Source: an uncultured Pseudanabaenaceae cyanobacterium
Lineage (GTDB): Bacteria; Cyanobacteriota; Cyanobacteriia; PCC-9006; JAAUQQ01
Direction of reading: 5' to 3'
Assembly: GCA_938021205.1 (NCBI GenBank)
Contig: CALIGI010000058.1
Location: 13,169 to 77,168 of the forward strand
Length of the DNA: 64,000 bases
The position numbers and the translations under genes are program-made. The notes beneath the pieces are model-generated. The model saw nothing but the letters and a program-made list of their open reading frames with translations. It had not been told where the DNA came from and searched no databases. This document shows, piece after piece, positions 1 to 64,000 of this stretch. How positions within the stretch are numbered: position 1 is the stretch's first letter; each line of letters begins with the position of its first letter.

Positions 1-11
1 ATCGCACCCAG

Positions 12-368
12 GTGGCAGAGGTTCGAGACATTGGCTCTGACTGGCGGACTCCAGAGGGGATTCAGCCCGGTATTTCTCTCGAAGAGCTAGAAGCAATTCT
101 GGGTCCCTTTCAATTTTCAGGGTTTGCCTGGGACTATGGTGGCACCGTCATGCTAGAAGGTACCACCCTCGACAACTATGACTCTCAGCTCATTGTGCGT
201 CTTCAGCCCACCCCAGCAGATACCCACCAAACCCAGGCCCTAAGGGAAGTTTTAGGGGATGAGCTAGTAGATTCTGACCATGAGAGTTTCAATGAAATTC
301 ACCCTATCGTCGATGAAATCATCGTGAGCTTGGCTAAGCCCAATGCGCTTCGTGGTTTAGGGCTGTAG
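12..368 (+). CDS. Hypothetical protein (118 aa). The start lies near the window edge and may be 5'-truncated or extended upstream.
   Basis: Intact ORF with coding-like composition; no recognisable motif. Confidence 0.35.
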   Translation: MAEVRDIGSDWRTPEGIQPGISLEELEAILGPFQFSGFAWDYGGTVMLEGTTLDNYDSQLIVRLQPTPADTHQTQALREVLGDELVDSDHESFNEIHPIVDEIIVSLAKPNALRGLGL

Positions 369-496
369 TGATGTGGCCAAGGCTATAAGTGATGTGAGCT
401 TGGCCATAAGGTGCCATTGATAAACTATAAAGAAAGGGTCGAGGTACACATACCTCGACCCTTTCTTTACCTGGATTTGCTAATCCCGCTTACCCC

Positions 497-1756
497 TTAG
501 AGCTGCTCACGAATCAATTCGATCGCCTTGGCATACTGAGGATCTTCAATCGTGCCAATGGAATCTGGATTATTCGACAGGCGCTTTTGGTCTTCCTTAG
601 ACAAGCTCACCTCTACATCTGGGATAATACCTTTTTTGCTGATGTCTGTTCCCTTGGGGGTGTAGTACTGGGCAATGGTCACCGCAAGACCAGAACCATC
701 AGATAAGGGGTGGAGCGATTGGACCAGGGCTTTGCCAAAGGTGGGGCTACCGACGACAACGGCACGTTCGTTATCTTGTAACGCTCCTGTGAGGATCTCA
801 CTCGAGCTTGCGGAGCCTTTGTCGACCAAAATGGCTAAGGGAAGATCAGTCAGTGCAGAGTTATCTGCCTTAATATGTTCATCCCGCTCTTCACGATCCA
901 CGGTTTGAACGATTTCCCCTTCTTTGAGCCACATGCGAGAAATATCAATGGCGGAGAAGAGTAGGCCACCGGGATTGCCCCGCAAGTCTAGAACAAAGGC
1001 ATCAGCCCCTTCAGCATTTAAGTCCTTAATGGCAGCTTGCATTTCTTCAGCAGCATGGGCTGTGAACTGGCTAAGGCGGATATAGCCCACACGAGCGCCT
1101 TCTTCTTGGCGAACGCTGTGCTCAACGCTGGGAATCTCAATACGGGCACGGATGAGCTTGCGGACGACCTTGCGACCCTCACTGAGGAATTCTAGGCTGA
1201 TGCTGGTGCCTGCCTTTCCCCGAATTTTTTCTGCCGCTTCCTCGACGGTCATGCCCATGGTGGGAACGCCATCGATCTTAATAATTTGGTCACCTGCTTT
1301 AACGCCAGCGGCAATGGCGGGAGAGTTTTTGATCGGAGAAGAGACAGTGAGAATCTGGGTCTCCTCGTCCTGGGTCAGGCGCATGCCCACACCGGATAGT
1401 TCTCCGGAGGTTTGGTTGGTGAGGGATTCATACTGCTTCTGATCCATGAAGCGGGTATAGGGATCTTCCAATGTCTTGAGGGCGCTCCGCAGCGCCTCAT
1501 AGGCATCTTCGCGAGTGCTGTAATCCTTCTTGAGAAGTCCACTGCGGACCTCTTGCCAATCTTGGGAGTTGAACGATGGGTCAACATACTCCCGATTCAC
1601 GATCTGCCAAGCTTGATCGACGATCGCCTTGGGACTTTCTTGCCAAGCTGCTCGAACAGAACTCCCTGGTGCGATGAGTGAGAGGGAGAACGTTGTTGCG
1701 ATCGCCCCCGCAAACAGCATCGCTTGGGTGGGTGAAAAGGATTTGAATAGCTTCAT
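497..1756 (-). CDS. Carboxyl-terminal processing protease (S41 peptidase with PDZ domain, Ctp family).
   Basis: N-terminal signal peptide. PDZ segment (GVGMRL...AGVKAGDQIIKIDG) followed by an S41 catalytic core (FVLDLRGNPGGLL ... KGSASSSEI). Typical length of about 420 aa. Confidence 0.9.
   Translation of the reverse strand: MKLFKSFSPTQAMLFAGAIATTFSLSLIAPGSSVRAAWQESPKAIVDQAWQIVNREYVDPSFNSQDWQEVRSGLLKKDYSTREDAYEALRSALKTLEDPYTRFMDQKQYESLTNQTSGELSGVGMRLTQDEETQILTVSSPIKNSPAIAAGVKAGDQIIKIDGVPTMGMTVEEAAEKIRGKAGTSISLEFLSEGRKVVRKLIRARIEIPSVEHSVRQEEGARVGYIRLSQFTAHAAEEMQAAIKDLNAEGADAFVLDLRGNPGGLLFSAIDISRMWLKEGEIVQTVDREERDEHIKADNSALTDLPLAILVDKGSASSSEILTGALQDNERAVVVGSPTFGKALVQSLHPLSDGSGLAVTIAQYYTPKGTDISKKGIIPDVEVSLSKEDQKRLSNNPDSIGTIEDPQYAKAIELIREQL
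1697..1704. repeat. HIP1 octamer palindrome GCGATCGC (one example; dozens of copies are scattered through the window, both genic and intergenic, e.g. 3311..3318, 3331..3338 and 30431..30438).
   Basis: Direct reading. The abundance of this octamer is a hallmark of many cyanobacterial genomes. Confidence 0.9.
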
Positions 1757-2254
1757 GTGTATTCTGCTAGCAGAAGCGACTTAGGGAGAATTGTTAATGG
1801 CTGATCTAGTTCGGTCGAGTGACTATAGACCAGGCATCGCGTTATGTAGCAATTGTGAACTGTTCACATAAGAATTATCTGAGACATGTCGAAGAATTGC
1901 ACCCCAGTCGGCCATAATTCTGCAATTTGTTCAGATGCTTCCCAGGTTAAAAGGAAATTTCTCAGAACCCCAGGGGGCTGTGCCAGTTCCGTGAGGTGGA
2001 TACAACGGTTTGAGTTAAGGCCGTTGCCTGGGCTCAGCTCGCCAATCTAAACAATCTGGCTTGCAGACTGGCTAGCAAATTCTCAGCTCCATCGCTCTTC
2101 GAGACCATGAGCCATAAATCAGCCTAAAACTGGAACGAAAAATCGTCCGACTCATGGTGATTAGCTTGTGAAAACAATGGTAGTGCCGTTTGTATAGGAC
2201 AAGTCGGGCCGTTGCATCTTTTTTTTTCTGCACCCATGCTATTCCCTTAGACCC

Positions 2255-2965
2255 TTGCGCCCAGCCCAAAAGTTCCGTCAAGTTCGCCAATACTGCTGGA
2301 TCGCCATCCTGGCATTGTTGATTGGCTTATTATTTCATCTCAGCTTCCAGCTTTATCAGGCGGCCCATCGTCCGGTAGATGCGGTCTTGGTCTTGGGCGG
2401 TAGCATTCGCCGGGAAATGGCTGCGGCAGAACTGGCCCGCGATCAGTCCCAGCTACCCATTTTGATTTCTGCTGGCTCTCCTGCTCCCTGTATCTGGGCC
2501 ATTGTTGAGCGAGAAGCTCCACCGGCGAGCGCTGACCTCGGCACTGCGGACCCTAAGTCGCATATCTGGTTGGAGTCCTGCGCGAGCTCAACGCTCGGTA
2601 ACTATCGCTTCGGCCTGCCCATTCTTCAAAGCTGGGGCGTTCGCCATGTCGAGCTCATGACCTCCGGCACTCATCAAGTGAGAGCGACAGGTTTAGGATG
2701 GATTATTTTGGGGAGTCATGGGATTTGGCTGAGCCCCACTCCTGTGGCGGAAACAGGCCGTCCCGGCAATCAAGAATCAATCTTGAAGACCTTGATAGAT
2801 TGGATGCGGGGGGTGGGCTGGGCCTTTATTAGCCAGCTGTATGAGCCTCAGTGCAATGGGTTGGTGCGCCTCGATCAAGTTGTTTTGGAGGATTGGGTCG
2901 ATCTCGATTTTGAATGTGAGCATCAAGGCCAGGTAGAGCTACCAGATATCTTTGAGCGCCCATAA
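2255..2965 (+). CDS. DUF218 / YdcF-ElyC-like membrane-anchored protein.
   Basis: N-terminal TM helix, then VLVLGGSIRRE...PILISAGS, which is characteristic of the DUF218 (SanA/YdcF) fold. Confidence 0.5.
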   Translation: MRPAQKFRQVRQYCWIAILALLIGLLFHLSFQLYQAAHRPVDAVLVLGGSIRREMAAAELARDQSQLPILISAGSPAPCIWAIVEREAPPASADLGTADPKSHIWLESCASSTLGNYRFGLPILQSWGVRHVELMTSGTHQVRATGLGWIILGSHGIWLSPTPVAETGRPGNQESILKTLIDWMRGVGWAFISQLYEPQCNGLVRLDQVVLEDWVDLDFECEHQGQVELPDIFERP

Positions 2966-3276
2966 TCCCTCAAAATTGCAGCAGGCATTTCCCCATATCT
3001 TTGCGGCCTTCATCTATGTTTTAGTCAGCTTTACTATTCTCTATGCTGCCTCAAACCTATACCCCAAAAGAATTTTGGGAAATCTAAGACTAGCTCTACT
3101 CGTTGCTGTAACTATGACACCTGACGATTTCACGATCGGTCGTCATAGCAACCAGCACTATGAGTCCCCCACTCAGGTCGTGCATCTCCCTTCCGTAAGT
3201 GACCTAAGGTAACTCCCCTTGCCCAGGCCCCTGCTAAGGAGAGCAAATTCTATTCGCTCACGCTTCCTTTGCTGCC

Positions 3277-3801
3277 ATGGTGACGCAGGTTTCTTCTAAT
3301 TCTGTTAATCGCGATCGCCAACCCAGACCTGCGATCGCAACTGCTCCTTCTCCCAGTCCACCCCATCGAACTTGCTCTACCCTTGTTCCTCCAGCCTCCT
3401 CTCAGCTCGAAAGCTCGCTGCTCTGGCGCAAACAGCCATGCAACCCGGTTGGGTATAACTACCAAGCCCATGTCACTGGTGCAGTGCTATTTGACAATAA
3501 CGGGCTGCCCCAGGAATACTTCACCACCGCCCAAATTAGCCTAGAGAACTGGGAGCAGCTGATCTTTCAACTCCTGGGCTTGCGTTGGCTCTTGATGTCT
3601 TCGCTTAACTTCGAACGCTTTGGCTTTGCCCGCGCCTCTAGCGGTCACCACACGGCAGTCCTACTGCGTCAGCGAGAGAGTTACCTGGCCCTCCTCACCG
3701 AAAATCTTCAGGACAAGATCTACGACCTGGAATATCGTCAGTGGCTTTCAGCTTTTGAGCTCACTGAGCTAAGACGCGATCAGCGCTTTCAAGCGTTCTA
3801 A
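3277..3801 (+). CDS. Hypothetical protein (174 aa) with a Pro/Ser-rich N-terminus.
   Basis: Intact ORF. HIP1 sites lie inside in frame. No recognised domain. Confidence 0.4.
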   Translation: MVTQVSSNSVNRDRQPRPAIATAPSPSPPHRTCSTLVPPASSQLESSLLWRKQPCNPVGYNYQAHVTGAVLFDNNGLPQEYFTTAQISLENWEQLIFQLLGLRWLLMSSLNFERFGFARASSGHHTAVLLRQRESYLALLTENLQDKIYDLEYRQWLSAFELTELRRDQRFQAF

Positions 3802-3835
3802 GCTTCACACCTGTTCATGGATGCAGGGCGCCCCA

Positions 3836-4567
3836 TTAAACGCCTTGGGGGTAGTCTTCCCATAGTTCTGTTGTCTGGCGGAGGCTACGAAACGAGCCTC
3901 CGCCCAAAATTAGATGATCTAATAGGGGTAGGCCTAATATTTGAGCCCCATGGAGCAATTGCTCAGTGAGCTGAATGTCTTCCGGACTCGGCTCTACGCT
4001 CCCCGAGGGATGGTTGTGGGCGACGATGACTCGGGTTGCCCCATTGCGAATCACCTCTCGAAAAATCTCCCTGGGATGGGCTAAGGTCTCCGTCGCGGTA
4101 CCCACGGTAATTACGCGATTGCCAATGGGTCGATTCTTCACGTCCAGCATCAGCACTGCAAAGTGCTCCTGGCTCTCCCACATCAAGTCTGAGGCTAGGT
4201 AGGCCACTGCTGCTTCGGGGCTCTCTAGTGGTAAGCGCTCTAGGGGACGAGATTGATATACTCGTTTGCCCAGTTCTAGACCGGCTAAGATCGTGCAAGC
4301 TTTGGTGGGACCCACCCCCAGCACGGTCGTCAATTCGGCAATGGAGGCTTCGCGTAATACAGCAATGGGATCGCGTTCATTCTGGCCCAGGTTGTGGAGT
4401 ATATACTCCCCCAGTCCCACTGCCGACAGCTTGCCAGGTCCCTGGCCGGTGCGTAGCAAAATGGCCAGTAGTTCTGCATTAGACAGCACACGCACGCCGT
4501 CAGAGAGGAGTCGCTCCCGAGGGCGTTCTGAAGCGGGTAAGTCAGCAACGCGTAGGCTGTAGGTCAT
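3836..4567 (-). CDS. radC: RadC-like JAB/MPN domain protein (UPF0758).
   Basis: N-terminus [37 protein letters not shown] (helix-hairpin-helix region). C-terminal JAB motif [18 protein letters not shown]. Confidence 0.85.
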
Positions 4568-4887
4568 GGCAGTTATGTCTGGAAATGGCGATTGAGTTGA
4601 TATTCAATGGCGATGCCCGGGGACTCAGATTAGGAGGCGACGGTTCCCATCTTCATCAACCTTTGCTTGTAATGGTCCGGGATGGTCACCTTCGTAAATA
4701 GTACATAGGATCTTCTGAGAATCCGTATAAAGCTGGCGTTTTGATGGCTCGCTCCCAAGCCCTCTGCTGGATGGACAAGCCACGGACTGCCTTGGCCCTA
4801 GTCCACTGAGCCGATATGCAAAAAAGCCTTCCGCGACTGCGAAAAGCTTCAAGATTCTTCAGTTTCTCGCAGCCAATCAGCGAGCAG

Positions 4888-6258
4888 TTACCAATAAGGG
4901 GATTCCCAATCGCTCCCGACACGGATCGTCAGTTCCGATTCTAGATGTCCTGTGGAAGCAGAATCAATTTGCCCCAGAGATAACCGACGCTCTACGAGTT
5001 TGGCGGCGCTCAAATCTCCCTGCTGAACAATAATTGAAGTTTCTTCCACAATATCGGGCCAGTCATTCACCACATAGACCGAATTGAACCCTAGTTCCCG
5101 CAGATGATCGGCCATGTGATACGCCTGGTCAGAATAATTAGAGGCGTTTTGGACCGCGATCGCCATGTCGTAGGGGGACTGGCTGCTGGAAACGTTATCC
5201 CAATTGCGATCGTCTTGAGCCCAGCGGCTTTGGGGCTCCACGTCAAAATAGGAAGACAGAATATCGTCCCGCTTAGACTCATCCATGATCCAGTAACTGG
5301 AATTGAATTCCCCATACTCACTGGCTCTACCCGGTAGCATCACCATTTGCATCTCGGCAGGCTCGAGCTGGAGACCAAAGCGGATTAGTGCCATTAGCTC
5401 ATCGCCACTCAGGTTGGTGTTGGTGTAGTCCTGGGCAATATTCAGCAGTTGAGGCAAGCGCGCCACGATGGTGGGATTGGTGAAACGCTTGCGCAGGGCT
5501 TTCAGCAAGGTCTGTTGACGCTGAACCCGGCCAATGTCGCCGTAGGCGTCATTACGGAAACGGGCAAACTGTTCGGCTTCATCACCATCGAGAGTCTGCC
5601 AACCTTCCCGCAGATCGATCTCTAGCCCCTGGGTGTTATCGACGTAGTACATATCCTTTGGCACGAATACCCGAACCCCACCGATCGCATCCACAATGGC
5701 TCTAAAGGCCCCAGTATTAACCCGTAGATAGCGGTCAATTTTAACATCATTGAAGTTATGGGTGACCACTTCCCGAGCCAAGGCAGGCCCCCCCATCCAG
5801 TTAGCATGGTTTACCTTTGTACGCCCATAGCCAGGTATCTCAACCTGGGTGTCGCGGGGAATAGATAAGACTGAAACCTGTTCGCTGCGAGGGTCTAAAT
5901 GGAGCAGGAGCATGGTGTCACTGCGGCCTGAAAAGCTCTCTTCCGAGCCTGCCTCGACATTGGGAACTTCATCTATACCCATCACGAGGACATTGACTGG
6001 CCTTGCTAAGGGGCGCAGCAAGCCACCTTCTTTGAGAATTTCTTCAGAATTCTCCCCAGCAATGCTGGAACTGGGGAGGGGTAGCCAAAGGGAGGCTGCG
6101 ATTCCTACGGAAGCGGCCAGCACGGCGCAGGTGGCGTAGGTCGAACGCCAAAAGAGCTTCTTCAGTGTGGAGGGTTGCTGGGCCGAAGCGGATTGATTCA
6201 CAGATCGCGCATTTCCGTAGTCTGGACTGGACTCAAATGTAAATAAAGCGGCTCTCAA
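4888..6258 (-). CDS. LytR-CpsA-Psr (LCP) family protein with a C-terminal LytR_C domain.
   Basis: N-terminal TM anchor. LCP core VNVLVMGIDE...RSDTMLLLHLDPRSEQVSVLSIPRDTQVEIPGYG...NHA, plus a C-terminal accessory domain. Confidence 0.85.
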   Translation of the reverse strand: MRAALFTFESSPDYGNARSVNQSASAQQPSTLKKLFWRSTYATCAVLAASVGIAASLWLPLPSSSIAGENSEEILKEGGLLRPLARPVNVLVMGIDEVPNVEAGSEESFSGRSDTMLLLHLDPRSEQVSVLSIPRDTQVEIPGYGRTKVNHANWMGGPALAREVVTHNFNDVKIDRYLRVNTGAFRAIVDAIGGVRVFVPKDMYYVDNTQGLEIDLREGWQTLDGDEAEQFARFRNDAYGDIGRVQRQQTLLKALRKRFTNPTIVARLPQLLNIAQDYTNTNLSGDELMALIRFGLQLEPAEMQMVMLPGRASEYGEFNSSYWIMDESKRDDILSSYFDVEPQSRWAQDDRNWDNVSSSQSPYDMAIAVQNASNYSDQAYHMADHLRELGFNSVYVVNDWPDIVEETSIIVQQGDLSAAKLVERRLSLGQIDSASTGHLESELTIRVGSDWESPYW

Positions 6259-6794
6259 AGGCCAGGGGCTAGCCCCTCCACTGAGAAAGGTGCACTGTCC
6301 CTGTTTCGCTTTGGCGAAGGATTAATCAGGACTAATTACATTGGGGATTTCAACTGCCCCGCATCACAGTTCACGCCGTAAACAGAACTCTTGGGGGGAT
6401 ACAATTTGCGCTGACAATGGCAAGACAAGCGAGAGCACAGCGGCTCGATATCGGATTGAACCAGCTATTGTCCGTTTTGTTTATTAAGCTAAATTGCCCA
6501 GCATTTATATTCTTTAACTGTTATTACTATATCCCCTAAGTCATAGCAGATCTGCTCCACGACAGACATTTCTCGAAGGTGGATGGTGATGGGCCGTGAA
6601 GCGATCGCAAAAAATACCGTCAGGCATGGTCTTTGGAACCTCCATTTGCGCAATAGTAATTTGGGCTTGGGCTGGCCTAGGTTATTAGGCTGAGTCTTTT
6701 TTGAGTCATGGTCGTATAGAACTAGCTTCATCAAGCCCCAATCTTGGGCATTGTTAATCAGTAGACTCAACGCAGTAGAGGAAGGTTTCACAGC

Positions 6795-7877
6795 ATGGGC
6801 AGCAGTGTAGGTCAAGGCAGTCGAGTCATTCCCATGATTTTGGCTGGTGGTAAGGGTGAACGCTTCTGGCCGCTCAGCCGCCGCGAATATCCCAAACAAT
6901 TCCTCAGCCTGGACGGTAGCGGTAAGACCCTGCTCCAGGCCACTGCCGAGCGGCTCAAGGCCATGACCGGTAGCTGGGATGATGTGTGGGTGGTGACGGC
7001 GTCCCACCTAGCAGATGGCGTGCGTGAGCAACTGCCTGAAATGCCCGATCGCAATTTGCTGGTGGAACCCCAGGCCCAGGACACCGCCCCAGCCGTGGCT
7101 TGGGCAACTCTGGAAGCTGCGAAGCATTATGGCGAAGAGGCTATTTTGGGCTTTTTCCCCGCAGACCACTGGATTGAGGATGAGCAAGCCTTCTTCCAGA
7201 CGGTCAATGCGGCTGCGGAACTGAGTGAAAAGCAGGGGGCGATCGCAACCCTAGGCATCAAGCCGACCTTTGCCTCTACAGGCTATGGCTACATCGAGCA
7301 GGGCGATGCTCTGGGCGAGTTTGGCGGTCTCCTAGCCCACAAGGTGAGCCGCTTCACTGAAAAGCCGGATGCAACCAAGGCCCAGGAATTCATTGATAGT
7401 GGCCGCTTCAGCTGGAACGGTGGCATGTTCATCTTCCAAATTGCCACGGCCTTGGCCGAGCTGCGCACCCATGCTCCGGAAATTATGGTTCCCCTGGAAG
7501 CAAAGGGAGTCGAAGCCTATCCCAGCTTGACCAAGCTGAGCATTGACTATGCCCTGATGGAGAAGACTGATAAGGCCTGCGTAGTGCCCATTACCTTTGG
7601 TTGGGACGACCTCGGGGACTGGAATGCGATCGAGCGTTTGCTGAAGAAAGAAGCTGACACCAACGTCGAGCTTTGCCAGCATGTGAATACGGATAGCGAT
7701 GGCTGCATTCTCTATACCCAAGATGACGGCGAGTTAGTGGCTACCATCGGCCTCAAGGATGTTGTTGTGGTGCGGGCTGGAAAAGCGACCCTGATTGTGG
7801 ATAAGGCTCGGACCCAGGAGATCAAGCCCCTGCTCAAGCAAATTCGCGAGAATCCTAAGTACCAAGATCTGTTGTAG
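6795..7877 (+). CDS. manC: Mannose-1-phosphate guanylyltransferase (GDP-mannose pyrophosphorylase), a short form without the isomerase domain.
   Basis: IPMILAGGKGERFWPLSR...PKQF nucleotidyltransferase signature and overall ManC architecture of about 360 aa. The true start may be the internal MILAGG methionine. Confidence 0.85.
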   Translation: MGSSVGQGSRVIPMILAGGKGERFWPLSRREYPKQFLSLDGSGKTLLQATAERLKAMTGSWDDVWVVTASHLADGVREQLPEMPDRNLLVEPQAQDTAPAVAWATLEAAKHYGEEAILGFFPADHWIEDEQAFFQTVNAAAELSEKQGAIATLGIKPTFASTGYGYIEQGDALGEFGGLLAHKVSRFTEKPDATKAQEFIDSGRFSWNGGMFIFQIATALAELRTHAPEIMVPLEAKGVEAYPSLTKLSIDYALMEKTDKACVVPITFGWDDLGDWNAIERLLKKEADTNVELCQHVNTDSDGCILYTQDDGELVATIGLKDVVVVRAGKATLIVDKARTQEIKPLLKQIRENPKYQDLL

Positions 7878-8115
7878 ACAAAAAGAGGTGATTTGACCGA
7901 ACAATTTCCTAACGCGCTGGGTGTCCAGCGGTTTGGGAATGTCACGTAGGGGCAGGGTCTTTCTGCCCTCGGCCCTGTCCTTGGCAATTGCAAGGGGGGG
8001 AAGACTCCGCTCTTACTACAGGATCGGTCTGAATACAATTCTGCTCAATTCCTTGGCTCAGACCCTTTCGTAGGTACACTTGTGCTATTGCGCGATTGTC
8101 GATGGAATTTAGCAA

Positions 8116-8754
8116 ATGGTCTTCCTCAGGGATGCAGCGGACAGTGACTGCCTCGAGTTAGGCAAAGTGGTGAAGTCCAATTCCCACTGCGACTATGTGG
8201 TACAGCTCCACGATCGTATGAGTGTGGGTCATCCCCCGGAGCCCGATGATTGCGGCTTTGGTAGCTTTGTCAAACTGGGGAATGGCGATCGCAATCCTGT
8301 CGTGGGCATTGTCTACAACTCCCAGTTGCTCAACCCCATGTTCTTGAACAACGGGCCTCGCCTGTCCAGTGAGCCGGACCCTGTTTTTGCTCCAGATCTG
8401 ATTAATGAAACCCGAACACTCCTGGGAATTGTTCTCATTGGGAAGCTAGCCGGAGAGGGAAGAAATATTCACGGTGAACAAGGCATCCCGCGAGAGGTGG
8501 TTCCTGTCAATGCTCCCGCTGCCTGTATGAGCAATGACGAGATTTATCGGTTTCATTTGAACGGCGACGAAACCCCACAATTTCGCTACTACAACCTACT
8601 TTTGCGCTACGGCGGTAGTTTTGCGGCTGATCTCACCGAGCAAGTCCTACAAGGCTTGATCGAATTCCAGCTTTTTCGTCACGAAGAGCAACGTGCCTTA
8701 GAAACGCTCTGTAAAGAGCTGACCTGGCGAAACACGATGGGTAGCCTTCGCTAA
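8116..8754 (+). CDS. Hypothetical protein (212 aa).
   Basis: Intact ORF. No motif recognised. Confidence 0.35.
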   Translation: MVFLRDAADSDCLELGKVVKSNSHCDYVVQLHDRMSVGHPPEPDDCGFGSFVKLGNGDRNPVVGIVYNSQLLNPMFLNNGPRLSSEPDPVFAPDLINETRTLLGIVLIGKLAGEGRNIHGEQGIPREVVPVNAPAACMSNDEIYRFHLNGDETPQFRYYNLLLRYGGSFAADLTEQVLQGLIEFQLFRHEEQRALETLCKELTWRNTMGSLR

Positions 8755-8954
8755 GGAATAAGCATTCAATAAGATCTTCCCCTTCTTCAAGGGGAATTTG
8801 AGGGGGATCGACTGTTTGGCTTGCCCCGGGCTGATCCCACCCAGCCCCTTTGAGAAGAGAGCTAATCACGTTGCGGCCTTAATAAATCCTTGTTCCTAAG
8901 CCATGCTTTCGGGATGCAAATGAGCCTCCATTCGCTTGGCTCCCTGATAAAACC

Positions 8955-8993
8955 AGAAAAAAACCGACGAAGTCTAAAAAGACTTCGTCGGTT
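8955..8993 (-). terminator. Orphan rho-independent terminator on the minus strand: a 14-bp perfect stem, 5-nt loop, then T7 on the minus strand.
   Basis: Plus-strand sequence aaaaaaaccgacgaagtctaaaaagacttcgtcggtt. No annotated minus-strand CDS ends here. Confidence 0.6.
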
Positions 8994-9406
8994 AACTGTG
9001 TGTTCCCTGTTGATGACTCGGCTAAAGTTGAGCCACCTACAATATGACTGTTATACGCCATTATTGGACGTTGCGTACGCTACATTGCGTAGTGATTTGC
9101 ATCACAATTAGGCCAAAGCGCTTGGATTGGAACGCTTTGCAGTCATGGGCTGTAACCAGAAAATGGGATGCTCATGTAAAACTCTAAGTTTTATGTCAAT
9201 TTTCGGAATTGAACTAATGACTTCTAAACCCATCCAGCATTGGATGCTGATGTTCTGTTTCGTCGGATTTCCGACCTTCTCTCGCTGGAGAGTACCACCG
9301 TTAATTGGAGGGGTCTATGCCACACTTAAATAAGAAAGCTTTGCGATAGCTCGATTCAGATTGCATTACGCCTGAGCTCTACGCTATTCCCCCTTCGCGA
9401 ATCACC

Positions 9407-9886
9407 ATGGGTAACCAATACAGTCAAGACGACGTCCAACAAATTCTTCATCTGGCGATCGCTCGCCAAACCCATGAACAAGATGATCTGAGTCGGGCTC
9501 AACTGATTGAGATTGCCGATGAGATGGGTTTTACTCCTCAAGAACTGGATGAAGCTGAACAGGCCTGGCTCCTGCGCAAGGACCAAATCGGACTCGAAGA
9601 ACAATTTGACCAGTACCGCCAGCAGCGCCTCAAGCAAAACGGTACGAAGTATTTGATCGTCAACGGATTTCTGGTGGCGCTGGATCTGATCGCAGGAGGC
9701 GGTCTAGGCTTTTCCCTCTATATTATTGTCGGTTGGGGCTTAGGCTTAGCGATGCAGGGCAGACGCACCTATGGGCTCAAGGGTGAGGAATACGATCGCC
9801 GCTTCCAAACATGGCGCCGCAAGCGGGCCTTGAAACAGTCTGTGGATGGGATCGTTAATCGAATTTTGCCTGCGTCGATTTCTTGA
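9407..9886 (+). CDS. 2TM-domain small membrane protein (hypothetical).
   Basis: Soluble N-terminal half, then two adjacent hydrophobic helices (LIVNGFLVALDLIAGGGLGFSLYIIVGWGLGLA) and a basic tail. Confidence 0.45.
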   Translation: MGNQYSQDDVQQILHLAIARQTHEQDDLSRAQLIEIADEMGFTPQELDEAEQAWLLRKDQIGLEEQFDQYRQQRLKQNGTKYLIVNGFLVALDLIAGGGLGFSLYIIVGWGLGLAMQGRRTYGLKGEEYDRRFQTWRRKRALKQSVDGIVNRILPASIS

Positions 9887-10176
9887 GCCCCAACGTAGCC
9901 TCAACACCAAGATCTAAGGATTAAGCTTGCTCTAGTTTTATGTTTGATCATTCTACCTATATTCTGAAGCGCTGAAGCCTTGTTATTTTTCTCTGCGGAT
10001 TTTGGTATCCCAACCATCAACGGATGTGGAGCCGGTTTGCAGAATGTTGCAGTCGTTAGGATTAGACCCCAAAATCATGCAGGTTGAATATGAGCTGCAA
10101 AAGGGTGGCAATGAGATGCTGAGCTTTTCCACCACCAGCGACTCTGTTTAATAAATCAACTTCCCGAGACTGATTC

Positions 10177-11004
10177 ATGGCTAGAACCACTGCCCTGCCG
10201 ATCCTTCAGGTGGATGCCTTTTGCGATCGCCCCTTTGGTGGTAACCCCGCTGCGGTTTGTGTTCTCCATGAGCCCAAGCCGGATAGCTGGATGCGCCACC
10301 TTGCTGCTGAGATGAACCTTTCGGAAACGGCCTTCGCGATCCATAAGGAAGACGGTTATCACCTGCGCTGGTTCACCCCCACCACCGAAGTAGATCTCTG
10401 CGGTCATGCCACTCTTGCCACAGCCTATGTGCTTTGGACCGAGGGCTACTTAGCGATTAATCAACCGGCAGAATTTATCACCCGAAGCGGTAAGCTTACA
10501 GCCCGATTTGATAATGATTGGATCGAGCTGGACTTTCCGATTGCCCCCAGTGTTGCCACAGAGGCTCCCGCAGGTCTGGGCGAAGCCCTAGGCTGCGATG
10601 TTAGCCAAGCCGAATACAACGCCACCTTGGATTACTGGTTGGTTGAGCTGGATAATGCTGCCGCAGTCAAACAATTGAAGCCGCTGTTTACACGTCTCAA
10701 GGGCATTATCCAGACGGGCATTATTGTCACCGCAGCTAGCGATAATGAAGACAATGATTTTGTTTCTCGATTCTTTGCGCCGGGGATGGGCATTGATGAG
10801 GACCCGGTCACAGGGTCAGCTCATTGCTGTCTCGGCCCCTACTGGAGCAAGCGGCTCAATAAAACAAAGCTACTGGGTTATCAGGCTTCCAAGCGGGGGG
10901 GCACGGTCAAGGTGGCGGTCAAGGGAGAACGAGTGAGTCTCTCAGGTAAGGCCATCACAGTCCTTAAAGGCGAATTGAACGCGGCAGCTTATCTGCTTGA
11001 TTAA
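10177..11004 (+). CDS. PhzF-family phenazine-biosynthesis-like isomerase.
   Basis: PFGGNPAAVC...LSETAF...RWFTP..EVDLCGHATLA and a C-terminal GSAHC motif, all typical of the PhzF/DAP-epimerase-like fold. Confidence 0.85.
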   Translation: MARTTALPILQVDAFCDRPFGGNPAAVCVLHEPKPDSWMRHLAAEMNLSETAFAIHKEDGYHLRWFTPTTEVDLCGHATLATAYVLWTEGYLAINQPAEFITRSGKLTARFDNDWIELDFPIAPSVATEAPAGLGEALGCDVSQAEYNATLDYWLVELDNAAAVKQLKPLFTRLKGIIQTGIIVTAASDNEDNDFVSRFFAPGMGIDEDPVTGSAHCCLGPYWSKRLNKTKLLGYQASKRGGTVKVAVKGERVSLSGKAITVLKGELNAAAYLLD

Positions 11005-11034
11005 TCACGTCATTAATTTGAGGGTTGAAATTAA

Positions 11035-11075
11035 AGAAGCCCCTGCCATCAACATGATGGCAGAGGCTTCTTTGT
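11035..11075. terminator. Bidirectional intrinsic terminator between the convergent PhzF-family gene and aqpZ.
   Basis: Hairpin gaagcccctgccatc-aacat-gatggcagaggcttc with T-rich flanks on both strands. Confidence 0.6.
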
Positions 11076-11242
11076 GTCGTCTTGGAGCAGGCAAACCCGA
11101 AAATCTCTCTAGAGCCTGCTAGTCAAGACATAGGTCGATTTTACAAGGCCCTATCTTCCACATTCCTGGGAAACGCTAAGTTCAACTGCATCAGACGTGG
11201 GGGTGAACTTCACAGGGGGGGATGTTTTTTGTGACAAAGACT

Positions 11243-11998
11243 CTAGTCGGAGAGCTTTTCGCGCATGGAGGGAGCAGATTCTCCAGCTTCCGTAAAGAAT
11301 AGGTTATAGAAGAAGCCAGCCGCGATCGCCCCCGCAATGGGCGCAAGCCAAAATAACCAAACCTGACTAAATAGCTCTGCCCCAGCAAAAATTGCTACAC
11401 CAGTACTCCTCGCAGGGTTCACAGAAGTGTTGGTGATGGGGATGCTGATCAAGTGAATGAGAGTCAAACAAAGACCAATGGCTACGGGAGCCATCCCTGC
11501 AGGGGCACGGGTATCTGTCGCGCCCAGAATCACCACCAGAAACACAAAGGTGAGAATCACCTCAGCAATCAAGCAGGCCAGCAAGCTGTAGCCCCCCGGA
11601 GAGTGAGCCCCAAAGCCATTGGTCGCGAGGGGATTAGAACCCGATAGCTCAAAACCTGGAGTACCACTGGCAATGCCGTAAATAATGCCACCGCCAATAA
11701 TTGCTCCGCCAACCTGAGATGCAATATAAGGCAACAGCTCAGAGGCGGGGAAACGATTACCTGCCCACAATCCAAAAGAGACTGCTGGATTGAGATGGCA
11801 CCCAGAGATGTGACCAATCGCATAGGCCATGGTTAACACCGTCAAACCAAAGGCTAACGAAACCCCCAAAAAACCCAATCCTAAGGTATTACTTTCGGCA
11901 TTGGGAAAATTAGCGGCAAATACAGCACTACCACATCCTCCAAACACGAGCCAAGCCGTTCCTAAACATTCTGCGATACATCGCTTCGTTAAATTCAT
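11243..11998 (-). CDS. aqpZ: Aquaporin Z (MIP family water channel).
   Basis: Two NPA boxes (HLNPAVSFG and NTSVNPARS) and six TM segments. Length of about 250 aa. Confidence 0.9.
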
Positions 11999-12509
11999 TA
12001 GATCCCCTAAATCAAAAATGCCAAGAGTGACAAGTACTAAGATGGAAACAGTGCTAAAGCGAGCTCAAGTGACCCTGGTCAGCACGAAATAACGACATTA
12101 GTATTTTCTCTCTCATTGAAGTCAAACTGTTCCTATTTGAAATGTCGCTAGATGAGATTTCTCAATATGAAAGTGGGTCACAGGAATTTAAATCACTATG
12201 ATATATATTCTTTGTGGAAAGCACTTCAGCGATTTTAATGCAATTCAAAATTGCCTACAAATACTCCCCTGAGTAAAGTCTTGATCAGAGAAGATTGAGG
12301 CAGATGTTACACATCTTAGCGACTGTTGTTCAATTGTCATTCAGCCAATCTACGGAAAGAAAATATTCAAATTTCTGGAAAAGCCTAACTGGCAAACAGT
12401 TTGATGAAACTTAAGACCTGTGTCTCGTCGCTTCTATGTCTTTTCGGGGTACAAGCCCTATCTAAAAAGATGGGACTTAGCAGTGCTATAAAGTCAGAAT
12501 TATTCCGAC

Positions 12510-12887
12510 TCAATCAATGAGGCTATCAATTTTTGAATCATGCAAAGTTGGGGGGGTGACGATGCCGAAGTAGCTCAGTACTAGTAACTCACCCCCTGAG
12601 TTTCTGACTTCGTGGGATTCACCGGCTTCGACGACGATGCAGGCACCAGGAATAAGTGGGTGACGAGTCTGCTCTATCCAAATTTCACCGCAGCCTGACA
12701 AAACAAAGAAGACCTCATTCATGTCCGCATGGATATGGCTCTCTGCGACTTGACCGGGCTCAAAATAAGCCTGGGCAAAGTGGGTCAAATGGGGCAATGA
12801 GTCAGTGCGTAGTATTACCTTCTTCTGGATCGCGGTGTTGTGAGAAACCGTTTCATAGGGCAATGTCTGAAGCTGAATCTGTTGCAT
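12510..12887 (-). CDS. Cupin-domain protein.
   Basis: Small beta-barrel motifs G(X)5HxH...E (ESHIHADMNEVFFVLSG) and a second HEV motif. Length 125 aa. Confidence 0.6.
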   Translation of the reverse strand: MQQIQLQTLPYETVSHNTAIQKKVILRTDSLPHLTHFAQAYFEPGQVAESHIHADMNEVFFVLSGCGEIWIEQTRHPLIPGACIVVEAGESHEVRNSGGELLVLSYFGIVTPPTLHDSKIDSLID

Positions 12888-13485
12888 GGCAAGCTCACGA
12901 TCGCAAAAAGAAAACCCGCTCGGATTAGCGCCTCTTACAATAGTCAGGGCCTCTCATCAGGAGAAGTTGACCTTGCGTACCTGGATCGAGGATGACATCC
13001 TCTACCTCCATGCAGATGATGTGCCGAGCTATCAGAAAAAGGGCTCCATTGTCCGTAATAGCTTTTTTTGGGCACTGCGTTCTATCGCTGCCCAATCCCC
13101 CATGGGCAAAGTCTGGGAATTTGAAACGGCAGTCTGGTTTGCCCTCCAGCGAATGCTGACGAATTTCACAGATTCGGGGTATCTCGGCACCCGTGAGACC
13201 CAGCTCGAGTTTCGCGAAGATTTCGTGATCCCAAAACTCCTGCAAACCATCGCCACCTGGATTCCTGCAGCGGAGTTTGACTCCGAGGCTGAGCCCGAGC
13301 CATGTCAGTATTTTGATAATGATGGAGAGGAGGAGACTGAATCTGCTGGCGTTGCTCGGCTTCATCGGTCCAAGACCCAGAAGCGCAAAAAAAAATCATC
13401 GTTTCAGCGCAAAGCAAAGCAACGCCCAGAACCAGAGGAGCGCCCTGCCCCTCCCTATTCCAGCTATATCAAGAAGCGGCCCTAG
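12886..13485 (+). CDS. Hypothetical protein with a Lys/Arg-rich C-terminal tail. Its start overlaps the divergent cupin start by 2 nt, so the true start is probably internal.
   Basis: ORF only. Acidic segment followed by a KRKKKSSFQRKAKQR tail. Confidence 0.3.
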   Translation: MASSRSQKENPLGLAPLTIVRASHQEKLTLRTWIEDDILYLHADDVPSYQKKGSIVRNSFFWALRSIAAQSPMGKVWEFETAVWFALQRMLTNFTDSGYLGTRETQLEFREDFVIPKLLQTIATWIPAAEFDSEAEPEPCQYFDNDGEEETESAGVARLHRSKTQKRKKKSSFQRKAKQRPEPEERPAPPYSSYIKKRP

Positions 13486-13496
13486 CCTCCCTAGCC

Positions 13497-14873
13497 ATGG
13501 CAGACCTATCCTCCCGTTCTCAGCAAGATTCCGTATCTGAGAGGAATATCAATTCTGCGATGGTCGACTCTCCTAACTATGACCTCATCATTCGCAACGG
13601 TCGTCTGCTAGACCTGAGCCATCTCGGGAACAGTGAATCTAGTCCAGATGAGCAGAACTGCGATACTCGACCCGAGCTGACTGATATTGCCATTGGCGAT
13701 CGCCGCATCCTTGCCCTTGGTCCCAACCTGCCGGGTCATGCCCAGCAAATCATCGATGCCCAGGGCCATCTCGTCGGTCCACCTTTCGTGGAATCTCACA
13801 TTCACCTCGACTCCGTGCTCACTGCTGGTGAGCCCCGCTGGAACCAGAGCGGCACTCTATTTGAAGGCATTGAGATTTGGGGCGATCGCAAGCGAGCCCT
13901 CACCACCGCTGATGTTAAAGCTAGAGCCCTAGCTGCCCTCAAGCTCCAGGCGAGTCATGGAGTCCTCCATGTACGCAGTCATGTGGATGTCAGCGAGCCT
14001 CAGCTGATCGCACTCCAAGCTTTGCTGGAACTTCGAGAAGAAGTCCGCCCTTGGCTCAATCTTCAACTTGTCGCCTTTCCCCAGGACGGATTGTACGGTG
14101 CCCCCCGAAATGCCGAGCTTTTGGAAGAAGCTCTCAAGCTTGGAGCGGATGTGGTGGGTGGCATTCCCCACTACGAATTTACTCGTGAAGACGGTGTGCG
14201 CTCAGTCCATTACCTCTTTGACTTGGCCACACAATACGATCGCCCCCTAGACTTCCACTGCGACGAAATTGATGATCCCCAATCTCGATTTCTTGAAGTG
14301 GTTGCCGCCTGTGCATTGCGTCGAGACATGGGCGATCGCACTACCGCCAGCCACACCACTGCCTTCGCGAGCTATGACAACAGCTATGCCACCAAGCTCA
14401 TGGGTCTACTGCGTCGTGCCCAGCTTAATTTCGTCGCCAATCCCCTGATTAATATCACCCTTCAAGGCCGGGGGGATAGCTATCCCAAACGGCGGGGGAT
14501 CACCCGAGTGAAAGAGCTGTGGCGAGCTGGTCTCAACGTCAGCCTAGGCCATGACTGTATTCAAGATCCCTGGTATGGCCTAGGCAATGGCAATCCATTG
14601 GACGTTGCCCATATGGCAATCCATTGTTGCCAGATGACGGGACAGCGTGAGATCGCAGCCTGCTATGCCATGGTGACGAAAAATGGCGCTCAAACCCTGG
14701 GAATCGACCCGGCCGACTATGGAGTGGCTGTGGGAAAACCGGCAAATCTCGTTGTTCTGGCAGGCCAAACTTTGCGAGATCTCATTAGCCATCGAGGGAT
14801 TGTCACGACTGTGGTGAGCCAGGGGCAATATCTTGCCCAAACCTCCTTACCCACCACTCAGTGGCAGCCATAA
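13497..14873 (+). CDS. codA: Cytosine deaminase.
   Basis: Near-collinear with E. coli CodA as I remember it: PPFVESHIHLD...WNQSGTLFEGIE...VDVS...LVAFPQ...DEIDDPQSRF...ASHTTA...NFVANPL...YPKRRGITRVKE...GHD...DPWY. Confidence 0.9.
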   Translation: MADLSSRSQQDSVSERNINSAMVDSPNYDLIIRNGRLLDLSHLGNSESSPDEQNCDTRPELTDIAIGDRRILALGPNLPGHAQQIIDAQGHLVGPPFVESHIHLDSVLTAGEPRWNQSGTLFEGIEIWGDRKRALTTADVKARALAALKLQASHGVLHVRSHVDVSEPQLIALQALLELREEVRPWLNLQLVAFPQDGLYGAPRNAELLEEALKLGADVVGGIPHYEFTREDGVRSVHYLFDLATQYDRPLDFHCDEIDDPQSRFLEVVAACALRRDMGDRTTASHTTAFASYDNSYATKLMGLLRRAQLNFVANPLINITLQGRGDSYPKRRGITRVKELWRAGLNVSLGHDCIQDPWYGLGNGNPLDVAHMAIHCCQMTGQREIAACYAMVTKNGAQTLGIDPADYGVAVGKPANLVVLAGQTLRDLISHRGIVTTVVSQGQYLAQTSLPTTQWQP

Positions 14874-15579
14874 TCACTCATTCCAGAAACCTGTGGGGCC
14901 TCGTCGTTGAGAATAAATCCATCGCTGCGATCCGCTTGTCTGGGAGCTTTGCTGGTTTTTAAATTTGGAGACAGCAGTCGATTATGGTTATTGCAATGTT
15001 CTGAAACTATGAAGCTGTTGGCAAAATACTCCTCTCCATAGAGCGCTGTTTGGCCAACGTGACGAGCCAATAACCGGTCTCAGCCCCCATTGCACCGCGC
15101 CTGTGTTGAACTCCCACCCCTAAATCTAAAGATTGTCTGTAACAAAGTTTTCTTTCCAATAAATAAGTTGTACGATTTATATAGAGTCTTGCCGCTTCGA
15201 TACATAATCTACCAATGCCTCCCACATTCATGGTTCCATCGGCTTCAAGCCGCTACAAGCCATGCTTTGGTAGTTTCGAAGCATTATTCCGGCAAGTCAG
15301 GTTGTTCTGACTCGTCGGATTCCTGGGCGTATAAACTGTGAAATGGCGATCTTCGGAGCTTGGCCTAGCCATTGCTCTGTTTGCTTATTATCTCTGTTTG
15401 CCTTGTGATACTTAGCTGGCATTGGAAAGAAAGGTAAATGTCTCGCGAATTCTCCAAGGGGTAGCCGTAAATCGAGTGTGTTATTACTCACTCGATTCCC
15501 TTGGATGTGACGGATTCGATTGAGACCCACCCGTCTAAATGAAAGGGTTGAAACCTGAGTTGGCTTCACCGCGTCATAG

Positions 15580-15613
15580 CTGTTAAGACTCTTCCAACTG
15601 TCTTAACAGTTTT
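15580..15613 (+). terminator. Intrinsic terminator or attenuator hairpin 75 bp upstream of the 15689 CDS.
   Basis: Hairpin ctgttaagac-tcttccaact-gtcttaacag followed by tttt. Confidence 0.45.
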
Positions 15614-15688
15614 GGGATGTCATAAAATCCGACATTTGGCTGTCACGTCAATGACCTGCGATATGTAAGGATTATTTTTAGACACCCT

Positions 15689-16720
15689 TTGTTTGTACTG
15701 TTCAATTGTCCTACTACTCAGGGTGTTGGGATGAGTATCCAGTCTGAGCAATTTGCCAAAAACGGATTGAAAAAGCTTCTGTTCGTCGCAGGGAGTGGTC
15801 TGCTCGCTGTGTCAGCGGCGGCGGCCCTTACCTACGGCTATCTTCAGGGTAAAGCCTATCGTCAAGAGCGCTCCCAATGGGTTGCACTCCAGGGTCTGGC
15901 GGCATTAGAGGATTATGAGGCTTGTCGTAGCCAAGGGAATGCCCTCCCTTCCCAGTCTCGCTTTTACAGCGAGGCCCAGACTTTGGTGCAGCAGTGCAGT
16001 ATGGGTCTTGCTCGTCAGCAAGCTAATGACCAGGAGCTTTCTCAAGCCATTACTACGGCTCTCTCTATCACCACACCCGATGGGCAGCTACAAAATGAAG
16101 CTCAGGCCCTTGTGACCCAATGGTCAGGCCAAATTGTGAAGCAGGGGGAACAGCTTCTGCAAGGGGGGGACTTAGACCAGGCCATTGCTGTCTTACGAGA
16201 GCTCCCTCCAGAATCCCCAACGATGAGTTCTATTGAAGCGACGATTCAGGGCTGGCAAAAGCAATGGAGTCAGAGTGAAGCTGCCATTCAAGGCGCTAGT
16301 AATTTATTAGAAAAGGGCCAGTGGTTGGCTGCTAAAGGGCAGCTAGAGAGCGTTGCTTCCATTGCGCACTGGCAACAGAAGAAAAAGCCGCTCTTAGAAC
16401 GAGCGGAAGCTGGAATCGCCGAGGTGGCTCGTTATGAAGCTGAGCAGGCTAGGCAGAAGGCGATCGCTGCTGCCCCCCGTTATAACTACCAGCCTCCTAG
16501 GCAAGGTAGACCGGCATCTGCTCCTGCTCAGCCTCCTGTCACGGCCTATGTTCCACCTGCGGCTGTACCCAGTCTCAGTAGCTTTGACCTCCAGGTAGAA
16601 AGCCTTTACAGAAGCTATGTTGCCCAGGGGCAAAATAGCTGGGATGCTTGGATTCAAGCCTGTCAAGCCTCCGGTGGCTATGTCATAGACCAAGGGCCCC
16701 AGTCTGGCTGTCAGCCTTAG
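15689..16720 (+). CDS. Hypothetical membrane-anchored Gln/Ala-rich repeat protein. The start is probably the internal MSIQ at 15731.
   Basis: N-terminal TM (LLFVAGSGLLAVSAAAAL). Recurring segments of about 40 aa with QxW/QxLxxG periodicity. Pro-rich linker. Confidence 0.45.
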   Translation: MFVLFNCPTTQGVGMSIQSEQFAKNGLKKLLFVAGSGLLAVSAAAALTYGYLQGKAYRQERSQWVALQGLAALEDYEACRSQGNALPSQSRFYSEAQTLVQQCSMGLARQQANDQELSQAITTALSITTPDGQLQNEAQALVTQWSGQIVKQGEQLLQGGDLDQAIAVLRELPPESPTMSSIEATIQGWQKQWSQSEAAIQGASNLLEKGQWLAAKGQLESVASIAHWQQKKKPLLERAEAGIAEVARYEAEQARQKAIAAAPRYNYQPPRQGRPASAPAQPPVTAYVPPAAVPSLSSFDLQVESLYRSYVAQGQNSWDAWIQACQASGGYVIDQGPQSGCQP

Positions 16721-16939
16721 AGCCGAAGATTGACTTAGTCTAGGGCGAACTTACAGCTATTCCCACAAACGTTGATTCTTGTGCTTACAACAAAGCCTAC
16801 GCAGAAGCTTCTGCGTAGGCTTTGTTGACTTATGACGTGGTTATATCCGTCGCCTCATGGGGTAGTAATAAGGTTGGGCAATCTAGAGCACCGTCTGCCA
16901 TCTCTAAGTTTGAGCATTGATGGATGTATTGCATCCAGC

Positions 16940-18250
16940 CTAGATGTCTAATCGATTAAAAATCGTATCTAGGTTGCGAAGATGGTGCTGGGCTTCAAAG
17001 CAACCCTCAAGCTCCTCGCTAGAGAGTGTTGAAGTGACATCAGCATCCTGCTTGAGTAAGCCTTTAAAGTCTCCCCCTTCCTTGTTCCAAGCCTCATGGG
17101 CACAGCGTTGAACAATGCGATAGGCATCTTCACGGGCCATCCCTTTTTCCACCATTGTCAGCATCACTCGCTGACTGAAAACCACACCGCCGTAGCAGTT
17201 TAGGTTGCGTAGCATGTTGTCGGGATAGACCAAGAGGTTCTTCACTAGCTTGGTATATTCCGTCAGCATGAAGTGGGTGGTGGCTGAAATGTCCGGCAGC
17301 ATCATCCGCTCGACGGAGCTGTGAGAAATATCCCGCTCATGCCATAGGGCAATGTTTTCCAAGGCTGCGATGCTGTAGCCTCGCACCACTCGAGCCATGC
17401 CACTGATGCGCTCCGATTTAATCGGATTGCGTTTGTGGGGCATGGCAGAAGAGCCTTTCTGCTTTTTGGAGAAGAACTCTTCCACTTCCAGGACGTCGGT
17501 ACGCTGGAGGTTGCGAATTTCAACGGCAAAGCGCTCTAGAGAGGCTGTGACAATGGCTAGAGCACTCACATAGTCCGCATGGCGATCGCGGGAAACCACC
17601 TGGGTGGAAGCAGTATCTGGCACCAGACCTAACAGTTCACAGGTCTTTGCTTCGACCTGGGGATCAATGTTGGCGTAGGTTCCTACAGCTCCGGAAATTT
17701 TACCGACTGCGACTTGCTTGCGAGCCTGAACCAGACGATCGCGGCCCCGCAACAGCTCTGCTAACCAGCCCGCTAATTTAAACCCAAAGGTAATAGGCTC
17801 AGCATGGATGCCGTGGGAACGACCTGCCATGACAGTGTATTTATGCTCTCGGGCGCGCTCACGAGTAACGGCGATCGCCTCATCTAGCTGCTCTAGCAAT
17901 ACATCGGCACTGGCGGTAATTTGCAATGCTAGGGCTGTGTCCAGCATGTCTGAGCTGGTCATGCCCAAGTGGATGTAACGACCCGCATCGCCCACGTACT
18001 CATTCACATTCGTTAAGAATGCGATGACATCATGTTTTACCTCCGCCTCGATCTCCAGGACCCGCTTGGGGTCAAACTTGGCCTTTGCCTTAATTTCTTC
18101 AACGGCGTCTTTGGGGATATAGCCCAGCTCCGCTTGAGCTTCGCAGACTGCAATTTCTACCTGGAGCCAGGTTTGCAGCTTATATTGATCAGTCCAGAGA
18201 TCGCCCATGGCGGGCAGGGTATAGCGCTCAATCAAAGTCCGTGGGGGCAA
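16940..18250 (-). CDS. purB: Adenylosuccinate lyase.
   Basis: N-terminus RYTLPAMGDLWTDQYKLQTWLQVE. Fumarate-lyase signature GSSAMPHKRNP. Length of about 436 aa. Confidence 0.95.
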   Translation of the reverse strand: MPPRTLIERYTLPAMGDLWTDQYKLQTWLQVEIAVCEAQAELGYIPKDAVEEIKAKAKFDPKRVLEIEAEVKHDVIAFLTNVNEYVGDAGRYIHLGMTSSDMLDTALALQITASADVLLEQLDEAIAVTRERAREHKYTVMAGRSHGIHAEPITFGFKLAGWLAELLRGRDRLVQARKQVAVGKISGAVGTYANIDPQVEAKTCELLGLVPDTASTQVVSRDRHADYVSALAIVTASLERFAVEIRNLQRTDVLEVEEFFSKKQKGSSAMPHKRNPIKSERISGMARVVRGYSIAALENIALWHERDISHSSVERMMLPDISATTHFMLTEYTKLVKNLLVYPDNMLRNLNCYGGVVFSQRVMLTMVEKGMAREDAYRIVQRCAHEAWNKEGGDFKGLLKQDADVTSTLSSEELEGCFEAQHHLRNLDTIFNRLDI

Positions 18251-18384
18251 TACAACCTTTCTATTTTACTGCTAAGCTCCCCGTTCACTCCTTGGTATTG
18301 TTCGTTGCTCGTGCTACCAGTGGTTTGTTTTGCTCCTTCCGCTCATAAATTGCGATCGCTTTCGACAGAAAACCAGATTACCAA

Positions 18385-18416
18385 AAGGGATGGACTCATT
18401 GAGCCCATCCCTTTTT
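18385..18416 (-). terminator. Intrinsic terminator downstream of petE.
   Basis: Hairpin aagggatgg-actcattgagc-ccatccctt with a T-run on both strands. Confidence 0.55.
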
Positions 18417-18469
18417 CTTAAACCGTTAGATTAGGCAACACCAAAGGCATTAACCTCAGCAGCACCAAA

Positions 18470-18865
18470 CTAGTTGACGGTGATGCTACCCACCATGCCA
18501 GCGCCACGGTGAGGCTCGCAGTAGAAGGTGTATTCGCCAGGAGTCTCGAAGGTTGCAGAGAAGGTCTCACCAGGGCTGAAGGCCAAGGCTTTGTGGCTTA
18601 GCTTTTCAGCATCTTCGCCAGCGGGTGCCTTCTCAAAAACAACGTTATGGGGAGCAAGCTTGTTGTTTTCCCACTTCACGGTGTCACCAGCGCTGATTTC
18701 AACCTTATTGGGCTGGAATGCCAGCATTCCGTTATCTGCACCCATTTTGATGGTTGCTTCATCTGCCATTGCGGGGCTCGCGGACAGAAATAAAGGGCTG
18801 AGAATCAGCATCGCTGCGGGGACCAAAAGCGCAATGCGCTTCAAAGCTTTGGCAAAAAAGTTCAT
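18470..18865 (-). CDS. petE: Plastocyanin precursor.
   Basis: Signal peptide, then a type-1 copper fold with ligands H..C..H..M ([20 protein letters not shown]). Confidence 0.95.
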
Positions 18866-19687
18866 GAGTATTCCTGCAAAAATAGACGGCTTGTCAAATC
18901 ACCCTACTATTCTACGCATTTTCTGGACGGGTGAAACAACCGGGAAACCCGAAAAAAAGGAACGGTTTTCGGAACCCCGAGGTAGAAACCCTGACTTACC
19001 CACAAAGCTCGAACGTTCCCAAGCACCCTCGGAAGCTTTATGGAGCAGCCTGTAAATTCAAAGTATGGGTGAGGTTGGCGCGGCGACTGCGGTTGTGATC
19101 TAGATAACTGGATTAAAGGGAATATGATATATAGATCAATCTTCTCTGTTCTAAGCCTTTCTACTGAATAAGTAGATTGGTCTCTTTCGCAAGTAACGTC
19201 CTTAGAGTTAATGTCCTGAGGGTTTATAGGCTAGGAGAGGTTTTGGGCAAACTGAGAAAGTCACATTCCTTAATAGGAACGGGCGATAGCAGTTGCTCTT
19301 CTGTGAGTAGCTGTTCACATAATCTGAGGGAGATTCAGCTAATTCAGTCTCTGAGGAATCTCTTTGCTGCAGAAAAGCTCATGAGCAATCACAATCGCGG
19401 AATATTGGCGGCTAACCTGCTTAAAACTATCAAAATCTCTAATATTAAAGATGATTGAATCTTTACTTACTGGTTACAAACTCAATGGCTTCTGCTAACT
19501 TCTTTTTGTAATATTACGAAATGTGATTGACGCTCCAAGCTGACTCCCAACGATTAAAGTTTCTGCGCTGAGTTCTTGAAATCCGTCAGTCTCCCTTGCC
19601 GTTAGAACTCGACAGAGTCGCCCATGCCACCCTCTTCAAATTTCATGGGGGCAGGCTTATTCCTATTGCTTAGAACGGTCATACTCT

Positions 19688-21037
19688 ATGCCACAGCTCA
19701 CTCAAACTCAGACTCCTCACCACGTTGTTATTGTGGGTGGCGGCTTCGCCGGTCTCTACGCTGCCAAATCCCTCGGCAAGTCGCCTGTCAAAGTGACTAT
19801 CGTTGATAAGCGCAATTTCCATCTATTCCAGCCATTGCTGTACCAAGTGGCCACGGGGAGTGTTTCTCCCGCAGATATCTCTTCACCGCTGCGAGGCATT
19901 CTCAACCGCCAGTCTAATACCAAGGTGCTGCTGGATGAGGTTATTGACCTAGATCCTAAGAGCAAGAACATTGTTCTTAAGGGGGGAGTTGTTTCCTACG
20001 ATTCCCTGATCATGGCGACAGGGGTCAGTCACCACTACTTTGGTAATGACCAATGGAAGGACATTGCCCCTGGCCTCAAGACCTTGGAAGATGCCTTGGA
20101 AATGCGCCGTCGTATTTTTGCTGCCTTTGAGGCCGCTGAGCAGGAAACTGATCCGGTCAAGCGCCAGGCTTGGTTGACCTTTGTGATTGTGGGTGGCGGT
20201 CCCACCGGTGTTGAATTGGCTGGGGCGATCGCTGAGTTGGCCAACCAAACCCTTAAACAAGACTTCCGTAATATCGACACCACCACTGCAAAGGTGCTGT
20301 TGATTGAGGGCCTAGACCGAGTCTTGCCTCCCTTTGCACCTGAGCTTTCTGTGGATGCTCAAAAGTCATTGGAAGAGCTTGGTGTAACGGTCTTGACGAA
20401 ACGAATGGTCACCAATATTGATGAGACCAGTGTCACCATTCGCAATGGCGATGAGAGCGAGGTTATTCCTGCTCGCACTGCCCTGTGGGCGGCTGGGGTC
20501 AAGGCTTCTCGCATGGGGGCTGTCTTGGCAGAACGCACCGGAGCTGAGTTAGATCGCTCGGGCCGCGTCACTGTTGAACCAGACTTCTCCATCCAGGGCA
20601 ATCCCGACATCTTTGTTGTGGGTGATCTGGCCTGTTATCTGGAAGAAGGTGCTGAGCGGCCTTTGCCCGGTGTTGCGCCAGTGGCGATGCAGCAAGGTAA
20701 CTATGTCGCAAAGTTGATTCGCGATCGCCTCAATGGTGCCACCACTAAACCCTTCAGCTACTCCAATATGGGCAGCATGGCTGTCATTGGTCAGAACAAA
20801 GCGGTGGTTGACCTCAATTTTATTAAGTTTGCAGGTCCCCTGGCTTGGTTCGTCTGGATCTTTGCGCACATCTATTACCTCATTGAGTTCGATAACAAGC
20901 TTGTGGTCATGATCCAATGGGCTTGGAACTACTTCACCCGCAATCGGGGAGCTCGCATCATCACTGGTCTAGAAGGTAATCCGATCCAGGCGAGACAACA
21001 GCAGTCTGAACAGGCCAAGACTACGACTAAGGTGTAG
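19688..21037 (+). CDS. Type II NAD(P)H dehydrogenase (NDH-2).
   Basis: Two dinucleotide-binding Rossmann motifs (VVIVGGGFAGL and FVIVGGGPTGVELAG) and the NDH-2 core KVTIVDKRNFHLFQPLLYQVATG. Confidence 0.9.
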   Translation: MPQLTQTQTPHHVVIVGGGFAGLYAAKSLGKSPVKVTIVDKRNFHLFQPLLYQVATGSVSPADISSPLRGILNRQSNTKVLLDEVIDLDPKSKNIVLKGGVVSYDSLIMATGVSHHYFGNDQWKDIAPGLKTLEDALEMRRRIFAAFEAAEQETDPVKRQAWLTFVIVGGGPTGVELAGAIAELANQTLKQDFRNIDTTTAKVLLIEGLDRVLPPFAPELSVDAQKSLEELGVTVLTKRMVTNIDETSVTIRNGDESEVIPARTALWAAGVKASRMGAVLAERTGAELDRSGRVTVEPDFSIQGNPDIFVVGDLACYLEEGAERPLPGVAPVAMQQGNYVAKLIRDRLNGATTKPFSYSNMGSMAVIGQNKAVVDLNFIKFAGPLAWFVWIFAHIYYLIEFDNKLVVMIQWAWNYFTRNRGARIITGLEGNPIQARQQQSEQAKTTTKV

Positions 21038-21173
21038 CGACTTGCTCGCTTAACCCAAGCGGAGCTGTCGCTACTGCTTGGTTTGATGGGGCAAAGTCTC
21101 CCCACATCCAAATCCAAATGGACAGCTCCTAATTTTTTGCCAGGTGCTGTCAATTTGGGTTGACCTGTAAGGC

Positions 21174-21581
21174 CTAGGTTGCCCCTTTGTGGATGGCTCG
21201 ATAGGGGGTATACCACCATTGTTTTTGGTCTGGGGAGAGGCGATCGCTATACAGCGTCATGACAAAGGCCTCACCGCTATAGCCCGGCTCCAAAATTTCC
21301 ACACTGTAGGAGGGGGCTTTTTTCACCGAAATATCGGGTGTAAACCGTCTTCCAATCCGTCGCCAACTCGGCTCTTTGCCCCGCCAATTTAAGCGACAGC
21401 AAGGCCAAGGCAGGGTCTCCCGATCAAATAAACGGCAGCAAGGACCAATGATGCGATAGGTGTAATGGCCCCCTAAGCTAGAGGTTATGTATCCGCTGGG
21501 AAGTGGATGAACCAAGGGGAATACCTCAGCCTCTAGGGACTGGGTTAGGGGAGATGAAGACGTCATCGGTAGCGTAGCCAC
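21174..21581 (-). CDS. Hypothetical protein (135 aa).
   Basis: ORF only. Moderate codon-like composition. Confidence 0.3.
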   Translation of the reverse strand: MATLPMTSSSPLTQSLEAEVFPLVHPLPSGYITSSLGGHYTYRIIGPCCRLFDRETLPWPCCRLNWRGKEPSWRRIGRRFTPDISVKKAPSYSVEILEPGYSGEAFVMTLYSDRLSPDQKQWWYTPYRAIHKGAT

Positions 21582-21671
21582 AGTAACAAAACGCTACATC
21601 TATGCTCCCATGGAAATAGGGCTCTGGGCAAGGTCCTGAACCGGCATCAGCTTGGTGCTGTCTAAGAGCCG

Positions 21672-23585
21672 TTATGTCTTGGGCAAGGAGCGGGGCTGAA
21701 ATGTTCCTTTTCCAGAAAAGCTTTCCGGTGGGCTGACGGACTGTTGCAGGATGGGCTGATCGGAACTCCCTTCCAAGCCAGCATTAGAGCGAATGCGATT
21801 GAGCTGCTTCAAGGCCCAGCGTGCGGTGTCTTGCACCTCAGGCTCAGGATCTTCCAGCGCAGACTGTAGCAAATGACTAATTTGGGCGACGAGGTCATAG
21901 ATGCGCGTCAGGTCGCGAATCGCGTTTTTGCGAACTTCAGCGTTCTCGTCTTGGAGAGAAATGGCCAGAGCTTGCTTCATTGGCTTCAGGGTCTGGGTGC
22001 CAATCTCGGACAGGGTTGCCAAAATTAAGCTGCGCTGGCGGGAATCAGAATTGGTCATCATGTTGACCAGGGGCTGAATCGCTCGGGAGTCACAACGCTG
22101 GCCCAGCTCCCAAATGGCTTTCCGCCGTTTGGTTGGGTCAGCCCCTTGCAAATCAGTGATCAGCGTTTCCACAATGTCGACCCGTCCCTGGAGGGGAGTT
22201 GTAGCCAATTCGGGCTGTTCAATGGCCCCTGTTGAAGCAGTACGGACAATTTCTGATGGAGCTGGAGGAGGGGGAGGGGGCGTTGGGGAAACGCGTCTTG
22301 CCTTCTTTCTGCCAGGCTTAGCGCTGCGAGTTTTGGAGAGATTGGAAGACTGTCCCTGGTTCGTTGCCTTTGCCGGTCTGGATTGGCTTTGAGCAGAGGC
22401 GACCTTCTTGCCCTTGGCGGTTTTGGGTTGAGCTGCCGGTGTGGTTGTTCGGGCAGTTGAGCTCTGGCTAAGAGCAGCAGCCCTGGCAGTCTGGGTAGCG
22501 ATCTCTACTGCTGTATCTGTTTGGGATTCTTCCTGCTGCTTTTGCTTTAATGCTTTAAATTGGGCCTCTGCAAAACGTTGTTCTGCGGCTTCCTCTATGT
22601 CATTGCGGATTGGCTTCGCAGGTTTTTTGACAGGGAGATTTTCTGACGGCTTCGCGCGCGCTAGCGATCGCGTTGGGCTTGTTTCGCCCTCTGGAGATTC
22701 CTCCGCGGCAGACTTCTTCCCGATGTCCGGGATTTGTCCCGTTGCTTCCGGCAAATTAACCTCTTCCAAAGCTGAGAAGTCAGTCATCTCCTCCTCAAAA
22801 TCCTGAGCGCTTTGGCTCATTGGCTGCAACGCTTTGGAAGATTGGACTGCTAAAGCAGCAGGGATTGTGATGGGAGAAACATCGTGGGAATCGACGTCTC
22901 CGCGTCTAGGTTCCGTTGCTTGGGAGAGGTAGCTTTTTCCTCCGGGAAAATCATCATCCATATAGTCATCGTCTTCATCCCTTGCATCGGGATAAGCCAA
23001 TGGCTGGGGAACCGCTACAGAGAGCATCTTCCAGAGACCAAATCCACCCGCTCCCAGGCCGACTAGCGCAGCCACTGCGATCAGCAAGCGCAATTTACTG
23101 TCAGGAGCTGAATTGCTTGATTCAGCTTCTAAGGCTGACGTCTCTGTCTCGGCAGCCGCTGTGTTGGGCGTTTCAAGCTCTCCAGTCAAAGGCCCCCAAG
23201 TCGAATTATCCACCGAGCCAGTAGGCTCTAAGCCCTGGCCCGTTTGAAAGTCCTTAACCGCTTTAACGGTCTCTGTATTGAAATCACCATTAATGGTGCC
23301 CCTGTACAGACCTTGCTCCTGGAGTAAAATTTGCACCTGAATGACTAAGGGGCCATTACTGCCTAGGCCTAAAGTGGGTCTATCCACAGCCTTCCTTGCC
23401 GCTTTCCCTGGCTCGCCAGATGAGTCCGTTGCTTGACTGAGGAGTAACTCACCCTGAAGCGAAGTTTCATGAGACCCATGGCCATCTTTCCCGGAGGCAG
23501 CTAAAGCCATCGTAGAAAAGCCTTGACTCAATAGAGCGCAGCTTACAAGCAGCATCCACATTGGACGGCGAGAAATCATGGGCAT
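21672..23585 (-). CDS. Bitopic protein with a signal peptide, a peptidoglycan-binding (PG_binding_1-like) domain, a single TM helix, an acidic/Pro-rich linker and C-terminal HEAT-like repeats.
   Basis: LVIQVQILLQEQGLYRGTINGDFNTETVKAVKDFQ (PG-binding). TM LLIAVAALVGLGAGGFGLW. PTPPPPPPAP linker. Repeats DPTKRRKAIWELG/DSRQRSLILATLSEIG/NAEVRKNAIRDL/EPEVQDTARWALKQL. Confidence 0.6.
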   Translation of the reverse strand: MPMISRRPMWMLLVSCALLSQGFSTMALAASGKDGHGSHETSLQGELLLSQATDSSGEPGKAARKAVDRPTLGLGSNGPLVIQVQILLQEQGLYRGTINGDFNTETVKAVKDFQTGQGLEPTGSVDNSTWGPLTGELETPNTAAAETETSALEAESSNSAPDSKLRLLIAVAALVGLGAGGFGLWKMLSVAVPQPLAYPDARDEDDDYMDDDFPGGKSYLSQATEPRRGDVDSHDVSPITIPAALAVQSSKALQPMSQSAQDFEEEMTDFSALEEVNLPEATGQIPDIGKKSAAEESPEGETSPTRSLARAKPSENLPVKKPAKPIRNDIEEAAEQRFAEAQFKALKQKQQEESQTDTAVEIATQTARAAALSQSSTARTTTPAAQPKTAKGKKVASAQSQSRPAKATNQGQSSNLSKTRSAKPGRKKARRVSPTPPPPPPAPSEIVRTASTGAIEQPELATTPLQGRVDIVETLITDLQGADPTKRRKAIWELGQRCDSRAIQPLVNMMTNSDSRQRSLILATLSEIGTQTLKPMKQALAISLQDENAEVRKNAIRDLTRIYDLVAQISHLLQSALEDPEPEVQDTARWALKQLNRIRSNAGLEGSSDQPILQQSVSPPESFSGKGTFQPRSLPKT

Positions 23586-23953
23586 GGGCTCAGGCGTAGA
23601 AGAATACAGATATCAGCTTGGTGCTCAGGACCAACCCATTCACAAAAAATCCAACTCTCTAAAATCACACAGGTCTTCGTAGATCGACACAAATAGTCGC
23701 CAAATTAATGGGGATGGAAGTCAACCCGAGCCAGTGAATTTGAGAGAGGGCCAAATGACCCAGGTCATCCCTTACACCATACGTAGCAAAAGACCAACAA
23801 ACAGGGATCTTATATACGTATGTTTGTGCGTGATCTGGGAGAGACACATCACCTCTATAGCAATAGCCATGCAGATGGGACTGGAAGAAACAAAGCCCTA
23901 AGACCCAGGCAATGGTCACTGTTCTTTTCAGAATGCCCGCCTCGGCTTGAAGA

Positions 23954-23981
23954 ATAAGCCCCATGGGGCTTTATTTTTTTG
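23954..23981 (+). terminator. Orphan intrinsic terminator on the plus strand.
   Basis: aagcccc-atg-gggctt followed by tattttttt. No annotated plus-strand gene lies upstream. Confidence 0.55.
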
Positions 23982-24227
23982 ATGCAGTAATTCTAGATTG
24001 GGGTCTTTCAGCACATCGACTGTGGCTTGTTAGCCATGTCCAGAGCAACTCTCGGAAGATCGGTTCTGTTTGCTGATGAGTTGTTACTGGGGCTGTAATC
24101 TATCGCCATGGTCACATCATGTTGGACATTCATTGTTTATTCAAGCTATGCATTACAGACGGTGAGGTGAATTGCAGCTCTAACAACTAAAGCCGTTGCG
24201 ATAAATGAACCAGGCTTCTGCTTCCAA

Positions 24228-25340
24228 TTACGTTCTCTCGTGATTAGAATTTGTTTTTGCTGTAACCGAGGCCGGTTGATCTGGGGCGATAGCATCGATA
24301 GTCTTTGGGCTATTTGCCGGATCAGGATTGTTGGAGAGGCGCTGAGCGATCGCCTCCCGCTGATTGATTAAGTAAATACTGACCAAAGTTAGGGCAACCC
24401 CAAACATCTGTAGCTGACTCAATACCTCCTGGAGAAACAAACTGCCAAATAGCAATGCGAACACGGGGGTTAGGAAGGTTAATGCGCTTAAGCTTGTCAA
24501 ACTGCCACTGGCCGCAAAATAAAAGAACAAACCATAGGCAATGGCACTGCCAAAGACAGAGGCATAACCCAACGCCAACCAATCCACTGCTGTTAAGCTC
24601 GCCGTCGCCCCGGTTTCCCATTGCCAGGACAGCAATGCGACCGGCAATCCCCCTAGGATCATGTGCCAACCTGTGGCCATGATGGGGTCAGCCTGGCGGG
24701 AAACATAGCGACTCAAGATCGTCCCTACCGCCATGGAGAGCGAAGCCAATAGCATGAGCCATTCGCCATTTTGGAATAGAGCGGCCCACAAATTTTTGCT
24801 CGGTAGGAGGGTGGCTAGACTGATCGCTTCAGCAGGCGCGAAACCACTCCAAGATTGCAGCATCTGCCAGAGGGACTGACTAGCCTGGATGATCCACTCA
24901 TCAGGTAGTCCCAATAGGCTAATGCCGACAATCCCAAAAGCCATCCCTAACCATCCCCAGAGGCCAATCTGTTCCCCAAAGAGCCAACTGGCCAACAGGG
25001 CTACGGCTAGGGGTTGGGAGTCAATCATGACGGAACCTAGTCCAGCCCCTGTGCGCTGTAGACCCTCCGCCAGGAGGGTTTGAAATAGGGTGGCATCCAC
25101 CCCGGCAAAGGCGAGAATCCAAGCCCAGCTACGCCAGCCCTTGGGCTGGGGTTTACCCATGATCATACCCACAGCCAAAACCAATAGCCCCGCTGGCAAG
25201 AGGCGTATGCTCGCTAGAAACAAGGGAGACGTGTGGCCCAAGCTACCCTTCATGGCGACCATTGCTGTACCCCATAAAAAGAAGGGAGCAATGAGGAGTG
25301 GGACGGGGAAGCTAGAGCGCGGCTGGGGAGAGACGGTCAT
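24228..25340 (-). CDS. DMT-superfamily (EamA-like) transporter. The start is assigned to the internal MTVSPQ; the six-frame ORF extends to 25610.
   Basis: Ten predicted TM helices in two EamA-like halves. The 90-aa N-terminal extension in the raw ORF is non-membrane and has odd composition. Confidence 0.75.
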   Translation of the reverse strand: MTVSPQPRSSFPVPLLIAPFFLWGTAMVAMKGSLGHTSPLFLASIRLLPAGLLVLAVGMIMGKPQPKGWRSWAWILAFAGVDATLFQTLLAEGLQRTGAGLGSVMIDSQPLAVALLASWLFGEQIGLWGWLGMAFGIVGISLLGLPDEWIIQASQSLWQMLQSWSGFAPAEAISLATLLPSKNLWAALFQNGEWLMLLASLSMAVGTILSRYVSRQADPIMATGWHMILGGLPVALLSWQWETGATASLTAVDWLALGYASVFGSAIAYGLFFYFAASGSLTSLSALTFLTPVFALLFGSLFLQEVLSQLQMFGVALTLVSIYLINQREAIAQRLSNNPDPANSPKTIDAIAPDQPASVTAKTNSNHERT

Positions 25341-25883
25341 GAAAAGGGCGTAACCGGAAGAAAAAGGATGCGATCGCAAATCCAAAACCCAGATCAACCC
25401 ACAGCAATGAAGAATTTCCGCAGACAGGCCTGGGAAAACTTGTTGCGATAGGCCGAAGCGGATCATAGAAATCCTGTCTACTAATTCTAAGGGAGGGTTG
25501 CTTTTGAAACTGCTGGATTTAGAACATTTCCAGCCCCTTTTGAAAGTCCTGTCAACTTCAGCAAGGCCAAGCTCAGAGACAAGGTTAGAGCTAAACAACC
25601 TTCGCTGCATCAGCTTGGATTCTTCACCACAGGGAGCCAGCTACATCACTCGCGATGTCGGTTCGATCGCTTTCTCTAAGACTCGAACTTGCTAAATTGT
25701 TTCACTCATCTTTTTTAGGGGATGTTGGGATAACGCTACCTTGAGCCCATCTTATGGATTATCTCTAGGCCGTCATACTGGAATTGCCCTATCGACGTAG
25801 CATCTGAGCAGAGATGAGGCCTGACCGCCACACCTCAGCGGCCCAGCTAAAATCGTCCCCCGAAAGCCCAAGCCCCAAAATCT

Positions 25884-26702
25884 ATGATCTGGCCGTTCAA
25901 ACCCCGCCCCCGCAAAAAACTTGCCCGCATTGAAGTCTCTGGCGCGATCGCTAGCGGTACCCGAGAGCGTCTTCTAAAAGCTCTCAAAATCGTTGAAGAA
26001 AAGCGTTACCCCGGCTTGCTCCTCCGCATCGATAGCCCCGGCGGCACGGTTGGAGACTCCCAAGAAATCTACGATGCCCTGCGGCGGCTCCAGGCCAAAA
26101 CGAAAATTGTGGCGAGCTTTGGTAACATCTCCGCCTCCGGTGGGGTTTACATCGCCATGGGCTGTCACCACATCGTTTCTAACCCGGGGGCTATCACGGG
26201 CAGCATTGGTGTGATTTTGCGAGGTAATAACCTAGAACGCCTGTTAGATAAAGTGGGTGTGTCCTTCAAGGTCGTCAAATCTGGCCCCTATAAAGACATC
26301 TTGGCCTTTGACCGCGAACTAACTGGGGAAGAAGAAACCATTCTCCAAGCCCTGATCGACAGCAGTTACGAGCAATTTGTCAAAGCAGTTTCAGATGCTC
26401 GACAGCTAGAGCCTGAGGCCGTTAGAGGCTTTGCAGATGGACGTGTTTTCACGGGTGAGCAAGCCTTGAAATTGGGCCTCGTCGATCGCCTCGGCAGCGA
26501 GGAAGATGCCAAGCGCTGGCTCGCTGAGCTGGTTGATCTCGACCCTGAGAAAGTTGAAGTGGACAGCATGGAAGAACCCAAGCCCTTTTGGAATCGCTTC
26601 CTACCCGGTAGTAGCCGTGCGGAACTCAACAATATGGGCCTTGCACAACTCAACTTCGATCTCAAAACCAGTGGCTTACCGCTTTGGCTCTACCGACCTT
26701 AA
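25884..26702 (+). CDS. sppA: Signal peptide peptidase SppA, 36K type (S49 family).
   Basis: IEVSGAIASG...LLLRIDSPGGTVGDSQEIYDAL...SGGVYIAMGC, a ClpP-like fold. Confidence 0.85.
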   Translation: MIWPFKPRPRKKLARIEVSGAIASGTRERLLKALKIVEEKRYPGLLLRIDSPGGTVGDSQEIYDALRRLQAKTKIVASFGNISASGGVYIAMGCHHIVSNPGAITGSIGVILRGNNLERLLDKVGVSFKVVKSGPYKDILAFDRELTGEEETILQALIDSSYEQFVKAVSDARQLEPEAVRGFADGRVFTGEQALKLGLVDRLGSEEDAKRWLAELVDLDPEKVEVDSMEEPKPFWNRFLPGSSRAELNNMGLAQLNFDLKTSGLPLWLYRP

Positions 26703-26932
26703 GTTGGCATCTTGAGTCTGTTCGTTGATCAGCCTCAAGGCTGAGCCTGTTATCCAAAGTTCCTGGTACTTTGTAATTCGCGCCTACCAGGGGCAATTCC
26801 ATGGTTTCGCAAACAAGCTTGTTTGATACCCTAGACCTCGGGCAGGATATCCTTAGGCACTCATGGTCCTCAACTGGCCCAGGGTCACCCTAGACCTTAA
26901 ACCCTACTAAGTGATACCGGGAGGATCTGACT

Positions 26933-27322
26933 GTGGAATGGCGTGCATGTGCAATTCGAGGGGCTACAACAGTGCCGGAGAATTCAGCAGCAGCAATTGA
27001 GCTGGCTGTCACTGAGCTACTCGATGAGCTGGAGGCAAAGAATGCCATTCCAACGCAGGATATGGTTAGCGTCACATTTTCAGTGACCAACGACCTGGAT
27101 GCTATTTTCCCAGCCTCCGTGGCGCGCCGTCGTCCTGGTTGGCAAAGCGTTCCGTTGCTGGATGTTCAGCAAATGGCTGTGCAAGGTAGCTTAGAGCGCT
27201 GTATACGCCTCCTGCTCCACTTCAATTGTTCAAGGCCTCAGCAGCAGGTGTTCCACACTTATCTGCGTAACGCAAAGAACCTACGGCCAGATCTCGCTCA
27301 ACCTGAGGCAATTCCGTCCTAG
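26933..27322 (+). CDS. aroH: AroH-type monofunctional chorismate mutase.
   Basis: WRACAIRGATTVPENSAAAIELAVTELLDEL matches the B. subtilis AroH class N-terminus. Length of about 129 aa. Confidence 0.75.
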   Translation: MEWRACAIRGATTVPENSAAAIELAVTELLDELEAKNAIPTQDMVSVTFSVTNDLDAIFPASVARRRPGWQSVPLLDVQQMAVQGSLERCIRLLLHFNCSRPQQQVFHTYLRNAKNLRPDLAQPEAIPS

Positions 27323-27406
27323 TCGTTTCGCTGAACGATTGCTGACAATCGCAAAGGCTGGCCTGATTATTTCGTCATTTACTGATTTGCAATCTAGTTT
27401 AAAAGA

Positions 27407-27439
27407 AAAGGCCGCTGCGGTTTACGCAGCGGCCTTTCG
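27407..27439. terminator. Bidirectional intrinsic terminator between the convergent aroH and desaturase genes.
   Basis: Perfect stem aaaggccgctgcg-gttta-cgcagcggccttt with A/T runs on both sides. Confidence 0.7.
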
Positions 27440-27480
27440 ACTATGGATCAAAATTGCTCTTCTAAGAAAAGGAAGCGCTA

Positions 27481-28581
27481 TTAAAGACTACTCACCTTAA
27501 CGGGCTCCGGAGCAGCTACAGTTTCAGCATCCGCTATTGCATTAGACCGACGCTTCATGGGTTTAACTACAGAACCCACAACAGATCCGTGGTGATTCAG
27601 GTCTTGGCTGGCCAAAGTGTAAGCATCAACCAAATCAGATTCAGTGATTTTTGCCTTAGCGAGTTCCTGTTCAAGAGAAGGGGCTAGGTCAGCACCATGG
27701 TCACCATGTCCACCCCAGCGAATTCCACAGAATATGTCATAGACCACTCCCCAAAAGTCCTGCTTCGTTTGGAATATTCCCATTTTTTGGGGAGAGCCCT
27801 TCGCATCCAAAATGTGGCGGGTTGCGAAGTAGGCGCTCTGGTACTTGTACCAGGGGATCTTTGGCCAGAGATGGTGGATCAGATGGTAGTTCTGACCCAT
27901 GATCAAAATGTTGAGTAGCTTGCCGGGGTAAACGCGGGCATTTTTCCAGCGATCGCGCTCGGCAAAAGGTCGATGGGGCAAGTAATCAAAGAACAAGCCC
28001 AAAGCCATTCCCACAATCAAAGCAGGAGTGAACCAGTAGTTCATCAAGTAGGGCATGAAATCGAAGCGTACCGCAGCTGTCACAATTGCGGCTACTGCAA
28101 GACGTCCCAAGAACCATTCCAGCAGCTCGTAGTTGCGCCATAGCTTGCGCCGGAAGAAATAAATCTCGTGGTAGAAGAAGCGCGGTGCAATGAGCAGCAG
28201 CGGTCCTCCTGTGGAGACGAAGTGATCGGGGTCGTTCTTTGGATCATTCACATTGGCGTGGTGCTGCATGTGAACGCGGGTGAACACCGGGAATGAGAAA
28301 CCCAATAGCAGCGCACTCGCATGACCCATGGCCGCGTTGAAGCGTCTATCGGGATGAGCCGCATGGTGAGATGCGTCATGGATGACTGTCCCTGCAAGGT
28401 GCAAGGCAATTACGTTCATCGAAAAACAGCACCAATTCATCCAACCCCAGCAGAAGTGGCCGGCAGTTGCCAGCGCCACAAGGGCAAATGCACCGAGAAT
28501 CATCCAAACATTGGGATTGAACTTACCCGGCGGACGCACAAACGCCCTTGGTACCGTCAGGGGCAATGAAGCCTCCGACAT
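27481..28581 (-). CDS. crtR: Fatty-acid-desaturase-family di-iron membrane oxygenase, probably a CrtR-type beta-carotene hydroxylase.
   Basis: Three His boxes: HDASHH, HMQHH and HLIHH. The HDASH first box is the CrtR/CrtW-like variant rather than the HDCGH of DesA. Confidence 0.6.
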   Translation of the reverse strand: MSEASLPLTVPRAFVRPPGKFNPNVWMILGAFALVALATAGHFCWGWMNWCCFSMNVIALHLAGTVIHDASHHAAHPDRRFNAAMGHASALLLGFSFPVFTRVHMQHHANVNDPKNDPDHFVSTGGPLLLIAPRFFYHEIYFFRRKLWRNYELLEWFLGRLAVAAIVTAAVRFDFMPYLMNYWFTPALIVGMALGLFFDYLPHRPFAERDRWKNARVYPGKLLNILIMGQNYHLIHHLWPKIPWYKYQSAYFATRHILDAKGSPQKMGIFQTKQDFWGVVYDIFCGIRWGGHGDHGADLAPSLEQELAKAKITESDLVDAYTLASQDLNHHGSVVGSVVKPMKRRSNAIADAETVAAPEPVKVSSL

Positions 28582-29023
28582 TGGTTCACACTCCTTACCA
28601 CTCGCTACTCGCTAGGGCCCTAAAGACTGAAAAGCGTTCGCCCGAAGATAACACGTGCGAACGGCTTAGCTGCCAAATTCCAAGGCTGCCTGGCTTTCTT
28701 TCGGTAGTATAAGCCAGTTATTACGAACAATAAAGTTTCCTGACAGGATTCTGATAATTTTGCCGCATCCCTCTAATGGGAGAATCCAGCTCACAGGGCT
28801 ATTTCCCTGGATCTCACCCTTTAAACCTAGAAGAACCTGCTTGAATCATTGTCAATGCACTTTATCTGGGGCCCTAGGGCTGATGCCTGCTTACAAAGAA
28901 GTCCAGGTCGCTCTGGCTTTTCCTCCTCCCCAAAAACCAAAGGGCGTCGCAGAGATTGCAACGCCCTTTGGTTTTCTATCCCCTAGAGACTTGCTAGGAG
29001 TAGATGTTTCTAACGGAACCTGA

Positions 29024-29105
29024 TGCGGATGAAGGGACTTGAACCCCCACGCCTTGCGGCACTAGTACCTAAAACTAGCGCGTCTACCAATTCCGCCACA
29101 TCCGC
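29024..29105 (-). tRNA. tRNA-Leu (anticodon TAG), type II with a long variable arm; CCA not encoded.
   Basis: The reverse complement reads GCGGATGTGGCGGAATTGGTAGACGC-G-CTAGT-TTTAGGT-ACTAG-...-GGGTTCAAGTCCCTTCATCCGCA. It has a 7-bp acceptor stem, a T-loop GTTCAAGTC and an anticodon loop with U33 and TAG. Confidence 0.85.
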
Positions 29106-29203
29106 AGGTCGGAATCCATACTAACAAAATTCAGCACAAACATTTCCCACGCTCGAAATTTATCTGAGTCTCATGTCTGTTCGAAAGGCCGAATGGCCTT
29201 CAC

Positions 29204-29800
29204 CTAGGCTCTTCGCAGCACAAATAAACTGCCTGCATTACCGCGATTAATCCGCAGTTCCTGGTCCAAGTAGGTCACATCAATCCAGCCCGGCCGTTCT
29301 CGGGGTTTGATCTGAATATCCACAGCAGGTAACCGCTTGCCTGAGTCTAATGTCTCAATCCAAGAGCCGGGGGCTTTGTAGCCCGCTAAGCCTTGGAGCC
29401 CGAAGACAGCCCGCTCAAAGTTGACGTTGAGCCGTTGTGCTGAGACCACTTCAAACTTCGCGACCACACTGACTAAGCCATTCAGGGCCAGAGGGCTTTG
29501 GGTTTCAGCGATGTTGTAAACGCGGCTGCCATCCAGGCGAATACATTGGTAAATCTGTCCTAAGTCCAGCAGAGGAAAGCGGTTGATGCCCAGTAGCTCG
29601 GTGCTGGTCGTGTAGAGCAAACGCCAATTTCCATTGAGGAGTTCCCCTGCCGCAGTTGGCTCAGGGGTGGGATTACGTTCTTCTAGGCGGGTTGCTGCGG
29701 CCATGATGGCGCTGCGCTGTTCCGGGGATGCCAGGATGCCACGATTGGTGGGGGCGATCGCAGCGAGTAAATCTTCCTTACCGAGCATGGGCGTCTCCAA
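29204..29800 (-). CDS. Fibrillin / plastid-lipid-associated protein (PAP) family protein.
   Basis: DLLAAIAPTNRG...SPEQRSAIMAAATRLE...GNWRLLYTTS...WIDVTYLDQELRINRGNAGSLFVLRR are typical PAP_fibrillin motifs. Confidence 0.75.
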   Translation of the reverse strand: METPMLGKEDLLAAIAPTNRGILASPEQRSAIMAAATRLEERNPTPEPTAAGELLNGNWRLLYTTSTELLGINRFPLLDLGQIYQCIRLDGSRVYNIAETQSPLALNGLVSVVAKFEVVSAQRLNVNFERAVFGLQGLAGYKAPGSWIETLDSGKRLPAVDIQIKPRERPGWIDVTYLDQELRINRGNAGSLFVLRRA

Positions 29801-30095
29801 AGATATCAGGGGGAGTTTGCGAGAATGGTGGAACCATCCGAATTGTCATGGCGTAATCAACTCAAGTGACATCCTCAAAAGCTGAAAGCGCAAGGGCTGA
29901 GGTTTTCAACTATGATGGGGGACGCTATACCGTCAGATTGGCAAGTGATTGGTCTGACACCAGACACCGCAAGGTGAACTACGGATGGGGAATCTAGCCC
30001 AATATAAGGGCTTAGGTTTACAGGCTAGCGAATCCTGCCCCAACCTCACTTCCCCCTGTGATTGAACCGTTGAGTTTCGAAGGAATCCCCCGACG

Positions 30096-30329
30096 ATGGA
30101 AAATCCGTCTTTAAGAGGAGAGCCCCGCTATCAGCAGGCTCCTCTACTCCCCTCCGCTGGCGAGCCCTCTATTTTGGAATGGCTAGAAAAGAGTGGCCGT
30201 CTGATCGCTCGTGAAAGTGATGACACGAAAAAACTAGATGCTGAAGAGGAAGAAATTGCAGCATTGATGGGTGGCGATGACGCTAAGTTTGAAGAGGAGG
30301 AGGATGACGATTTTGATGATGAGGATTAG
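30096..30329 (+). CDS. Small, highly acidic hypothetical protein (77 aa).
   Basis: ORF ending in EEEEDDDFDDED. Followed by a palindromic terminator. Confidence 0.4.
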   Translation: MENPSLRGEPRYQQAPLLPSAGEPSILEWLEKSGRLIARESDDTKKLDAEEEEIAALMGGDDAKFEEEEDDDFDDED

Positions 30330-30416
30330 TCTACTGCCCATGGCGAAGACGGTTTGATGGTTCCAATGATCTAGAATTGCAGGTCAATTTGGGGTCATTG
30401 CAATCGATTTGTACCC

Positions 30417-30453
30417 AAAAGGGAGTCACTGCGATCGCGGTGACTCCCTTTTT
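30417..30453. terminator. Palindromic intrinsic terminator built around a HIP1 site.
   Basis: aaaagggagtcac-tgcgatcgcg-gtgactccctttt: a perfect 13-bp inverted repeat flanking GCGATCGC, with T/A runs on both sides. Confidence 0.6.
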
Positions 30454-30924
30454 GATTGAGCTAAGTGGCGACGCTGGCGGCAAGGCGGCCGAGAACTCTC
30501 CGTCGATGCTGATTTTAACGAAGTCCTCACAGCCGAAAGACGGCTTTGAGCGAGGCTAAAGTCTAAGTAAGATCAGCAAGATAGCCTGAAGCCAGTTTTC
30601 ATATTGACCCCATATATCAGTAATCATCTCTCGATTCAAGTAGGAGCCTCTTCGCTGGCAGCTCTTGGTCTGTCCCTCTTCTCGTTGAATCTTTGAGCAG
30701 CCTCGTTGAGCATGACACAGCGATTTTACGCGACAAATCATACTGACGAAATGAGCTAACTCATTACAGTCAAACTGCCAACGGTATGAAAAGCCACACC
30801 AAGGAATGTCAGCTCCAAAGCTGACAAAGCGGGGGTTTTGCGATAATTTTGGTCAAGCTAGAGGATAGGTTTGTTTACAAGCCCAATCCCTGATTTGTGT
30901 TGTGGTGATTGAGGAACCGATTGA

Positions 30925-32046
30925 GTGGTGGATGCAAAATATTTGTCAGTTCCAGAAATAGGTTTAACCGGTAGCAAGTTGCTCTGGAGTCTGACGGGTT
31001 GCCTCAGCTTGTCTGCTCTACTGCTTGACTTGGCTGCGGGTCGTTCTCCTGCTAGCCTCTCCAGTCTCTTTCTGCCCCTAGTGGCCTGCACGCTGTTGTC
31101 TGGCCTTCTAGGCTATTGGGTTATTCCCGTTCTCCGTAACCTCAAGGCGGGGCAGTTCATTCGGGAAGATGGTCCCCAGGCTCACCTCAAGAAAGCTGGC
31201 ACGCCTACCATGGGCGGCATTTTTGTTGTTCCTGTGGCTGTGATTTTTTCCCTGTTGGCGACGGGCTTTGCTCCGGCAGCCGTCGCAGCTTCGGGCTTGA
31301 CCCTCGCTTTTGGTTTCATTGGTTGGGTTGATGACTGGCAGATTCTGCGTTATCGCTCTAACAAGGGAATCTCTCCCCGCATGAAACTGTTGCTTCAGGT
31401 GGCCTTTGGCGCTCTGTTTTGTTTCTGGCTTTCTTCTAGTGCTGGCATTGAGAATGTCACCAGCGTGTCCCTGCCCCTGGGCATCATTATTCCTTTCGGT
31501 CTTCTGTTTTGGCCTTTAGCGCTGTTTGTCATGATGGCTGAGAGCAATGCAACCAACCTCACCGATGGCGTGGATGGTTTGGCGGCTGGGACTGGGGCGA
31601 TCGCCCTTCTCGGCCTTGGCGCTTTCGTTGGCTCCCCCACTTTGGATGGATTGGTTCAATTCCCTGAGCTGATGACCTTTGCGGCTGCCACCAGCGGTAG
31701 TTACCTGGGCTTTCTCATCCATAATCGCAATCCTGCTCGCGTATTCATGGGAGATACGGGTTCCCTAGCACTGGGAGGGGCACTGGCTGCGATCGCCCTC
31801 ATCGGTAATCTACTCTGGGTGCTTCTTGTCATTGGTGGTTTGTTCTTGGCTGAGTCGCTCTCCGTGATTGCCCAAGTCGGCTATTACAAATCCACCAAAG
31901 GCCCCGATGGTGTGGGCAAGCGCCTTTTCAAGATGGCTCCCTTGCACCATCACTTAGAACTGAGCGGCTGGCATGAAACCCGTGTTGTCGCGACTTTCTA
32001 TGTCATTGCGGTGGGCTTAGCTGGGCTCTGCTACCTCATCCACTAA
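30925..32046 (+). CDS. mraY: Phospho-N-acetylmuramoyl-pentapeptide transferase.
   Basis: HLKKAGTPTMGG, NATNLTDGVDGLAAG, NPARVFMGDTGSLALGG and MAPLHHHLE are all canonical MraY motifs. Confidence 0.9.
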   Translation: MVDAKYLSVPEIGLTGSKLLWSLTGCLSLSALLLDLAAGRSPASLSSLFLPLVACTLLSGLLGYWVIPVLRNLKAGQFIREDGPQAHLKKAGTPTMGGIFVVPVAVIFSLLATGFAPAAVAASGLTLAFGFIGWVDDWQILRYRSNKGISPRMKLLLQVAFGALFCFWLSSSAGIENVTSVSLPLGIIIPFGLLFWPLALFVMMAESNATNLTDGVDGLAAGTGAIALLGLGAFVGSPTLDGLVQFPELMTFAAATSGSYLGFLIHNRNPARVFMGDTGSLALGGALAAIALIGNLLWVLLVIGGLFLAESLSVIAQVGYYKSTKGPDGVGKRLFKMAPLHHHLELSGWHETRVVATFYVIAVGLAGLCYLIH

Positions 32047-32093
32047 CGAGATTTCTCCTCCTCCCTCGATTCATCCACCAGCGAACTTACCCA

Positions 32094-32136
32094 AAGCGAA
32101 GCCCTGAAGAGAATTCTCTTCAGGGCTTCGCTTTTT
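32094..32136. terminator. Bidirectional intrinsic terminator between mraY and the convergent TetR gene.
   Basis: aagcgaagccctgaagaga-att-ctcttcagggcttcgctt followed by ttt. Confidence 0.7.
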
Positions 32137-32198
32137 AACGGTTGCACACCACTTAACTTGGGCATACCACCGTCGGAACATGTTTTATAAGGCCCTTA

Positions 32199-32807
32199 CT
32201 AGGCCAAGACACCGTTCAAAAATACATCAGATAGACCCACTGCCATATCTTGAAGAATCTGGGGAGACGGGTTGGCTTCCATGACCGTGACCTCACTGAA
32301 GCCTGCCACCATGAACATGCCCAGGAAAATGCGAGCAATGACCTTAGGATTCATGGGCCGATAAATACCTCGATCAATTGCAGTCTGAAAAAAGGCTTCA
32401 GATACAACCATCATCTTATCTAGCACTTCTCGCTGGATCCGTTCTTGAAGTTCCGGATGGAACTGCGTTTCCATGAAGCAAACCCGTAACTGATCTGTGT
32501 TCTCACTCAGGTGCTTGATGCGCTTGCGCATCACCTCTTCCACTGCTTTGTAGCTGCTCATTTCGCTCAGCTCCGTCAGCAGATCCGTCAGAATCTCAAT
32601 CCATCCCTCGGTGGAAAGCTCAACCAAAATGGCTTTTTTGTTAGGGAAATGTCGAAATAGTGTTCCTTCGGCTACCCCCGCAGCCTGAGCTAGGTCGCGA
32701 GTTGTTGTGCCGTCATAGCCATAGCGGGAAAATAGCTGCTGGGCTGCTTTCAAGATGCGAGTCTTGGTTTCAGCTTCGGGAGGGGCAGTACGGCGGGCAA
32801 GTCTCAT
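32199..32807 (-). CDS. TetR/AcrR family transcriptional regulator.
   Basis: N-terminal HTH ILKAAQQLFSRYGYDGTTTRDLAQAAGVAEGTLFRHFPNK. Confidence 0.85.
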   Translation of the reverse strand: MRLARRTAPPEAETKTRILKAAQQLFSRYGYDGTTTRDLAQAAGVAEGTLFRHFPNKKAILVELSTEGWIEILTDLLTELSEMSSYKAVEEVMRKRIKHLSENTDQLRVCFMETQFHPELQERIQREVLDKMMVVSEAFFQTAIDRGIYRPMNPKVIARIFLGMFMVAGFSEVTVMEANPSPQILQDMAVGLSDVFLNGVLA

Positions 32808-33827
32808 GGCTAAGCAGCCTCAGTAGCGGTCAGGGTAAGCGCACAATCAAGTCTTAGAAGGCGCCTGTTAATCTGAAACTGTCAGAATTACAGGCTTAGA
32901 TCTCTCTAGCTCCATCACCGAAGGACTTGGGTCAGTCAGTCGCAGCCATATGAGGACTGTTAATGAGGAGCCCGCAAGTGTCCTAACCCAAAGAGTAGCT
33001 AGGCTATTGCGATACTTGTGGGGTTGCTCAGCCCTTATAGCCCACGCCAAGCCACCCTTGTGATGCATCCATTGTTGCCTACCCCTCGGAGTACCATCCC
33101 TTTGAGTTCATAGAACCTTACACTTATACCGATTCCTGCACATTCGGCTTGTTTAGGTTTACGAAGGCTTGTGTTCTTGACAATTATTGGGGCGCTTTTG
33201 TTCAAAAAAATAGAGCTAAGTATTGCTTTCACAGGAATACTACGAAGCACTTTTTTCCAAATTTTGCTTGGGTTTATAGACTTTAAGGCTGTACTTTGCC
33301 AAATCCTATAGCAAAGCTTTGGATGGACGATTCGTTGATACTTGTTATCAGTTATAGAGAGACCGAGTGATATCCCTCTGCAAATTTTGATGCAGTAGGG
33401 GGAGCGCGATGGCGGGATTCTCCCGCCCCAAAGACAATCGTAATTTTCGCTGTCAAAACTTCTAGCTTCCTATCCTGCGGCATTTCCCCCTAAAACACCT
33501 ACTTGTAACTGTTCGAAGCGTTTGAAAGTCAGAGACTGAAACCCCTGATTCTCCGTGGCTGAGATAGACCCCGCCGAGGGGCAAACAATCATCCTGCCGT
33601 GGCCAATCAAAAACGGTTCGGAGTATCGCCACAGCGTTGCTCCTGTGGATTGACTATGCATCTGAAAGCTAGAACTGTCTTGCTGAATGATTGCAGCAGC
33701 AGTGCGGTAGAGAACCGCCATAAATGCTGTTAAATTTTCCACTACTTGAGAGTCTGCTTGGGCAGTTGGGGAACCTTAAGGACGTGCTCTGCTGGTTGGA
33801 CTTCGTAATCATGATGATGACACCGCT

Positions 33828-35321
33828 ATGGAAACGCAGCCTCTTCACGCAAGGGAGTCGCTAGACCTTGAGCTCAGCCAATACTTCGATTTACTTCGTC
33901 GTAAATGGCTTGTGCTTGCCCTCATTTGGGGGGGGGCCTTCGGCCTTGCGGTAGGAGCAGCTTTACTCAAAGCTCCCAGCTACCAAGCATCCTCGAAGGT
34001 TTTAGTGAAGGTCGACCAAACCGCTTCCCTCACCGGAATTGGTAAAGGGGTGGGAGATATAAATTCCATCGCGAAGAACCCCCTCAGTACGGAAATTGAA
34101 ATTATCCTGGCTGCACCCACCCTAGATCGGGTGATTGGCACATTAGATCTGAAAAATGACGAAGGGGAGTCCCTCACAGCCAAAGATCTGCGAAAGAATC
34201 TTGATGTCAGCGTTGCAGGTGGTGCTGATGTGATTGAGATGAGTTATGAAGCTAAGGATGCTCAACTGGCCGCTAATATCGTGGATGAGCTCTCCCGCGT
34301 CTACATCGAAAGCAATATTCTTGAAAATCAGCTCCAGACCTCTAAGGCTAGGCTCCTCACAGAAAAGCAGCTACCCGAAAGCGAACGTTTTGTTCAGCAA
34401 TCAGAAGCTTCCTTGCGAGACTTTAAGGAAAGTAATGGCATTGTTTCCCTCCAGGATGAAGCAAAGTCCGTTGTGATTGCTTTACAGGATATAGATAGCC
34501 AGGTTCTACAGGTGAGATCTTCTCTGGATGAGGTGGTGAGCACGGCGACTCAGTTGCGCGAAACCTTGGGATTAAATCTATCCCAGGCGATGCTTGCTAG
34601 TGATCTCAGCCAGTCCCCAGCGATCCAAGGAGTGATGCTAGATCTTCAGGCCCTAGAGCGCCAGAAAGCGATTAAGTTGGGCACTTATACGGGCCAGAGC
34701 CCTGTTATTCAGGTTTCCAGTGCCGAGGAGGAATCCCTCAAGCAGCTACTGTGGGAGGAAATGATCACGGTGGTCGGCAATCGCACTGAAGTCCCCGAGC
34801 GCTATTTACAAATGGGGGCGATGCGCCAGGAGCTGATTGCTCAGTTTGCCCAAGCTGAGGTCCAACGTCTAGGACTGGAAAATCGACTGCAAACTTTGGC
34901 AGAATATCGCGATCGCTATGTGAGCCGTGCGAACAGTCTTCCCAGTCTGGAGCAGCAAGAAAAGGAGTTGGAGCGTACTCAAGAAGTTGCCCGTCAACGT
35001 TATCAAGAGAATCTGCGTCGTCTGCGGGATTTGCAAGTGGCGGAGGAACAGTCCATTGGTAATGCGACTTTGCTGGAGCCTGCTGCGTTGCCTGATGAGC
35101 CCAACCGAACCAGTCAGCAAATCATTGTGGGTTTTGGAGGATTAGCGGGGGCGCTTCTGGCGGCAGGGGCGGCAGCGCTGATGGCCTTTGATGAGAGTAA
35201 TCGCGATCGCCGTCATGCCCAAGGTGGCGTTGTCGTGCCGTCGCCTGGACCCTCAAGTCAAGTGATTCCCCGAGGTAATGTTGCTCCCCCTGAAGGTGCT
35301 AATCCTGAAGGTGCATTCTAA
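33828..35321 (+). CDS. Polysaccharide co-polymerase (Wzz/GumC-like chain-length determinant, with no kinase domain).
   Basis: RRKWLVLALIWGGAFGLAV N-terminal TM, a long coiled-coil periplasmic region, and a second TM IIVGFGGLAGALLAAGAAALMAF near the C-terminus. Confidence 0.75.
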   Translation: METQPLHARESLDLELSQYFDLLRRKWLVLALIWGGAFGLAVGAALLKAPSYQASSKVLVKVDQTASLTGIGKGVGDINSIAKNPLSTEIEIILAAPTLDRVIGTLDLKNDEGESLTAKDLRKNLDVSVAGGADVIEMSYEAKDAQLAANIVDELSRVYIESNILENQLQTSKARLLTEKQLPESERFVQQSEASLRDFKESNGIVSLQDEAKSVVIALQDIDSQVLQVRSSLDEVVSTATQLRETLGLNLSQAMLASDLSQSPAIQGVMLDLQALERQKAIKLGTYTGQSPVIQVSSAEEESLKQLLWEEMITVVGNRTEVPERYLQMGAMRQELIAQFAQAEVQRLGLENRLQTLAEYRDRYVSRANSLPSLEQQEKELERTQEVARQRYQENLRRLRDLQVAEEQSIGNATLLEPAALPDEPNRTSQQIIVGFGGLAGALLAAGAAALMAFDESNRDRRHAQGGVVVPSPGPSSQVIPRGNVAPPEGANPEGAF

Positions 35322-35535
35322 GCTCTGTATGGGTTGCTTGATGTCAGATGGTGGTGATTTCGAGGCTGTCTGTCGGAGTTCAAAAGCCCCAGTGCATTGC
35401 ACTGGGGCTTTGGTTGTGTCTCTCGCATTGTTCCCTGGGTTCGAGTCAAGCCCACCTGGACTTTAGGTGGGGGGCTTGGGTTTTGGGGTATTGCGGGAGT
35501 GGATAGATGCTCTCTAATGGTTGTTAGAGAGCGTC

Positions 35536-36750
35536 TCAATGGGAAGAGCGATCTCGCGCTAAAATATCCTGTAGCTGCTGCACCAGCAACGCCACTTGGG
35601 GTAAGCCAAATGCTTCATCAATCAACTGGTGTCGCTGTGCTTTTTCCGGGTCTGTGAGACTTTCAGAGAAGCAATCCAGCACTCGACTTGCGAAGGATGG
35701 GGCATCTGAAGCTAGGTAAAACAGAGATTTGACGGAGTCTGGCAGTCCATAGATGCCCTTGTCGAGGGATACGATGGGCTTATGGGTGGCCAGCATATCA
35801 ATGGATTTGATACTGACTCCTCCTCCCACCGCGATGGGATTGACTAAAACCTGACCAGAGTTGTAGATTTCTGCCGCAGACTCTGGGTTGATGTGGAGGG
35901 TAACACCGTCAATGCGATCGCAGAGTTCTCGAATGCTCTGGCGCGGCTTAGAGCCCGCAATCAGGACCGACAGATCTGGTTTCTGGGCTTGAATCAGGGG
36001 AACAACATCGGTCAAGAACCAGCGAATGCCTTCTACGTTGTTATCCGTGTACAGATTGCCGAGGAATACGAGATCAAAGGTCTCAGAATCAACCTTGGAT
36101 TGAGGTGCTTGACTGGCTAAATGGGCTAAGGGAGGGAGAAAATAGCCGTTTTCAAAGCCCTCCTCCTTCCAGAATGCTAAGTCATCCACGGAGATGTCAA
36201 AAAAAGCTAAGGCATTTTGCAAGGTTGAGAACTCTAGTGCCTTCAGATTTCTAACAGTCAAGAAAGCAGATAACTTCTGTTTGCCTGTGGCCGCTCTGAA
36301 TAGTGCATCTCGATGTTGATGCTCAATATTATGGGAGCGCACAATGTATGGAATATTGAGCTTCACTGAGAGCTGTTGGGCTAGGACCGCAGCATGGATA
36401 CCATCGATCAGTAGCAGGTCTGGCTGAAAGCACCGGACATCGTCACTGAGTTGGTCAAAGGCTTCCTGGGTGAGCCTGCGTGATGTAATACCTAGGGGAT
36501 TTTGCAATAAATCCACGCCACGGCGTAGGAAAGAAGAGAATGTTTTTCCTGTGAAATCTAGAAGTTGGAGATCGTTGACGGAATCCTGGAGCTTGACTAA
36601 ATCACTGGCCTTGGGCTCTTCCGCTTTCCAGCAGACTAATTGTGTTTCCACTCCCAGCATCTTGAAGGCTTCTATGCGTCTCCAAATATCTACCCTTCCT
36701 CCATGGATGGGAGGATAGGGGATTTCCATGGCGATGATCGTAAGCTTCAT
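35536..36750 (-). CDS. Glycosyltransferase family 1 (GT4-like).
   Basis: N-terminus MKLTIIAMEIPYPPIHGGRVDIWRRI. C-terminal GT-B half with VLVNPIAVGGGVSIKSIDMLA. Confidence 0.8.
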   Translation of the reverse strand: MKLTIIAMEIPYPPIHGGRVDIWRRIEAFKMLGVETQLVCWKAEEPKASDLVKLQDSVNDLQLLDFTGKTFSSFLRRGVDLLQNPLGITSRRLTQEAFDQLSDDVRCFQPDLLLIDGIHAAVLAQQLSVKLNIPYIVRSHNIEHQHRDALFRAATGKQKLSAFLTVRNLKALEFSTLQNALAFFDISVDDLAFWKEEGFENGYFLPPLAHLASQAPQSKVDSETFDLVFLGNLYTDNNVEGIRWFLTDVVPLIQAQKPDLSVLIAGSKPRQSIRELCDRIDGVTLHINPESAAEIYNSGQVLVNPIAVGGGVSIKSIDMLATHKPIVSLDKGIYGLPDSVKSLFYLASDAPSFASRVLDCFSESLTDPEKAQRHQLIDEAFGLPQVALLVQQLQDILARDRSSH

Positions 36751-37589
36751 AGCTGCCTAAAGCTGTTTTCCTTTGCAATAGATAAAAGATCAACCCGCGA
36801 TGGCTTATCGCTGTGATGAAGGTGGTGCTTTCAGAGTTGAGCTATGGAAGATGCAGCTAACGGGAGTAGGACATTATTCGATGAATGTGTCAGTCATCCT
36901 AGGCTTAGTATTCCCGTGGCAATGATGGAACAGCCAGCCTAGTTGATGCCATAGAGGGCGATCGCAGGCTAGGATTATTTGTTGGTAAGGCTACAAGTCT
37001 TTGGATGATTTTTTCGTTTTTCTGAGTGAATAATGTGATCTATTTTGATGGATTAACTAGGATTAGAACGCTAATTAAAATGGAGTATTATATAGGGGGC
37101 TGATCGTTTGTAAAATCTGTCTATGTTAGGCAATGATATCTGTACATATTAGGTTGTAGTCTAAAAAGTAGAATTAATAACTAGCGCATTTTTCTTGCTT
37201 TTCCAGATATTGAGTCGAGCTGAATAATTCCTTGATTCTGTCTTTTGAGAAGGAATAAACTAACTTTATATATCCATCTCTTGTAGGTTCTACTGAATTT
37301 TTGAAATCTTCTGTTAGCAAGTAATTCAAACTCCGCTAGATCCGATAAAAATCAAATAAAGTATCAGTAATTTACTGTACATCTAATTCTGGAAGCGAGT
37401 AGCTTAGGCATATGAGTTCAACATGAACATTTTAGGTGTAAGCCACGCCTATATACGAGAATCTAGCCGATTGACCCTAGCTCTTCTCGTGATGGATGCT
37501 TGATTACATCAATGAGCGAGCTATCAGACTTTGAGTCATTGAGAAGCGGTGTATTTACCAAGCCATTTCTTCTCCTTAGGCTTCACTCC

Positions 37590-38042
37590 ATGAGATTCTT
37601 ACTGGCCTGTACTTCCGGCGGCCACTTTTCCACAATGAAATCCCTTGAGGATTTTTGGTCTAGCCATGACCGGGTTTGGGTCACTGACTACAAGCAAGAT
37701 ACCCATGCACTTAAGGAGCGGGGAGAGGCAGTGGATTGGATGCCTTACCAAGCCCCTCGAGATTTGCTAACTCTCATTTTTAACTTGCCTAGGACGTTTG
37801 CATTGTTGCGTCAGCATAAGCCTGATGTGGTGATCTCTACGGGAGCCAGTATGGCTATTAATTTTGCGATTGCAGCTCGAATATTAGGGATTCGCTTTCT
37901 ATTTATTGAAAGCATTTCTCGCTCAGAAGAATTGAGTATTTCAGGCAAGCTGGTCTATCCCTTGGCAAGTGAATTTTATGTGCAGTGGCCTCAGCTTTGC
38001 AAGCGCTACCCTAAAGCTATTTTTCAAGGCACTGTGACCTAG
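37590..38042 (+). CDS. Alg14-like membrane-anchor subunit of a split UDP-sugar glycosyltransferase (PssD/Cps14F-like). The six-frame ORF begins at 37500; the start is assigned to MRFLL.
   Basis: MRFLLACTSGGHFSTM ... PDVVISTGASMAINFAIAARILGIRFLFIESISR matches the Alg14 family signature. Confidence 0.7.
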   Translation: MRFLLACTSGGHFSTMKSLEDFWSSHDRVWVTDYKQDTHALKERGEAVDWMPYQAPRDLLTLIFNLPRTFALLRQHKPDVVISTGASMAINFAIAARILGIRFLFIESISRSEELSISGKLVYPLASEFYVQWPQLCKRYPKAIFQGTVT

Positions 38043-38178
38043 GTCTAGGAATAATTAGGTGATGAATAAATGCCAATTTCTAATTATCTAATTCTCCTGT
38101 CGGCGATCGCTTAAAACAGCCTACCCCGGCCCTATCTTTTCTCCTGGCTGATTCACTAAAGACGTGCGAGATTGATGA

Positions 38179-38787
38179 ATGATCACAGTAACCTTAGGTA
38201 CAATTCCTTACCGCTTCAACCGTTCTATCGTTTGGCTCAAAGCTTTGTTGGATAGTGGTGTTATTGATGAACCTGTTTTCATTCAATACGGCACTAGTGA
38301 TATTTCTGCGCTGATCAATCATCCTCTCGTCACGGCTGAGGTCGCTGTTACCCAGGCCAAGCTCAAGGCTATGGTAGAGCGCTCTCGATTTGTCATCTCC
38401 CATGCTGGACAAGGCTCCACTCGCCTGATTGCTGCATCCCAGACCCGTTTTGTTCTTCTACCTCGTCTAGCTCTGTATGATGAGCATGTGGATGACCATC
38501 AGTTGATGTTTGCCCGTAGTGTTGCCAGTCGTGGGGTTCACCACTGCACTACATTTGAGGCTTTAGAGCAGGCCATTCTCAACCCTCCGGCATTATGCCC
38601 GCCCAGCTTATTTGAAGGTCCTAAGTTAACTGCATATTTGCTCAAGTGCTACCCGGAACGGTCTATCGTCAATAGTTCCGCCCCCTGGTACAGCCACCTA
38701 TTGCTGCGTCAAGCTAGGCGCTCTTATTTTGATTGCAGCATCGTGGTTCGTCATGACAAGTCTGGCATGGTCACCCACGATTTCTAG
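38179..38787 (+). CDS. Alg13-like catalytic subunit of the split glycosyltransferase (Glyco_tran_28_C; PssE/Cps14G-like).
   Basis: MITVTLGTIPYRFNR...VFIQYGTSD...FVISHAGQGSTRL...DHQLMFARSV matches the Alg13/MurG C-terminal-half pattern. Confidence 0.7.
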   Translation: MITVTLGTIPYRFNRSIVWLKALLDSGVIDEPVFIQYGTSDISALINHPLVTAEVAVTQAKLKAMVERSRFVISHAGQGSTRLIAASQTRFVLLPRLALYDEHVDDHQLMFARSVASRGVHHCTTFEALEQAILNPPALCPPSLFEGPKLTAYLLKCYPERSIVNSSAPWYSHLLLRQARRSYFDCSIVVRHDKSGMVTHDF

Positions 38788-38880
38788 CCATCGCAATCGT
38801 AGGTGTAATTCTGAAATACCGCCGGAGCATTGAGTCGCTCCTGGGTTATGAAATCAGAGGATTGACCATTTTATTGACTT

Positions 38881-40149
38881 TTGGGCTTGATCCACGCTTG
38901 GGTCTACCAACATGCTCCTTGGGTATCAGGACGAATAGTTTTGGTTACTTCATTTTCAACTAAGAAGAATAAAGCCCCTGTGATCGGAACGGTGTGCAGC
39001 AATGTCACGAACCTGGTTGTCCAAGCTGAACAGCAGCTAGATGGGCTCTATATTCCCACGACCCAGCCAGTTTCATTGCTCTCGAAAAATCCGTTTTTGA
39101 GCATTATCATCAATAACTATAATTATGCAGCTTTCCTCCGCCAAGCTATTGATAGTTGTCTCGCTCAGTGCTATGAGAACTTTGAGATCATTGTGGTGGA
39201 CGATGGCTCTGACGATGATTCCGCGCAGATTATTCGCAGCTATGGCGATTCCATCATCCCAGTGCTTAAGTCTAACGGGGGGCAAGCTTCTGCCATTAAT
39301 GCTGGCTTCGCGGTGAGTCAAGGTGAGATTATTGTTCTCCTGGATGCGGATGATTACCTGTTTGAACATGCACTTCGCACCATTGCAGCAGCTTGGTGCT
39401 CAGATAGCGCTGGGCCTGAAACGGTTCAAATTCAATGTCGTTTAACGCTCGTCGATCCTAAGGGTGAGGCCATCGATCTATATCCAGCACCGGAGATTAC
39501 TTTTGATCAAGGGGATGTGCGATCGCTCCTTCGCCAGCGTGGCCGTTACAGCACCACGGTCACCAGTGGAATTAGTTTTCATCGTCGTGTTCTGACGGAA
39601 ATTTTGCCCATTCCGGAATCAGATTTTCGTATTTCTGCCGATGGCTATTTGGTTACGGTGGCTCCTTTCTACGGCGCAGTGGGAGCCGTAGAGATTGCGG
39701 TAGGGGCTCGTCGCAAACATCAGAACAATTTCTGGGCACCCTTAGGCAATGCGGTGTGCTTATCCCATCTCCATCGTTCGATTCAGCATGACTTCCTCCG
39801 CTACCAGTATTTGAGTCAGATCATTGGAGAAGTAATCTCTCTAGAGCAGTTTGGTCTGGGTGATCACTTCCACTTAATGTCCCGCCTGCCCTCTAGTCGT
39901 CTATCTCCCCAACAGCACCCCTGTCCCGGGGATCAACCGGAGCAGCTTGCTCTGCGCGGTCTTGTATCGCTGTGGCATTTGCGCTCCTACAAGGCGCGGC
40001 GCAAGCTCATTCTCAGTGCTTGGTTCCTCTGGGTTGGCTTTGCGCCTAAGGCTTGGGTTCGTCCAGTGGTGGACTGGCTTCTCGTCAGTGGCTCTCGCCC
40101 CCAGCCCATTGACCGTTTGTCCAAGCTGCTACGACGCATCACGCGATAG
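38881..40149 (+). CDS. Glycosyltransferase family 2. The true start is probably downstream of the first ATG.
   Basis: LSIIINNYNYAAFLRQAIDSCLAQCYENFEIIVVDDGSDDDS...SNGGQASAINAGF...VLLDADD shows the GT-A DXD fold. Confidence 0.8.
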   Translation: MGLIHAWVYQHAPWVSGRIVLVTSFSTKKNKAPVIGTVCSNVTNLVVQAEQQLDGLYIPTTQPVSLLSKNPFLSIIINNYNYAAFLRQAIDSCLAQCYENFEIIVVDDGSDDDSAQIIRSYGDSIIPVLKSNGGQASAINAGFAVSQGEIIVLLDADDYLFEHALRTIAAAWCSDSAGPETVQIQCRLTLVDPKGEAIDLYPAPEITFDQGDVRSLLRQRGRYSTTVTSGISFHRRVLTEILPIPESDFRISADGYLVTVAPFYGAVGAVEIAVGARRKHQNNFWAPLGNAVCLSHLHRSIQHDFLRYQYLSQIIGEVISLEQFGLGDHFHLMSRLPSSRLSPQQHPCPGDQPEQLALRGLVSLWHLRSYKARRKLILSAWFLWVGFAPKAWVRPVVDWLLVSGSRPQPIDRLSKLLRRITR

Positions 40150-40241
40150 CAATGGCTTCACAAGGTGGAATCAGTTTGCCTTGGTGGGCTGTGCCCAGGT
40201 CTTTATCTATCTTTGCTGTGACGCTCCTTTAGCTCCTCTAT

Positions 40242-41336
40242 TTGCATTTCTCCGCCGCCATGGTTACCCAAGCAGCACCCAAACCTAAAATCCAACCGCC
40301 CCCCTCCCATCAGGCTGAAGATGCGGTCAATGCGCCCCAGCAGCTATTTCTCGCCTGGGTGCCATTTCAACGGCGGGCAGTGACGATGCAGTCCTACTTT
40401 GGCTATGAGTTGCACCATATCAGCCTTCGCTTTAAGCCAAAGTTTTTGCGCCCCTTCGAATATGTGATGAAAGCCTGGCAGAGTCTTTGGCTCATGCTGC
40501 ATCAACGGCCAGAGATTATCTGGGTGCAAATGCCTCCGGCTCCCCTACTGTATTTGGTCTTTGCCTACAAGTTGCTGGTTAATCCCCAGGTCAAGCTGGT
40601 TGCGGATTGCCATAATGCAACGTTCCGCGCTCCCTGGATTAAATTTCCTGCTGTTGTGGCCTTGCTCAACCGCTGTGATGCCGTCATCGTTCACAACCAG
40701 ATGGTGGCTTTGCAGGCCAAAGAGCTGGGGATTTCTCCGACCCATACCCAAGTTTTGCTGGATCGAGTTCAGCCTTTAAATTGTGGTGAGGGTTTGGCTG
40801 AATTGGCCCAGGGCTTGGGGCTAAAGACCCCCTGGTTTCTGATTCCCTGCTCCTTTAACGCTGATGAGCCCATTGCCGAAATTCTGGAGGCAGCCCGCCA
40901 GGCACCAGATCTGACCTTTGTTCTCACAGGCAATCCAGCCCGAGCCCAGGGTCGTCATGACTTGAGCAAGGCTACTACCAATGTCAAGTTTCCGGGCTTC
41001 CTTCCCGAGGGAGAGTTTAATACTTTGGTTTACAACGCGACGGCAGTGGTGGGTCTAACCAAGCTAGATGGCATTCAGCTGAGCGTTGCCAATGAGGCTT
41101 TGGGTTGCGATCGCCCCATGGTCCTGGCCCATACGAGCTTGCTCCAGCAACTGTTCCCTCGGGGGGCTGTTTATGTGGACCCCATGGATGCCAGGGATTT
41201 AGTGGCCGGTTGTCGACAGGCCCAAGCGGAAAGCGATCGCCTCACGACCGAAGTGATTTCGCTTAAGGCTGAGCGAGCTGCGCAATGGTTTCTCTCTGCT
41301 GCCCCCATTCGCCAGATCCTGTTTGACCAGTCTTAG
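40242..41336 (+). CDS. Glycosyltransferase family 1-like (GT-B).
   Basis: C-terminal half FPGFLPEGEFNTLVYNATAVVGLTKLDGIQLSVANEALGCDRPMV resembles the GT4 donor-binding region. The N-terminal half is divergent. Confidence 0.6.
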   Translation: MHFSAAMVTQAAPKPKIQPPPSHQAEDAVNAPQQLFLAWVPFQRRAVTMQSYFGYELHHISLRFKPKFLRPFEYVMKAWQSLWLMLHQRPEIIWVQMPPAPLLYLVFAYKLLVNPQVKLVADCHNATFRAPWIKFPAVVALLNRCDAVIVHNQMVALQAKELGISPTHTQVLLDRVQPLNCGEGLAELAQGLGLKTPWFLIPCSFNADEPIAEILEAARQAPDLTFVLTGNPARAQGRHDLSKATTNVKFPGFLPEGEFNTLVYNATAVVGLTKLDGIQLSVANEALGCDRPMVLAHTSLLQQLFPRGAVYVDPMDARDLVAGCRQAQAESDRLTTEVISLKAERAAQWFLSAAPIRQILFDQS

Positions 41337-41558
41337 CTGCTAGGTCTTGGGACTTGGATTGAATGTTTGGAGGACTGAAATGGGGAGCCTTTCCCCTTGC
41401 CAAAACTCAATCCCATTCCACCCATGACTGAGCCCAGTCTTCAAGGCTGGGTGTGAGCTTGCTGTGGGCTTTTTGAGACTAGGGCGGAGAGACTTTGCGC
41501 CTACCGAGACTTGTTTTTGAGAGGCATCTACCAAAATCCCTTCATTGCGATCTCCACT

Positions 41559-43271
41559 ATGAAACGTCGCGTTCTTGCCCTGGGTCTAGATGCTGCTGAC
41601 CCCACCTTAATGGAACCTTGGATGGACCAGGGCCTGCTGCCGAATCTCAACTTCCTGCGTCAAAACGGTGCCTACGGCCATCTTCGTACCCAAATCGGTC
41701 ACCAGGGCCAGCATGAGAACTTCTCCAATACGGAGCCTCTCTGGGTTATGGCCATGACGGGCTGCCTTCCCCACAAGACAGGCTTTTGGGACACGATTGA
41801 GTATGACCCTAACCATTACAGTATCAAGTTGGATTCGGTTTATGGGGGCTATGACTATGGGGAATATAAGCCCTTTTACGCTCTGGATAATTCCTGCACA
41901 GGCTCGCCTCGCGATCGCCTCAATGCAACCGTTTTTGACATTCCCGTCACTCGCGTTATCGAAGGCATTCGAGGCACCCAAATTACAGGCTGGGGTGGCC
42001 ACCATCCCTTCTATCCCAGTGAATCTAATCCCCCCGAAGCCCTGGAAATGATTCTACAAAAATTTGGTCCCAACCCGGTCTACCGTAAGGACAACGGCAA
42101 ATGGTGGGATCAAAAATATGGTGCTTGGATTCAACAGGCCCTACCCGCTAGCATTACCGCCCGTACTGCCATTGGCAAAGCTCTGGTCAAACGTCAGGAC
42201 TGGGACCTCTGCATGATCGGCTTTGGGGAAACCCATACCGCTGGTCATGATCTCTATGATCAAAGTCAGCCTGACCACCCCTTCTACCCATTTCGTCAAC
42301 CTAAAAACGGTGCTGACCCTCTACTCAAGGTCTATCAGCAAGTGGACGAAGCTTTGGGCAAAATCTTCTCAGCGGCCCCTGGAGATACCTACATCGTTAG
42401 CTATTCCCTCCATGGCATTGGCCCCAACCATACGGATTTGCTGAGCCTATTCTTTTTGGGTGAAGTGATGTATCGCTGGAATTTTCCTGGCCAAATCGGC
42501 TTTACCGATGGCGAGCTTTCCCAGCCTCCCGCTGAGCCCATTCGCCAACCCCAGCGCGGTGGCTGGAGCGATGAAATTTGGTGCCAGCTCGCTGATGATA
42601 ACGAGCTGAGACGCTGGTGGCGGCGGCATTGTCCCACTCGCTTCTGGCCCACCCAAGACAATGGCCTCACTTCTCCAGTTGGACTCAAACGTCAAGGCCA
42701 ATCCCAAAGCTGGATGCCGATCCTGGCCTATCGACATTGCTGGCCTAATATGCGTGCCTTTGCGCTCCCCGGCTTTGCTGATGGTCAAATCCGCATCAAT
42801 CTGCAGGGTCGCGAAGCCAATGGTCAGGTTGCCCCAGAAGACTACAATGCCACCTGTCATGAACTCATTGAAATGCTTCATGGGCTCAAGGACAGCCGCA
42901 GCGGCTTACCCCTCGTCAAAGCAGTTCAGCGTACGCGCGCTGGAGCTGATGATGAGAGCCATCGCCATCCCCATGCCGATCTCATGGTGATCTGGAATGA
43001 CTGTCCAACGGATGTGATTGAAAGCCCCCAGCTCGGTCGTATTGGCCCGGTCACCTACAACCGTCCCGGTGGCCATAGAGCCCGAGGTCATTTCATGGTC
43101 CAAGGTCCTGGAATAAAACCGGGCAGTCGCTTGCCAACGGGACAGGCCGTTGATGTTGCTGCCACGCTCCTGCACCTCTTGGGTGAAGATCAACCGGAGA
43201 ATTTTGATGGGCAACCTCTGCTCAGTCTAGATCCTAGCCACATCCCCGAACTGTCTCTCTCCGATGCCTAG
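41559..43271 (+). CDS. Alkaline-phosphatase-superfamily enzyme (type I phosphodiesterase/nucleotide pyrophosphatase-like). Start assigned to MKRRVLAL; the six-frame ORF starts at 41511.
   Basis: N-terminus VLALGLDAADPTLMEPWMDQGLLPNL...GAYG matches the metal-site opener of the AP superfamily. TGCLPHKTG is the putative nucleophile loop. Paralogous to 50686..52344. Confidence 0.65.
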   Translation: MKRRVLALGLDAADPTLMEPWMDQGLLPNLNFLRQNGAYGHLRTQIGHQGQHENFSNTEPLWVMAMTGCLPHKTGFWDTIEYDPNHYSIKLDSVYGGYDYGEYKPFYALDNSCTGSPRDRLNATVFDIPVTRVIEGIRGTQITGWGGHHPFYPSESNPPEALEMILQKFGPNPVYRKDNGKWWDQKYGAWIQQALPASITARTAIGKALVKRQDWDLCMIGFGETHTAGHDLYDQSQPDHPFYPFRQPKNGADPLLKVYQQVDEALGKIFSAAPGDTYIVSYSLHGIGPNHTDLLSLFFLGEVMYRWNFPGQIGFTDGELSQPPAEPIRQPQRGGWSDEIWCQLADDNELRRWWRRHCPTRFWPTQDNGLTSPVGLKRQGQSQSWMPILAYRHCWPNMRAFALPGFADGQIRINLQGREANGQVAPEDYNATCHELIEMLHGLKDSRSGLPLVKAVQRTRAGADDESHRHPHADLMVIWNDCPTDVIESPQLGRIGPVTYNRPGGHRARGHFMVQGPGIKPGSRLPTGQAVDVAATLLHLLGEDQPENFDGQPLLSLDPSHIPELSLSDA

Positions 43272-43390
43272 TCGGGCAACCTAGGGGCAACGGTCCCTGT
43301 TAGGTACGGTATTACATGGTATTACACAGTATTGCAACGACTGTTTGAGTCATTCATCGCATTGCCATCACACCCCTGTCTGGGTTTGCC

Positions 43391-44710
43391 ATGACCTTGC
43401 CTCTCATTTTTGTGCGCCTGGAAAAGGCCTTTACTGTTTCGGTGCTAATTCTGTATTCTGGTGGACCTTTCACGGTCTTCCTCTCCGGAGGATATAGCCA
43501 GGGTGAGCCTGGAAATGCTCCGGCGGATTATCCCATCATGAAGTTGGTGTTCATTTGCACTTACTGTATCTTTGCTGCTTTGCTGACTTGCCGTTGGCGA
43601 CAGACCCTAGAGACGCTATTGCGCGATCGCTTCACCCTTCTCTTGGTCGCCCTGGCCGCAGGTTCCTTTGCTTGGTCTTCGACCCCTGACGAAACCTTCG
43701 CGAAGAGTATTGCCTTTATTGGTACAACGCTGTTTGGCCTTTATCTCGCGGGACGCTACTCCCAGGAGGAGCAACTCCGACTCCTGGCGTGGGCCTTTGG
43801 GGGGATTGTCTGTCTCAGCTTTTTCTATGCTATTGCCTTGCCCAAGTATGGAATTATGGGCGGTACCCACACGGGAGACTGGCGCGGGATTTACACCCAT
43901 AAAAATACCTTGGGTAAGTTGATGGTCTTTAGTGTCGCGGTTTTTTTATTGCGATCGCTTCAGCCCAAACGGCCTCGTTCCCACGCCCGCTTTTGGTCCT
44001 TGATGGGCTTGATGGGGTCCGTAATGCTGATTGGTCTCTGCACCTCAAAGGGGGCCTTAATTAATGCGAGTGTTGTTATTGCGGCGATCGTGGCCTGCCT
44101 CGCCCTAAGTCGTTGGTCCATCTCCTTTCTGCTGCCCTGCCTCATCGGCAGCTTTGCCTTCACCCTGGGCAGCGGCATTTGGATTTCTCAACATCTCGCT
44201 GTCATCGCGAACCTGCTCAATAAAGACGTCACCCTGACGGGTCGCACAAAAATCTGGGCTCTGACCTTCGACAAGCTCGTCGAGCAGCCTTGGTTTGGCT
44301 ATGGCTATTACGGCTTCTGGCAAGGACTCGATAGCGAAGCCGGTGATATTTGGCGCATCTATCTCTGGGAGACGCCCAATGCTCACAACGGCTTCCTCGA
44401 TATTGCCATTCAGCTTGGCTTCATCGGTCTTTCTCTCTTCTTCGTCAGTCTCCTCTACCATGCCATTCTCAGTCTTATCCAGCTCCGCCAAAGTCAATCC
44501 GTCACCCATATCTGGCCTCTGGCCTTCATGGTTTACATGCTCATGGGTAACCTTGCGGAGAGTAGCCTTTTAGTGCCTAATGACCTGTTTTGGGTGTTCT
44601 ATGTCGCCCTGAGTCTCCAGCCTTACCAGCTGACCCAGACGCAACTTCAGCCCCGTGATCTGCCAGCCCCTGCAACCCAACAAAATTCTTTGGAGGGCTA
44701 CAGTTCATGA
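43391..44710 (+). CDS. O-antigen ligase / Wzy-like polymerase family integral membrane protein.
   Basis: About 11 TM helices with a large periplasmic loop near the C-terminus (Wzy_C-like: NAHNGFLDIAIQLGFIG). Confidence 0.7.
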   Translation: MTLPLIFVRLEKAFTVSVLILYSGGPFTVFLSGGYSQGEPGNAPADYPIMKLVFICTYCIFAALLTCRWRQTLETLLRDRFTLLLVALAAGSFAWSSTPDETFAKSIAFIGTTLFGLYLAGRYSQEEQLRLLAWAFGGIVCLSFFYAIALPKYGIMGGTHTGDWRGIYTHKNTLGKLMVFSVAVFLLRSLQPKRPRSHARFWSLMGLMGSVMLIGLCTSKGALINASVVIAAIVACLALSRWSISFLLPCLIGSFAFTLGSGIWISQHLAVIANLLNKDVTLTGRTKIWALTFDKLVEQPWFGYGYYGFWQGLDSEAGDIWRIYLWETPNAHNGFLDIAIQLGFIGLSLFFVSLLYHAILSLIQLRQSQSVTHIWPLAFMVYMLMGNLAESSLLVPNDLFWVFYVALSLQPYQLTQTQLQPRDLPAPATQQNSLEGYSS

Positions 44711-45993
44711 AATCCCTCCTCGGTAAGCTCAATAAATTGCGGAATAACAGCACTGCCCAGAGCACCCTCTGGATTCTAGGGGCTCGCCTGCTGCGAACTT
44801 TGCTTCAATCTGCCTACTTCTTGCTTGTGGCTCGTGCCCTAGGAGCCCAGCAATACGGCACCTTTATTGGCGTGATGGCTCTGACGAAGGTCTTACTTCC
44901 CTTTGCAGCCTGGGGGGCTGCCCAGGTGCTGACCAAGCAAGTGGCGCGTAATCGAGAACATTTTCCCCAAGCCTGGGGCAATGCCCTTTATCTGGTTACC
45001 ACCTTTTCCCTCTTGAGCTTTGCCTTGCTCATCCCTGCCGGGGAAATCATCTTGCCCAACGTTGCCCATCTTGGCCTTTGGGTCAGCATTGGTATTGCCG
45101 ATCTTTTCTTCTCCCGTGTCCTCGATGTAGCCCTTAAGGTTTTTTTGGCCGTAGAGCTGGCTCACAGAAATGCTCAGCTCCATGTTCTACTCAGTATTAA
45201 CAGTGTTCTCGCGGCCCTCTGCCTAAGCTTGTTCATTCCTGAACCCACGGCTTTAATTTGGGGACAGTTTTATCTCCTCAGCCGCATTGCGACTGCTGCG
45301 GTGGCCCTCTTTCTCGTCTGGCGCGATATCGGTCCACCTCGCCTGGCTCTCAAGCAAATCCACCCCGAACTCACCCAGGGCTTTTACTTTGCTGTAGACC
45401 TCTCCGCTCAAAGCTTCTCTACCGATCTAGATAAAACGATGCTGGCTCGCATGGCCACTCTGCAGGCCACCGGTATCTATGCTGCGGCCTATCGCATTCT
45501 TGATGTGGCCATGGCCCCAGTCTTATCTGTCATGTCTGTGTCCTATGCCAAGTTCTTTAAAGAAGGAGCCGCTGGTATCCAAGGCAGTTTTAGCGTTGCC
45601 AAGCGACTAGTTCCCCTCGCAGGCACTTATGGTGCCATCGCGACGGTCGGTCTTTGGTTCGTAGCACCGCTGGTTCCCTCTGTTTTGGGACCGGAATATG
45701 AGCCTGCGATCGCGGCCTTACGTTGGCTTTCCCCCATTCTGCTGTTTAAATCCTTGCAATACTTCGCCGCTGATACGCTCACAGGTGCGGGCCTGCAGGG
45801 TTACCGCACGTTTTTGCAAGTGGTCATGGCCATCTTGAACGGTCTAGGAAATGCCTGGCTTATCCCACTGTATTCATGGAAGGGAGCCGCCTGGGCTAGC
45901 CTCGCGACAGATGGAGTCCTAACCTTAAGCCTCTGGGTATTAGTCGCCTTTTTCCACCATCGAGCTCGCAGTACTCGGCCTGTAAAGGCTTAA
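44707..45993 (+). CDS. Wzx-type oligosaccharide flippase (MOP/PST family).
   Basis: Twelve or more TM helices. N-terminus LWILGARLLRTLLQSAYFLLVARALGAQQYGTF is typical of the PST family. The ATGA overlap with the upstream gene suggests translational coupling. Confidence 0.8.
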   Translation: MKSLLGKLNKLRNNSTAQSTLWILGARLLRTLLQSAYFLLVARALGAQQYGTFIGVMALTKVLLPFAAWGAAQVLTKQVARNREHFPQAWGNALYLVTTFSLLSFALLIPAGEIILPNVAHLGLWVSIGIADLFFSRVLDVALKVFLAVELAHRNAQLHVLLSINSVLAALCLSLFIPEPTALIWGQFYLLSRIATAAVALFLVWRDIGPPRLALKQIHPELTQGFYFAVDLSAQSFSTDLDKTMLARMATLQATGIYAAAYRILDVAMAPVLSVMSVSYAKFFKEGAAGIQGSFSVAKRLVPLAGTYGAIATVGLWFVAPLVPSVLGPEYEPAIAALRWLSPILLFKSLQYFAADTLTGAGLQGYRTFLQVVMAILNGLGNAWLIPLYSWKGAAWASLATDGVLTLSLWVLVAFFHHRARSTRPVKA

Positions 45994-46102
45994 TAAGCCG
46001 TCGCTTCCCCCCTGAAACGGGGGATTTGAATACCATCTCTAGGGAGAAGGGGGGGAAGCCTGAACCGATAACGCTATTGTCGTCTGTCTGATATTCAAGC
46101 TC

Positions 46103-47113
46103 TTAAGGAGCCGTGCGCCTTACACCGTAGAGCGTCTTTACGAGGCGGCGATAACCCGCTTCCCCAAAGAACTTCATCATGTTAATGGCTAAACTAAGTC
46201 GCCAGTATTCCTTGGTTTGCCACAGACCAGGGTTGTATTCCACAGCCTGAGCCCGCATCTCCTTGGCGGCAGCGATATCCTTCTCAACACATTGAAGTGG
46301 CTTCCAGGCTAGATCCAAATAAACATTGCCGTAGGCACGCTTTTTTAATGCCTCTAGGTTGGGCACTTTCGCTTCCTCAGCGGCGTTAAAAGCTTTATCC
46401 AGCACAATATTGAAACTACGTTCCATTTGACGCCAATTCCGAGAGGCACTGTTCTCATGTTGACGGTAGCCTACTAGGGGTTGGGGCACAGCCACAAAGG
46501 GATGATGCAGTGCCAGGCGTAGCCACATATCCCAGTCCTCTACAGAGGAACCTAGATTCTGGTCAAACATGCCGAGGGAATCGAAATAACAGCGCTTCAC
46601 CACTGGCGTGCTGCCGCAACCCACAAAATTGAACAAAACTAAGTCTGACCAAACTTCTCCTTCTGCTTCGCCTTTGAAGATGCGTCCCGTTGGAACGCCT
46701 TGGGCATCGACTAGGGCAGACCAGGTATAGGCCAAGGCAGCCTCTGGCGATCGCAACAATGCTGCCATTTGTAGTTCTAGCTTCGCTGAATCCCAAAGGT
46801 CATCGGCATCCAAAAAAGCGACATAATCAGCTCGAGACTCGCGAATTCCGGTATTGCGAGCCCCAGCCAAGCCTCGATTTTCCTGGGATACCAGCCGAAA
46901 GCGAGGGTCATCTTGAGACTGGGCCCAATCTCGAATATGGTCCGTGCTGCCATCATCCACAACGATCACTTCAAAATCTGTGAAAGTCTGTTGCCACAAA
47001 GATTTTAAGGTCTCAGGTAAATAGACCATCGCGTTGTAAGCAGGAATCACTATTGAAACAGCAGGTTTCGCGATCGCAGACTGAACCATTGGGTTAGAAC
47101 TTTTTTCCGACAT
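46103..47113 (-). CDS. Glycosyltransferase family 2.
   Basis: VSIVIPAYNAMVYLPETLKSLWQQTFTDFEVIVVDDGSTD...LDADD. About 55% identical by eye to 49191..50180. Confidence 0.85.
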   Translation of the reverse strand: MSEKSSNPMVQSAIAKPAVSIVIPAYNAMVYLPETLKSLWQQTFTDFEVIVVDDGSTDHIRDWAQSQDDPRFRLVSQENRGLAGARNTGIRESRADYVAFLDADDLWDSAKLELQMAALLRSPEAALAYTWSALVDAQGVPTGRIFKGEAEGEVWSDLVLFNFVGCGSTPVVKRCYFDSLGMFDQNLGSSVEDWDMWLRLALHHPFVAVPQPLVGYRQHENSASRNWRQMERSFNIVLDKAFNAAEEAKVPNLEALKKRAYGNVYLDLAWKPLQCVEKDIAAAKEMRAQAVEYNPGLWQTKEYWRLSLAINMMKFFGEAGYRRLVKTLYGVRRTAP

Positions 47114-47617
47114 TTAAACAAAGACCAGCGCAGACTTCATATGGGTCGTATAACGACTCCCTGACGAGTAGACCTCTTGTACGGGCTTTATTTCAAGGGC
47201 TGCAACTCTCTTCAATACATTGGATTGTCCGAGCTATGTCGGTACTCTAATGATGTACCCGCATAAATCAGAGAAACCCCAACGGTCAGTTAAAGGCTAT
47301 TGTGCCTCACTTTGTAGGAGACAGCCGCAAGATCATCCCATGAATAGCGTTCCCGTAAGCTTTTGAATAAAGTCTACAGCGGTGGCAAAACTCAGCAGAT
47401 TATTTGGGAATGATAAGCACTGAGTCTAGGGACCCACTCATTCAGCGGGACAAATCGTGTTCCAAGGCTGTATTTCAATAAAAATACAAGCTGAGAATCA
47501 ATACTGATTGATTATCTATGAGCTAGTGTTAAACATGGCTTTTTCTCTGAGTATAGTCAAAGTGCGCCTACCAGATTTGCTTACGTCCCAGCCACTTGGA
47601 CTCCTCCCTCGCTGTTC

Positions 47618-48886
47618 ATGCTAATTGATCGCTTAAAAACCTTTGCTTCTAGCCGATACGCATCCAATATTGGTTGGCTTGGCGGTGCGGAATTAGTCCA
47701 GCGAATTTTTCGCCTTGGGGCCACAGTCGTATTGGCTCGCCTCTTTAGTAAGACTGACTATGGCATGGTCTCAGCCGTATATAGCGTTTTTGAATTTGCT
47801 AATGTCATTAGTGTCCGAGGAGGAATCTCAGCCAAGGTTGTTCAGACAGATGACGATGAACTTGAGGAAGTCTGCCAGACAGCCTACTCCCTCAACTGGA
47901 TCATTATGGGGGCCCTGTTTGTTATCCAATGCCTGTTGGCCTATCCCATTGCTTTGTATTACAAGAATACGAGCTTAGTCTTGCCGATTTGTGCACTGGG
48001 CTTGAGTTATCTAATTATCCCAGCCTACATTGTTCAGGGGGCGCTATTAGATCGACGTAACCTACTTCAGGTAAGAGCTTGGTGCATGTCGGCCCAAGCC
48101 ATTGTCAGTAACCTTATCATCATGGCCATGGCCTTCCTGGGTTATGGCGTCTGGTCCGTTGTTTGGGCTATCGTGATTAGCTATCTTGTCTGGTATCCAA
48201 TCGTGGCTCATTTCAGCGATTGGAAGCCTAAGAAATTCCCTTACTTCAGAGCTTGGCGCAGTATTTTGAACTTCGGTGGTAAGCGTCTTGGAGTGGATTT
48301 ACTCAATCGTTTCCGTCAAGATGCCGATTACTTGATCGTGGCTCGTTTTCTTGGACTTAGCGATTTGGGCGTCTATTTCTTTGCCTATAGTGCTGGAATT
48401 GGTATTAGCCAAAGTATTATCAATTCTTTTGCTAGTGCTTGGTATCCCTATTTTTGTGAGGCTCGCCGCGATCGCGCCCAGCTGCGAGAACGTTTCCTGC
48501 GTAGCCTTAAGACGATTGCTCTGACCATTGCCCCACTCGTGATTCTTCAGTCTTGCCTCGCTCCGTTCTACGTACCCATTGTCTTTGGCGATAAGTGGGT
48601 TGATGCAATTCCTATTTTGATCATCATTTGCATCTCGGCAGTGCCTATGGCGCTTGCCCAGGCGACTTCAAAGCTCCTCCAGTCGATGGATGAGATTGGT
48701 CTAGATATTGCTTGGAATACCGCTTTCACATTGATTTTTATTACTGCACTCGTGATCGCAGTTCCCCACGGGATTTTGCCGCTAGCTATCACTGTGCTAG
48801 TGGTCCGCTGGATGTTTATTCCGGTATTTACCTTGTTTATACTGAAGCGAAAATTATCTATTCCTACAGATATACAAGCTATGTAA
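47618..48886 (+). CDS. Second Wzx-type flippase (PST family).
   Basis: NIGWLGGAELVQRIFRLGATVVLARLFSKTDYGMVSAV plus 12 TM helices. Confidence 0.75.
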   Translation: MLIDRLKTFASSRYASNIGWLGGAELVQRIFRLGATVVLARLFSKTDYGMVSAVYSVFEFANVISVRGGISAKVVQTDDDELEEVCQTAYSLNWIIMGALFVIQCLLAYPIALYYKNTSLVLPICALGLSYLIIPAYIVQGALLDRRNLLQVRAWCMSAQAIVSNLIIMAMAFLGYGVWSVVWAIVISYLVWYPIVAHFSDWKPKKFPYFRAWRSILNFGGKRLGVDLLNRFRQDADYLIVARFLGLSDLGVYFFAYSAGIGISQSIINSFASAWYPYFCEARRDRAQLRERFLRSLKTIALTIAPLVILQSCLAPFYVPIVFGDKWVDAIPILIIICISAVPMALAQATSKLLQSMDEIGLDIAWNTAFTLIFITALVIAVPHGILPLAITVLVVRWMFIPVFTLFILKRKLSIPTDIQAM

Positions 48887-49190
48887 AAGACTTTTGAATA
48901 CAGCTTGAGGACTTGCGACTTTCGCAAGCCTAGATCGACAGCATTATATCCAACCTGACTTTCAATGTGATGCTGCTAAGCTGCATTCACTGAGAGGAGG
49001 TTTGGAAAGTGTCTTTGCTTCAGGCTAATATGATACGGTTATTTACTGCAAAGAATACAAAAATAAAGCTCGAATTGAGGATCTTTGCAAAGTCGAAAAA
49101 GTAACTTTGTGGCTTTGCAAAGATCCTCCTTTTAGATCGTTTATTTTGCAAGCTAGACCTCGCATATTCATCACAAAAAATCGAATAGAC

Positions 49191-50180
49191 TTATCCTTGG
49201 AGAACCAAACGACGTAAGCGGTAAATCAACGCTAGCAATTGCCCATAAGTCTGGTCACCTAACAACTTCATTACTATCGCTGTCGCCTTCAAACGCCAAT
49301 AATCTCGTGAAAAACGAAGAGAGGGATCATGGTTTAAAGCAGCCTGCACAAGCTCCTTCGACTTCGCAAAATTTTTGGTTGTACTCAATAATGGCTGCCA
49401 AGCGAGGGACAGTTTGATCCGTCCATAGCCTTGCTCTTTAATCTGTTCCAGCTCTTCTGCTTTAATATCCTCTGGAGGATTTTTAAAGGCTTTCTCGAAC
49501 AAGATCTCTGCACTACGAAGCATCGCATCCCAGTTTTTAGATGCGCTATTAGGGAGCTGTCGATAGCCAACTAAGGGATGCTTAATGACCCTAAATTCAT
49601 AATTCAGGGCAAGCCGGAGCCACATGTCCAGATCTTCCATGTAGGAGCCCAGGTTCTCATCAAAGCAACCTGCCTGTTCAAAACAAGCTCGACGAATGAG
49701 AGGCGTACTGCCACAGCCAACAAAATTTCGGTGAATCAAGTCTCTCCAAACCCACCCCTCTTCGGTACTTTCTAGAAAACGACCTGTGGGCTTACCCGCT
49801 TGATCAATTAGAGCTAGCCAAGTATAAACCAGACCAACAGTAGAGCTTTCATCGAGAACAGTAACTTGGCGACTGAGCTTGTCAACCTCCCATAAATCAT
49901 CAGCATCAAGCAAGGCTAAGTACTCGCCCTTCGCTTCTGCGATCGCCGTATTACGGGCTCCAGCTAACCCGCGATTGACCTGGGAAACTAGACGCACTCG
50001 CTGATCTGTGACCTCAGTGCGATACCAGTCTTTGATCTGATCGGAGCTACCATCGTCGACAATGATGACTTCATAATCCGTGAAGTCTTGGGCTAGAACA
50101 CTTGCCAATGTCTGAGGCAAATAATCCATCGCGTTGTAGGCAGGGATTAATACCGATACCTTCGGAAGCAGCTCAGCCAT
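49191..50180 (-). CDS. Glycosyltransferase family 2, paralog of 46103..47113.
   Basis: VSVLIPAYNAMDYLPQTLASVLAQDFTDYEVIIVDDGSSD...LDADD...FVGCGSTP, collinear with the other GT2. Confidence 0.85.
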   Translation of the reverse strand: MAELLPKVSVLIPAYNAMDYLPQTLASVLAQDFTDYEVIIVDDGSSDQIKDWYRTEVTDQRVRLVSQVNRGLAGARNTAIAEAKGEYLALLDADDLWEVDKLSRQVTVLDESSTVGLVYTWLALIDQAGKPTGRFLESTEEGWVWRDLIHRNFVGCGSTPLIRRACFEQAGCFDENLGSYMEDLDMWLRLALNYEFRVIKHPLVGYRQLPNSASKNWDAMLRSAEILFEKAFKNPPEDIKAEELEQIKEQGYGRIKLSLAWQPLLSTTKNFAKSKELVQAALNHDPSLRFSRDYWRLKATAIVMKLLGDQTYGQLLALIYRLRRLVLQG

Positions 50181-50574
50181 AAAGGATCAACTTAAAGTAG
50201 AAATTTCTAAAATATTGGTTCCCAACTAAAAGAATTAGCCGTTAGATAAACCCACTATCCATTTGGATAGTCATAGAACTCCTTGACCACTCTTCAAATA
50301 TAAGGGGATTCCCCATCAGCTAGAGTAATAAAAGCAACTAGCCTCGAAGACCTCGCTTTGGTGAATGTCTTCAAACTAGTATTGCCTGGTGGAAATATCC
50401 AGACCATCTCTTCTCGTAAAGAGCATACCCAGCAAGGAGCCAGGAAAAGAATTGGTCGAAGAACTTACGCTGTCAGGTACTAGACCACATTAACCCTTTC
50501 GTCAGAGCAAAGGAAGGAGAATATTGGAGATAGGCTTTATTTGATACGGAAGCAAAGAAAAATCAAAAATTAGC

Positions 50575-50625
50575 AGTTCACATCTGTTCGCGATATTGGA
50601 TTATAAGCAGATGTGAACTGCAGTC
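50575..50625 (-). terminator. Long-loop hairpin terminator downstream of the AP-superfamily paralog.
   Basis: Perfect 13-bp inverted repeat cagttcacatctg ... cagatgtgaactg with a 24-nt loop, followed on the minus strand by a T-rich run. Confidence 0.45.
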
Positions 50626-50685
50626 ACAAAGTTAGCCTTAGACCGCTTCTAGCTATTCAGGCTTGACTGCGAGCTAATACCTCTG

Positions 50686-52344
50686 CTAGCGAGTCGCGAG
50701 CGCGGCGGCGGGCACAGCCTGCAAGAGGCTGTGCCCTTCCAAATGGTTTGGCTTTGGAGCGTTCATTAAGTCCAAAATAGTAGGAGCTAAATCCAGAGCA
50801 TGAGCCTTAACTACATCAGAACCCGGCTGGATGCGATCGTCTTTCAAAAACACAAATCCCCGAGGTGTATGACTGCCGGCACGCTGATAGGGAGCAGGGC
50901 CTATTTGACCCAAAGAATCGCTTTCAACGCAGTCTGTCAGCTCAGTTTCATTCCACATCACAATCAAATCTGCATCGGGCATTCCTAGCGCATTTAAATT
51001 TTCAGTGGTACGTGTCCGGATGATGTGGTCCACGATTGGTTTTCCTGTCTTCACACTTCGCAAAGATTCAATTTGAGTGATAACCTCATCGCATACTGAA
51101 TCGTAATCTTCCCGTGCAACACAGCCATTTGGCTCGCGGCCCTGAAGGTTAATACGAATGTAGCCCTCTGAAAAGCTAGGCAGGGCAAAGGCTTTCATCT
51201 TGTGCCAGGCCGGCGCGTACCAGCTTACGGGCTGCCAGTCAAAACTCCCACCCTGATTTTGCAATTGATAAGGCGAGACAAAATCCCCTTTTGAGGACAG
51301 CCCTAGGCGATCTAAAAGACCTGCATAAATGCGGTGGAGCTTGGTTGGAGCTACAGATCGTATCCAGCGAGTGACTGGATTGGGATCATGTTTTTGGGCC
51401 CACAGATCTCGATAGGAACGCTGCTGTTGACGCCAAGCCGACTGACTTGAGGCTGCTCCAAATCCCACCTTGCCGGGGAAATTCCACCGGTACATCGCCT
51501 CACCTAGGAAAAAAGTACTAGTTAAGTCTAGATTGTTGGCCTGCATTCCATGGGCAGAAAAGACAATGACCGAAGCATTCTCAGGGGCAGCAGCCAAAAT
51601 CTCTCCAATAGATTCATCAATTTTCTTATAGGTCTCTAACAGATAATTTGTTGAAGTATCTCCTTCGCGGCGATGTACAGGATGCTCTGGGTCACCCAAG
51701 TGTAAGAGACAGTGCCCCGCAGAATGGGTCTCGCTGAAAATGGTCAGAAAGAGATTCCAATCATCTTGTTGGAGCAGATCTCTGCAAATTGCAGAACGTC
51801 GGCGAATCCCCTCTTGCAATTCTCCATGGAGGCGAGTTACCTGGGCTGGACTATAGATATTGGCATGGTCATGGCCAAAAGCCGGATGTTCACCGTGGCG
51901 TTGAATGATCTCTTGAAGCTTAGTTGCAGGCAAAGAATGACTTGGGGTTTGAGGAGAATGAGCCCCCCAGCCTAAAACTTGTATACCATTAGCATCAGGG
52001 GCTAGAGGTGCCTGGGGTATATCGAAAACGGAAACCTTATAATCCTTGCCTAGGTCATAAAAAGGACCATAATCGCAAAAATCATAAGCACCAACCGCAT
52101 CAACTCGGTAGGTACCTTCTTTTAGCTTGACAGGTCCCCAGTACCCAGTAGTACTGGGGGAGCAGCCTGTCAAAAAAGTCGTCCAAGGTGTCTCAGCGCG
52201 ATAGGAAGAATAATTGTTGAGGCGTCCATACGCTCCAGATTGCTTTAGTGCAGCTAAGTTCTTAAGTAGACCTTGCTCAATGCATTCTTCTATGAACTGA
52301 GGCTCAGCTGCATCCAAGCCAATAGCAATAACAGTTTTTGTCAT
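50686..52344 (-). CDS. Alkaline-phosphatase-superfamily enzyme, paralog of 41559..43271. Start assigned to MTKTVIAIGLD; the six-frame ORF extends to 52374.
   Basis: VIAIGLDAAEPQFIEECIEQGLLKNL...GAYG and TGCSPSTTGYWG. Shared FFLGE(V/A)MYRWNFPG block with its paralog. Confidence 0.65.
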   Translation of the reverse strand: MTKTVIAIGLDAAEPQFIEECIEQGLLKNLAALKQSGAYGRLNNYSSYRAETPWTTFLTGCSPSTTGYWGPVKLKEGTYRVDAVGAYDFCDYGPFYDLGKDYKVSVFDIPQAPLAPDANGIQVLGWGAHSPQTPSHSLPATKLQEIIQRHGEHPAFGHDHANIYSPAQVTRLHGELQEGIRRRSAICRDLLQQDDWNLFLTIFSETHSAGHCLLHLGDPEHPVHRREGDTSTNYLLETYKKIDESIGEILAAAPENASVIVFSAHGMQANNLDLTSTFFLGEAMYRWNFPGKVGFGAASSQSAWRQQQRSYRDLWAQKHDPNPVTRWIRSVAPTKLHRIYAGLLDRLGLSSKGDFVSPYQLQNQGGSFDWQPVSWYAPAWHKMKAFALPSFSEGYIRINLQGREPNGCVAREDYDSVCDEVITQIESLRSVKTGKPIVDHIIRTRTTENLNALGMPDADLIVMWNETELTDCVESDSLGQIGPAPYQRAGSHTPRGFVFLKDDRIQPGSDVVKAHALDLAPTILDLMNAPKPNHLEGHSLLQAVPAAALATR

Positions 52345-52748
52345 AGTAGCCCCAACGGTTAGTTCGACTAGCAATAATGTAACGGCATCATCTCTTCTCT
52401 AAATCGTCTCAGCTTCTACTAAGAACTCATTCTTGGAGATAAATCAACAAGCTTGATGGATCTACAAGGGGAAGCAGTACGATTCCCAGTGCTTTTAAGA
52501 CTATTCGGGATAAATTTTACACTAGTTGATGCTAGTACACTGATCTAACATCAACTCGTGAGCTGTGGGTTTAGCCTAAGTCTCTCGACTGAAGTAGATG
52601 CAATATGTATGCTTCCCTATTATCCATCCTACAAACAGAGATGCCCTCTCAGGCTTTGTAGGCTTTACAATCTCTTTGTAGAAGGGATGAAAGCTTAAAG
52701 AAGTCACCATTACGCTGCCTACATGACATTCTGAGACCTAGATCTCTT

Positions 52749-54206
52749 TCAAGATTTGGCAATATGCACCATCTCTGAAGCTTCTTGGGTATTTTGCCAA
52801 TCCCAACCTGCCACTGCAAATAGGACCCACCAGTAGAAAAACAACATTGTGTGGTCCCAAATATTCTCTGTTAACATTCCGAATAGCAAGGCCAGTAGCA
52901 TAACTATCATTACATAGCAGAGATTCTTTTGAGGAGTCGTGGAGTTGGGGGAGCGGAGCAGGCTGCTTAAGCGATAGAACTGAGCTATAAAAAACACCAT
53001 TATTCCGCTAAAGCCAACAATTCCCTGCTCGAAAATCCAACGGACATAATCATTGTGAGGCTCTAAATCATTGGAGCTTAGTGAAGCGCTAAGCCCTATG
53101 CCATGTCCAAACCACCGGGCCTGCTGCCATCGAGTTAGGTAGTCTGTCCATTGGGCAATACGCCAGTTGAAACTGTTGTAGTCACTCTTCGACAAAATAA
53201 TAGCTCTGGATGCATCGATGTCAGGATTGAGGAGCGGTGTCTGTGCAATTGAGGCCAAGCGTTCTTGTCCAAACTCAGAACTGCCAAACAGCGCCACAAC
53301 CACGCCAAACAATAGGAGCCCAAGGAAGAACTTAGAAAAAGAAATATTGCGCATCGCCATGCCAAGGATCAGGATTGCCAACATCCCTAAACTAAATAGC
53401 GCCTTCGTTGTGACGTAGAACAAACCCAGAACTGCGAGTATGCCAATCCAAACCCAGCGCTTGCCGCGACTCGCTAGAAGCTTCCAGTAGGTCAAACCGA
53501 TAAAAAAGAACAGGAATGTCGCAAAGCTATTCGGGTGACCAATCGTTCCTCGAATTCTAAGTCCAACGTCAGGTCCGGGCCCCCGTAAGGTGCTAACGAG
53601 AGGAGATATTTCAGTGGGAAGCGCAGTAGGGATAACCATCTGCAGCAAAGCCACAATCAAAGGGCATAGCAGTGAAAGCAGTAGAAGAGTAGCCAGTTTC
53701 TCAGGCCTTATAAGCCCTTTGAATTGCATGATCAGGATATAGACCAAAAACCAAGAGCCTAAACGTACGAACTCACGAATAGATTCTCCAGACAAAGCAC
53801 TACTCCCCCCCAGTCCCCCCAGCATGAGCAGAACAACCCAAACTCCTTGAAAGGCACACCAACCGGCAAAGAAGAAGAGGAATGGATCGGTATGGATTGT
53901 CTCCCGACGCAGCAGCTTGATAACCACATATCCGATCGCCAAGGCATCAAGCCCTACAGCAAAGAGAGCAGGCAACTGGATTGCAGAGAACGCGTCTATG
54001 GTGCTCCGCAAAATGAGAAGCGCCACAATGAAATAATCAAAACGACGGATACAAGCGATCGCGCCGACCACTCCTAAGGACAAAACCACGGCCCCAAATG
54101 GGTCAAGACCCGCCACAAGCCCAGTGACTAAGCCAATCAGACAGAACAGCACCGTCACAAGCCCAGCAATCGCGAAATTCTTAAACTTCAGTGTTTGTAA
54201 GGCCAT
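52749..54206 (-). CDS. Second O-antigen ligase / Wzy-like polymerase family membrane protein.
   Basis: About 12 TM helices and a C-terminal periplasmic loop with a HNDYVRWIFEQGIVG (Wzy_C-like) motif. Confidence 0.65.
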   Translation of the reverse strand: MALQTLKFKNFAIAGLVTVLFCLIGLVTGLVAGLDPFGAVVLSLGVVGAIACIRRFDYFIVALLILRSTIDAFSAIQLPALFAVGLDALAIGYVVIKLLRRETIHTDPFLFFFAGWCAFQGVWVVLLMLGGLGGSSALSGESIREFVRLGSWFLVYILIMQFKGLIRPEKLATLLLLSLLCPLIVALLQMVIPTALPTEISPLVSTLRGPGPDVGLRIRGTIGHPNSFATFLFFFIGLTYWKLLASRGKRWVWIGILAVLGLFYVTTKALFSLGMLAILILGMAMRNISFSKFFLGLLLFGVVVALFGSSEFGQERLASIAQTPLLNPDIDASRAIILSKSDYNSFNWRIAQWTDYLTRWQQARWFGHGIGLSASLSSNDLEPHNDYVRWIFEQGIVGFSGIMVFFIAQFYRLSSLLRSPNSTTPQKNLCYVMIVMLLALLFGMLTENIWDHTMLFFYWWVLFAVAGWDWQNTQEASEMVHIAKS

Positions 54207-54318
54207 AGGGCAGTGGCATTCTCCAGATTCAGGTTCATTTCACAGTTTTTACCGCAATCATTTATCAGCCGAATGAGCTGATTCCCGCATCAAAGAACTC
54301 TAAGAAACTTCCTTTGAA

Positions 54319-55149
54319 TCACTTCTCACCGACAACAATAGCTCCCAAAAGGAATCTTCCAGGCAAACTCCGTCCTACAAGCTTACGCAATTTCAAGGGA
54401 GCAGCATCTAAAAACTTTTCAATCGTTTCTACAACAAAGACAGGAAATCTCAAATAAATACCCTTACCACCAACATAAGTTTGGACTCGTGAAAACCCAG
54501 CTGTGAGAAAAGCAGCTCTTAAGTCAGTATAGGTATACTCTTTAAGATGAAAGCCAGTCGCAACTGGATCAAAGTACTGGGAGACATCATGGGGTCCTGA
54601 AAGACGGTTTGGAGTAATGCAAACGTACTTTCCGCCCATTTTGAGAATACGTTGAATTTCCTGTAACTGAGTGTCTGCATCTTCTGGATGGAGATGCTCC
54701 ATCAATTGGTTGCTATAAACCAAGTCCACATTCTCGTCACCTAGAGGAATTGAACAACCATCAAATAGAACGAGTTCAAAATTCTCTGGTAGGTCATTGC
54801 GCTGGGTAATTTCACTGGAGACGTCCAAAGCTTTTACAGCTTTAACCTTAGAGCAAGCTTCAATGGAAAAGTTACAATCTCCAGGTCCAATTTCAGCAAA
54901 AGAAGTCTCTGGCTTTAAGAACCGAGAAACTAGTCGCATTTTACGATCCACTTCTCGCTTCGAATCGTTTAGATCCTTCTTGCGCGTAATCTGAGGGTGG
55001 AATGGAATCTCCTGAAACATTTGATCATACAGAGAACTATAAAGTGTCTTTCGCTCTTCACGGTTCGAATTTTTTAGCTTAGATGCCAGACGCTTTTCTA
55101 ACTCATAGTGAGTTTGAATTTGCTCGAAAGTTTGATAAGGCGCTTTCAT
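54319..55149 (-). CDS. Class I SAM-dependent methyltransferase.
   Basis: Motif I-like AEIGPGDCNF and motif post-I/II VDLVYSNQLMEHL. Confidence 0.8.
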   Translation of the reverse strand: MKAPYQTFEQIQTHYELEKRLASKLKNSNREERKTLYSSLYDQMFQEIPFHPQITRKKDLNDSKREVDRKMRLVSRFLKPETSFAEIGPGDCNFSIEACSKVKAVKALDVSSEITQRNDLPENFELVLFDGCSIPLGDENVDLVYSNQLMEHLHPEDADTQLQEIQRILKMGGKYVCITPNRLSGPHDVSQYFDPVATGFHLKEYTYTDLRAAFLTAGFSRVQTYVGGKGIYLRFPVFVVETIEKFLDAAPLKLRKLVGRSLPGRFLLGAIVVGEK

Positions 55150-55234
55150 AGGATTCCTTTGTTAAGAAAATTAAGTGAGATTAAATATGGTCAAACTGAA
55201 ATGAACAAAGCCGTTCTTCATTCAAAGTTTTTGT

Positions 55235-55931
55235 TTATGCACCTCCTCCCACTAAAAAGAGAGTCTTCTTACTCCTCTGAAGGATGAGGTAATAGAGCAA
55301 AAATGAGCTTGTCGTTCCAATAAAAGTTGAAAATATACCTGGTAGAGCCAGAGTGAGGAAAAGCATTTTCATCAGCAGTGTAAAAGCGCGTGTAAAGTAG
55401 CCATGAAAAATATAGATAGTCAGGCTCTGCTTGCCAATATATGAAATCACTTTGCGAAAGCCAATTGCTTTGGCATCATCACCAGAATTTCCCCTGCTAA
55501 GTAACTTAACACAAGCTATTATACCCATCAACTATCAGAAAAATGTAGGTAAACCGAATACCAATCGAGAAATCTCAAAGCCTAGTATTTGGGGGGGGCA
55601 ACGAGCAACAACAGGCAAAAGCTAGTGCCAAAGGAGAAGACAGTGCGAGTAATATGAAAGGTTTCTTATCCCATAGTCTAAAACGATCTTCTTCTAACTG
55701 GTGCCAAATTAAAGGGAAGAAATGCCCCAAGATTAATCCAACTGCATAAAATAAATTCCAATAGCCATTGCGCAAAATCTGGTTGTTGGTATTCATACCA
55801 ATCACAAAGAATGCAATGGATATGGTGCCATACAGAATCAAAGAACTTTGATCGCGAAAATACAAAAATGTAAACAGAGTGATCAAAATGAGAGCATGGA
55901 GAAACCCAAAAATCTGATAAGGCGAGGTCAT
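55235..55931 (-). pseudogene. Decayed acyltransferase-3 (OafA-like O-acyltransferase) remnant split into two frame-disrupted fragments.
   Basis: Two adjacent short ORFs (55575..55931 and 55235..55531) both encode hydrophobic acyltransferase-3-like segments (FGFLHALILITLF...; SLTIYIFHGYFTRAF) inside an AT-rich, ORF-poor stretch. Confidence 0.45.
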
Positions 55932-56504
55932 TGAATTGAGTAGGTCAAGCCAGGAAAGCCCATTGCCTTTATAGAAATTCTGAAAAAAAAGAAGTAGAGT
56001 AGGGCGCAGACTATTAGTGGAACAAGAAGATGAGATAATTTCTTCGAAAAAAAAGATTACGGTAACTTCTTTTTCGATTACTGAAAGCGGAAAAGATAAG
56101 ATCTAAAATCGCAAAGAAAACAGGCATATGGATTGAATTAGCTCGATCCGAAATCTAGCCTAAGAGCGGAAGATCTGATCGAGCTCTCGCATTCCATGAT
56201 CTGAAGTAAAGCCAATCATGTGGCTAATTGCGATCAATATAATAATGGCGACACCAAAAAATCAATACAGCTCGGTCGGAAGTCGTTATCTAAATCGTTG
56301 TTTTGAGGTCTCACCACCCATCATTATCCTATTCTTTTCAATATGCTTTTATACATGGCGAATATTTGTTTTAAGCAACAATTGGAAAGATTGAATAGGG
56401 CTAAGATCTAGTCAATTGAGTGACTCCCTGGTGTCGCAGAAGCTTAAATATTAGTCTGCTGATACGCAAGTCAAAATTTTTCATGCCAGCGCGATGTCTC
56501 TTAC

Positions 56505-58718
56505 TTAATCAGGCAGTAGCTCTAATTCTTTTTCAACTCCCCTCGGAGTATTGTTCATATTTTTGAAACTCTCATAACGAGGCAAGGATTGAGATTCATT
56601 GACTACAACACCTAGTACGGGCGTATTGTTGCTTTCAATCTCTGCCATGGACTTGAACATTGCTTCTCGTACCGTCAAATTAGGACGCACAACGAAGACT
56701 AAACCATCGGCATACTGACTTAACGTCAAAGCATCTGCAGATGTGGTGACAGGAGCTGCATCTACAAAAACAAAGTCATAGCCCTTGGAAGCCTCGCGGA
56801 TCGCTATTTCCATTGCAGCAGATTCAGTCACTGTGGAGGGGCGGCTAATAAACTCACCATTCGAGAGAACATCCAAGTTCTCAAATCCACTGGGCTGAAT
56901 TGCTTCCCGTAGGGAGGCCTGGCCTGATACAACATGGGTTAGTCCCACTGTTGAAGGAAGAGCAAATACTTCTTGTTGTTCGGGACGGCTCAAGTTTGCG
57001 TCGATAATCAAGGTTTTGCGGGACAGCATTGCAGAAACAGAAGCTAGGCGTGCAATGACGTCGGATTTACCTTCGTTTTCCACGGTGCTGCTCATGACAA
57101 TTACTCTAGGCTTGTCTTTAATGCGAAGCTCTAGGGTTTTGAGTAGACTGCGGTAGGGCTCCACTACGCCGGGACTATCTAGGAAACGCTCTAGCTTGCT
57201 GGTGCGTGATGCAGAGAGTAGTAACTGACCAGACGGTTTTGGCAAGACTGCTAAAACAGGCACTTCGCTAGAGGCTTCAATTTCATTCGCATTGCGCAGA
57301 GTGCCGTTGAAGGCTTCGAGTAGCAGCACAATTCCAGTCGCTAATACGCCGCCAGCCGCTGTGGCGATCGCTAAGATTACCGGAACTTGAGGTGCTGCAG
57401 CTACGGTAGGTACATAGGCCCAGGAGACAATGCGAATATTACTCAATAGCTGAGCTTCTGCAATGCGGGCTTCTTGTAGCTTGCCCTGAAGTAAGGCCAG
57501 ATTCGACTTGACTTCATCTCGTTTTCGTTCAAGCGTTGACAGGTCCTGTTTTCGTTGTGGTACAGTCGCCAACTGGTCTTGCAAAAAAGATTGGTTCTGT
57601 TTAAGCAAGTTGAGATGATTATTTAGCGCTGCCGTTTCAACTGTGGTTAGCACATAGCGGGAGATCAAGTCTTGGCTGAGGTTGTCCTGGGCAACTGAGC
57701 CAGCGGATAGAGACTGAGAATCTGGTATGAGCTGTCCCAGGCGTTGACTATAGAGGCTCCTTAAATCACCCTGCTGCTGGGCCAGGGCTAAAACCTGGGG
57801 GTGATTATCTTGATATGTTGCCCGTGCCTCAATAATTTGAGATCCCAGGTTGATCAGCTTGGTCTTTAAATCTGCCAGCTCTTGATCTTGACCAATACGA
57901 GAAGCAACATAGGCTCGTTCAGGAGAATCAAACCCAGTCATTTCCCGAAGCATCCCTGTGCGGGTCTGAGCCTCTTGGAGTTGACCTGCAACCACTCGTT
58001 GCTGTTCTTGCAACTGAGAAAGGTTTGTCAACAGGGTATTGGTTTGTGCGTTTACATCCACTACTCCATTGGCTTGGCGATATTGAGTTTCAATCGTCTC
58101 AGCTTGGGTCAGCTTCTCTGCTTCCTGGGGAACTTGGCTCTCTAGAAACTGGCGAATAGAAGACGCTTCTAGACGGATATTCTCACTGCTTTGATTGATC
58201 ACTTCAGCAGCAATTCGATTAAGGAGTTGAGCTGTTAAATCAGGATCTAACCCCTCATAGCCGATCTGTAAAATATTGGTGGCAGGAATAACCTTGACTT
58301 GTAGCGATCGCTGGACTTGTCCAACTGTCGGCAAGGGAACTCCCTGCGCTTCGAAAGCCGGAGCTTCTTGTTGGAGCGCTCTCTCTAATACACGCTGAGA
58401 CTTCACTAACTCTGCTTGGGTTGCCATAGGATCTGCGCTACCCGCTCTGCCAGGAGGCCGAGTTAAGCCCTGGCCAAGAGTGGATACACTACTTGCTTGG
58501 GGATCTTCGACTGAGACTCGAACGGCAGAAAAATAAGACTTTTCTGCCACAGATATATAAAAACCAGCTCCAATAATGGCAGCTGAGAAGGTCAAGAGCG
58601 CTGGCAGCCAGTTGCGCTTGATCGGAGGCAAAATCGAAGAGAGCTTATCCATAGTTGCTTTTCTAATATCGCCAAGACTGGAGGTAGACTGGCTGGCCGG
58701 AGGCCTATCGCCACGCAC
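56505..58718 (-). CDS. Wzc-like polysaccharide co-polymerase with a C-terminal BY-kinase-type P-loop ATPase domain. The start is probably the internal MDKLSS at 58652.
   Basis: Two TMs flanking a coiled-coil periplasmic domain. Walker A SSTVENEGKSD, Walker A' TLIIDANLSRP and Walker B DFVFVDAAPV. No C-terminal tyrosine cluster is visible. Confidence 0.8.
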   Translation of the reverse strand: MRGDRPPASQSTSSLGDIRKATMDKLSSILPPIKRNWLPALLTFSAAIIGAGFYISVAEKSYFSAVRVSVEDPQASSVSTLGQGLTRPPGRAGSADPMATQAELVKSQRVLERALQQEAPAFEAQGVPLPTVGQVQRSLQVKVIPATNILQIGYEGLDPDLTAQLLNRIAAEVINQSSENIRLEASSIRQFLESQVPQEAEKLTQAETIETQYRQANGVVDVNAQTNTLLTNLSQLQEQQRVVAGQLQEAQTRTGMLREMTGFDSPERAYVASRIGQDQELADLKTKLINLGSQIIEARATYQDNHPQVLALAQQQGDLRSLYSQRLGQLIPDSQSLSAGSVAQDNLSQDLISRYVLTTVETAALNNHLNLLKQNQSFLQDQLATVPQRKQDLSTLERKRDEVKSNLALLQGKLQEARIAEAQLLSNIRIVSWAYVPTVAAAPQVPVILAIATAAGGVLATGIVLLLEAFNGTLRNANEIEASSEVPVLAVLPKPSGQLLLSASRTSKLERFLDSPGVVEPYRSLLKTLELRIKDKPRVIVMSSTVENEGKSDVIARLASVSAMLSRKTLIIDANLSRPEQQEVFALPSTVGLTHVVSGQASLREAIQPSGFENLDVLSNGEFISRPSTVTESAAMEIAIREASKGYDFVFVDAAPVTTSADALTLSQYADGLVFVVRPNLTVREAMFKSMAEIESNNTPVLGVVVNESQSLPRYESFKNMNNTPRGVEKELELLPD

Positions 58719-58729
58719 TCACTGGGGGA

Positions 58730-59965
58730 TTATCCCTGAGAAACGGACATCTTACTTTTCTTCGTAATTATTCCCTGGGGAGGAGACACAGTAACAGGTA
58801 TTGCCTCGGAAGCGCTACCTAAAAGCGTAAAGTGCAAGTGATTTGCATCTCTTACAACCCTCTCCCAGTTGTAATTTTGGCGAACGTAGCTTTGGGCGAT
58901 GTTGGACATGACCTTCATTTCTTCAGGATGTTCCATTGCCCAAGTCAATTTATCAACGCAATCATCCAAGTCTAACGACCGGAACATTACGCCTCGATCA
59001 TTTCCTAAAAGCTGATGATGAGGCGGTATGTCGCTCGCTACGATCGGCAGGCCTTCTTGCATCGCTTCCAACATCGCTAAAGGCAGTCCCTCAACTTCAG
59101 AAGGCAAGACAAAAATGCCTGCTCCTCGAACAACTTCTGCAAGATAGCGTCCCCGAAGCACACCGGTAAAGATGACTCTAGGGTCGCCTTTCACGAGACC
59201 TGAGAGCCTCTCTTGAAAAGCTGACGTGTCACTATTGCCGCCAACGATCGCCAGTTTCCAGCCGCGCTGCTTCAGTTTGAGGAAAGCCTCAATTAACAGG
59301 TCAGGACATTTTTCAGGAACAAGACGACCTAAAAATACTAAATACTTACCGGCTTCTAGGCCGAGGCGTTTGCCAAAGCTAAAATCCTGATCTGACGGGG
59401 CATATTGGGCTGGTCCATTGGGAATATAGACTGTCTCGCGACCATGGGTCTCCCAGAAATAACGACGCAGTTCTTGGGATACCACCACCATCTCATTGGA
59501 ATATCGAACCGCCAGTTTCTCGCCAAGGTGAATGAGGAAGCTCGAAAACTTGCCCCACTTCACCCGTTGCCAATCCAGTCCGTGACAATAAACTACGACT
59601 TTAGAGGACGAAAGCAGAAAAGGTAGCCAGCAAAATAAAGCAGGGCCTAACGCATGGATGTGAATAACATCGTAGCGTCGCAGGAATGTCGCGATGAATG
59701 TGCCAATCCCAGAACTGAGAATTGCATCAGCTCCTTTTATCTTTGGCACAGCAGGGATAGAGAACACCCGAACCCCAGAAAAATCACAGGGCTCTGACCA
59801 GGGCATACCTGTGTAAGAGGTACGCCCATAGATATCAACCTCATGCCCAGCTGCGGCCATGCGGGGATAAACTTGAGCACAATAATGCTCGATACCACCC
59901 TGGCCTGGCGGCAAGCCCTTCGCACCGATTACGGCTATCCTCACGTTAGACACCTCATCACTCAA
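58730..59965 (-). CDS. Glycosyltransferase family 1 (GT4).
   Basis: RIAVIGAKGLPPGQGGIEHY N-terminal GT4 donor pocket. C-terminal FVLPSEVEGLPLAMLEAMQEGLPIVASD (E-x7-E motif). Confidence 0.8.
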   Translation of the reverse strand: MSDEVSNVRIAVIGAKGLPPGQGGIEHYCAQVYPRMAAAGHEVDIYGRTSYTGMPWSEPCDFSGVRVFSIPAVPKIKGADAILSSGIGTFIATFLRRYDVIHIHALGPALFCWLPFLLSSSKVVVYCHGLDWQRVKWGKFSSFLIHLGEKLAVRYSNEMVVVSQELRRYFWETHGRETVYIPNGPAQYAPSDQDFSFGKRLGLEAGKYLVFLGRLVPEKCPDLLIEAFLKLKQRGWKLAIVGGNSDTSAFQERLSGLVKGDPRVIFTGVLRGRYLAEVVRGAGIFVLPSEVEGLPLAMLEAMQEGLPIVASDIPPHHQLLGNDRGVMFRSLDLDDCVDKLTWAMEHPEEMKVMSNIAQSYVRQNYNWERVVRDANHLHFTLLGSASEAIPVTVSPPQGIITKKSKMSVSQG

Positions 59966-59977
59966 TAAATATCCGTA

Positions 59978-61213
59978 TCAGGCGACAGCAGGCTCAGTCT
60001 TGGCTTTCCAGCGACTGAACATTTGGCCATACAGTTCACTGATGACTTGCCTTGCTTCGTAAGGCTGAGCATCTTGAGTGCAGGCTGAAACCGGATATTG
60101 CTCCGGATTGGCAAGAACCCTTTCCATGGCTGTTGCAACTGCCTCAGGAGAGCGTTCATCGCAGACTAAACCACTCTTTTCAGAGAGCAATTTAGGGGTT
60201 TCCCCGCAACGGGTTGTGACCACGGGAGTTCCACAGGCCAGGGCCTCTAGAACAACCAAGGGTAATCCTTCATAACGACTGCTTAAGACGCAAACAGAGG
60301 CGCACTGATGCAGACGAATGAGCTCTGACTGTTGTACGGGACCTAGCAAAGAGACTGAAGTTGTAATACCAAGGTGGCTTAATTCATCCCGCAATGGTTC
60401 CATCAATTCCCCATCTCCTGCGACCAATAGATGGGGGCTAAGCTCGGTATTTTGCTGCTTCAACTGGGCAAATGCTTGGGCTAGCAACAGAGGATCCTTC
60501 TGGGGATGTAGACGACCTGCGAACAGAATAAACTTGGTGTCTGGCTCCAATCCCAATTCTTTGGCCAAATTAGCTTGCTCAGTTGCCAGACTATCGTCTG
60601 TTAGCGGGTGAAACAGCTCGCCGTCAACAGTATTGCGAACTAAAGAAACGCGATCTGCCATATCTGCATAGTTCGCCTTGTAGAAATCTCGTGAATCAGA
60701 GTTACAAGAGAGAATCTGAGAAAACCGCTTCAGCAATCTACGCTCCAGCGCCAAATAGAGTTTTGGAACACGACTCCAAAGCATCCCACCTTGTTTGGCG
60801 GAGCCACCCTCCTTCAACATCTGACTGTGGATATCATTATGAACAAACAAGGTTTGTTCTCCGGGCCATCTAGAAGTCGCCAAACTTGGCTCTAAACGAT
60901 GGAAATGCATGAAATCGGAGGAAAGGTGCTTACCTAGCAGAGACCAGGTATACCTCAGTGTTGTGGGAATGAGTTTGCGTCGATTGTCATCTTCCATGAA
61001 GAAGAGAGGCATAAACATCACATCGCGCCCCTTCAAGGACAAACTATGCCAGCGCCTTAACTTTAAGCTAGGGTCACTTGTGATGCCGACGAATCGTATA
61101 CGGAAGCTATCCGGTGCATATTTTATAAAAGAACTAATGATCGTTTGAATGCCACCGATAGTTGCATTCCAAGGATCGTATTGATAGAAAATCGTTAGAA
61201 CAGGCTTTCGCAT
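59978..61213 (-). CDS. Glycosyltransferase family 1 (GT4).
   Basis: C-terminal VCVLSSRYEGLPLVVLEALACGTPVVTT (E-x7-E) and a GT-B N-terminal half. Confidence 0.8.
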   Translation of the reverse strand: MRKPVLTIFYQYDPWNATIGGIQTIISSFIKYAPDSFRIRFVGITSDPSLKLRRWHSLSLKGRDVMFMPLFFMEDDNRRKLIPTTLRYTWSLLGKHLSSDFMHFHRLEPSLATSRWPGEQTLFVHNDIHSQMLKEGGSAKQGGMLWSRVPKLYLALERRLLKRFSQILSCNSDSRDFYKANYADMADRVSLVRNTVDGELFHPLTDDSLATEQANLAKELGLEPDTKFILFAGRLHPQKDPLLLAQAFAQLKQQNTELSPHLLVAGDGELMEPLRDELSHLGITTSVSLLGPVQQSELIRLHQCASVCVLSSRYEGLPLVVLEALACGTPVVTTRCGETPKLLSEKSGLVCDERSPEAVATAMERVLANPEQYPVSACTQDAQPYEARQVISELYGQMFSRWKAKTEPAVA

Positions 61214-61906
61214 TATGTGGACTGCATTGCAGAGGACGTATGCACTACTAATTCGATTCCTTAACTCATAAAATTACTATTCCCGGAGGGACTGAATTTC
61301 ACTCATTGGAGACGCCTACACATGAATAAACTAGTCTTTGGAAGAGACTAGTCGGTCTTTTGGAGCAGGAGCGCGTTCCATGACAATCTAAATCGCTTGA
61401 GCCTGAGAACGGCTTAGAGACGATTCTCGTGCAAAATCTTAAGGTACGAAACAATTGTATAGATAGTTGTTCGGGCTTAACCTTTGTAAAAGGTCGGCTT
61501 GACCTCTTCTTGAAGAGGTGGCAGAGAAGCATGATTTTTGTATAAAGTATTGCTCTGGATAGGGAAAAACAGCATTAGCAGCTCCGGGTTGTCTGAAGAC
61601 TTGGATTCTCAATCAATGTCTGTCTGTAACTCTTCGCGAAGCTATCCATCTCAGCTTGATAGAGTCACCAATTTTAGATGAATGTACGAGTATTTACTGG
61701 TGTCTGTAAATAGACTTAAGGGAGGGGTGCCATCGTCTCCCCTCATGTGATTGCGCGTATTGGCTATTCCTCGTGGTCTTTTCCTCGCGGTCTTTGTTCT
61801 CTCCTTAATTGTGCCGTGTCGGTTGGGCAGGCTAAGGCTTTGAATATTCAATTTCTACTCCTTCGTGATCTGCTAATTGGCGGTTTAGAGGCTGAATATG
61901 CTTTTG

Positions 61907-61946
61907 AGTACTGGTCAATGTTTGCTAGTACTGGTCAATGCTTGGC
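61907..61946. repeat. Tandem duplication of a 20-nt unit (agtactggtcaatg + 6 nt) in the divergent promoter region upstream of the cpcS-like gene.
   Basis: agtactggtcaatgtttgct followed by agtactggtcaatgcttggc. Confidence 0.6.
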
Positions 61947-62024
61947 AGAGCATGATGGAATTGTCTGTTCTTAGAGTTAGGGCTGTCATTGCGCTAAGCC
62001 GATACAGTAAGAAGGGTTTTTCCA

Positions 62025-62618
62025 TTGAAGGTCCAGGGCGCTATGACCATCGCAGAAACAGCCATCGCAGAAATAGCTGTATTTAATCAGTTTTTTGAGG
62101 CCTGCGTGGGGGCTTGGAGAACTGAACGGACCTATCACTATTTGCAACATAACGAAGTGGAGCGATCGCGAACGGAATTCGCGGTAAAGCCTGTGAGCAT
62201 TGACCTGAAGCGTAAGGTCTTGAGCGACAACGCTTACAGTGAGCCTGCTGATGTCGATTCATTGCCGGGGTTTGAGTTGGGCTTCCACACGGTGTCGGAA
62301 ACTGGTGATGAAGTGAGTCAAGAACTGCGGATGCTGTTTGTGATTCACCGTTGCGAAGACGGTTTGCTCTATGGGGATTATTTGCGCGATCGTGCCTATA
62401 CCGAAGTCCGCCCGATTATTTCTGACTTTCGCTTTGATCCCACAACTCGCGAGTTGTTGATGACGACTCGTTATACCAAGAGTGTCTCGGTGGATTCCAT
62501 CACGCTGGTGAATCCTGAACTGCGTATTCGTAAAATCTTGAATTATTTACGCCCACCGGAAGGTCAGCCTCTGAAGGATGTGGCGCTGGTTGGGTTTGGT
62601 GTGGAGCAGAAGGTTTAG
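62025..62618 (+). CDS. cpcS: CpcS/CpeS-type phycobilin lyase.
   Basis: FFEACVGAWRTERTYHYL is the FF..S.G.W.S.R..HHL-type opening of the CpcS/CpcU family. Length of about 190 aa. Confidence 0.6.
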   Translation: MKVQGAMTIAETAIAEIAVFNQFFEACVGAWRTERTYHYLQHNEVERSRTEFAVKPVSIDLKRKVLSDNAYSEPADVDSLPGFELGFHTVSETGDEVSQELRMLFVIHRCEDGLLYGDYLRDRAYTEVRPIISDFRFDPTTRELLMTTRYTKSVSVDSITLVNPELRIRKILNYLRPPEGQPLKDVALVGFGVEQKV

Positions 62619-62850
62619 TGGCGGTGGTAACCCGTCGTTATCCCTGAAGGGCCAAGCTAATTGCTCATTGAGTCGTGCTCGGATTGCGAAACGTTATAGT
62701 CTGCAAGTCCTCGCTAGATTGCAGCGAGCCTCAACTAGGCCTCTGGGACTGAAGCGCTATGCTAGAGGAGTATTCCTAATTTAAGCCTGGCCCGTACGAG
62801 CGATCGTGCCTTCCGCGAGCTCACTTTTAGGTTGCTGATTTCCATCGAAT

Positions 62851-63309
62851 TTGCCTATGTCTCTCTTTTCCCACAGACCCAAAACCCTTTCTCTGGGGCC
62901 ATTGGAAACGGAAATTCTAGAAATTATTTGGCAGTACAACGGTGCCACTGCCAAACAAATTCATGAGCAAATTTTGGATAATCCTGACCGAGAGCTTGCC
63001 TATGCTTCGGTGAGTACTGTGCTGAATCGTCTTGTCGCGAAGGGGTGGCTGAGTCGCAAGAAGTATCGGCGGGCCTTTGTCTGGCAGCCGCGTTTGTCCC
63101 AGCGAGAGGCTCAGGTACTCCAGGCCCATCATCAGGTTAAGCAGCTCCTGGCTGTGGGGGATGCGGAGATTGTGGCAGCGTTTGCCGATGAGCTAGATAA
63201 CGCTAGCCTGGACCGATTTGAGGCGATGGCCCAACGTCTTAAGGCTGCGAGGTTGCAGCGAGATAGTCAGTCTGACTTAGCTGCTGAGGAGAATGGCCCC
63301 TATGCATAG
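62851..63309 (+). CDS. BlaI/MecI/CopY-family transcriptional repressor (winged helix).
   Basis: LGPLETEILEIIWQYNGATAKQIHEQIL...AYASVSTVLNRLVAKGWLSRKK. Confidence 0.85.
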   Translation: MPMSLFSHRPKTLSLGPLETEILEIIWQYNGATAKQIHEQILDNPDRELAYASVSTVLNRLVAKGWLSRKKYRRAFVWQPRLSQREAQVLQAHHQVKQLLAVGDAEIVAAFADELDNASLDRFEAMAQRLKAARLQRDSQSDLAAEENGPYA

Positions 63310-64000
63310 TCTTCTGATGCTGCTGAGTTTGGCGGGGGCTTTGGCTCTGCGGTTTATCTATGGTGCTATGTCTGAGCACTTTTTTTGGTTAGCAGGGCAT
63401 GAAGCTTCTTGGTCTCGTCGCTGGTCTGTGGCCTTGGGGGCTTTTTTGCTGCCGCCGCTGTTGGTTTTCGCGATGGCGATCGCGATTCTAACGATGGGTA
63501 TCCATGGTTCTATGTTGGGCCATAGTGTTGGCCATCTGGGCTATGGATTTGCGCTAGCCACATTGCTTTGGTTTGCTGGGGTGCTGACCTGGCAAGCTAT
63601 GCATTCCTTGCGTTCTCACCTGCGGATTCGCCGCTTGCCTCGCACACAGATTCAAGGATTTGTGGCTCGAAGGTTAGAGAGCAGTCTGCCTTTTGCTGCT
63701 CGGGTGGGCTTTTGGCGTCCTGTGCTGGTGGTGAGTCAAGGCTTGCAGAATTTGCTGAATGAGCCTGAGGTTGCTGCGGTATTACACCATGAGCAGGCTC
63801 ACTTGACCTACCGCGATACCTTTTGGTTTTTCTGGTTAGGCTGGTTGCGGACTGCGACGGCTGGCTTGCCCGGCACAGCTTCCCTATGGGCTGAACTCTT
63901 GCTATTGCGGGAGATGCGGGCGGATCGCTGGGCCGCCCAAAGCCACGATCCCCTGCTACTGGCAGAGTCGCTGTTAAAGATGGCTCAGGCTGCGATTCCT
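63302..64000 (+). CDS. BlaR1-like M56-family membrane metalloprotease/sensor (partial; runs off the window end). It overlaps the repressor gene by 8 nt.
   Basis: Read by hand in frame 2 from ATG 63302 with no stop to the window end. Several TM helices and an HEQAH (HExxH) zinc motif. Confidence 0.7.
   Translation, partial: MHSLLMLLSLAGALALRFIYGAMSEHFFWLAGHEASWSRRWSVALGAFLLPPLLVFAMAIAILTMGIHGSMLGHSVGHLGYGFALATLLWFAGVLTWQAMHSLRSHLRIRRLPRTQIQGFVARRLESSLPFAARVGFWRPVLVVSQGLQNLLNEPEVAAVLHHEQAHLTYRDTFWFFWLGWLRTATAGLPGTASLWAELLLLREMRADRWAAQSHDPLLLAESLLKMAQAAIP

Follow-up and report, generated by a model that had tools for sequence, protein, structure and literature searches.

Two convergent, putative Wzx/Wzy-dependent polysaccharide assembly modules at a chromosomal locus common to related cyanobacteria

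The window, a 64-kb stretch of DNA from an uncultured Pseudanabaenaceae cyanobacterium, carries a series of glycan-related genes at positions 33828 to 61213 (Table 1). All 18 intact glycan-related ORFs of this region were supported by Pfam and NCBIfam comparisons, the match of GT1b being weak, and the gene content given in the initial annotation was thereby borne out. They encode a Wzz-like and a Wzc-like co-polymerase, four GT4/GT1-type and three GT2 glycosyltransferases, a PssD/PssE split pair, two Wzx flippases, two Wzy_C proteins, two AlkP-like proteins, and a methyltransferase; an acyltransferase pseudogene completes the inventory. We refer to 33828-45993 as module A and to 46103-61213, which lies mostly on the minus strand, as module B. 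The genes had been described as alternating between strands; in fact, they form two convergent blocks, with GT1a and Wzx2 as the exceptions. Genes for a PAP-fibrillin, a CpeS-like protein, and plastocyanin in the flanks point to a cyanobacterium, and 50 HIP1 sites were counted in the window. Together with the gene families, these features support the earlier assignment as a Wzx/Wzy-type glycan locus of a cyanobacterium.

To the left of the locus lie a true MraY gene and a TetR-family gene. The latter is the neighbour of the Wzz-like gene in each of the three genomes whose left end was seen, and its product is 100% identical in amino acid sequence among the relatives although DNA identity is only about 79-80%. 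TetR is a possible local regulator. A priming transferase (Bac_transf or WecA type), Wza, and Wzb were found nowhere in the 64-kb window, so the pathway is incomplete as seen.

Table 1. Features at the locus and its left border, in window coordinates
Feature	Positions	Strand	Evidence
MraY	30925-32046		TIGR00445, 335 bits
TetR-family regulator	32199..32807	-	Pfam TetR_N, 66 bits; divergent from Wzz-like gene
Wzz-like PCP (Wzz/GumC-like, without kinase domain)	33828..35321	+	Pfam Wzz and GNVR, just under cut-off
GT1a, GT4/GT1-type glycosyltransferase	35536..36750	-	Glyco_trans_1_4, 56 bits; relatives 78-84% identical
AT-rich spacer, GT1a/PssD (opposite transcription)	36751..37499	.	GC 0.38
PssD/Cps14F/Alg14-like split-glycosyltransferase subunit	37500..38042	+	NF041549 PssD, 145.6 bits (cut-off 110); Pfam Alg14, 63 bits
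PssE/Cps14G/Alg13-like catalytic subunit of split glycosyltransferase	38179..38787	+	Glyco_tran_28_C, 32 bits (cut-off 22)
GT2a, GT2 glycosyltransferase	38881..40149	+	Glycos_transf_2, 97 bits
GT1b, GT-B-like glycosyltransferase	40242..41336	+	Glyco_transf_4 and Glyco_trans_1_2, 24-25 bits, under cut-offs; relatives keep 74-87% identity
AlkP-A, alkaline-phosphatase superfamily (NPP/Phosphodiest-like)	41511..43271	+	Paralogue of AlkP-B
Wzy1, Wzy_C-family polytopic membrane protein	43391..44710	+	Wzy_C, 48 bits; multiple hydrophobic segments
Wzx1, MOP-family flippase	44707..45993	+	Polysacc_synt, 59 bits; start overlaps Wzy1 end by 4 nt
GT2b, GT2 glycosyltransferase, last gene of module B	46103..47113	-	Glycos_transf_2, 115 bits; convergent with Wzx1
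Wzx2, MOP-family flippase	47618..48886	+	Polysacc_synt_3, 174 bits
GT2c, GT2 glycosyltransferase	49191..50180	-	Glycos_transf_2, 110 bits
AlkP-B, alkaline-phosphatase superfamily (NPP fold)	50686..52374	-	PF01663, 54.8 bits
Wzy2, Wzy_C-family polytopic membrane protein	52749..54206	-	Wzy_C, 40 bits
SAM-dependent methyltransferase, accessory gene	54319..55149	-	Methyltransf_11, 47 bits
Acyl_transf_3 pseudogene	55247..56315	-	Frameshift near 55590 and internal stops
Wzc-like PCP-2a, C-terminal P-loop (BY-kinase-type) domain	56505..58718	-	TIGR01007, 114.9 bits (cut-off 108)
GT1c, GT4 glycosyltransferase, module B anchor	58730..59965	-	Glycos_transf_1, 90 bits
GT1d, GT4 glycosyltransferase, first gene of module B	59978..61213	-	Glycos_transf_1, 118 bits

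The gene order of module A is the same in every relative in which the module was seen. Its Wzz-like protein has a hydrophobic segment at either terminus, two in total, and orthologues that are 76-82% identical; it scored 122.6 bits against TIGR03007, under the cut-off of 278. The PssD and PssE subunits are encoded by adjacent genes, as are Rhizobium leguminosarum PssD/PssE and Streptococcus pneumoniae Cps14F/Cps14G. PssD passes the PssD/Cps14F model, and its true start probably lies about 30 codons downstream of 37500, the product of the relatives being called as 150 aa; PssE stays under the cut-off of its model NF041548 (49.8 versus 120 bits). Wzy1 would be a polymerase, or possibly a ligase; Pfam Wzy_C does not tell polymerases and WaaL-type ligases apart. 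In most of the metagenome loci that were examined, it is found next to a homologue of Wzx1.

Module B begins with a conserved GT4-GT4-Wzc anchor, which is followed by a core of varying gene content, here the acyltransferase pseudogene, the methyltransferase, Wzy2, AlkP-B, GT2c, Wzx2, and GT2b. GT2b and GT2c are 52% identical. The "acyltransferase remnant" of the initial annotation proved to be a frameshifted pseudogene, since a tblastn search with the intact orthologue from L082 (356 aa) aligned at 56315-55587 in frame -3 and at 55600-55247 in frame -1, with 44-46% identity. The Wzc-like protein aligns through residues 349-686 with E. coli Wzc structures (E = 6e-28), and its true start is probably at 58652, homologues being 714-717 aa long. 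Its clade carries atypical kinase motifs, with a Walker A' of DxN instead of DxD and one tail tyrosine; judged from these motifs, control by a phosphorylation cycle may not apply to it.

The two AlkP/Phosphodiest-like genes had been missed in the initial annotation, and each Wzy gene has one of them beside it. AlkP-A and AlkP-B are 38% identical over their full length (E = 1e-131). AlkP-A itself has no Pfam or NCBIfam match; PF01663 was found in its JGI orthologue, and the protein is predicted to be soluble, no hydrophobic segment having been found. AlkP-B, which probably starts at 52344 to give a product of 552 aa, belongs to a family with about 50% identity across many cyanobacteria. Its AlphaFold2 model (pLDDT 91) found phosphonoacetate hydrolase and NPP as best PDB folds, with target-normalised TM-scores of 0.6-0.66.

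The same site was compared in the only five relatives found, all of them metagenome assemblies, and each of the five has whatever parts of the locus its contigs cover. Flanks, wherever they are on the contig, are identical in kind, with MraY-TetR on the left and CpeS on the right. In ERZ6863740, the locus lies between both flanks, preceded by EamA-S49-CM-desaturase-PAP-MraY-TetR and followed by CpeS-BlaI, and amino acid identities are 74-100% in the flanks, 78-94% in module A, and 89-91% in the anchor, so that the conserved parts of the locus come close to the flank genes in identity. The JGI contig (3300003871) was seen for the left flank and module A, ERZ6864208 covers the right flank and module B, and ERZ6864144 and ERR4592245 hold internal parts of the locus only.

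Only a middle section of a few kilobases differs between these relatives. The module B core occurs in four gene arrangements among the six genomes, which are about 75-87% identical in DNA, and the presence/absence variation amounts to about 5 kb. DNA identity is 70-76% for most of the core, 83% for GT2b, about 80% for the anchor, and 86% for the right flank. The methyltransferase gene is present in ERZ6864208 and missing in ERZ6863740, ERZ6864144, and ERR4592245, while Wzy2, which diverges more than any other gene here (73% identity to L082, 58% to L129, and 40% to L089), is missing in ERZ6863740, as is Wzx2. The core genes that ERZ6863740 does possess are just 49-66% identical, which suggests replacement. 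Thus, the strain variability claimed for the locus applies to the module B core and not to the block as a whole, which occupies the same site in the relatives.

The initial annotation had read the whole 27 kb as one horizontally assembled, strain-specific accessory island, with AT-rich gaps marking its joints. Besides the varying core, base composition lends this reading some support. GC3 was 0.561 in the flanks but 0.457-0.459 at 46.1-61.2 kb (p = 1e-5 and 2e-4), with the methyltransferase as the lowest-GC gene of the window (GC3 0.35). HIP1 sites are half as dense in the right 15 kb (P = 0.057), at 0.46 per kb in module B, 0.99 in module A, and 0.85 in the flanks. Furthermore, the six listed gaps (36751-37500, 47114-47617, 48887-49190, 50181-50685, 52375-52748, and 55150-56504) are indeed AT-rich, with GC of 0.38-0.44, whereas 25 spacers in the flanks average 0.47 (Mann-Whitney p = 2e-4). 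However, GC below that of the flanks does not hold for the left 12 kb, where the GC3 of module A (0.536) is not significantly different (p = 0.07), and the right half of the relatives is equally low in GC3, indicating an old feature and not a recent acquisition by this strain. Every island gene falls inside the flank range of synonymous-codon choice (|z| < 2), and no integrase, transposase/IS element, bounding tRNA, or flanking direct repeat was found at the locus.

The gaps did not hold up as mosaic junctions. They are not unusually long (the mean gap is 388 bp in the island and 463 bp in the flanks), and coding density is 0.82 versus 0.69, counted on ORFs of at least 100 aa with a few small features added in the flanks. 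The spacer between GT1a and PssD has counterparts of similar size in two relatives (748 and 710 bp, GC 0.43), and promoter-like hexamers occur in it on both strands, no more commonly than by chance. Most of the gaps are ordinary spacers that are also found in the relatives, and their recurrence at the same positions shows that they are not recombination scars; the one at 55150-56504 is the pseudogene. Taken together with the conserved synteny, which largely refutes an accessory island for the block as a whole, these data make that reading highly improbable.

Instead of a single 27-kb island, modules A and B are evolutionarily separate. Cross-module identity is only 22% for Wzy1/Wzy2, 26% for Wzx1/Wzx2, and 21% for Wzz/Wzc. 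Module B stands alone with different flanks in a 6.1-Mb genome (L089), where identities are 64% for GT1d, 70% for GT1c, 58% for Wzc, 40% for Wzy2, 51% for GT2b, and 62% for Wzx2; in close relatives of the present strain, GT1d and GT1c are 89-91% and 91% identical. Module A-like strings also occur alone, as Wza-Wzz-AlkP-GT2-sulfotransferase-Wzx in L090 and with AlkP, Wzy, and Wzx together in L093 and L100, the latter with a co-polymerase.

Judging from the established roles of these protein families, the first sugar-phosphate would be placed on undecaprenyl phosphate by a priming phosphoglycosyl transferase whose gene lies elsewhere, PssD/PssE would probably add the second sugar, and the repeat unit would be assembled by the cytoplasmic glycosyltransferases. 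Wzx would then flip the unit and Wzy polymerise it, while the co-polymerase would set chain length and deliver the product to a Wza-type channel, likewise encoded elsewhere. Decoration of the polymer would fall to the methyltransferase, and O-acylation would have been lost in this strain.

As the Wzx/Wzy pairs of the two modules are unrelated and there are two co-polymerases, this strain most likely produces two distinct polymers or repeat units. We also considered that both modules form one integrated pathway that yields a single, complex heteropolymer; the second Wzx/Wzy pair would then be redundant or serve a side-branch variant. In ERZ6863740, the module B transferases, AlkP-B, and Wzc are retained, with Wzx1 and Wzy1 as the only flippase and polymerase. 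Module B can therefore be maintained in the absence of Wzx2 and Wzy2, a point in favour of this alternative. Only one co-polymerase is of the kinase type, both modules lack a primer and a Wza of their own, and cyanobacterial EPS repeat units can be large, synechan synthesis using eight glycosyltransferases (PMC8205485). The duplicated machinery and the occurrence of each module type alone, module B with its own Wzy and Wzx, speak against a single pathway, and we regard it as possible but unlikely. Cyanobacterial EPS genes are scattered or lie in small clusters (PMC4594306), and Phormidesmis has two Wzy clusters (PMC4971617).

It was also asked whether one or both modules could make an LPS O-antigen, with a Wzy_C protein serving as polymerase or as WaaL-type ligase and O-chain length being regulated by the Wzz-like protein. 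Wzz, Wzy_C, and Wzx constitute the classical O-antigen set, and the core varies between conserved genes, an architecture typical of O-antigen loci. In contrast, the Wzz-like protein is about 500 aa long and scores best against the EPS-type chain-length determinants TIGR03007 and EpsF, and module B encodes a Wzc-type PCP-2a, as capsule and EPS export systems typically do. Moreover, a gene for a PEP-CTERM protein, a class linked to EPS systems, adjoins the locus in relatives. EPS or capsule is therefore the more likely product, and an O-antigen appears doubtful, less probable still than the single pathway.

Among known systems, the xss (synechan) cluster of Synechocystis sp. PCC 6803 is likewise an EPS cluster of a cyanobacterium that depends on Wzx/Wzy and combines many glycosyltransferases with Wzx, Wzy, and a co-polymerase. 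As in the present locus, the OPX gene is not part of the cluster but located elsewhere (PMC8205485). The xss cluster is, however, plasmid-borne and has its own priming transferase (XssP), sulfotransferases, and dedicated regulators, whereas the present locus is chromosomal, lacks a primer and sulfotransferase, and contains a pair of Wzx/Wzy sets as well as two AlkP-like genes. With the E. coli group 1 capsule and colanic acid loci it shares the scheme of assembly by glycosyltransferases, Wzx, Wzy, and PCP-2a, but no wza or wzb is adjacent here, and the Wzc-like protein differs from that of E. coli in its Walker A' (DANLSR, not DxDxR), with a P-loop of ENEGKS and one tail tyrosine rather than a cluster. 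The Y-rich region is not universal (PMC6562117): Xanthomonas GumC and Cyanothece Wzc homologues are also PCP-2a-type proteins without a C-terminal tyrosine cluster. Unlike GumC, which has no kinase domain at all, the present protein retains its P-loop domain in full, along with the lysine of Walker A. As in the variable-core capsule and O-antigen loci of enterobacteria and pneumococci, the ends are conserved (here the GT4-GT4-Wzc anchor and the flanks), the middle varies in genes and sequence and is lower in GC, and Wzy is most divergent; here, in contrast, the variation documented is among six genomes at about 75-87% DNA identity rather than within a species, and its extent is small.

It is likely, then, that positions 33828 to 61213 constitute a chromosomal locus, common to every related genome recovered, that comprises two convergent Wzx/Wzy-dependent polysaccharide assembly modules. 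It is a locus of known type, and an ordinary but well-resolved example of it.

Glycan-assembly genes fill 33828-61213 in one unbroken run, as judged from an ORF listing combined with Pfam and NCBIfam scans, and the same scans bore out most of the gene calls of the initial annotation. Two parts are distinguished here: module A (33828-45993), with a host-like GC3, and module B (46103-61213), which lies mostly on the minus strand and has a lower GC3. Within module B, the conserved GT4-GT4-Wzc genes are called the anchor and the variable remainder is called the core.

Genes of the glycan-assembly locus and its flanks
Feature	Position	Strand	Evidence
Left-flank housekeeping genes: S41 protease, RadC, LCP, ManC-like, aquaporin, plastocyanin, NDH-2, purB, EamA, S49, chorismate mutase, desaturase, PAP-fibrillin, true MraY, TetR			MraY: TIGR00445, 335 bits
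Wzz/GNVR co-polymerase, kinase-less	33828-35321	+	Pfam/NCBIfam
GT4	35536-36750	-	Pfam/NCBIfam
PssD/Alg14-like	37500-38042	+	NCBIfam PssD, 145.6 bits (above cut-off 110)
PssE/Alg13-like	38179-38787	+	PssE model, 49.8 bits (below cut-off 120); Pfam Glyco_tran_28_C above cut-off
GT2	38881-40149	+	Pfam
GT-B-like, weak	40242-41336	+	Pfam
AlkP-A, 586 aa	41511-43271	+	no family match by itself; paralogue of AlkP-B
Wzy_C (Wzy1)	43391-44710	+	48 bits (cut-off 31.7)
Wzx1, MOP-family flippase	44707-45993	+	Polysacc_synt, 59 bits
GT2 (GT2b)	46103-47113	-	Pfam
Wzx2, MOP-family flippase	47618-48886	+	Polysacc_synt_3, 174 bits
GT2 (GT2c)	49191-50180	-	Pfam
Phosphodiest/AlkP protein (AlkP-B)	50686-52374	-	PF01663, 54.8 bits
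Wzy_C (Wzy2)	52749-54206	-	40 bits (cut-off 31.7)
Methyltransferase	54319-55149	-	Pfam
Wzc-like PCP with P-loop domain	56505-58718	-	Pfam/NCBIfam; Wzc structure match
Two GT4	58730-59965, 59978-61213	-	Pfam
Right-flank housekeeping genes: CpeS-like, BlaI, BlaR-like

The locus thus encodes two PCPs, one Wzz-like and the other Wzc-like. Both Wzy_C proteins are polytopic; their Pfam family, PF04932, also takes in WaaL-type ligases. The acyltransferase remnant reported earlier is a real Acyl_transf_3 pseudogene, since the intact 356-aa orthologue of the relative L082 matches 56315-55587 and 55600-55247 in different frames at 44-46% identity. Two AlkP-type genes had been overlooked.

The region had been described as visibly poorer in GC than the flanking housekeeping DNA. 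GC3 of the 28 flank genes is 0.561 ± 0.033, against 0.536 for the genes at 33828-45993 (p = 0.07), 0.457 for those at 46103-55149 (p = 1e-5), and 0.459 for Wzc-GT4-GT4 (p = 2e-4). The description therefore holds, as a modest effect, for the right 15 kb (module B GC3 of 0.46 versus 0.56, p < 1e-3) but not for module A. Likewise, the six gaps singled out as AT rich do have a lower GC than flank spacers (0.38-0.44 versus 0.47, p = 2e-4), but all locus spacers pooled do not differ from those of the flanks (p = 0.08), nor are they longer (388 bp versus 463 bp). The suggested check of codon adaptation revealed no departure, synonymous-codon usage of every locus gene being inside the flank distribution (|z| < 2). 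With 50 copies in the 64-kb window, the HIP1 sequence GCGATCGC is by far the most frequent octamer there, which confirms a HIP1-type cyanobacterial genome. HIP1 sites were found all along the locus, at 0.99 per kb in 33828-45993 and 0.46 per kb in 45994-61213 (P = 0.057), compared with 0.85 per kb in the flanks, and the same compositional pattern is present in relatives. Overall, GC3 and HIP1 thus give a genuine though modest compositional signal, limited to the right 15 kb.

Relatives were found by homologue searches with Wzc and Wzz followed by inspection of gene context, which yielded five metagenome genomes of ~75-87% DNA identity. When species-representative genomes were scanned with MraY, the best matches reached 61-64% identity, with no close relative among them, indicating that the lineage is poorly sampled; these matches have in common only the PAP-fibrillin/MraY linkage. 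A scan of metagenome contigs with Wzx1, whose loci were used to check the co-occurrence of AlkP, Wzy, and Wzx, gave at most 47% identity (61% for one short fragment), and the JGI 3300003871 contig was not among its matches.

The most complete relative is ERZ6863740, whose 123-kb contig contains the entire locus, 22.3 kb long, between the same left and right flanks. Its module A proteins are 78-94% identical to those of the window and its Wzc-GT4-GT4 proteins 89-91%. Between Wzc and Wzx1 there are only an AlkP gene (66%), a GT2 gene (57%), and another GT2 gene; Wzx2, Wzy2, the methyltransferase, and the acyltransferase are missing, and a search for their remnants detected none. ERZ6864208, in which one flank and the adjoining module are seen, has the right half in the window's gene order together with an intact acyltransferase, and its core proteins are 70-90% identical. 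Compared with the window, its DNA identity is 86% in the right flank, 80% in the anchor, 70-76% in most of the core, and 83% in GT2b at the core edge. Internal parts of the locus were recovered from ERZ6864144 and ERR4592245, where a Wzy2 homologue directly follows Wzc (58% amino acid identity in ERZ6864144) and both acyltransferase and methyltransferase are missing, and JGI 3300003871 supplied the left flank and module A. The low GC3 of anchor and core recurs in relatives, and spacers lie at the same positions with similar sizes. No integrase, transposase, or other mobility domain, mobile-element boundary, flanking direct repeat, or bounding tRNA was found at the locus; the only tRNA of the window (Leu, 29022-29106) is 4.7 kb outside it. 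These data do not agree with the proposal that the whole locus is a strain-specific island, since it occupies the same site in the three relatives in which a flank was recovered. What survives of a horizontally assembled, strain-specific island is the small variable core.

We then consider how the two sets of assembly genes are related. The Wzy1/Wzy2, Wzx1/Wzx2, and Wzz/Wzc pairs each share 21-26% identity; therefore, the two sets are not the product of a recent duplication. In a more distant 6.1-Mb genome (L089), module B stands by itself between nucleotide-sugar genes and ilvC, comprising GT4 (64%), GT4 (70%), Wzc (58%), a Wzy2-like protein (40%), more transferases, and GT2b-like (51%) and Wzx2-like (62%) proteins. 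A module A-like string is found alone in a Leptolyngbyaceae MAG (L090), in the order Wza-Wzz (44%)-AlkP-A-like (45%)-GT2-sulfotransferase-Wzx, and the AlkP-Wzy1-Wzx1 string occurs by itself in metagenome loci. Thus, judging from gene order and homology, the window appears to hold two convergent modules that meet at 45994-46102. Wzx2 and Wzy2 are ancestral to module B, and their absence from ERZ6863740 is therefore most likely a loss. The acyltransferase-methyltransferase pair, lowest of all in GC (GC3 of 0.35-0.43), occurs in two of the six genomes and is decaying in the window, which makes it the strongest candidate for a cassette gained by horizontal transfer.

Each Wzy gene of the window is adjoined by one of the two AlkP-like genes. 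AlkP-A and AlkP-B are full-length paralogues (38% identity, E = 1e-131). An AlphaFold2 model of AlkP-B (pLDDT 91) matched phosphonoacetate hydrolase and NPPs in Foldseek with a probability of 1.0 and target-normalised TM-scores of 0.6-0.66. A PDB sequence search with AlkP-B gave no match, and the best hit of a PDB profile search (E = 5.6e-4) covers the C-terminal motif only. The family maintains ~50% identity over many cyanobacterial orders, has no hydrophobic segment, and bears generic names only in the public records examined. Residues D11, E51, H207, H211, H265, and H492 are invariant and T52 nearly so, while Ala or Ser replaces the Asp of the 'DHG' motif in a sequence-level alignment with iPGM ('ADHG'). 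Homologues also reside within glycan clusters of Leptolyngbyaceae, Chroococcidiopsis, Desertifilum, and several metagenome loci. In Chroococcidiopsis (CP083761.1), an AlkP-B homologue heads an AlkP-GT4 string, with GT2, methyltransferase, and GT4 genes further on; in Desertifilum (CM124774.1), the homologue is again the first gene of its string, followed by genes for a hexapeptide acyltransferase, GT4, and Wza, then two genes lacking annotation, and finally GT2 and Wzx. Both AlkP genes have IS or transposase genes no more than ~2-7 kb away. We tentatively suggest, as a possibility rather than an expectation, that this ~555-aa soluble AlkP/NPP-fold protein is an unrecognised and functionally required part of cyanobacterial Wzx/Wzy pathways. 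It might act on lipid-linked or nucleotide-activated intermediates, as a phosphodiesterase, pyrophosphatase, or phosphotransferase.

The Wzc-like protein is atypical in its kinase motifs. Aligned to the P-loop of E. coli Wzc, its own reads STVENEGKS and retains the Walker A lysine. ENEGKS is shared with the six closest homologues (84-92% identical), whereas 108 of 120 homologues have GEGKS, with Gly at the position of the window's Asn. Walker A' is DANLSRP instead of the DADLRRP of most homologues, and the DxDxR motif is therefore missing, a change specific to the window's clade. Furthermore, the last 40 residues contain one Tyr in place of the C-terminal tyrosine cluster; the same holds for the four closest homologues, the next two have 2-3, 3-5 are typical of more distant ones, and 0 or 1 was counted in 34 of the 120. 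Tails devoid of the cluster were already known from GumC and Cyanothece homologues (PMC6562117). Given the DxN form of Walker A' and the single tail tyrosine, the Wzc of this clade may be a kinase-dead scaffold.

Several features were noticed at the borders of the locus. The TetR gene (32199-32807, minus strand) always adjoins the Wzz-like gene and is transcribed away from it. Its protein is 100% identical to orthologues in two relatives, compared with ~79-80% for the DNA around it and 93-94% for the adjoining MraY, which points to very strong purifying selection. In the TetR-Wzz spacer, a non-coding block of ~150 nt (~33040-33190) is ~90% conserved in three genomes, exceeding neighbouring coding DNA. 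A small ORF was ruled out by substitutions of 13/11/10 over the three codon positions, and a known or structured RNA was rejected for want of an Rfam match and of covariation; the block could act as a promoter or operator. A promoter/terminator scan of 32000-38000 gave counts not above shuffled expectation. The same spacer contains an insertion of ~280 bp (~33440-33720) that starts near the GC-rich inverted repeat GGGGGAGCGCGATGGCGGGATTCTCCCGCCCC, is missing from both relatives compared, and has no second copy in the window. The MraY and TetR genes, which converge, are separated by a perfect 21+21-nt palindrome (32093-32134) that resembles a bidirectional terminator, and similar hairpins separate other convergent gene pairs (35383-35411 and 49077-49128). 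At the right border, two relatives carry a PEP-CTERM-like gene between CpeS and the first GT4 (L082, 5769-6719; L084, 5694-6560), encoding a protein of 288-316 aa whose tail, with VPEPDALLALFGLVGLLGTR, resembles a PEP-CTERM sorting signal. The gene is missing from the window and from a near-identical Logan contig, and no remnant was found at 61214-62024. In the left flank, ~26 kb upstream of the locus, LCP (LytR_cpsA_psr; 4888-6258, minus strand) and ManC-like GDP-mannose pyrophosphorylase (6795-7877, plus strand) genes could have a part in attaching the glycan or in supplying its precursors.

We infer the following pathway from the functions established for these families. Synthesis would begin on undecaprenyl phosphate through a primer encoded elsewhere; PssD/PssE would probably add the second sugar, as their counterparts Rhizobium PssDE and pneumococcal Cps14FG suggest, and the GT2 and GT4 enzymes would finish the repeat unit. 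Wzx would then flip the unit and Wzy polymerise it, while the co-polymerase would set chain length and hand the polymer to a Wza whose gene lies elsewhere. O-methylation is predicted for the module B product, with O-acylation presumably lost in the window's strain. No WbaP/Bac_transf- or WecA-type primer was found among window ORFs of 100 aa or more, where the only PF00953 protein is the true MraY; another part of the genome may encode one. Wza/Poly_export had no match in the 64-kb window, and Wzb was not found there either; Wza adjoins glycan genes in the Leptolyngbyaceae MAG and Desertifilum loci. In its mode of action, the locus would resemble other Wzx/Wzy-dependent systems, namely those of E. 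coli group 1 capsule/colanic acid, Xanthomonas gum, and Synechocystis xss. In xss, too, the OPX gene is not part of the cluster (PMC8205485), and Phormidesmis priestleyi has two Wzy-type clusters in one genome (PMC4971617). As a product, O-antigen is less likely than EPS or capsule because the Wzc is of the PCP-2a type, the best matches of the Wzz-like protein are of the EPS type, and a PEP-CTERM gene adjoins the locus in two relatives. Beyond what is usual for such a locus, only two leads stand out, the AlkP-like family and the Wzc with its atypical motifs.

EPS pathways of cyanobacteria are little characterised, and their genes are commonly scattered through the genome. The window offers a compact locus in which two near-complete Wzx/Wzy modules adjoin each other, which eases experiment design. 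Its relatives provide natural variants, with an intact or decayed acyltransferase, presence or absence of the methyltransferase and of the second Wzx/Wzy pair, and a replaced GT2/AlkP cassette, that could be matched to polymer chemistry. Taken together, these results leave current models unchanged and give candidates and a comparative framework: a recurrent uncharacterised AlkP-fold enzyme tied to glycan clusters across cyanobacterial orders and a Wzc lineage whose kinase motifs depart from the norm.

What the first reader, a model, noticed from the sequence alone, without database searches (positions are those of the whole stretch)
41559..43271. AP-superfamily enzymes with a near-sulfatase Cys-x-Pro loop inside a glycan locus (copy 1)
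This roughly 570-aa protein opens with the G-LD-A..P metal-ligand motif of the alkaline phosphatase superfamily (type I phosphodiesterase/NPP-like). Where sulfatases place the formylglycine Cys (C-x-P-x-R), it carries TGCLPHKTG: Cys-x-Pro is kept but the Arg is replaced by Lys. It sits directly upstream of a Wzy/Wzx pair. A dedicated AP-superfamily enzyme co-operonic with polymerase and flippase suggests a substituent-transfer or substituent-removal step on the repeat unit or polymer, such as a phospho- or sulfo-ester. No characterised Wzy-pathway component does this.
Basis: partly seen in the sequence, partly recalled or inferred. Interest (0 to 1): 0.7.

Follow-up and report, generated by a model that had tools for sequence, protein, structure and literature searches.

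The report
Cytoplasmic NPP-like enzyme in polysaccharide loci
The gene encodes a soluble alkaline-phosphatase-superfamily enzyme of unknown substrate that many cyanobacteria keep next to their polysaccharide polymerase, flippase and glycosyltransferase genes, but the "sulfatase-like cysteine" that drew attention is not at the catalytic position.

Summary

The "C-x-P-x-K" is mis-registered. Cys69 lies in the shared T-G-x-x-P-x-x-x-G motif, 11 residues after the nucleophile column, which holds Thr58 (T-E-P). Pro and Lys vary freely. Cys is Val or Leu in some clade members and mostly Arg in the wider family. The window has no FGE, anSME or sulfotransferase gene.

What holds up is the context. Of 85 homologous genes in 80 cyanobacterial loci, 70 have a same-strand GT2, Wzy, Wzx or PCP gene within 400 bp. 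A ~30%-identical relative in an unclassified metagenome contig sits in a Bac_transf-Wzx-GT4-AP-Wzy operon, and three relatives are fused to a GT2 domain.

The protein has no signal peptide or TM segment. Its metal site is non-canonical: H-x-x-x-H replaces D-x-x-x-H, and the Asp of D-H-G is lost. The paralogue (copy 2) clade has Ala at the nucleophile column in 118 of 118 members. No literature on the family was found. It is an uncharacterised, GT-coupled, cytoplasmic NPP-fold enzyme, and its substrate is unknown.

The parts
41559..43271 (+). AP-superfamily / NPP-fold protein, copy 1 (570 aa), soluble and cytoplasmic
41583..41603 (+). G-L-D11-A-A-D-P: first-strand Asp metal ligand of the AP superfamily
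   Evidence: D11 is conserved in 61/62 and in 118/120 + 117/118 of the two clades. It aligns with 'cLDGcEP' of PhnA.
41730..41738 (+). T58-E59-P60: predicted nucleophile Thr at the N-terminus of helix 58-67, followed by the highly conserved Glu59
   Evidence: Helix boundaries. The column aligns with Thr64 of PhnA (wild-type and T64A entries differ exactly there) and with the Thr of Xac NPP 'sLTFPNH'. It is T/S in 120/120 of the copy-1 clade.
41757..41783 (+). T67-G68-C69-L-P71-H-K73-T-G75: the shared AP-superfamily 'TG-x-x-P-x-x-x-G' turn after the nucleophile helix.
   Evidence: The Cys is clade-specific (119/120 and 105/118) but is R/Q/H/K/V elsewhere. Pro and Lys are variable.
42228..42251 (+). 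E224-T-H226-T-A-G-H230-D: replaces the canonical D-x-x-x-H metal-site-1 motif (Asp changed to His)
   Evidence: E224 and H226 are invariant in 62/62; H230 is H 48 / E 14. The correspondence to NPP 'D-x-S-G-H' is inferred from motif spacing and was not printed by a tool.
42405..42422 (+). S-L284-H285-G-I-G: replaces the canonical D-H-G metal-site-2 motif (Asp lost)
   Evidence: 'fsLHGm' aligns with 'sDHGM' of Xac NPP, ENPP4 and PhnA, and with 'DHG' of iPGM and sulfatase. Position 284 is V/L/A/I, with Asp at 284 in only 4 of ~410 family sequences.
42789..42815 (+). I-R412-I-N414-L-Q-G-R418-E: family signature with invariant Arg/Asn/Arg
   Evidence: R412, N414 and R418 are invariant in 62/62. This stretch served as the search pattern. 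Its role (anion binding or structural) is unknown.
43062..43076 (+). R502-P-G-G-H506: last His metal ligand
   Evidence: H506 is invariant in 62/62. Its position corresponds to the C-terminal His ligand of NPP (inference from fold order).
40242..41336 (+). GT4-like glycosyltransferase directly upstream (222-bp gap)
   Evidence: Weak Pfam GT4/GT1 hits. Syntenic in L006-L008.
43391..44710 (+). Wzy-type polymerase (Wzy_C), 119 bp downstream
   Evidence: PF04932, E 1.1e-12.
44707..45993 (+). Wzx-type flippase, overlapping the Wzy stop by 4 bp
   Evidence: PF01943, E 5.6e-16.
46103..47113 (-). GT2 glycosyltransferase (GT2a), paralogue of GT2b
   Evidence: PF00535 / PF10111. 52% identical to GT2b.
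49191..50180 (-). GT2 glycosyltransferase (GT2b), directly downstream of copy 2 on the minus strand
   Evidence: PF00535 / PF10111. The AP-GT2 pairing recurs in 39/85 genes as an immediate neighbour.
50686..52344 (-). AP-family copy 2 (552 aa from the ATG that matches P0271; the ORF extends to a TTG at 52374)
   Evidence: PF01663, E 1.5e-14. Ala at the nucleophile column, clade-wide 118/118.
52749..54206 (-). Second Wzy-type polymerase, upstream of copy 2 on the minus strand
   Evidence: PF04932, E 4.5e-10.

Best explanation
Copy 1 is a soluble, cytoplasmic, metal-dependent enzyme with the nucleotide pyrophosphatase/phosphodiesterase (NPP) fold of the alkaline-phosphatase superfamily. It belongs to a large, generically annotated family ('predicted AlkP superfamily phosphohydrolase/phosphomutase'). 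The cyanobacterial clades of this family are dedicated accessories of Wzx/Wzy polysaccharide gene clusters.

Shown:
- the fold;
- the absence of export signals;
- Thr58, not Cys69, at the nucleophile position;
- a modified two-site metal centre, with D11/T58/H285 and H226/H230/H506, both canonical Asp ligands replaced, and Glu59 and Glu224 conserved nearby;
- conserved adjacency to GT2, Wzy, Wzx and PCP genes, plus natural fusions to GT2 domains.

Inferred:
- It acts at the cytoplasmic face of the membrane together with a GT-A glycosyltransferase, on a phosphodiester- or diphosphate-containing substrate of repeat-unit assembly, before Wzx flipping.
- My preferred version is a Thr58-mediated two-step (ping-pong) phosphoryl-group transfer that installs or trims a phospho-linked substituent on the undecaprenyl-diphosphate-linked repeat unit.
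- The close second is hydrolysis of the nucleotide-sugar donor or the NDP by-product of the partner GT.

Cys69 is a clade-specific residue of the turn after the nucleophile helix. It is most likely structural and is not a formylglycine precursor.
For: - Family: PF01663 in 27/29 clade members and in copy 2. The broad-family profile hits PhnA at E 6e-7, and ENPP4 and Xac NPP at E 5e-5 to 5e-4.
- Nucleophile register. T/S in 120/120 of the copy-1 clade.
- Metal motifs.
- Cytoplasmic location: no hydrophobic segment, and strand 1 starts at residue 5.
- Context: Stanieria Wzc-AP-GT2-Wzy-Wzx. Mojavia Bac_transf-GT2-AP-Wzy-Wzx. Leptolyngbyaceae AP-GT2. Of 85 genes in 80 loci, 70 have a same-strand GT2/Wzy/Wzx/PCP neighbour within 400 bp, and 62 have a GT2 within 5 kb.
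- Distant relatives: one in a Bac_transf-Wzx-GT4-AP-Wzy operon with overlapping codons and one in a Wzm/Wzt locus.
- Fusions: AP-GT2 fusions in both orders.
- Duplication: AP and GT2 are duplicated together in the window.
Against: - No substrate is identified, and nothing here shows that phosphate or any other substituent is present in the polymer.
- No donor-synthesis genes (CDP-glycerol, CDP-choline, phosphonate, PAPS) recur in the loci inspected.
- The nucleophile column is not conserved in the wider family: A 21 / S 15 / T 12 of 62. Of 172 broader-family sequences, 69 have no Ser/Thr at column 58 or 60. So covalent Thr catalysis may not be the ancestral mechanism, and the family could work without a covalent intermediate or even be non-catalytic.
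- Two canonical Asp ligands are missing, so metal content is uncertain.
- The GT2 domains fused to AP (PF13704 type) are not specifically similar to the neighbouring GT2 in the window.
- Copy 1 itself does not reach any Pfam threshold.
Confidence: 0.4

Rival explanations
1. Sulfatase-like enzyme whose Cys69 (C-x-P-x-K) is converted to formylglycine and removes or transfers sulfate on the polymer.
Against: - Cys69 is 11 residues C-terminal of the nucleophile column and sits after the T-G turn.
- Pro and Lys are variable.
- The Cys is V/L or R/Q/H/K elsewhere in the family.
- PF00884 matches only 2/29 members, at E 0.038.
- There is no Arg at +4.
- No FGE or anSME is in the window.
- The protein is cytoplasmic, whereas polymer desulfation would be extracytoplasmic.
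Confidence: 0.03
2. Helper of the partner glycosyltransferase. It hydrolyses the NDP by-product or surplus nucleotide-sugar (NDP-sugar to NMP + sugar-1-P), relieving product inhibition or gating precursor supply, as ENPP3 does for Golgi transferases.
For: The NPP fold, and NPPs cleave nucleotide sugars; ENPP3-UDP-GlcNAc complexes are among the Foldseek hits. Tight pairing and fusion with GT2 domains. Cytoplasmic location. No need for a dedicated donor-synthesis gene.
Against: - Bacterial cytoplasm recycles NDPs through general metabolism.
- This does not explain why only one GT per locus is paired, or why the gene so often abuts Wzy or PCP rather than a GT (23 and 22 of 85).
- The nucleotide-binding residues of NPPs could not be checked.
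Confidence: 0.17
3. A non-covalent or non-catalytic AP-fold protein. It would be either a binding or scaffold subunit that recognises the anionic diphosphate-lipid or glycan and organises the GT/Wzy/PCP machinery (as the AP-fold domain of PbgA/YejM binds lipid rather than hydrolysing it), or an enzyme that uses metal-activated water or acceptor without a Thr intermediate.
For: - The nucleophile column is Ala in 118/118 of the copy-2 clade and in about a third of the wider family.
- Of 172 broader-family sequences, 69 have no Ser/Thr at column 58 or 60.
- Two Asp ligands are lost.
- There is an invariant Arg/Asn cluster R306, R412, N414, R418.
- The gene is adjacent to core assembly genes rather than to variable tailoring genes.
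Against: - D11, E224, H226, H230, H285 and H506 are strictly kept in both cyanobacterial clades, which argues for a functional metal site.
- The copy-1 clade keeps Thr/Ser in 120/120.
- In the copy-2 model a conserved Thr two residues on sits at the helix N-terminus, so a shifted nucleophile is possible.
Confidence: 0.17
4. Phosphatase that resets the neighbouring PCP/BY-kinase (a Wzb analogue).
For: A PCP (Wzc/Wzz) gene lies directly upstream with a 60-90 bp gap in 22 of 85 cases. The protein is cytoplasmic. No LMW-PTP was seen in the loci inspected.
Against: - The window's Wzc has no C-terminal Tyr cluster.
- Many adjacent PCPs are kinase-less Wzz types.
- Pairing and fusion with GT2 are not explained.
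- The gene also occurs in an ABC-transporter-type locus without a PCP.
Confidence: 0.06
5. Ordinary phosphate-scavenging nucleotide pyrophosphatase or alkaline phosphatase that merely happens to lie in the locus.
For: Generic database names such as 'nucleotide pyrophosphatase' and 'alkaline phosphatase family protein'.
Against: - No signal peptide or lipobox.
- Non-canonical metal ligands.
- Context conserved in 70/85 genes across cyanobacterial orders and in an uncultured non-cyanobacterial-looking contig.
- Only weak sequence similarity to any solved NPP.
Confidence: 0.04

Closest known systems
Bacterial and animal nucleotide pyrophosphatase/phosphodiesterases (Xanthomonas NPP, ENPP1/3/4/6/7; Pfam PF01663)
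   Different: - Cytoplasmic, with no signal peptide.
- About 190 extra residues in two insertions.
- D-x-x-x-H becomes H-x-x-x-H, and D-H-G becomes [V/L/A]-H-G.
- The Asn that binds the phosphoryl oxygen is not conserved.
- The nucleophile is not conserved across the wider family.
- Sequence identity is 13-19%, and copy 1 is below Pfam thresholds.
Phosphonoacetate hydrolase PhnA (PDB 3SZY / 1EI6)
   Same: The closest solved protein by sequence profile (E 6e-7 over residues 5-105). It is also a cytoplasmic NPP-like enzyme with a Thr nucleophile.
Type I (formylglycine) sulfatases, Pfam PF00884
   Different: The nucleophile column is Thr, not Cys/Ser. There is no C/S-x-P/A-x-R, no D-D pair and no D-N/Q Ca2+ ligands, and the HMM is not matched.
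Extracytoplasmic phospho-substituent transferases of the AP superfamily (LtaS, EptA/MCR-1, OpgB, BcsG)
   Same: These are AP-fold enzymes that decorate glycans or lipids with phospho-linked groups through a Thr/Ser covalent intermediate. That is the kind of chemistry proposed here.

Membership tests
Alkaline-phosphatase superfamily (fold level) | Core alpha/beta sandwich with a metal-binding Asp at the end of strand 1 and the nucleophile position at the N-terminus of the following helix | tested here: met
NPP / Pfam PF01663 | Scores above the PF01663 gathering threshold | tested here: inconclusive
   Copy 1 alone has no hit at E<=1. However, 27 of 29 aligned clade members (best E 6e-17) and copy 2 (54.8 bits against a cutoff of 23) do hit.
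NPP / Pfam PF01663 | Thr nucleophile in T-x-P at the helix N-terminus | tested here: met
   T58-E-P aligns with the nucleophile Thr of PhnA and Xac NPP. It is T/S in 120/120 of the copy-1 clade. It is not met in the copy-2 clade (Ala 118/118) or in much of the wider family.
NPP / Pfam PF01663 | Canonical six-ligand bimetallo site: D, D-x-x-x-H, D-H, H | tested here: not met
   The first motif is H226-x-x-x-H230. The 'D-H-G' is L284-H285-G, with V/L/A/I family-wide. D11, H285 and H506 are retained.
NPP / Pfam PF01663 | Secreted or ecto-enzyme (signal peptide or membrane anchor) | tested here: not met
   No hydrophobic segment (maximum KD19 0.81). Residues 5-10 form core strand 1.
Type I sulfatase / Pfam PF00884 | C/S-x-P/A-x-R motif with the Cys/Ser at the nucleophile position (helix N-terminus) | tested here: not met
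   That position is Thr58. Cys69 is 11 residues later, after the T-G. There is no Arg at +4, and Pro/Lys are variable.
Type I sulfatase / Pfam PF00884 | Matches the sulfatase HMM | tested here: not met
   Copy 1 has no hit. Only 2/29 clade members hit, at E 0.038.
Type I sulfatase / Pfam PF00884 | A formylglycine-generating maturase (FGE or anSME) is available | tested here: inconclusive
   None among window ORFs of 150 aa or more. The rest of the genome is not available.
LtaS / EptA-type phospho-substituent transferases | N-terminal polytopic membrane domain with an extracytoplasmic AP-fold domain | tested here: not met
Cofactor-independent phosphomutases (iPGM, phosphopentomutase) | Ser/Thr nucleophile, Mn2 site with D-x-x-x-H and D-H, and an inserted transferase/cap domain that holds the substrate during intramolecular transfer | tested here: inconclusive

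The most novel reading that the evidence does not exclude
The family is a previously unrecognised catalytic step of Wzx/Wzy (and some ABC-type) polysaccharide assembly. It would be a cytoplasmic AP-fold transferase that works with a GT-A glycosyltransferase. It would use its Thr, or in Ala-type paralogues a metal-activated acceptor, to put an anionic phospho- or sulfo-group on the lipid-linked repeat unit from a ubiquitous donor such as a nucleotide diphosphate compound or APS/PAPS. That would be a new class of glycan-decorating enzyme and a mechanistically divergent branch of the AP superfamily, with an all-His metal site 1 and an optional nucleophile.
Probability: 0.2. Interest if true: 0.8.

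Novelty: new variant of a known kind. Interest (0 to 1): 0.5.

Why it matters
Cyanobacterial extracellular polysaccharides are unusually anionic and complex, and the enzymes behind many of their decorations are unknown. This gene is one of the most consistently co-located non-GT, non-transport genes in their Wzx/Wzy clusters. Relatives of it turn up in other phyla (named Acidimicrobiia and Alphaproteobacteria MAG relatives), and an unclassified metagenome contig carries one in a Wzx/Wzy operon. Even so, it has only a generic annotation, and I found no paper on it.

Establishing its substrate would add a step to the Wzy-pathway scheme. For enzymologists it offers a natural series within one fold: a Thr-type clade, an Ala-type clade, His-for-Asp metal ligands and a lost Asp. 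That series tests how far the AP-superfamily mechanism can drift.

Tried and rejected
- Formylglycine reading: rejected on register, motif variability, HMM results and lack of a maturase.
- NCBIfam and PADLOC scans of both copies: no hits.
- AFDB50 fold search: the library was not available, so no annotated AlphaFold neighbours were obtained.
- Sequence search of PDB with copy 1 alone: only a marginal C-terminal LtaS hit. The clade profile gave E>=0.004. Only the broad profile A2 reached PhnA and the NPPs.
- Literature searches (COG3379; cyanobacteria + Wzy + phosphatase/pyrophosphatase/phosphodiesterase terms; PF01663 + polysaccharide; hps): nothing on this gene. The synechan paper, the Actinoplanes wps paper and the Nodularia P-stimulon paper were checked and do not mention it.
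- Context look-ups that gave nothing: P0088 is not on record. The P0217 and P0251 contigs are too short. P0409 is not in a glycan locus.
- Tested whether the GT2 fused to AP equals the neighbouring GT2: no significant BLAST similarity, so the fusion supports only generic GT-A coupling.
- Wzc-phosphatase idea: weakened by the absence of a Tyr cluster.
- Promoter/terminator scan of 40000-46200: counts are at shuffle level and there is no intergenic terminator between the AP gene and Wzy. This is compatible with co-transcription but does not prove it.
- Model coordinates are not exposed by the tools, so I could not measure how far Cys69 lies from the metal site.
Full report
**1. The observation**

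The ORF at 41559-43271 (+) is real. It encodes 570 aa from an ATG. An in-frame TTG 48 nt upstream is unlikely to be the start, because all homologues begin at the equivalent MK..V.A.GLDA. 'GLDAADP' (residues 9-15) and 'TGCLPHKTG' (residues 67-75) are present as quoted. Downstream on the same strand lie a Wzy_C protein (43391-44710, 119-bp gap) and a Polysacc_synt flippase (44707-45993, 4-bp overlap). A consensus scan found no terminator between them, and its counts were at the level of shuffled sequence.

The surrounding 30 kb is one large polysaccharide locus. It contains:
- an MraY/WecA-type transferase and a Wzz;
- GT1 and Alg14/Alg13-like genes, a GT2 and a GT4-like gene;
- AP copy 1, Wzy, Wzx and a GT2 on the minus strand;
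- a second Wzx, a second GT2 (-), AP copy 2 (-), a second Wzy (-), a methyltransferase (-), Wzc (-) and two GT1 genes (-).

The two AP copies are 38% identical.

**2. What the protein is**

Copy 1 alone matches no Pfam or NCBIfam model. Copy 2 matches PF01663 (E 1.5e-14), and so do 27 of 29 aligned clade members. The sulfatase model PF00884 is touched by only 2 of 29, at E 0.038.

**3. The cysteine**

Alignments to PhnA and Xac NPP fix the register. The wild-type and T64A PhnA entries differ at exactly one aligned column, and that column is the nucleophile. In copy 1 it is Thr58, in T58-E-P, at the first residue of helix 58-67 of the model. In sulfatases the C-x-P-x-R cysteine occupies this same position; that point rests on established knowledge of the superfamily.

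Cys69 instead follows the conserved T67-G68 at the C-terminal end of that helix. It lies in the T-G-x-x-P-x-x-x-G turn that NPPs (TGLYPESHG), PhnA (TGSPPAVHG) and sulfatases (LTGR.P...G) all share.

Conservation supports this reading.
- Across 87 cyanobacterial family ORFs the Cys is kept in 83. It is Val or Leu in 4.
- Among the 81 ORFs that match T/S-G-C, the rest of the motif varies: C-x-P-x-K 48, C-x-A-x-T 13, C-x-P-x-T 8, C-x-A-x-K 7 and C-x-S-x-K 3.
- In the wider family the column is Arg 18, Cys 14, Gln 7, His 6 and Lys 4 of 62.

No FGE, anSME, sulfotransferase or PAPS gene is among the window's ORFs of 150 aa or more. The 'near-sulfatase loop' is therefore a mis-registration of a generic superfamily turn. 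The Cys is a clade-specific residue and is probably structural. I could not measure its distance to the metal site, because model coordinates are not exposed.

**4. An atypical active site**

'fs[V/L/A]HGm' aligns with 'sDHGM' of NPPs and PhnA, and with 'DHG' of iPGM and sulfatases. His285 is therefore kept, but the adjacent Asp ligand is missing, with only 4 Asp exceptions among ~410 family sequences. By motif spacing (my inference), E224-T-H226-T-A-G-H230 replaces D-x-x-G-H, so the Asp of metal site 1 is a His.

In a 62-sequence alignment at 29-46% identity the following conservation is seen:
- Invariant: E224, H226, D263, R306, R412, N414, R418, D474 and H506.
- D11 is 61/62, E59 48/62, H230 is H48/E14, and H285 is H37/E9/D5.
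- The nucleophile column is not conserved: Ala 21, Ser 15, Thr 12.

Aligning all 410 full-length family proteins collected here to one HMM gives a clean split. The copy-1 clade has Thr 117 / Ser 3 of 120. The copy-2 clade has Ala in 118 of 118. D11, E59, E224, H226, H230, H285 and H506 are essentially fixed in both.

In an AF2 model of copy 2 (pLDDT 84; about 75 in this region) the helix starts two residues later, at the conserved Thr of 'A-E-T-P-W'. Copy 2 may therefore use a register-shifted Thr. Even so, 69 of 172 broader-family sequences have no Ser/Thr at either position.

**5. Location**

There is no signal peptide and no TM segment. The maximum 19-residue hydropathy is 0.81, and core strand 1, which carries the metal-ligand Asp, begins at residue 5. 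The protein is cytoplasmic, so whatever it does happens before Wzx flipping.

**6. Context beyond the window**

Homologues are abundant: 389 and 1162 clusters for the two copies, and 13,579 50%-identity representatives at E<=1e-3 for the profile. They carry only generic names.

Individual look-ups show:
- Wzc-AP-GT2-Wzy-Wzx in Stanieria;
- Bac_transf-GT2-AP-Wzy-Wzx in Mojavia;
- AP-GT2 in a Leptolyngbyaceae genome;
- AP-GT1 and AP-acetyltransferase-GT1-Wza...GT2-Wzx-GT2 for copy-2-type genes.

A scan of 185,579 species genomes found 479 places. The best 80 are all cyanobacteria, and the nearest (85-86% identity, syntenic, with both copies) are Pseudanabaenaceae MAGs. I called ORFs in these 80 loci and labelled them by BLAST to the window's proteins. 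Of 85 AP genes, 70 have a same-strand GT2 (39), Wzy (23), PCP (22) or Wzx (6) neighbour within 400 bp. A GT2 lies within 5 kb of 62.

Relatives at about 30% identity sit in two other glycan loci on unclassified metagenome contigs. One is a Bac_transf-Wzx-GT4-AP-Wzy-GT4 operon with overlapping codons. The other is a Wzm/Wzt ABC-type glycan locus. A third relative is not in a glycan locus.

Three family members are natural fusions with a GT2 domain (PF13704), in both orders. That GT2 is not specifically similar to the window's neighbouring GT2. In the window, AP and GT2 are duplicated as a pair (38% and 52% identity), whereas the two Wzy and the two Wzx proteins are only 22-26% identical.

**7. 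Mechanism**

Shown:
- an NPP fold;
- cytoplasmic location;
- a retained but re-engineered metal centre;
- Thr at the nucleophile position in copy 1;
- persistent genetic coupling to GT-A transferases and to Wzy/Wzx/PCP.

Inferred: it acts on a phosphodiester- or diphosphate-bearing intermediate of repeat-unit assembly.

I rank the options as follows.
- First: a Thr58-mediated transfer or trimming of a phospho-linked substituent on the lipid-linked repeat unit. This explains the specific pairing with one GT2 per module.
- Second: hydrolysis of the NDP or NDP-sugar of the partner GT.
- Third: a non-covalent or scaffold role, prompted by the Ala-type clade.
- Weak: a Wzc-phosphatase role. The window's Wzc has no Tyr cluster, and many neighbouring PCPs lack kinase domains.
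- Very unlikely: an ordinary secreted phosphate-scavenging NPP, or a formylglycine sulfatase.

None of the loci inspected carries recurrent donor-synthesis genes. Any donor is therefore likely to be a ubiquitous metabolite.

**8. Comparison with known systems, and novelty**

The protein works most like an NPP or PhnA-type enzyme. It fails two of four defining NPP features (the canonical ligand set and export), and by itself it is below the Pfam threshold. It fails all tested defining features of sulfatases and of LtaS/EptA-type transferases.

Seven literature searches and three papers checked gave nothing on this gene. I file it as a new variant of a known kind: a cytoplasmic, GT-coupled NPP-fold family with a divergent active site and unknown substrate.

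Interest is moderate at 0.5. The flagged hook is wrong. The underlying family is nonetheless a conserved, uncharacterised part of Wzx/Wzy loci and is mechanistically odd for its superfamily.

Noticed in passing
window 50686-52374 (-), and clade members P0271-P0388: The paralogue (copy 2) belongs to a separate, equally widespread cyanobacterial clade. That clade has Ala at the canonical nucleophile column in 118/118 members ('Y-R-A-E-T-P-W') while keeping all His/Asp/Glu metal-site residues. In its AF2 model the helix starts at the Thr two residues later.
   Followed up: partly
P0187 (1000 aa), P0226 (1020 aa), P0428 (838 aa): These are natural fusions of this AP-family domain with a GT2 (PF13704) glycosyltransferase domain, in both domain orders. 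About 300 residues of P0187 and P0226 have no Pfam match.
   Followed up: partly
window 46103-47113 (-) and 49191-50180 (-): The two GT2 genes are 52% identical paralogues, and the two AP genes are 38% identical. The two Wzy and the two Wzx proteins are only 22-26% identical. So an AP+GT2 pair appears to have been duplicated or recruited twice into two head-to-head Wzx/Wzy modules.
   Followed up: partly
window 55235-55531 (-) and 55575-55931 (-): Two short, very hydrophobic ORFs (98 and 118 aa) lie between the methyltransferase and Wzc. They look like pieces of a membrane acyltransferase and may be a split or decayed O-acetyltransferase gene.
   Followed up: no
window 56505-58718 (-): The Wzc-like PCP (Wzz + GNVR + P-loop ATPase domains, 737 aa) ends without the Tyr-rich tail typical of BY-kinases. 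The other PCP (33828-35321, 497 aa) has no kinase domain at all.
   Followed up: partly
L001 18408-20363, L005 18990-20870, L003 19651-20829, L092 18098-19366: Glycoside hydrolases (GH9 with CBM3, GH9, GH10, and a weak cellulase family hit (PF00150)) recur at the edges of AP-containing polysaccharide loci in unrelated genomes. This hints at beta-glucan-like backbones or polymer trimming.
   Followed up: no
window 4888-6258 (-), 6795-7877 (+), 30925-32046 (+): A LytR-CpsA-Psr protein, a ManC-like sugar-1-phosphate nucleotidyltransferase and an MraY/WecA-family (PF00953) transferase lie upstream of the locus. They are possible ligase, precursor and priming functions for the same polymer.
   Followed up: no
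window 41559-43271 versus P0002-P0005: Copy 1 itself gives no Pfam hit even at E<=1, although its 69-86% identical orthologues carry a precomputed PF01663 hit. This is a reminder that the family sits at the edge of the model.
   Followed up: no

Follow-up and report, generated by a model that had tools for sequence, protein, structure and literature searches.

Two diverged AP-superfamily proteins with predicted NPP- and PhnA-like folds in a cyanobacterial polysaccharide locus

Two AP-superfamily genes that lie about 7.4 kb apart in a 64,000-nt stretch of an uncultured Pseudanabaenaceae genome (hereafter the window, meaning the whole stretch analysed) belong, to judge from sequence comparison, to two separate and old cyanobacterial subfamilies. 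They sit in a polysaccharide locus of the Wzx/Wzy-dependent extracellular type and are members of a large, uncharacterised branch of the superfamily, for which the NPPs and PhnA are the nearest characterised relatives. In their predicted structures the two proteins fold like NPP and PhnA, which relates them to nucleotide phosphodiesterases rather than to sulfatases. Cyanobacterial extracellular polysaccharides are of ecological and industrial importance, and their tailoring genes are poorly known. A conserved cytoplasmic enzyme that stands beside glycosyltransferases, a flippase and a polymerase and that has no reported function marks a gap in the model of the pathway.

Two gene copies and their family

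Copy 2 (AP2; 50686-52344, minus strand) encodes a 552-aa NPP/PhnA-like AP-superfamily protein of subfamily 2. Its reading frame extends over 50686-52374 on the minus strand, the start conserved in the family being the ATG at 52344, which gives the 552-aa product, identical to database protein P0001. Copy 1 (AP1; 41559-43271, plus strand) is a 570-aa paralogue of subfamily 1, identical to database protein P0121. The original prediction described copy 2 as a second AP-superfamily gene, roughly 40% identical by eye and placed opposite its partner; BLASTP bears this out over the full length, with 38% identity and 55% positives across 546/552 residues (E = 7e-131), and the two genes are convergent on opposite strands. 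The shared elements that it named were all found as well: the loop TGCSPSTTG, an N-terminal V(I/L)A(I/L)GLDAA(E/D)P that is common to both copies, and the block FFLGE(A/V)MYRWNFPG. The block reads FFLGEAMYRWNFPG at residues 278-291 of copy 2 (51472-51513, minus strand), where it contains the family-invariant E282 and R286, and is matched by FFLGEVMYRWNFPG at residues 298-311 of copy 1. Gene conversion behind this near-identical block was considered and rejected, third-position identity being 0.35 within the block against 0.31 overall. A scan for promoters and terminators around copy 2 gave 8 promoter-like sites where 4 ± 2 are expected and was uninformative.

Each copy has more than 100 homologues in the database at about 45-55% identity, so that the observation of the two genes is not due to chance. 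For copy 2 there are 1189 homologues, and the source-named ones among the matches listed are all cyanobacterial; the family as a whole comprises 2947 representatives at E <= 1e-30. Homology to source-labelled proteins of the family is full-length, with 98-100% query coverage and E values down to ~1e-270 for non-identical homologues, and the labels given by the sources (JGI, NCBI) are 'alkaline phosphatase family protein' or 'predicted AlkP superfamily phosphohydrolase/phosphomutase'. The family-wide motifs E-x-H-x-x-x-H, (L/F)-x-E-x-x-Y-R, R-I-N-L-x-G-R-E and G-x-H occur in both copies. Literature searches found no family member with a reported function, and sequence searches against solved structures gave weak, generic matches only. 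As for cyanobacterial gene clusters, a single 'type I phosphodiesterase' came to light, NpF5236 of the scytonemin satellite cluster, which is a different context (PMC2726228).

Membership of the AP superfamily, as originally predicted, is confirmed at the level of profile and fold. Copy 2 matches Pfam PF01663 with 55 bits (cut-off 23; 1.4e-14); copy 1 has no PF01663 match of its own, and its homologues at 80-86% identity carry one. The AF2 models have pLDDT values of 89.7 (copy 2) and 92.2 (copy 1), and for both of them the top 50 Foldseek PDB matches are PhnA, Xac NPP, ENPP1/3/6/7 and the SPAP phosphatase, at target-normalised TM scores of up to ~0.65 and identities of 10-14%; for copy 2 the best matches are PhnA and NPP. 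With the NPPs (PF01663; Xanthomonas NPP 2gsn, ENPP1/3) the copies share the core alpha/beta fold (Foldseek E ~1e-11 to 1e-12), but sequence identity is only 10-14% and the copies carry ~170 extra residues in a cap and helical insertions. Unlike NPPs, they also lack a signal peptide: no signal peptide was found in either copy, copy 2 has no hydrophobic segment and its chain begins directly at strand 1, and no export signal points to an NPP-like secreted or ecto location. Both are thus predicted to be soluble cytoplasmic proteins. PhnA (1ei6, 3szy, 3t02), which is likewise cytoplasmic and is the closest Foldseek match of copy 2, differs in its context, phosphonate catabolism as opposed to polysaccharide synthesis here, and is only 10-12% identical; it retains its Thr nucleophile and a complete set of Asp/His ligands.

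AP-superfamily transferases that modify the glycan products of GT2 enzymes and are genetically coupled to a GT2 or polysaccharide pathway are known from BcsG (cellulose), OpgB/OpgE (periplasmic glucans) and the LtaS/EptA type, and offer a functional analogy only. These are membrane-anchored enzymes with periplasmic catalytic domains of the Sulfatase type (PF00884), lipid head-group donors and a Ser/Thr nucleophile, in contrast to the proteins described here, which are PF01663-like and predicted to be soluble and cytoplasmic.

Motif register and metal-site counterparts

We took the register of the motifs from the PhnA alignment and from hhalign of subfamily 2 against subfamily 1. PhnA is the only solved protein that aligns residue by residue, over the N-terminal 70 residues, and it fixes the register: the string TGCSPSTTG of copy 2 (T59 to G67; 52144-52170, minus strand) falls without gaps on T-G-S-P-P-A-V-H-G of PhnA. 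Because T59-G60 lies on the TG of PhnA, the nucleophile column is the one nine residues upstream of T59, which is occupied by Ala50 in copy 2 and by Thr58 in copy 1 (41730-41732, plus strand). The C-S-P-S-T-T-G that had been put forward as the nucleophile loop is therefore the TG-x-x-P-x-x-x-G turn lying just after the nucleophile helix, and NPPs share this arrangement of a nucleophile helix closing with TG and then running into an x-x-P-x-x-x-G turn.

The helix opens differently in the two proteins. In copy 2, A50-E51-T52 (52189-52197, minus strand) places Ala at the canonical nucleophile column, followed by Glu and by Thr52, the first residue of a modelled helix at 52-59; across subfamily 2, A50 and E51 are conserved in 120/120 sequences and T52 in 119/120. 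In copy 1 the modelled helix spans 58-67 and begins with T58 itself, and column 58 of subfamily 1 holds Thr in 117 sequences and Ser in 3. Copy 1 thus resembles the NPPs in having Thr at the column and keeps the NPP-type T-x-P motif (T58-E-P), whereas copy 2 (A50-E-T52-P) does not. Among the wider representatives the column holds A, S, T, N or D, and in many members of the wider family neither column 50 nor column 52 carries a hydroxyl residue, so that phosphoryl transfer via a covalent intermediate cannot be assumed.

Several NPP metal ligands have counterparts in the copies. The Asp of the first strand corresponds to D11 in copy 2, and NPP H214, H258 and H363 correspond to H211, H265 and H492. 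The two-metal set is nevertheless incomplete, D11, H211, H265 and H492 being kept while the D-x-x-x-H Asp is His207 and the D-H Asp is Ala264. Three of the residues that define NPP catalysis are missing in all: these two Asp and the Asn after the TG turn, in place of which the copies have Pro or Thr. At the D-x-x-x-H site, E205-T-H207-S-A-G-H211 (51712-51732, minus strand) has His for Asp and an additional invariant Glu; E205, H207 and H211 do not vary within either subfamily and hardly vary among 148 representatives of the wider family (clustered at 50% identity), and a relative of canonical type, P0381, has E-x-D-x-x-x-H at the same site. At the D-H-G site, S263-A264-H265-G266 (51547-51558, minus strand) has Ala for Asp, and the profile alignment sets its 'faaHG' on 'taDHG' of iPGM and phosphonate monoester hydrolase; column 264 is A, V or G in subfamily 2 and V or L in subfamily 1 (Leu in copy 1), so that the NPP Asp is replaced by Ala, Val or Leu. 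The last His ligand of NPP has its counterpart in the invariant H492 of G490-S-H492-T (50866-50877, minus strand). The copies differ further from the NPPs in two extra invariant Glu (E51 and E205) and in the Ala of copy 2 at the nucleophile column. Conservation across both subfamilies and the 148 representatives extends to D11, E205, H207, H211, D243, E282, R286, R397, N399, R403, D459 and H492.

Polysaccharide locus and the two subfamilies

The locus is built of two partly parallel cassettes, each with an AP-like gene, a Wzy_C protein, a Wzx flippase and a GT2 of ~330 aa. Downstream of copy 2 lies GT2B (49191-50180, minus strand; Pfam Glycos_transf_2 and Glyco_tranf_2_2), which is 52% identical to its paralogue GT2A, also a family-2 glycosyltransferase (46103-47113, minus strand). 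Upstream of copy 2 is WzyB (52749-54206, minus strand), an O-antigen ligase/polymerase-like Wzy_C membrane protein (PF04932) with 10 hydrophobic segments, and WzxB (47618-48886, plus strand) is a Polysacc_synt_3 flippase. Immediately downstream of copy 1 are WzyA (43391-44710) and WzxA (44707-45993), which together occupy 43391-45993 on the plus strand. A Wzc-type co-polymerase/tyrosine kinase with Pfam Wzz, GNVR and ParA-type P-loop matches lies at 56505-58718 on the minus strand.

Comparable neighbourhoods recur in other cyanobacteria. In Stanieria PCC 7437 a Wzc gene precedes AP1 - GT2 - Wzy_C - Wzx, the arrangement seen at copy 1, and in Desertifilum the order is AP - acetyltransferase - GT4 - Wza ... 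GT2 - Wzx - GT2. A GT2 gene lies within 6 kb at 62/77 genome loci, a figure that is weak alone because polysaccharide loci of every kind commonly contain GT2 genes. Among same-strand neighbours within 300 nt, GT2 is also the most frequent, standing beside 25 of 93 AP genes (only 27%), three of them with overlapping ORFs; P0299 stands in the order GT1 - GT2 - AP - GT2, again with overlapping ORFs, and in P0311 and P0335 the AP and GT2 parts are fused into one protein.

Each copy is nearer to genes of other genera than to the copy beside it, and copy 1 has its own set of homologues at ~50% identity. Subfamily 1 is marked by F-S-x-T-E-P-L-W ... T-G-C and subfamily 2 by Y-R-A-E-T-P-W-T-T-F-L-T-G-C. 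Only six positions are fixed within each subfamily yet differ between them, and these include the nucleophile column and residues beside H129 and H492. The family often occurs in multiple copies per genome, some of them in tandem. Both subfamilies share a locus at only 4 of the 77 loci, subfamily 2 usually being found without a subfamily-1 partner; in close relatives (L005, L006 and L012) both copies occur in the same synteny. The earlier view of two diverged copies kept in one locus therefore holds as far as diverged paralogues are concerned, but it does not extend to a local duplication, since the subfamilies are old and separate. A recent local or inverted duplication of the four-gene module was likewise rejected, with identities of 38% for AP1/AP2, 52% for GT2A/GT2B, 22% for WzyA/WzyB (E = 0.002) and 26% over 121 aa for WzxA/WzxB, the last two pairs showing hardly any resemblance.

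Copies 1 and 2 most likely serve different substrates or polymers. The two subfamilies accompany different flippase types in other genomes, the Polysacc_synt_3 type of WzxB recurring by subfamily-2 genes. Together with a Wzx, Wzy_C and GT2 for each copy, this makes the proposed sub-functionalisation plausible.

Possible function

Our preferred reading, which we hold at a little short of an even chance, is that the copies are cytoplasmic metalloenzymes that act alongside GT2 on a sugar-diphosphate or nucleotide-linked intermediate. D11, H207, H211, H265 and H492 would form a metal centre in which two Glu specific to the family, E51 and E205, replace the two lost Asp ligands. This centre might catalyse cleavage or transfer at phosphodiester or diphosphate bonds. 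Candidate substrates are nucleotide-activated sugars, nucleotide by-products and repeat units linked to undecaprenyl diphosphate, and the reaction would take place at the cytoplasmic face. Copy 1 retains Thr at the classical nucleophile position; for copy 2, Ala50 together with the invariant Thr52 at the helix start implies either a shifted nucleophile or the lack of a covalent phospho-enzyme intermediate. Thr58 in copy 1 against Ala50/Thr52 in copy 2, on an otherwise identical non-canonical ligand set, amounts to a natural experiment on whether the nucleophile is movable or dispensable.

A bolder version of this reading, which we consider unlikely, is that the polysaccharide-locus clade constitutes a new catalytic class of the superfamily, in which a His-rich metal site and Glu51/Glu205 replace the Ser/Thr/formylglycine nucleophile and two Asp. 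In obligate partnership with GT2, the class would perform an undescribed cytoplasmic step of repeat-unit assembly. It might, for example, cleave or transfer at a sugar-diphosphate linkage, rescue undecaprenyl-diphosphate intermediates that have stalled, or clear away a nucleotide by-product that is inhibitory. The two copies would then be two mechanistic states side by side, copy 1 with its Thr and copy 2 with Ala and a Thr two residues further on.

It is also conceivable, although we would not expect it, that copy 2 and its subfamily are catalytically dead pseudoenzymes, which would bind an intermediate (a nucleotide-sugar or a lipid-linked one) and serve to scaffold or regulate GT2 or the Wzx/Wzy machinery. 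The invariant Ala at the nucleophile column of subfamily 2, the loss of the D-H-G Asp and the Pro in place of the Asn after the TG turn all agree with this, and adjacency or fusion to GT2 would equally fit a regulatory domain. However, little or no variation is seen at five His/Asp ligand positions, at the two Glu specific to the family, at three Arg and at T52, a pattern usual for active sites that selection maintains, and copy 1 has all the other substitutions yet retains its Thr. As subfamily 2 usually occurs without a subfamily-1 gene at the same locus, it is not simply the partner of an active paralogue.

Less probable still is that the fold has been re-purposed for chemistry other than phosphoryl or sulfuryl transfer, for example that of a metal-dependent hydrolase (a deacetylase or esterase) that would attack a substituent on the sugar, Glu51 serving as general base. 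Family-wide there is no conserved Ser, Thr or Cys nucleophile, whereas Glu51 is mostly conserved, the ligand set is largely His (H207, H211, H492 and H265) instead of the Asp-rich set of NPP sites, and acetyltransferase genes neighbour the family at 23 of 77 loci. On the other hand, the invariant R286, R397 and R403 suggest an anionic substrate, phosphate or sulfate, and the canonical-type relative P0381 keeps the NPP ligand set within the same family; we know of no precedent for such chemistry in the AP superfamily.

A housekeeping alkaline phosphatase or phosphodiesterase for phosphate scavenging (PhoV/PafA or NPP type), present in the locus by chance, is very improbable. It would agree with the PF01663 match and with the SPAP phosphatase (3q3q, 5xwk) among the fold matches, but the latter is just 13-14% identical, the signal peptide is absent, there are several copies per genome, some in tandem, and the placement in polysaccharide loci is conserved in many cyanobacteria, with GT2 fusions in existence. 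PhoV itself is described as a periplasmic, membrane-associated enzyme (PMC3387780) and is grouped with PafA (PMC12260270), and on this ground identity with PhoV was rejected.

The least probable reading is a sulfatase-type enzyme that converts the Cys of C-S-P-S-T-T-G to a formylglycine nucleophile and acts on a sulfated or phosphorylated glycan, and it is dismissed because of the register of the motif, the variability of the Cys, the Pfam score and the fold matches. The loop, which had been thought close to the sulfatase consensus, resembles C-x-P-x-R only superficially: it has no Arg, and its Cys comes after the helix-ending TG, ten residues downstream of the nucleophile column, where the copies, unlike type I sulfatases (PF00884), have no C-x-P-x-R. 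The Cys is frequent in the two subfamilies (Cys61 in 107/120 of subfamily 2, its equivalent in 119/120 of subfamily 1), but in the remainder of subfamily 2 it is swapped for A, T, V or R, and it is a minority residue among the wider representatives (42/148). Sulfotransferase genes within 6 kb at 11 of 77 related loci speak for the reading. Against it, export signals are missing from both copies, and a search of the window ORFs of at least 150 aa turned up no FGE or radical-SAM maturase. With the type I sulfatases the copies share the superfamily fold and weak profile matches at the C-terminal 'D-L-x-P-T-I-L-x-L-x-G', but copy 2 scores 12.2 bits against Pfam Sulfatase (PF00884; E = 0.11), below the cut-off of 25, and neither model has a sulfatase among its top 50 Foldseek matches. 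For annotation, a formylglycine site read from a C-x-P-like string needs a check of its register against the helix-ending TG.

Two old paralogues of an NPP/PhnA-like family

The two alkaline phosphatase (AP) superfamily genes are convergent and lie approximately 7.4 kb apart. Copy 2 sits in an open reading frame at 50686..52374(-), in which the ATG at 52344, kept across the family, gives the originally predicted coordinates and a product of 552 aa that matches database entry P0001 exactly. Copy 1 (41559..43271(+), 570 aa) is identical to entry P0121. The original prediction of diverged paralogues in opposite placement holds: BLASTP aligns them over essentially their whole length at 38% identity and 55% positives (E = 7e-131), both carry the N-terminal V-I/L-A-I/L-G-L-D-A-A-E/D-P motif and the FFLGE(A/V)MYRWNFPG block, and the T-G-C-S-P-S-T-T-G loop is found in copy 2.

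Copy 2 matches Pfam PF01663 (type I phosphodiesterase/nucleotide pyrophosphatase) at 1.4e-14, and the sulfatase reading first proposed for it finds no support in the Pfam Sulfatase profile (E = 0.11, below threshold); neither copy has an NCBIfam model. AlphaFold models based on 62 (copy 2) and 65 (copy 1) homologues reached pLDDT values of 89.7 and 92.2. The 50 best Foldseek PDB matches of either model comprise phosphonoacetate hydrolase (PhnA), Xanthomonas nucleotide pyrophosphatase/phosphodiesterase (NPP), ENPP1/3/6/7 and SPAP phosphatase, at 10–14% identity and target-normalised TM scores up to approximately 0.65, with no sulfatase among them. No signal peptide or hydrophobic segment was found in either chain, and both open straight at the first core strand. 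Both copies are cytoplasmic and belong, as distant NPP/PhnA-like members, to the AP superfamily; we consider the family and fold assignment of both highly secure.

For each copy, a separate set of over 100 homologues was found at approximately 45–55% identity, hence the two are old paralogues of two subfamilies (copy 1 in subfamily 1, copy 2 in subfamily 2), and the separate sets rule out a recent duplication as the origin of the pair. All source names that identify an organism are cyanobacterial in both sets, and the only labels are ‘alkaline phosphatase family protein’, ‘nucleotide pyrophosphatase’ and ‘predicted AlkP superfamily phosphohydrolase/phosphomutase’. Searching 1.84 billion cluster representatives with a profile returned 2,947 at E ≤ 1e-30 and 9,196 at E ≤ 1e-10. 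Neither copy stands out within this family, which is large and annotated yet uncharacterised. The nearest genomes, uncultured Pseudanabaenaceae MAGs at 79% identity, retain both copies in the same synteny, and several genomes carry three or four AP-like copies, some in tandem.

Two or three AP-like genes stand in tandem within one polysaccharide locus at genome loci L028, L031, L038, L040-L042, L047, L054 and L072 (Symploca, Dapis, Xenococcaceae and other cyanobacteria), and in Oculatella sp. LEGE 06141 at least four copies are spread over separate contigs. Within the shared block (51472..51513(-) in copy 2, 42450..42491(+) in copy 1), both window copies have G, M and W at three variable positions of F-L-x-E-x-x-Y-R-x-N-F-P-G, a state seen elsewhere in the homologue sets only in P0002, the closest relative of copy 2. 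No DNA-level trace of gene conversion between the copies was seen in this block; the shared state may reflect co-evolution, for example through a common partner or hetero-oligomer, or chance.

Nucleophile column and other active-site positions

C-S-P-S-T-T-G of copy 2 had been read as a nucleophile loop. PhnA, the sole solved protein with a residue-level alignment over the N-terminus, aligns ungapped with residues 5–71 (copy 2 numbering), placing D11 on the Asp of C-L-D-G-C, T59-G60 on T-G and C-S-P-S-T-T-G on S-P-P-A-V-H-G. The superfamily pattern is nucleophile-x-P-x(6)-T-G-x-x-P-x-x-x-G, with T-F-P-N-H...TG in NPP and C-x-P-S-R...TG in sulfatases. Given this register and pattern, the flagged loop is the turn after the nucleophile helix, and the nucleophile column is Ala50. 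The 3t02 chain, which we take to be a nucleophile Thr-to-Ala mutant of PhnA, has Ala at this column too, and its sequence is distinct from the remaining PhnA entries.

Profile–profile alignment of the subfamilies pairs Ala50 with Thr58 of copy 1. With subfamily 1 positions converted to copy 2 numbering by alignment, this column is Ala in 120/120 members of subfamily 2, and Thr in 117 and Ser in 3 of subfamily 1. The adjacent E51 is equally fixed (120/120; 119 E and 1 D in subfamily 1), and T52 is kept in 119/120 members of subfamily 2 and is mostly Pro in subfamily 1. The flagged Cys (C61) is present in 107/120 and 119/120 members, respectively, and in only 42/148 representatives of the wider family; it is not essential. 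We reject the Cys/formylglycine reading with little hesitation. The modelled nucleophile helix spans 52–59 in copy 2 and 58–67 in copy 1, so that each copy has a Thr at the helix start (T52 and T58), displaced by two residues in copy 2. Among the 148 representatives, column 50 is A in 53, S in 29, T in 23, N in 8 and D in 6, and column 52 is T in 28, L in 26 and A in 17; many members have a hydroxyl residue at neither. Taken together, the family does not conserve the classical nucleophile.

In profile alignments, ‘f-a-a-H-G’ falls on ‘t-a-D-H-G’ of both iPGM and phosphonate monoester hydrolase; where this D-H-G metal motif has Asp, copy 2 has Ala and copy 1 Leu (A/V/G or V/L, depending on the subfamily). 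The D-x-x-x-H counterpart is H207-x-x-x-H211, preceded by an invariant E205. Whereas NPP and PhnA have Asn after the TG turn, copy 2 has Pro71 and copy 1 Thr. P0381, a homologue from the same large family, retains T or S at column 50, E-x-D-x-x-x-H and D-H, which confirms the column assignments and marks the states in both copies as derived. Conserved throughout are D11, E51 (mostly), D108, E205, H207, H211, D243, N270, D273, E282, R286, R397, N399, R403, D459 and H492. Only six positions are fixed within both subfamilies yet different between them, including the nucleophile column and neighbours of H129 and H492. The pair differs from NPPs in the nucleophile (copy 2), two Asp ligands, the Asn and location, and both copies lack the defining features of sulfatases.

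The polysaccharide locus

From approximately 33.8 to 61.2 kb the window holds a Wzx/Wzy-type polysaccharide locus, in the order Wzz/GNVR, group-1 glycosyltransferase (GT1), Alg14-like, Alg13-like, GT2, GT4, AP1 (copy 1), WzyA (43391..44710(+)), WzxA (44707..45993(+)), GT2A (46103..47113(-)), WzxB (47618..48886(+)), GT2B (49191..50180(-)), AP2(-) (copy 2), WzyB (52749..54206(-)), methyltransferase(-), Wzc(-) and two GT4(-). Two partly parallel cassettes lie within 41511..54206; each includes one AP-like gene, one Wzy_C gene, one Wzx flippase and one GT2 of approximately 330 aa. GT2A and GT2B are 52% identical. The Wzy (22%) and Wzx (26%) pairs are barely related, so the cassettes arose by assembly and not by duplication. 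This arrangement suggests that one locus makes two polymers or two repeat units.

The locus has two Wzz/GNVR co-polymerase genes, at 33828..35321 (497 aa, without a kinase domain) and 56505..58718 (737 aa, a full Wzc with P-loop domain), which fits two export or chain-length systems. The adjoining Alg14-like and Alg13-like (Glyco_tran_28_C) genes (37500..38787) form a split glycosyltransferase pair at the locus start, where GC is low (0.43 at 36–38 kb). The lowest GC in the window (0.41) is at 54001..56000, which holds a class-I methyltransferase (54319..55149(-)) and a 118-aa ORF without a Pfam match (55575..55931(-)) and may be a later insertion. Immediately upstream of the locus, at 30925..32046, is a polyprenyl-phosphate sugar-phosphate transferase of the MraY/WecA type (Glycos_transf_4, MraY signature); the window showed no WbaP-type initiating transferase.

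Genomic neighbourhoods and candidate activity

Gene families within 6 kb of an AP gene were counted at 77 genome loci (L005-L081): GT2 occurs at 62/77, hexapeptide acetyltransferase at 23/77, Wzc at 21/77, Wza at 16/77 and PAPS-type sulfotransferase, a label read from representative sequences, at 11/77. Stanieria PCC 7437 has Wzc - AP(subfamily 1) - GT2 - Wzy_C - Wzx, and Desertifilum AP(subfamily 2) - acetyltransferase - GT4 - Wza ... GT2 - Wzx - GT2. The commonest same-strand neighbour within 300 nt is GT2 (25/93 AP genes), with overlapping reading frames in three of the 25. More distant relatives repeat this pattern: P0299 lies in GT1 - GT2 - AP - GT2 with overlapping ORFs, P0390 adjoins Wzx, MBOAT and AlgX, and P0311 (L082 10001-13003) and P0335 (L083 6394-9456) are natural fusions of approximately 1,000 aa joining an AP-like and a GT2 domain (Glyco_tranf_2_4).

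Alongside the observed fold, motif register, conserved His/Asp/Glu/Arg set, cytoplasmic location and linkage to polysaccharide and GT2 genes, we propose that a putative metal centre would cleave or transfer at a phosphodiester or diphosphate bond. Working beside a GT2, the enzyme would act on a nucleotide-activated sugar, an undecaprenyl-diphosphate-linked repeat unit or a nucleotide by-product. Thr58 would perhaps be the covalent nucleophile in copy 1; copy 2 might use the shifted Thr52, or water or an acceptor activated by Glu51. We hold this overall picture of both copies tentatively. Among the rival readings, a pseudoenzyme or scaffold is unlikely, and non-phosphoryl metallohydrolase chemistry is less likely again. 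A housekeeping phosphatase is very improbable, and a sulfatase can practically be dismissed. We found no paper that describes one of these proteins in connection with polysaccharides; PhoV of Synechococcus, grouped with PafA (PMC12260270) and periplasmic (PMC3387780), is unrelated in detail. Three points deserve attention: the non-canonical active site, the Thr/Ala contrast between neighbouring copies, and the family's conserved yet unexplained presence in the polysaccharide loci of cyanobacteria.

The sulfotransferase, again as labelled from sequence, is the direct same-strand neighbour of 7/93 AP-like genes, and a GT2 fused to an apparent C-terminal EAL (c-di-GMP phosphodiesterase) domain, read from representative sequences, occurs at 12/77 loci; the window has neither gene. 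The P0311 fusion lies outside any obvious polysaccharide cluster, and the P0335 fusion adjoins a GT4.
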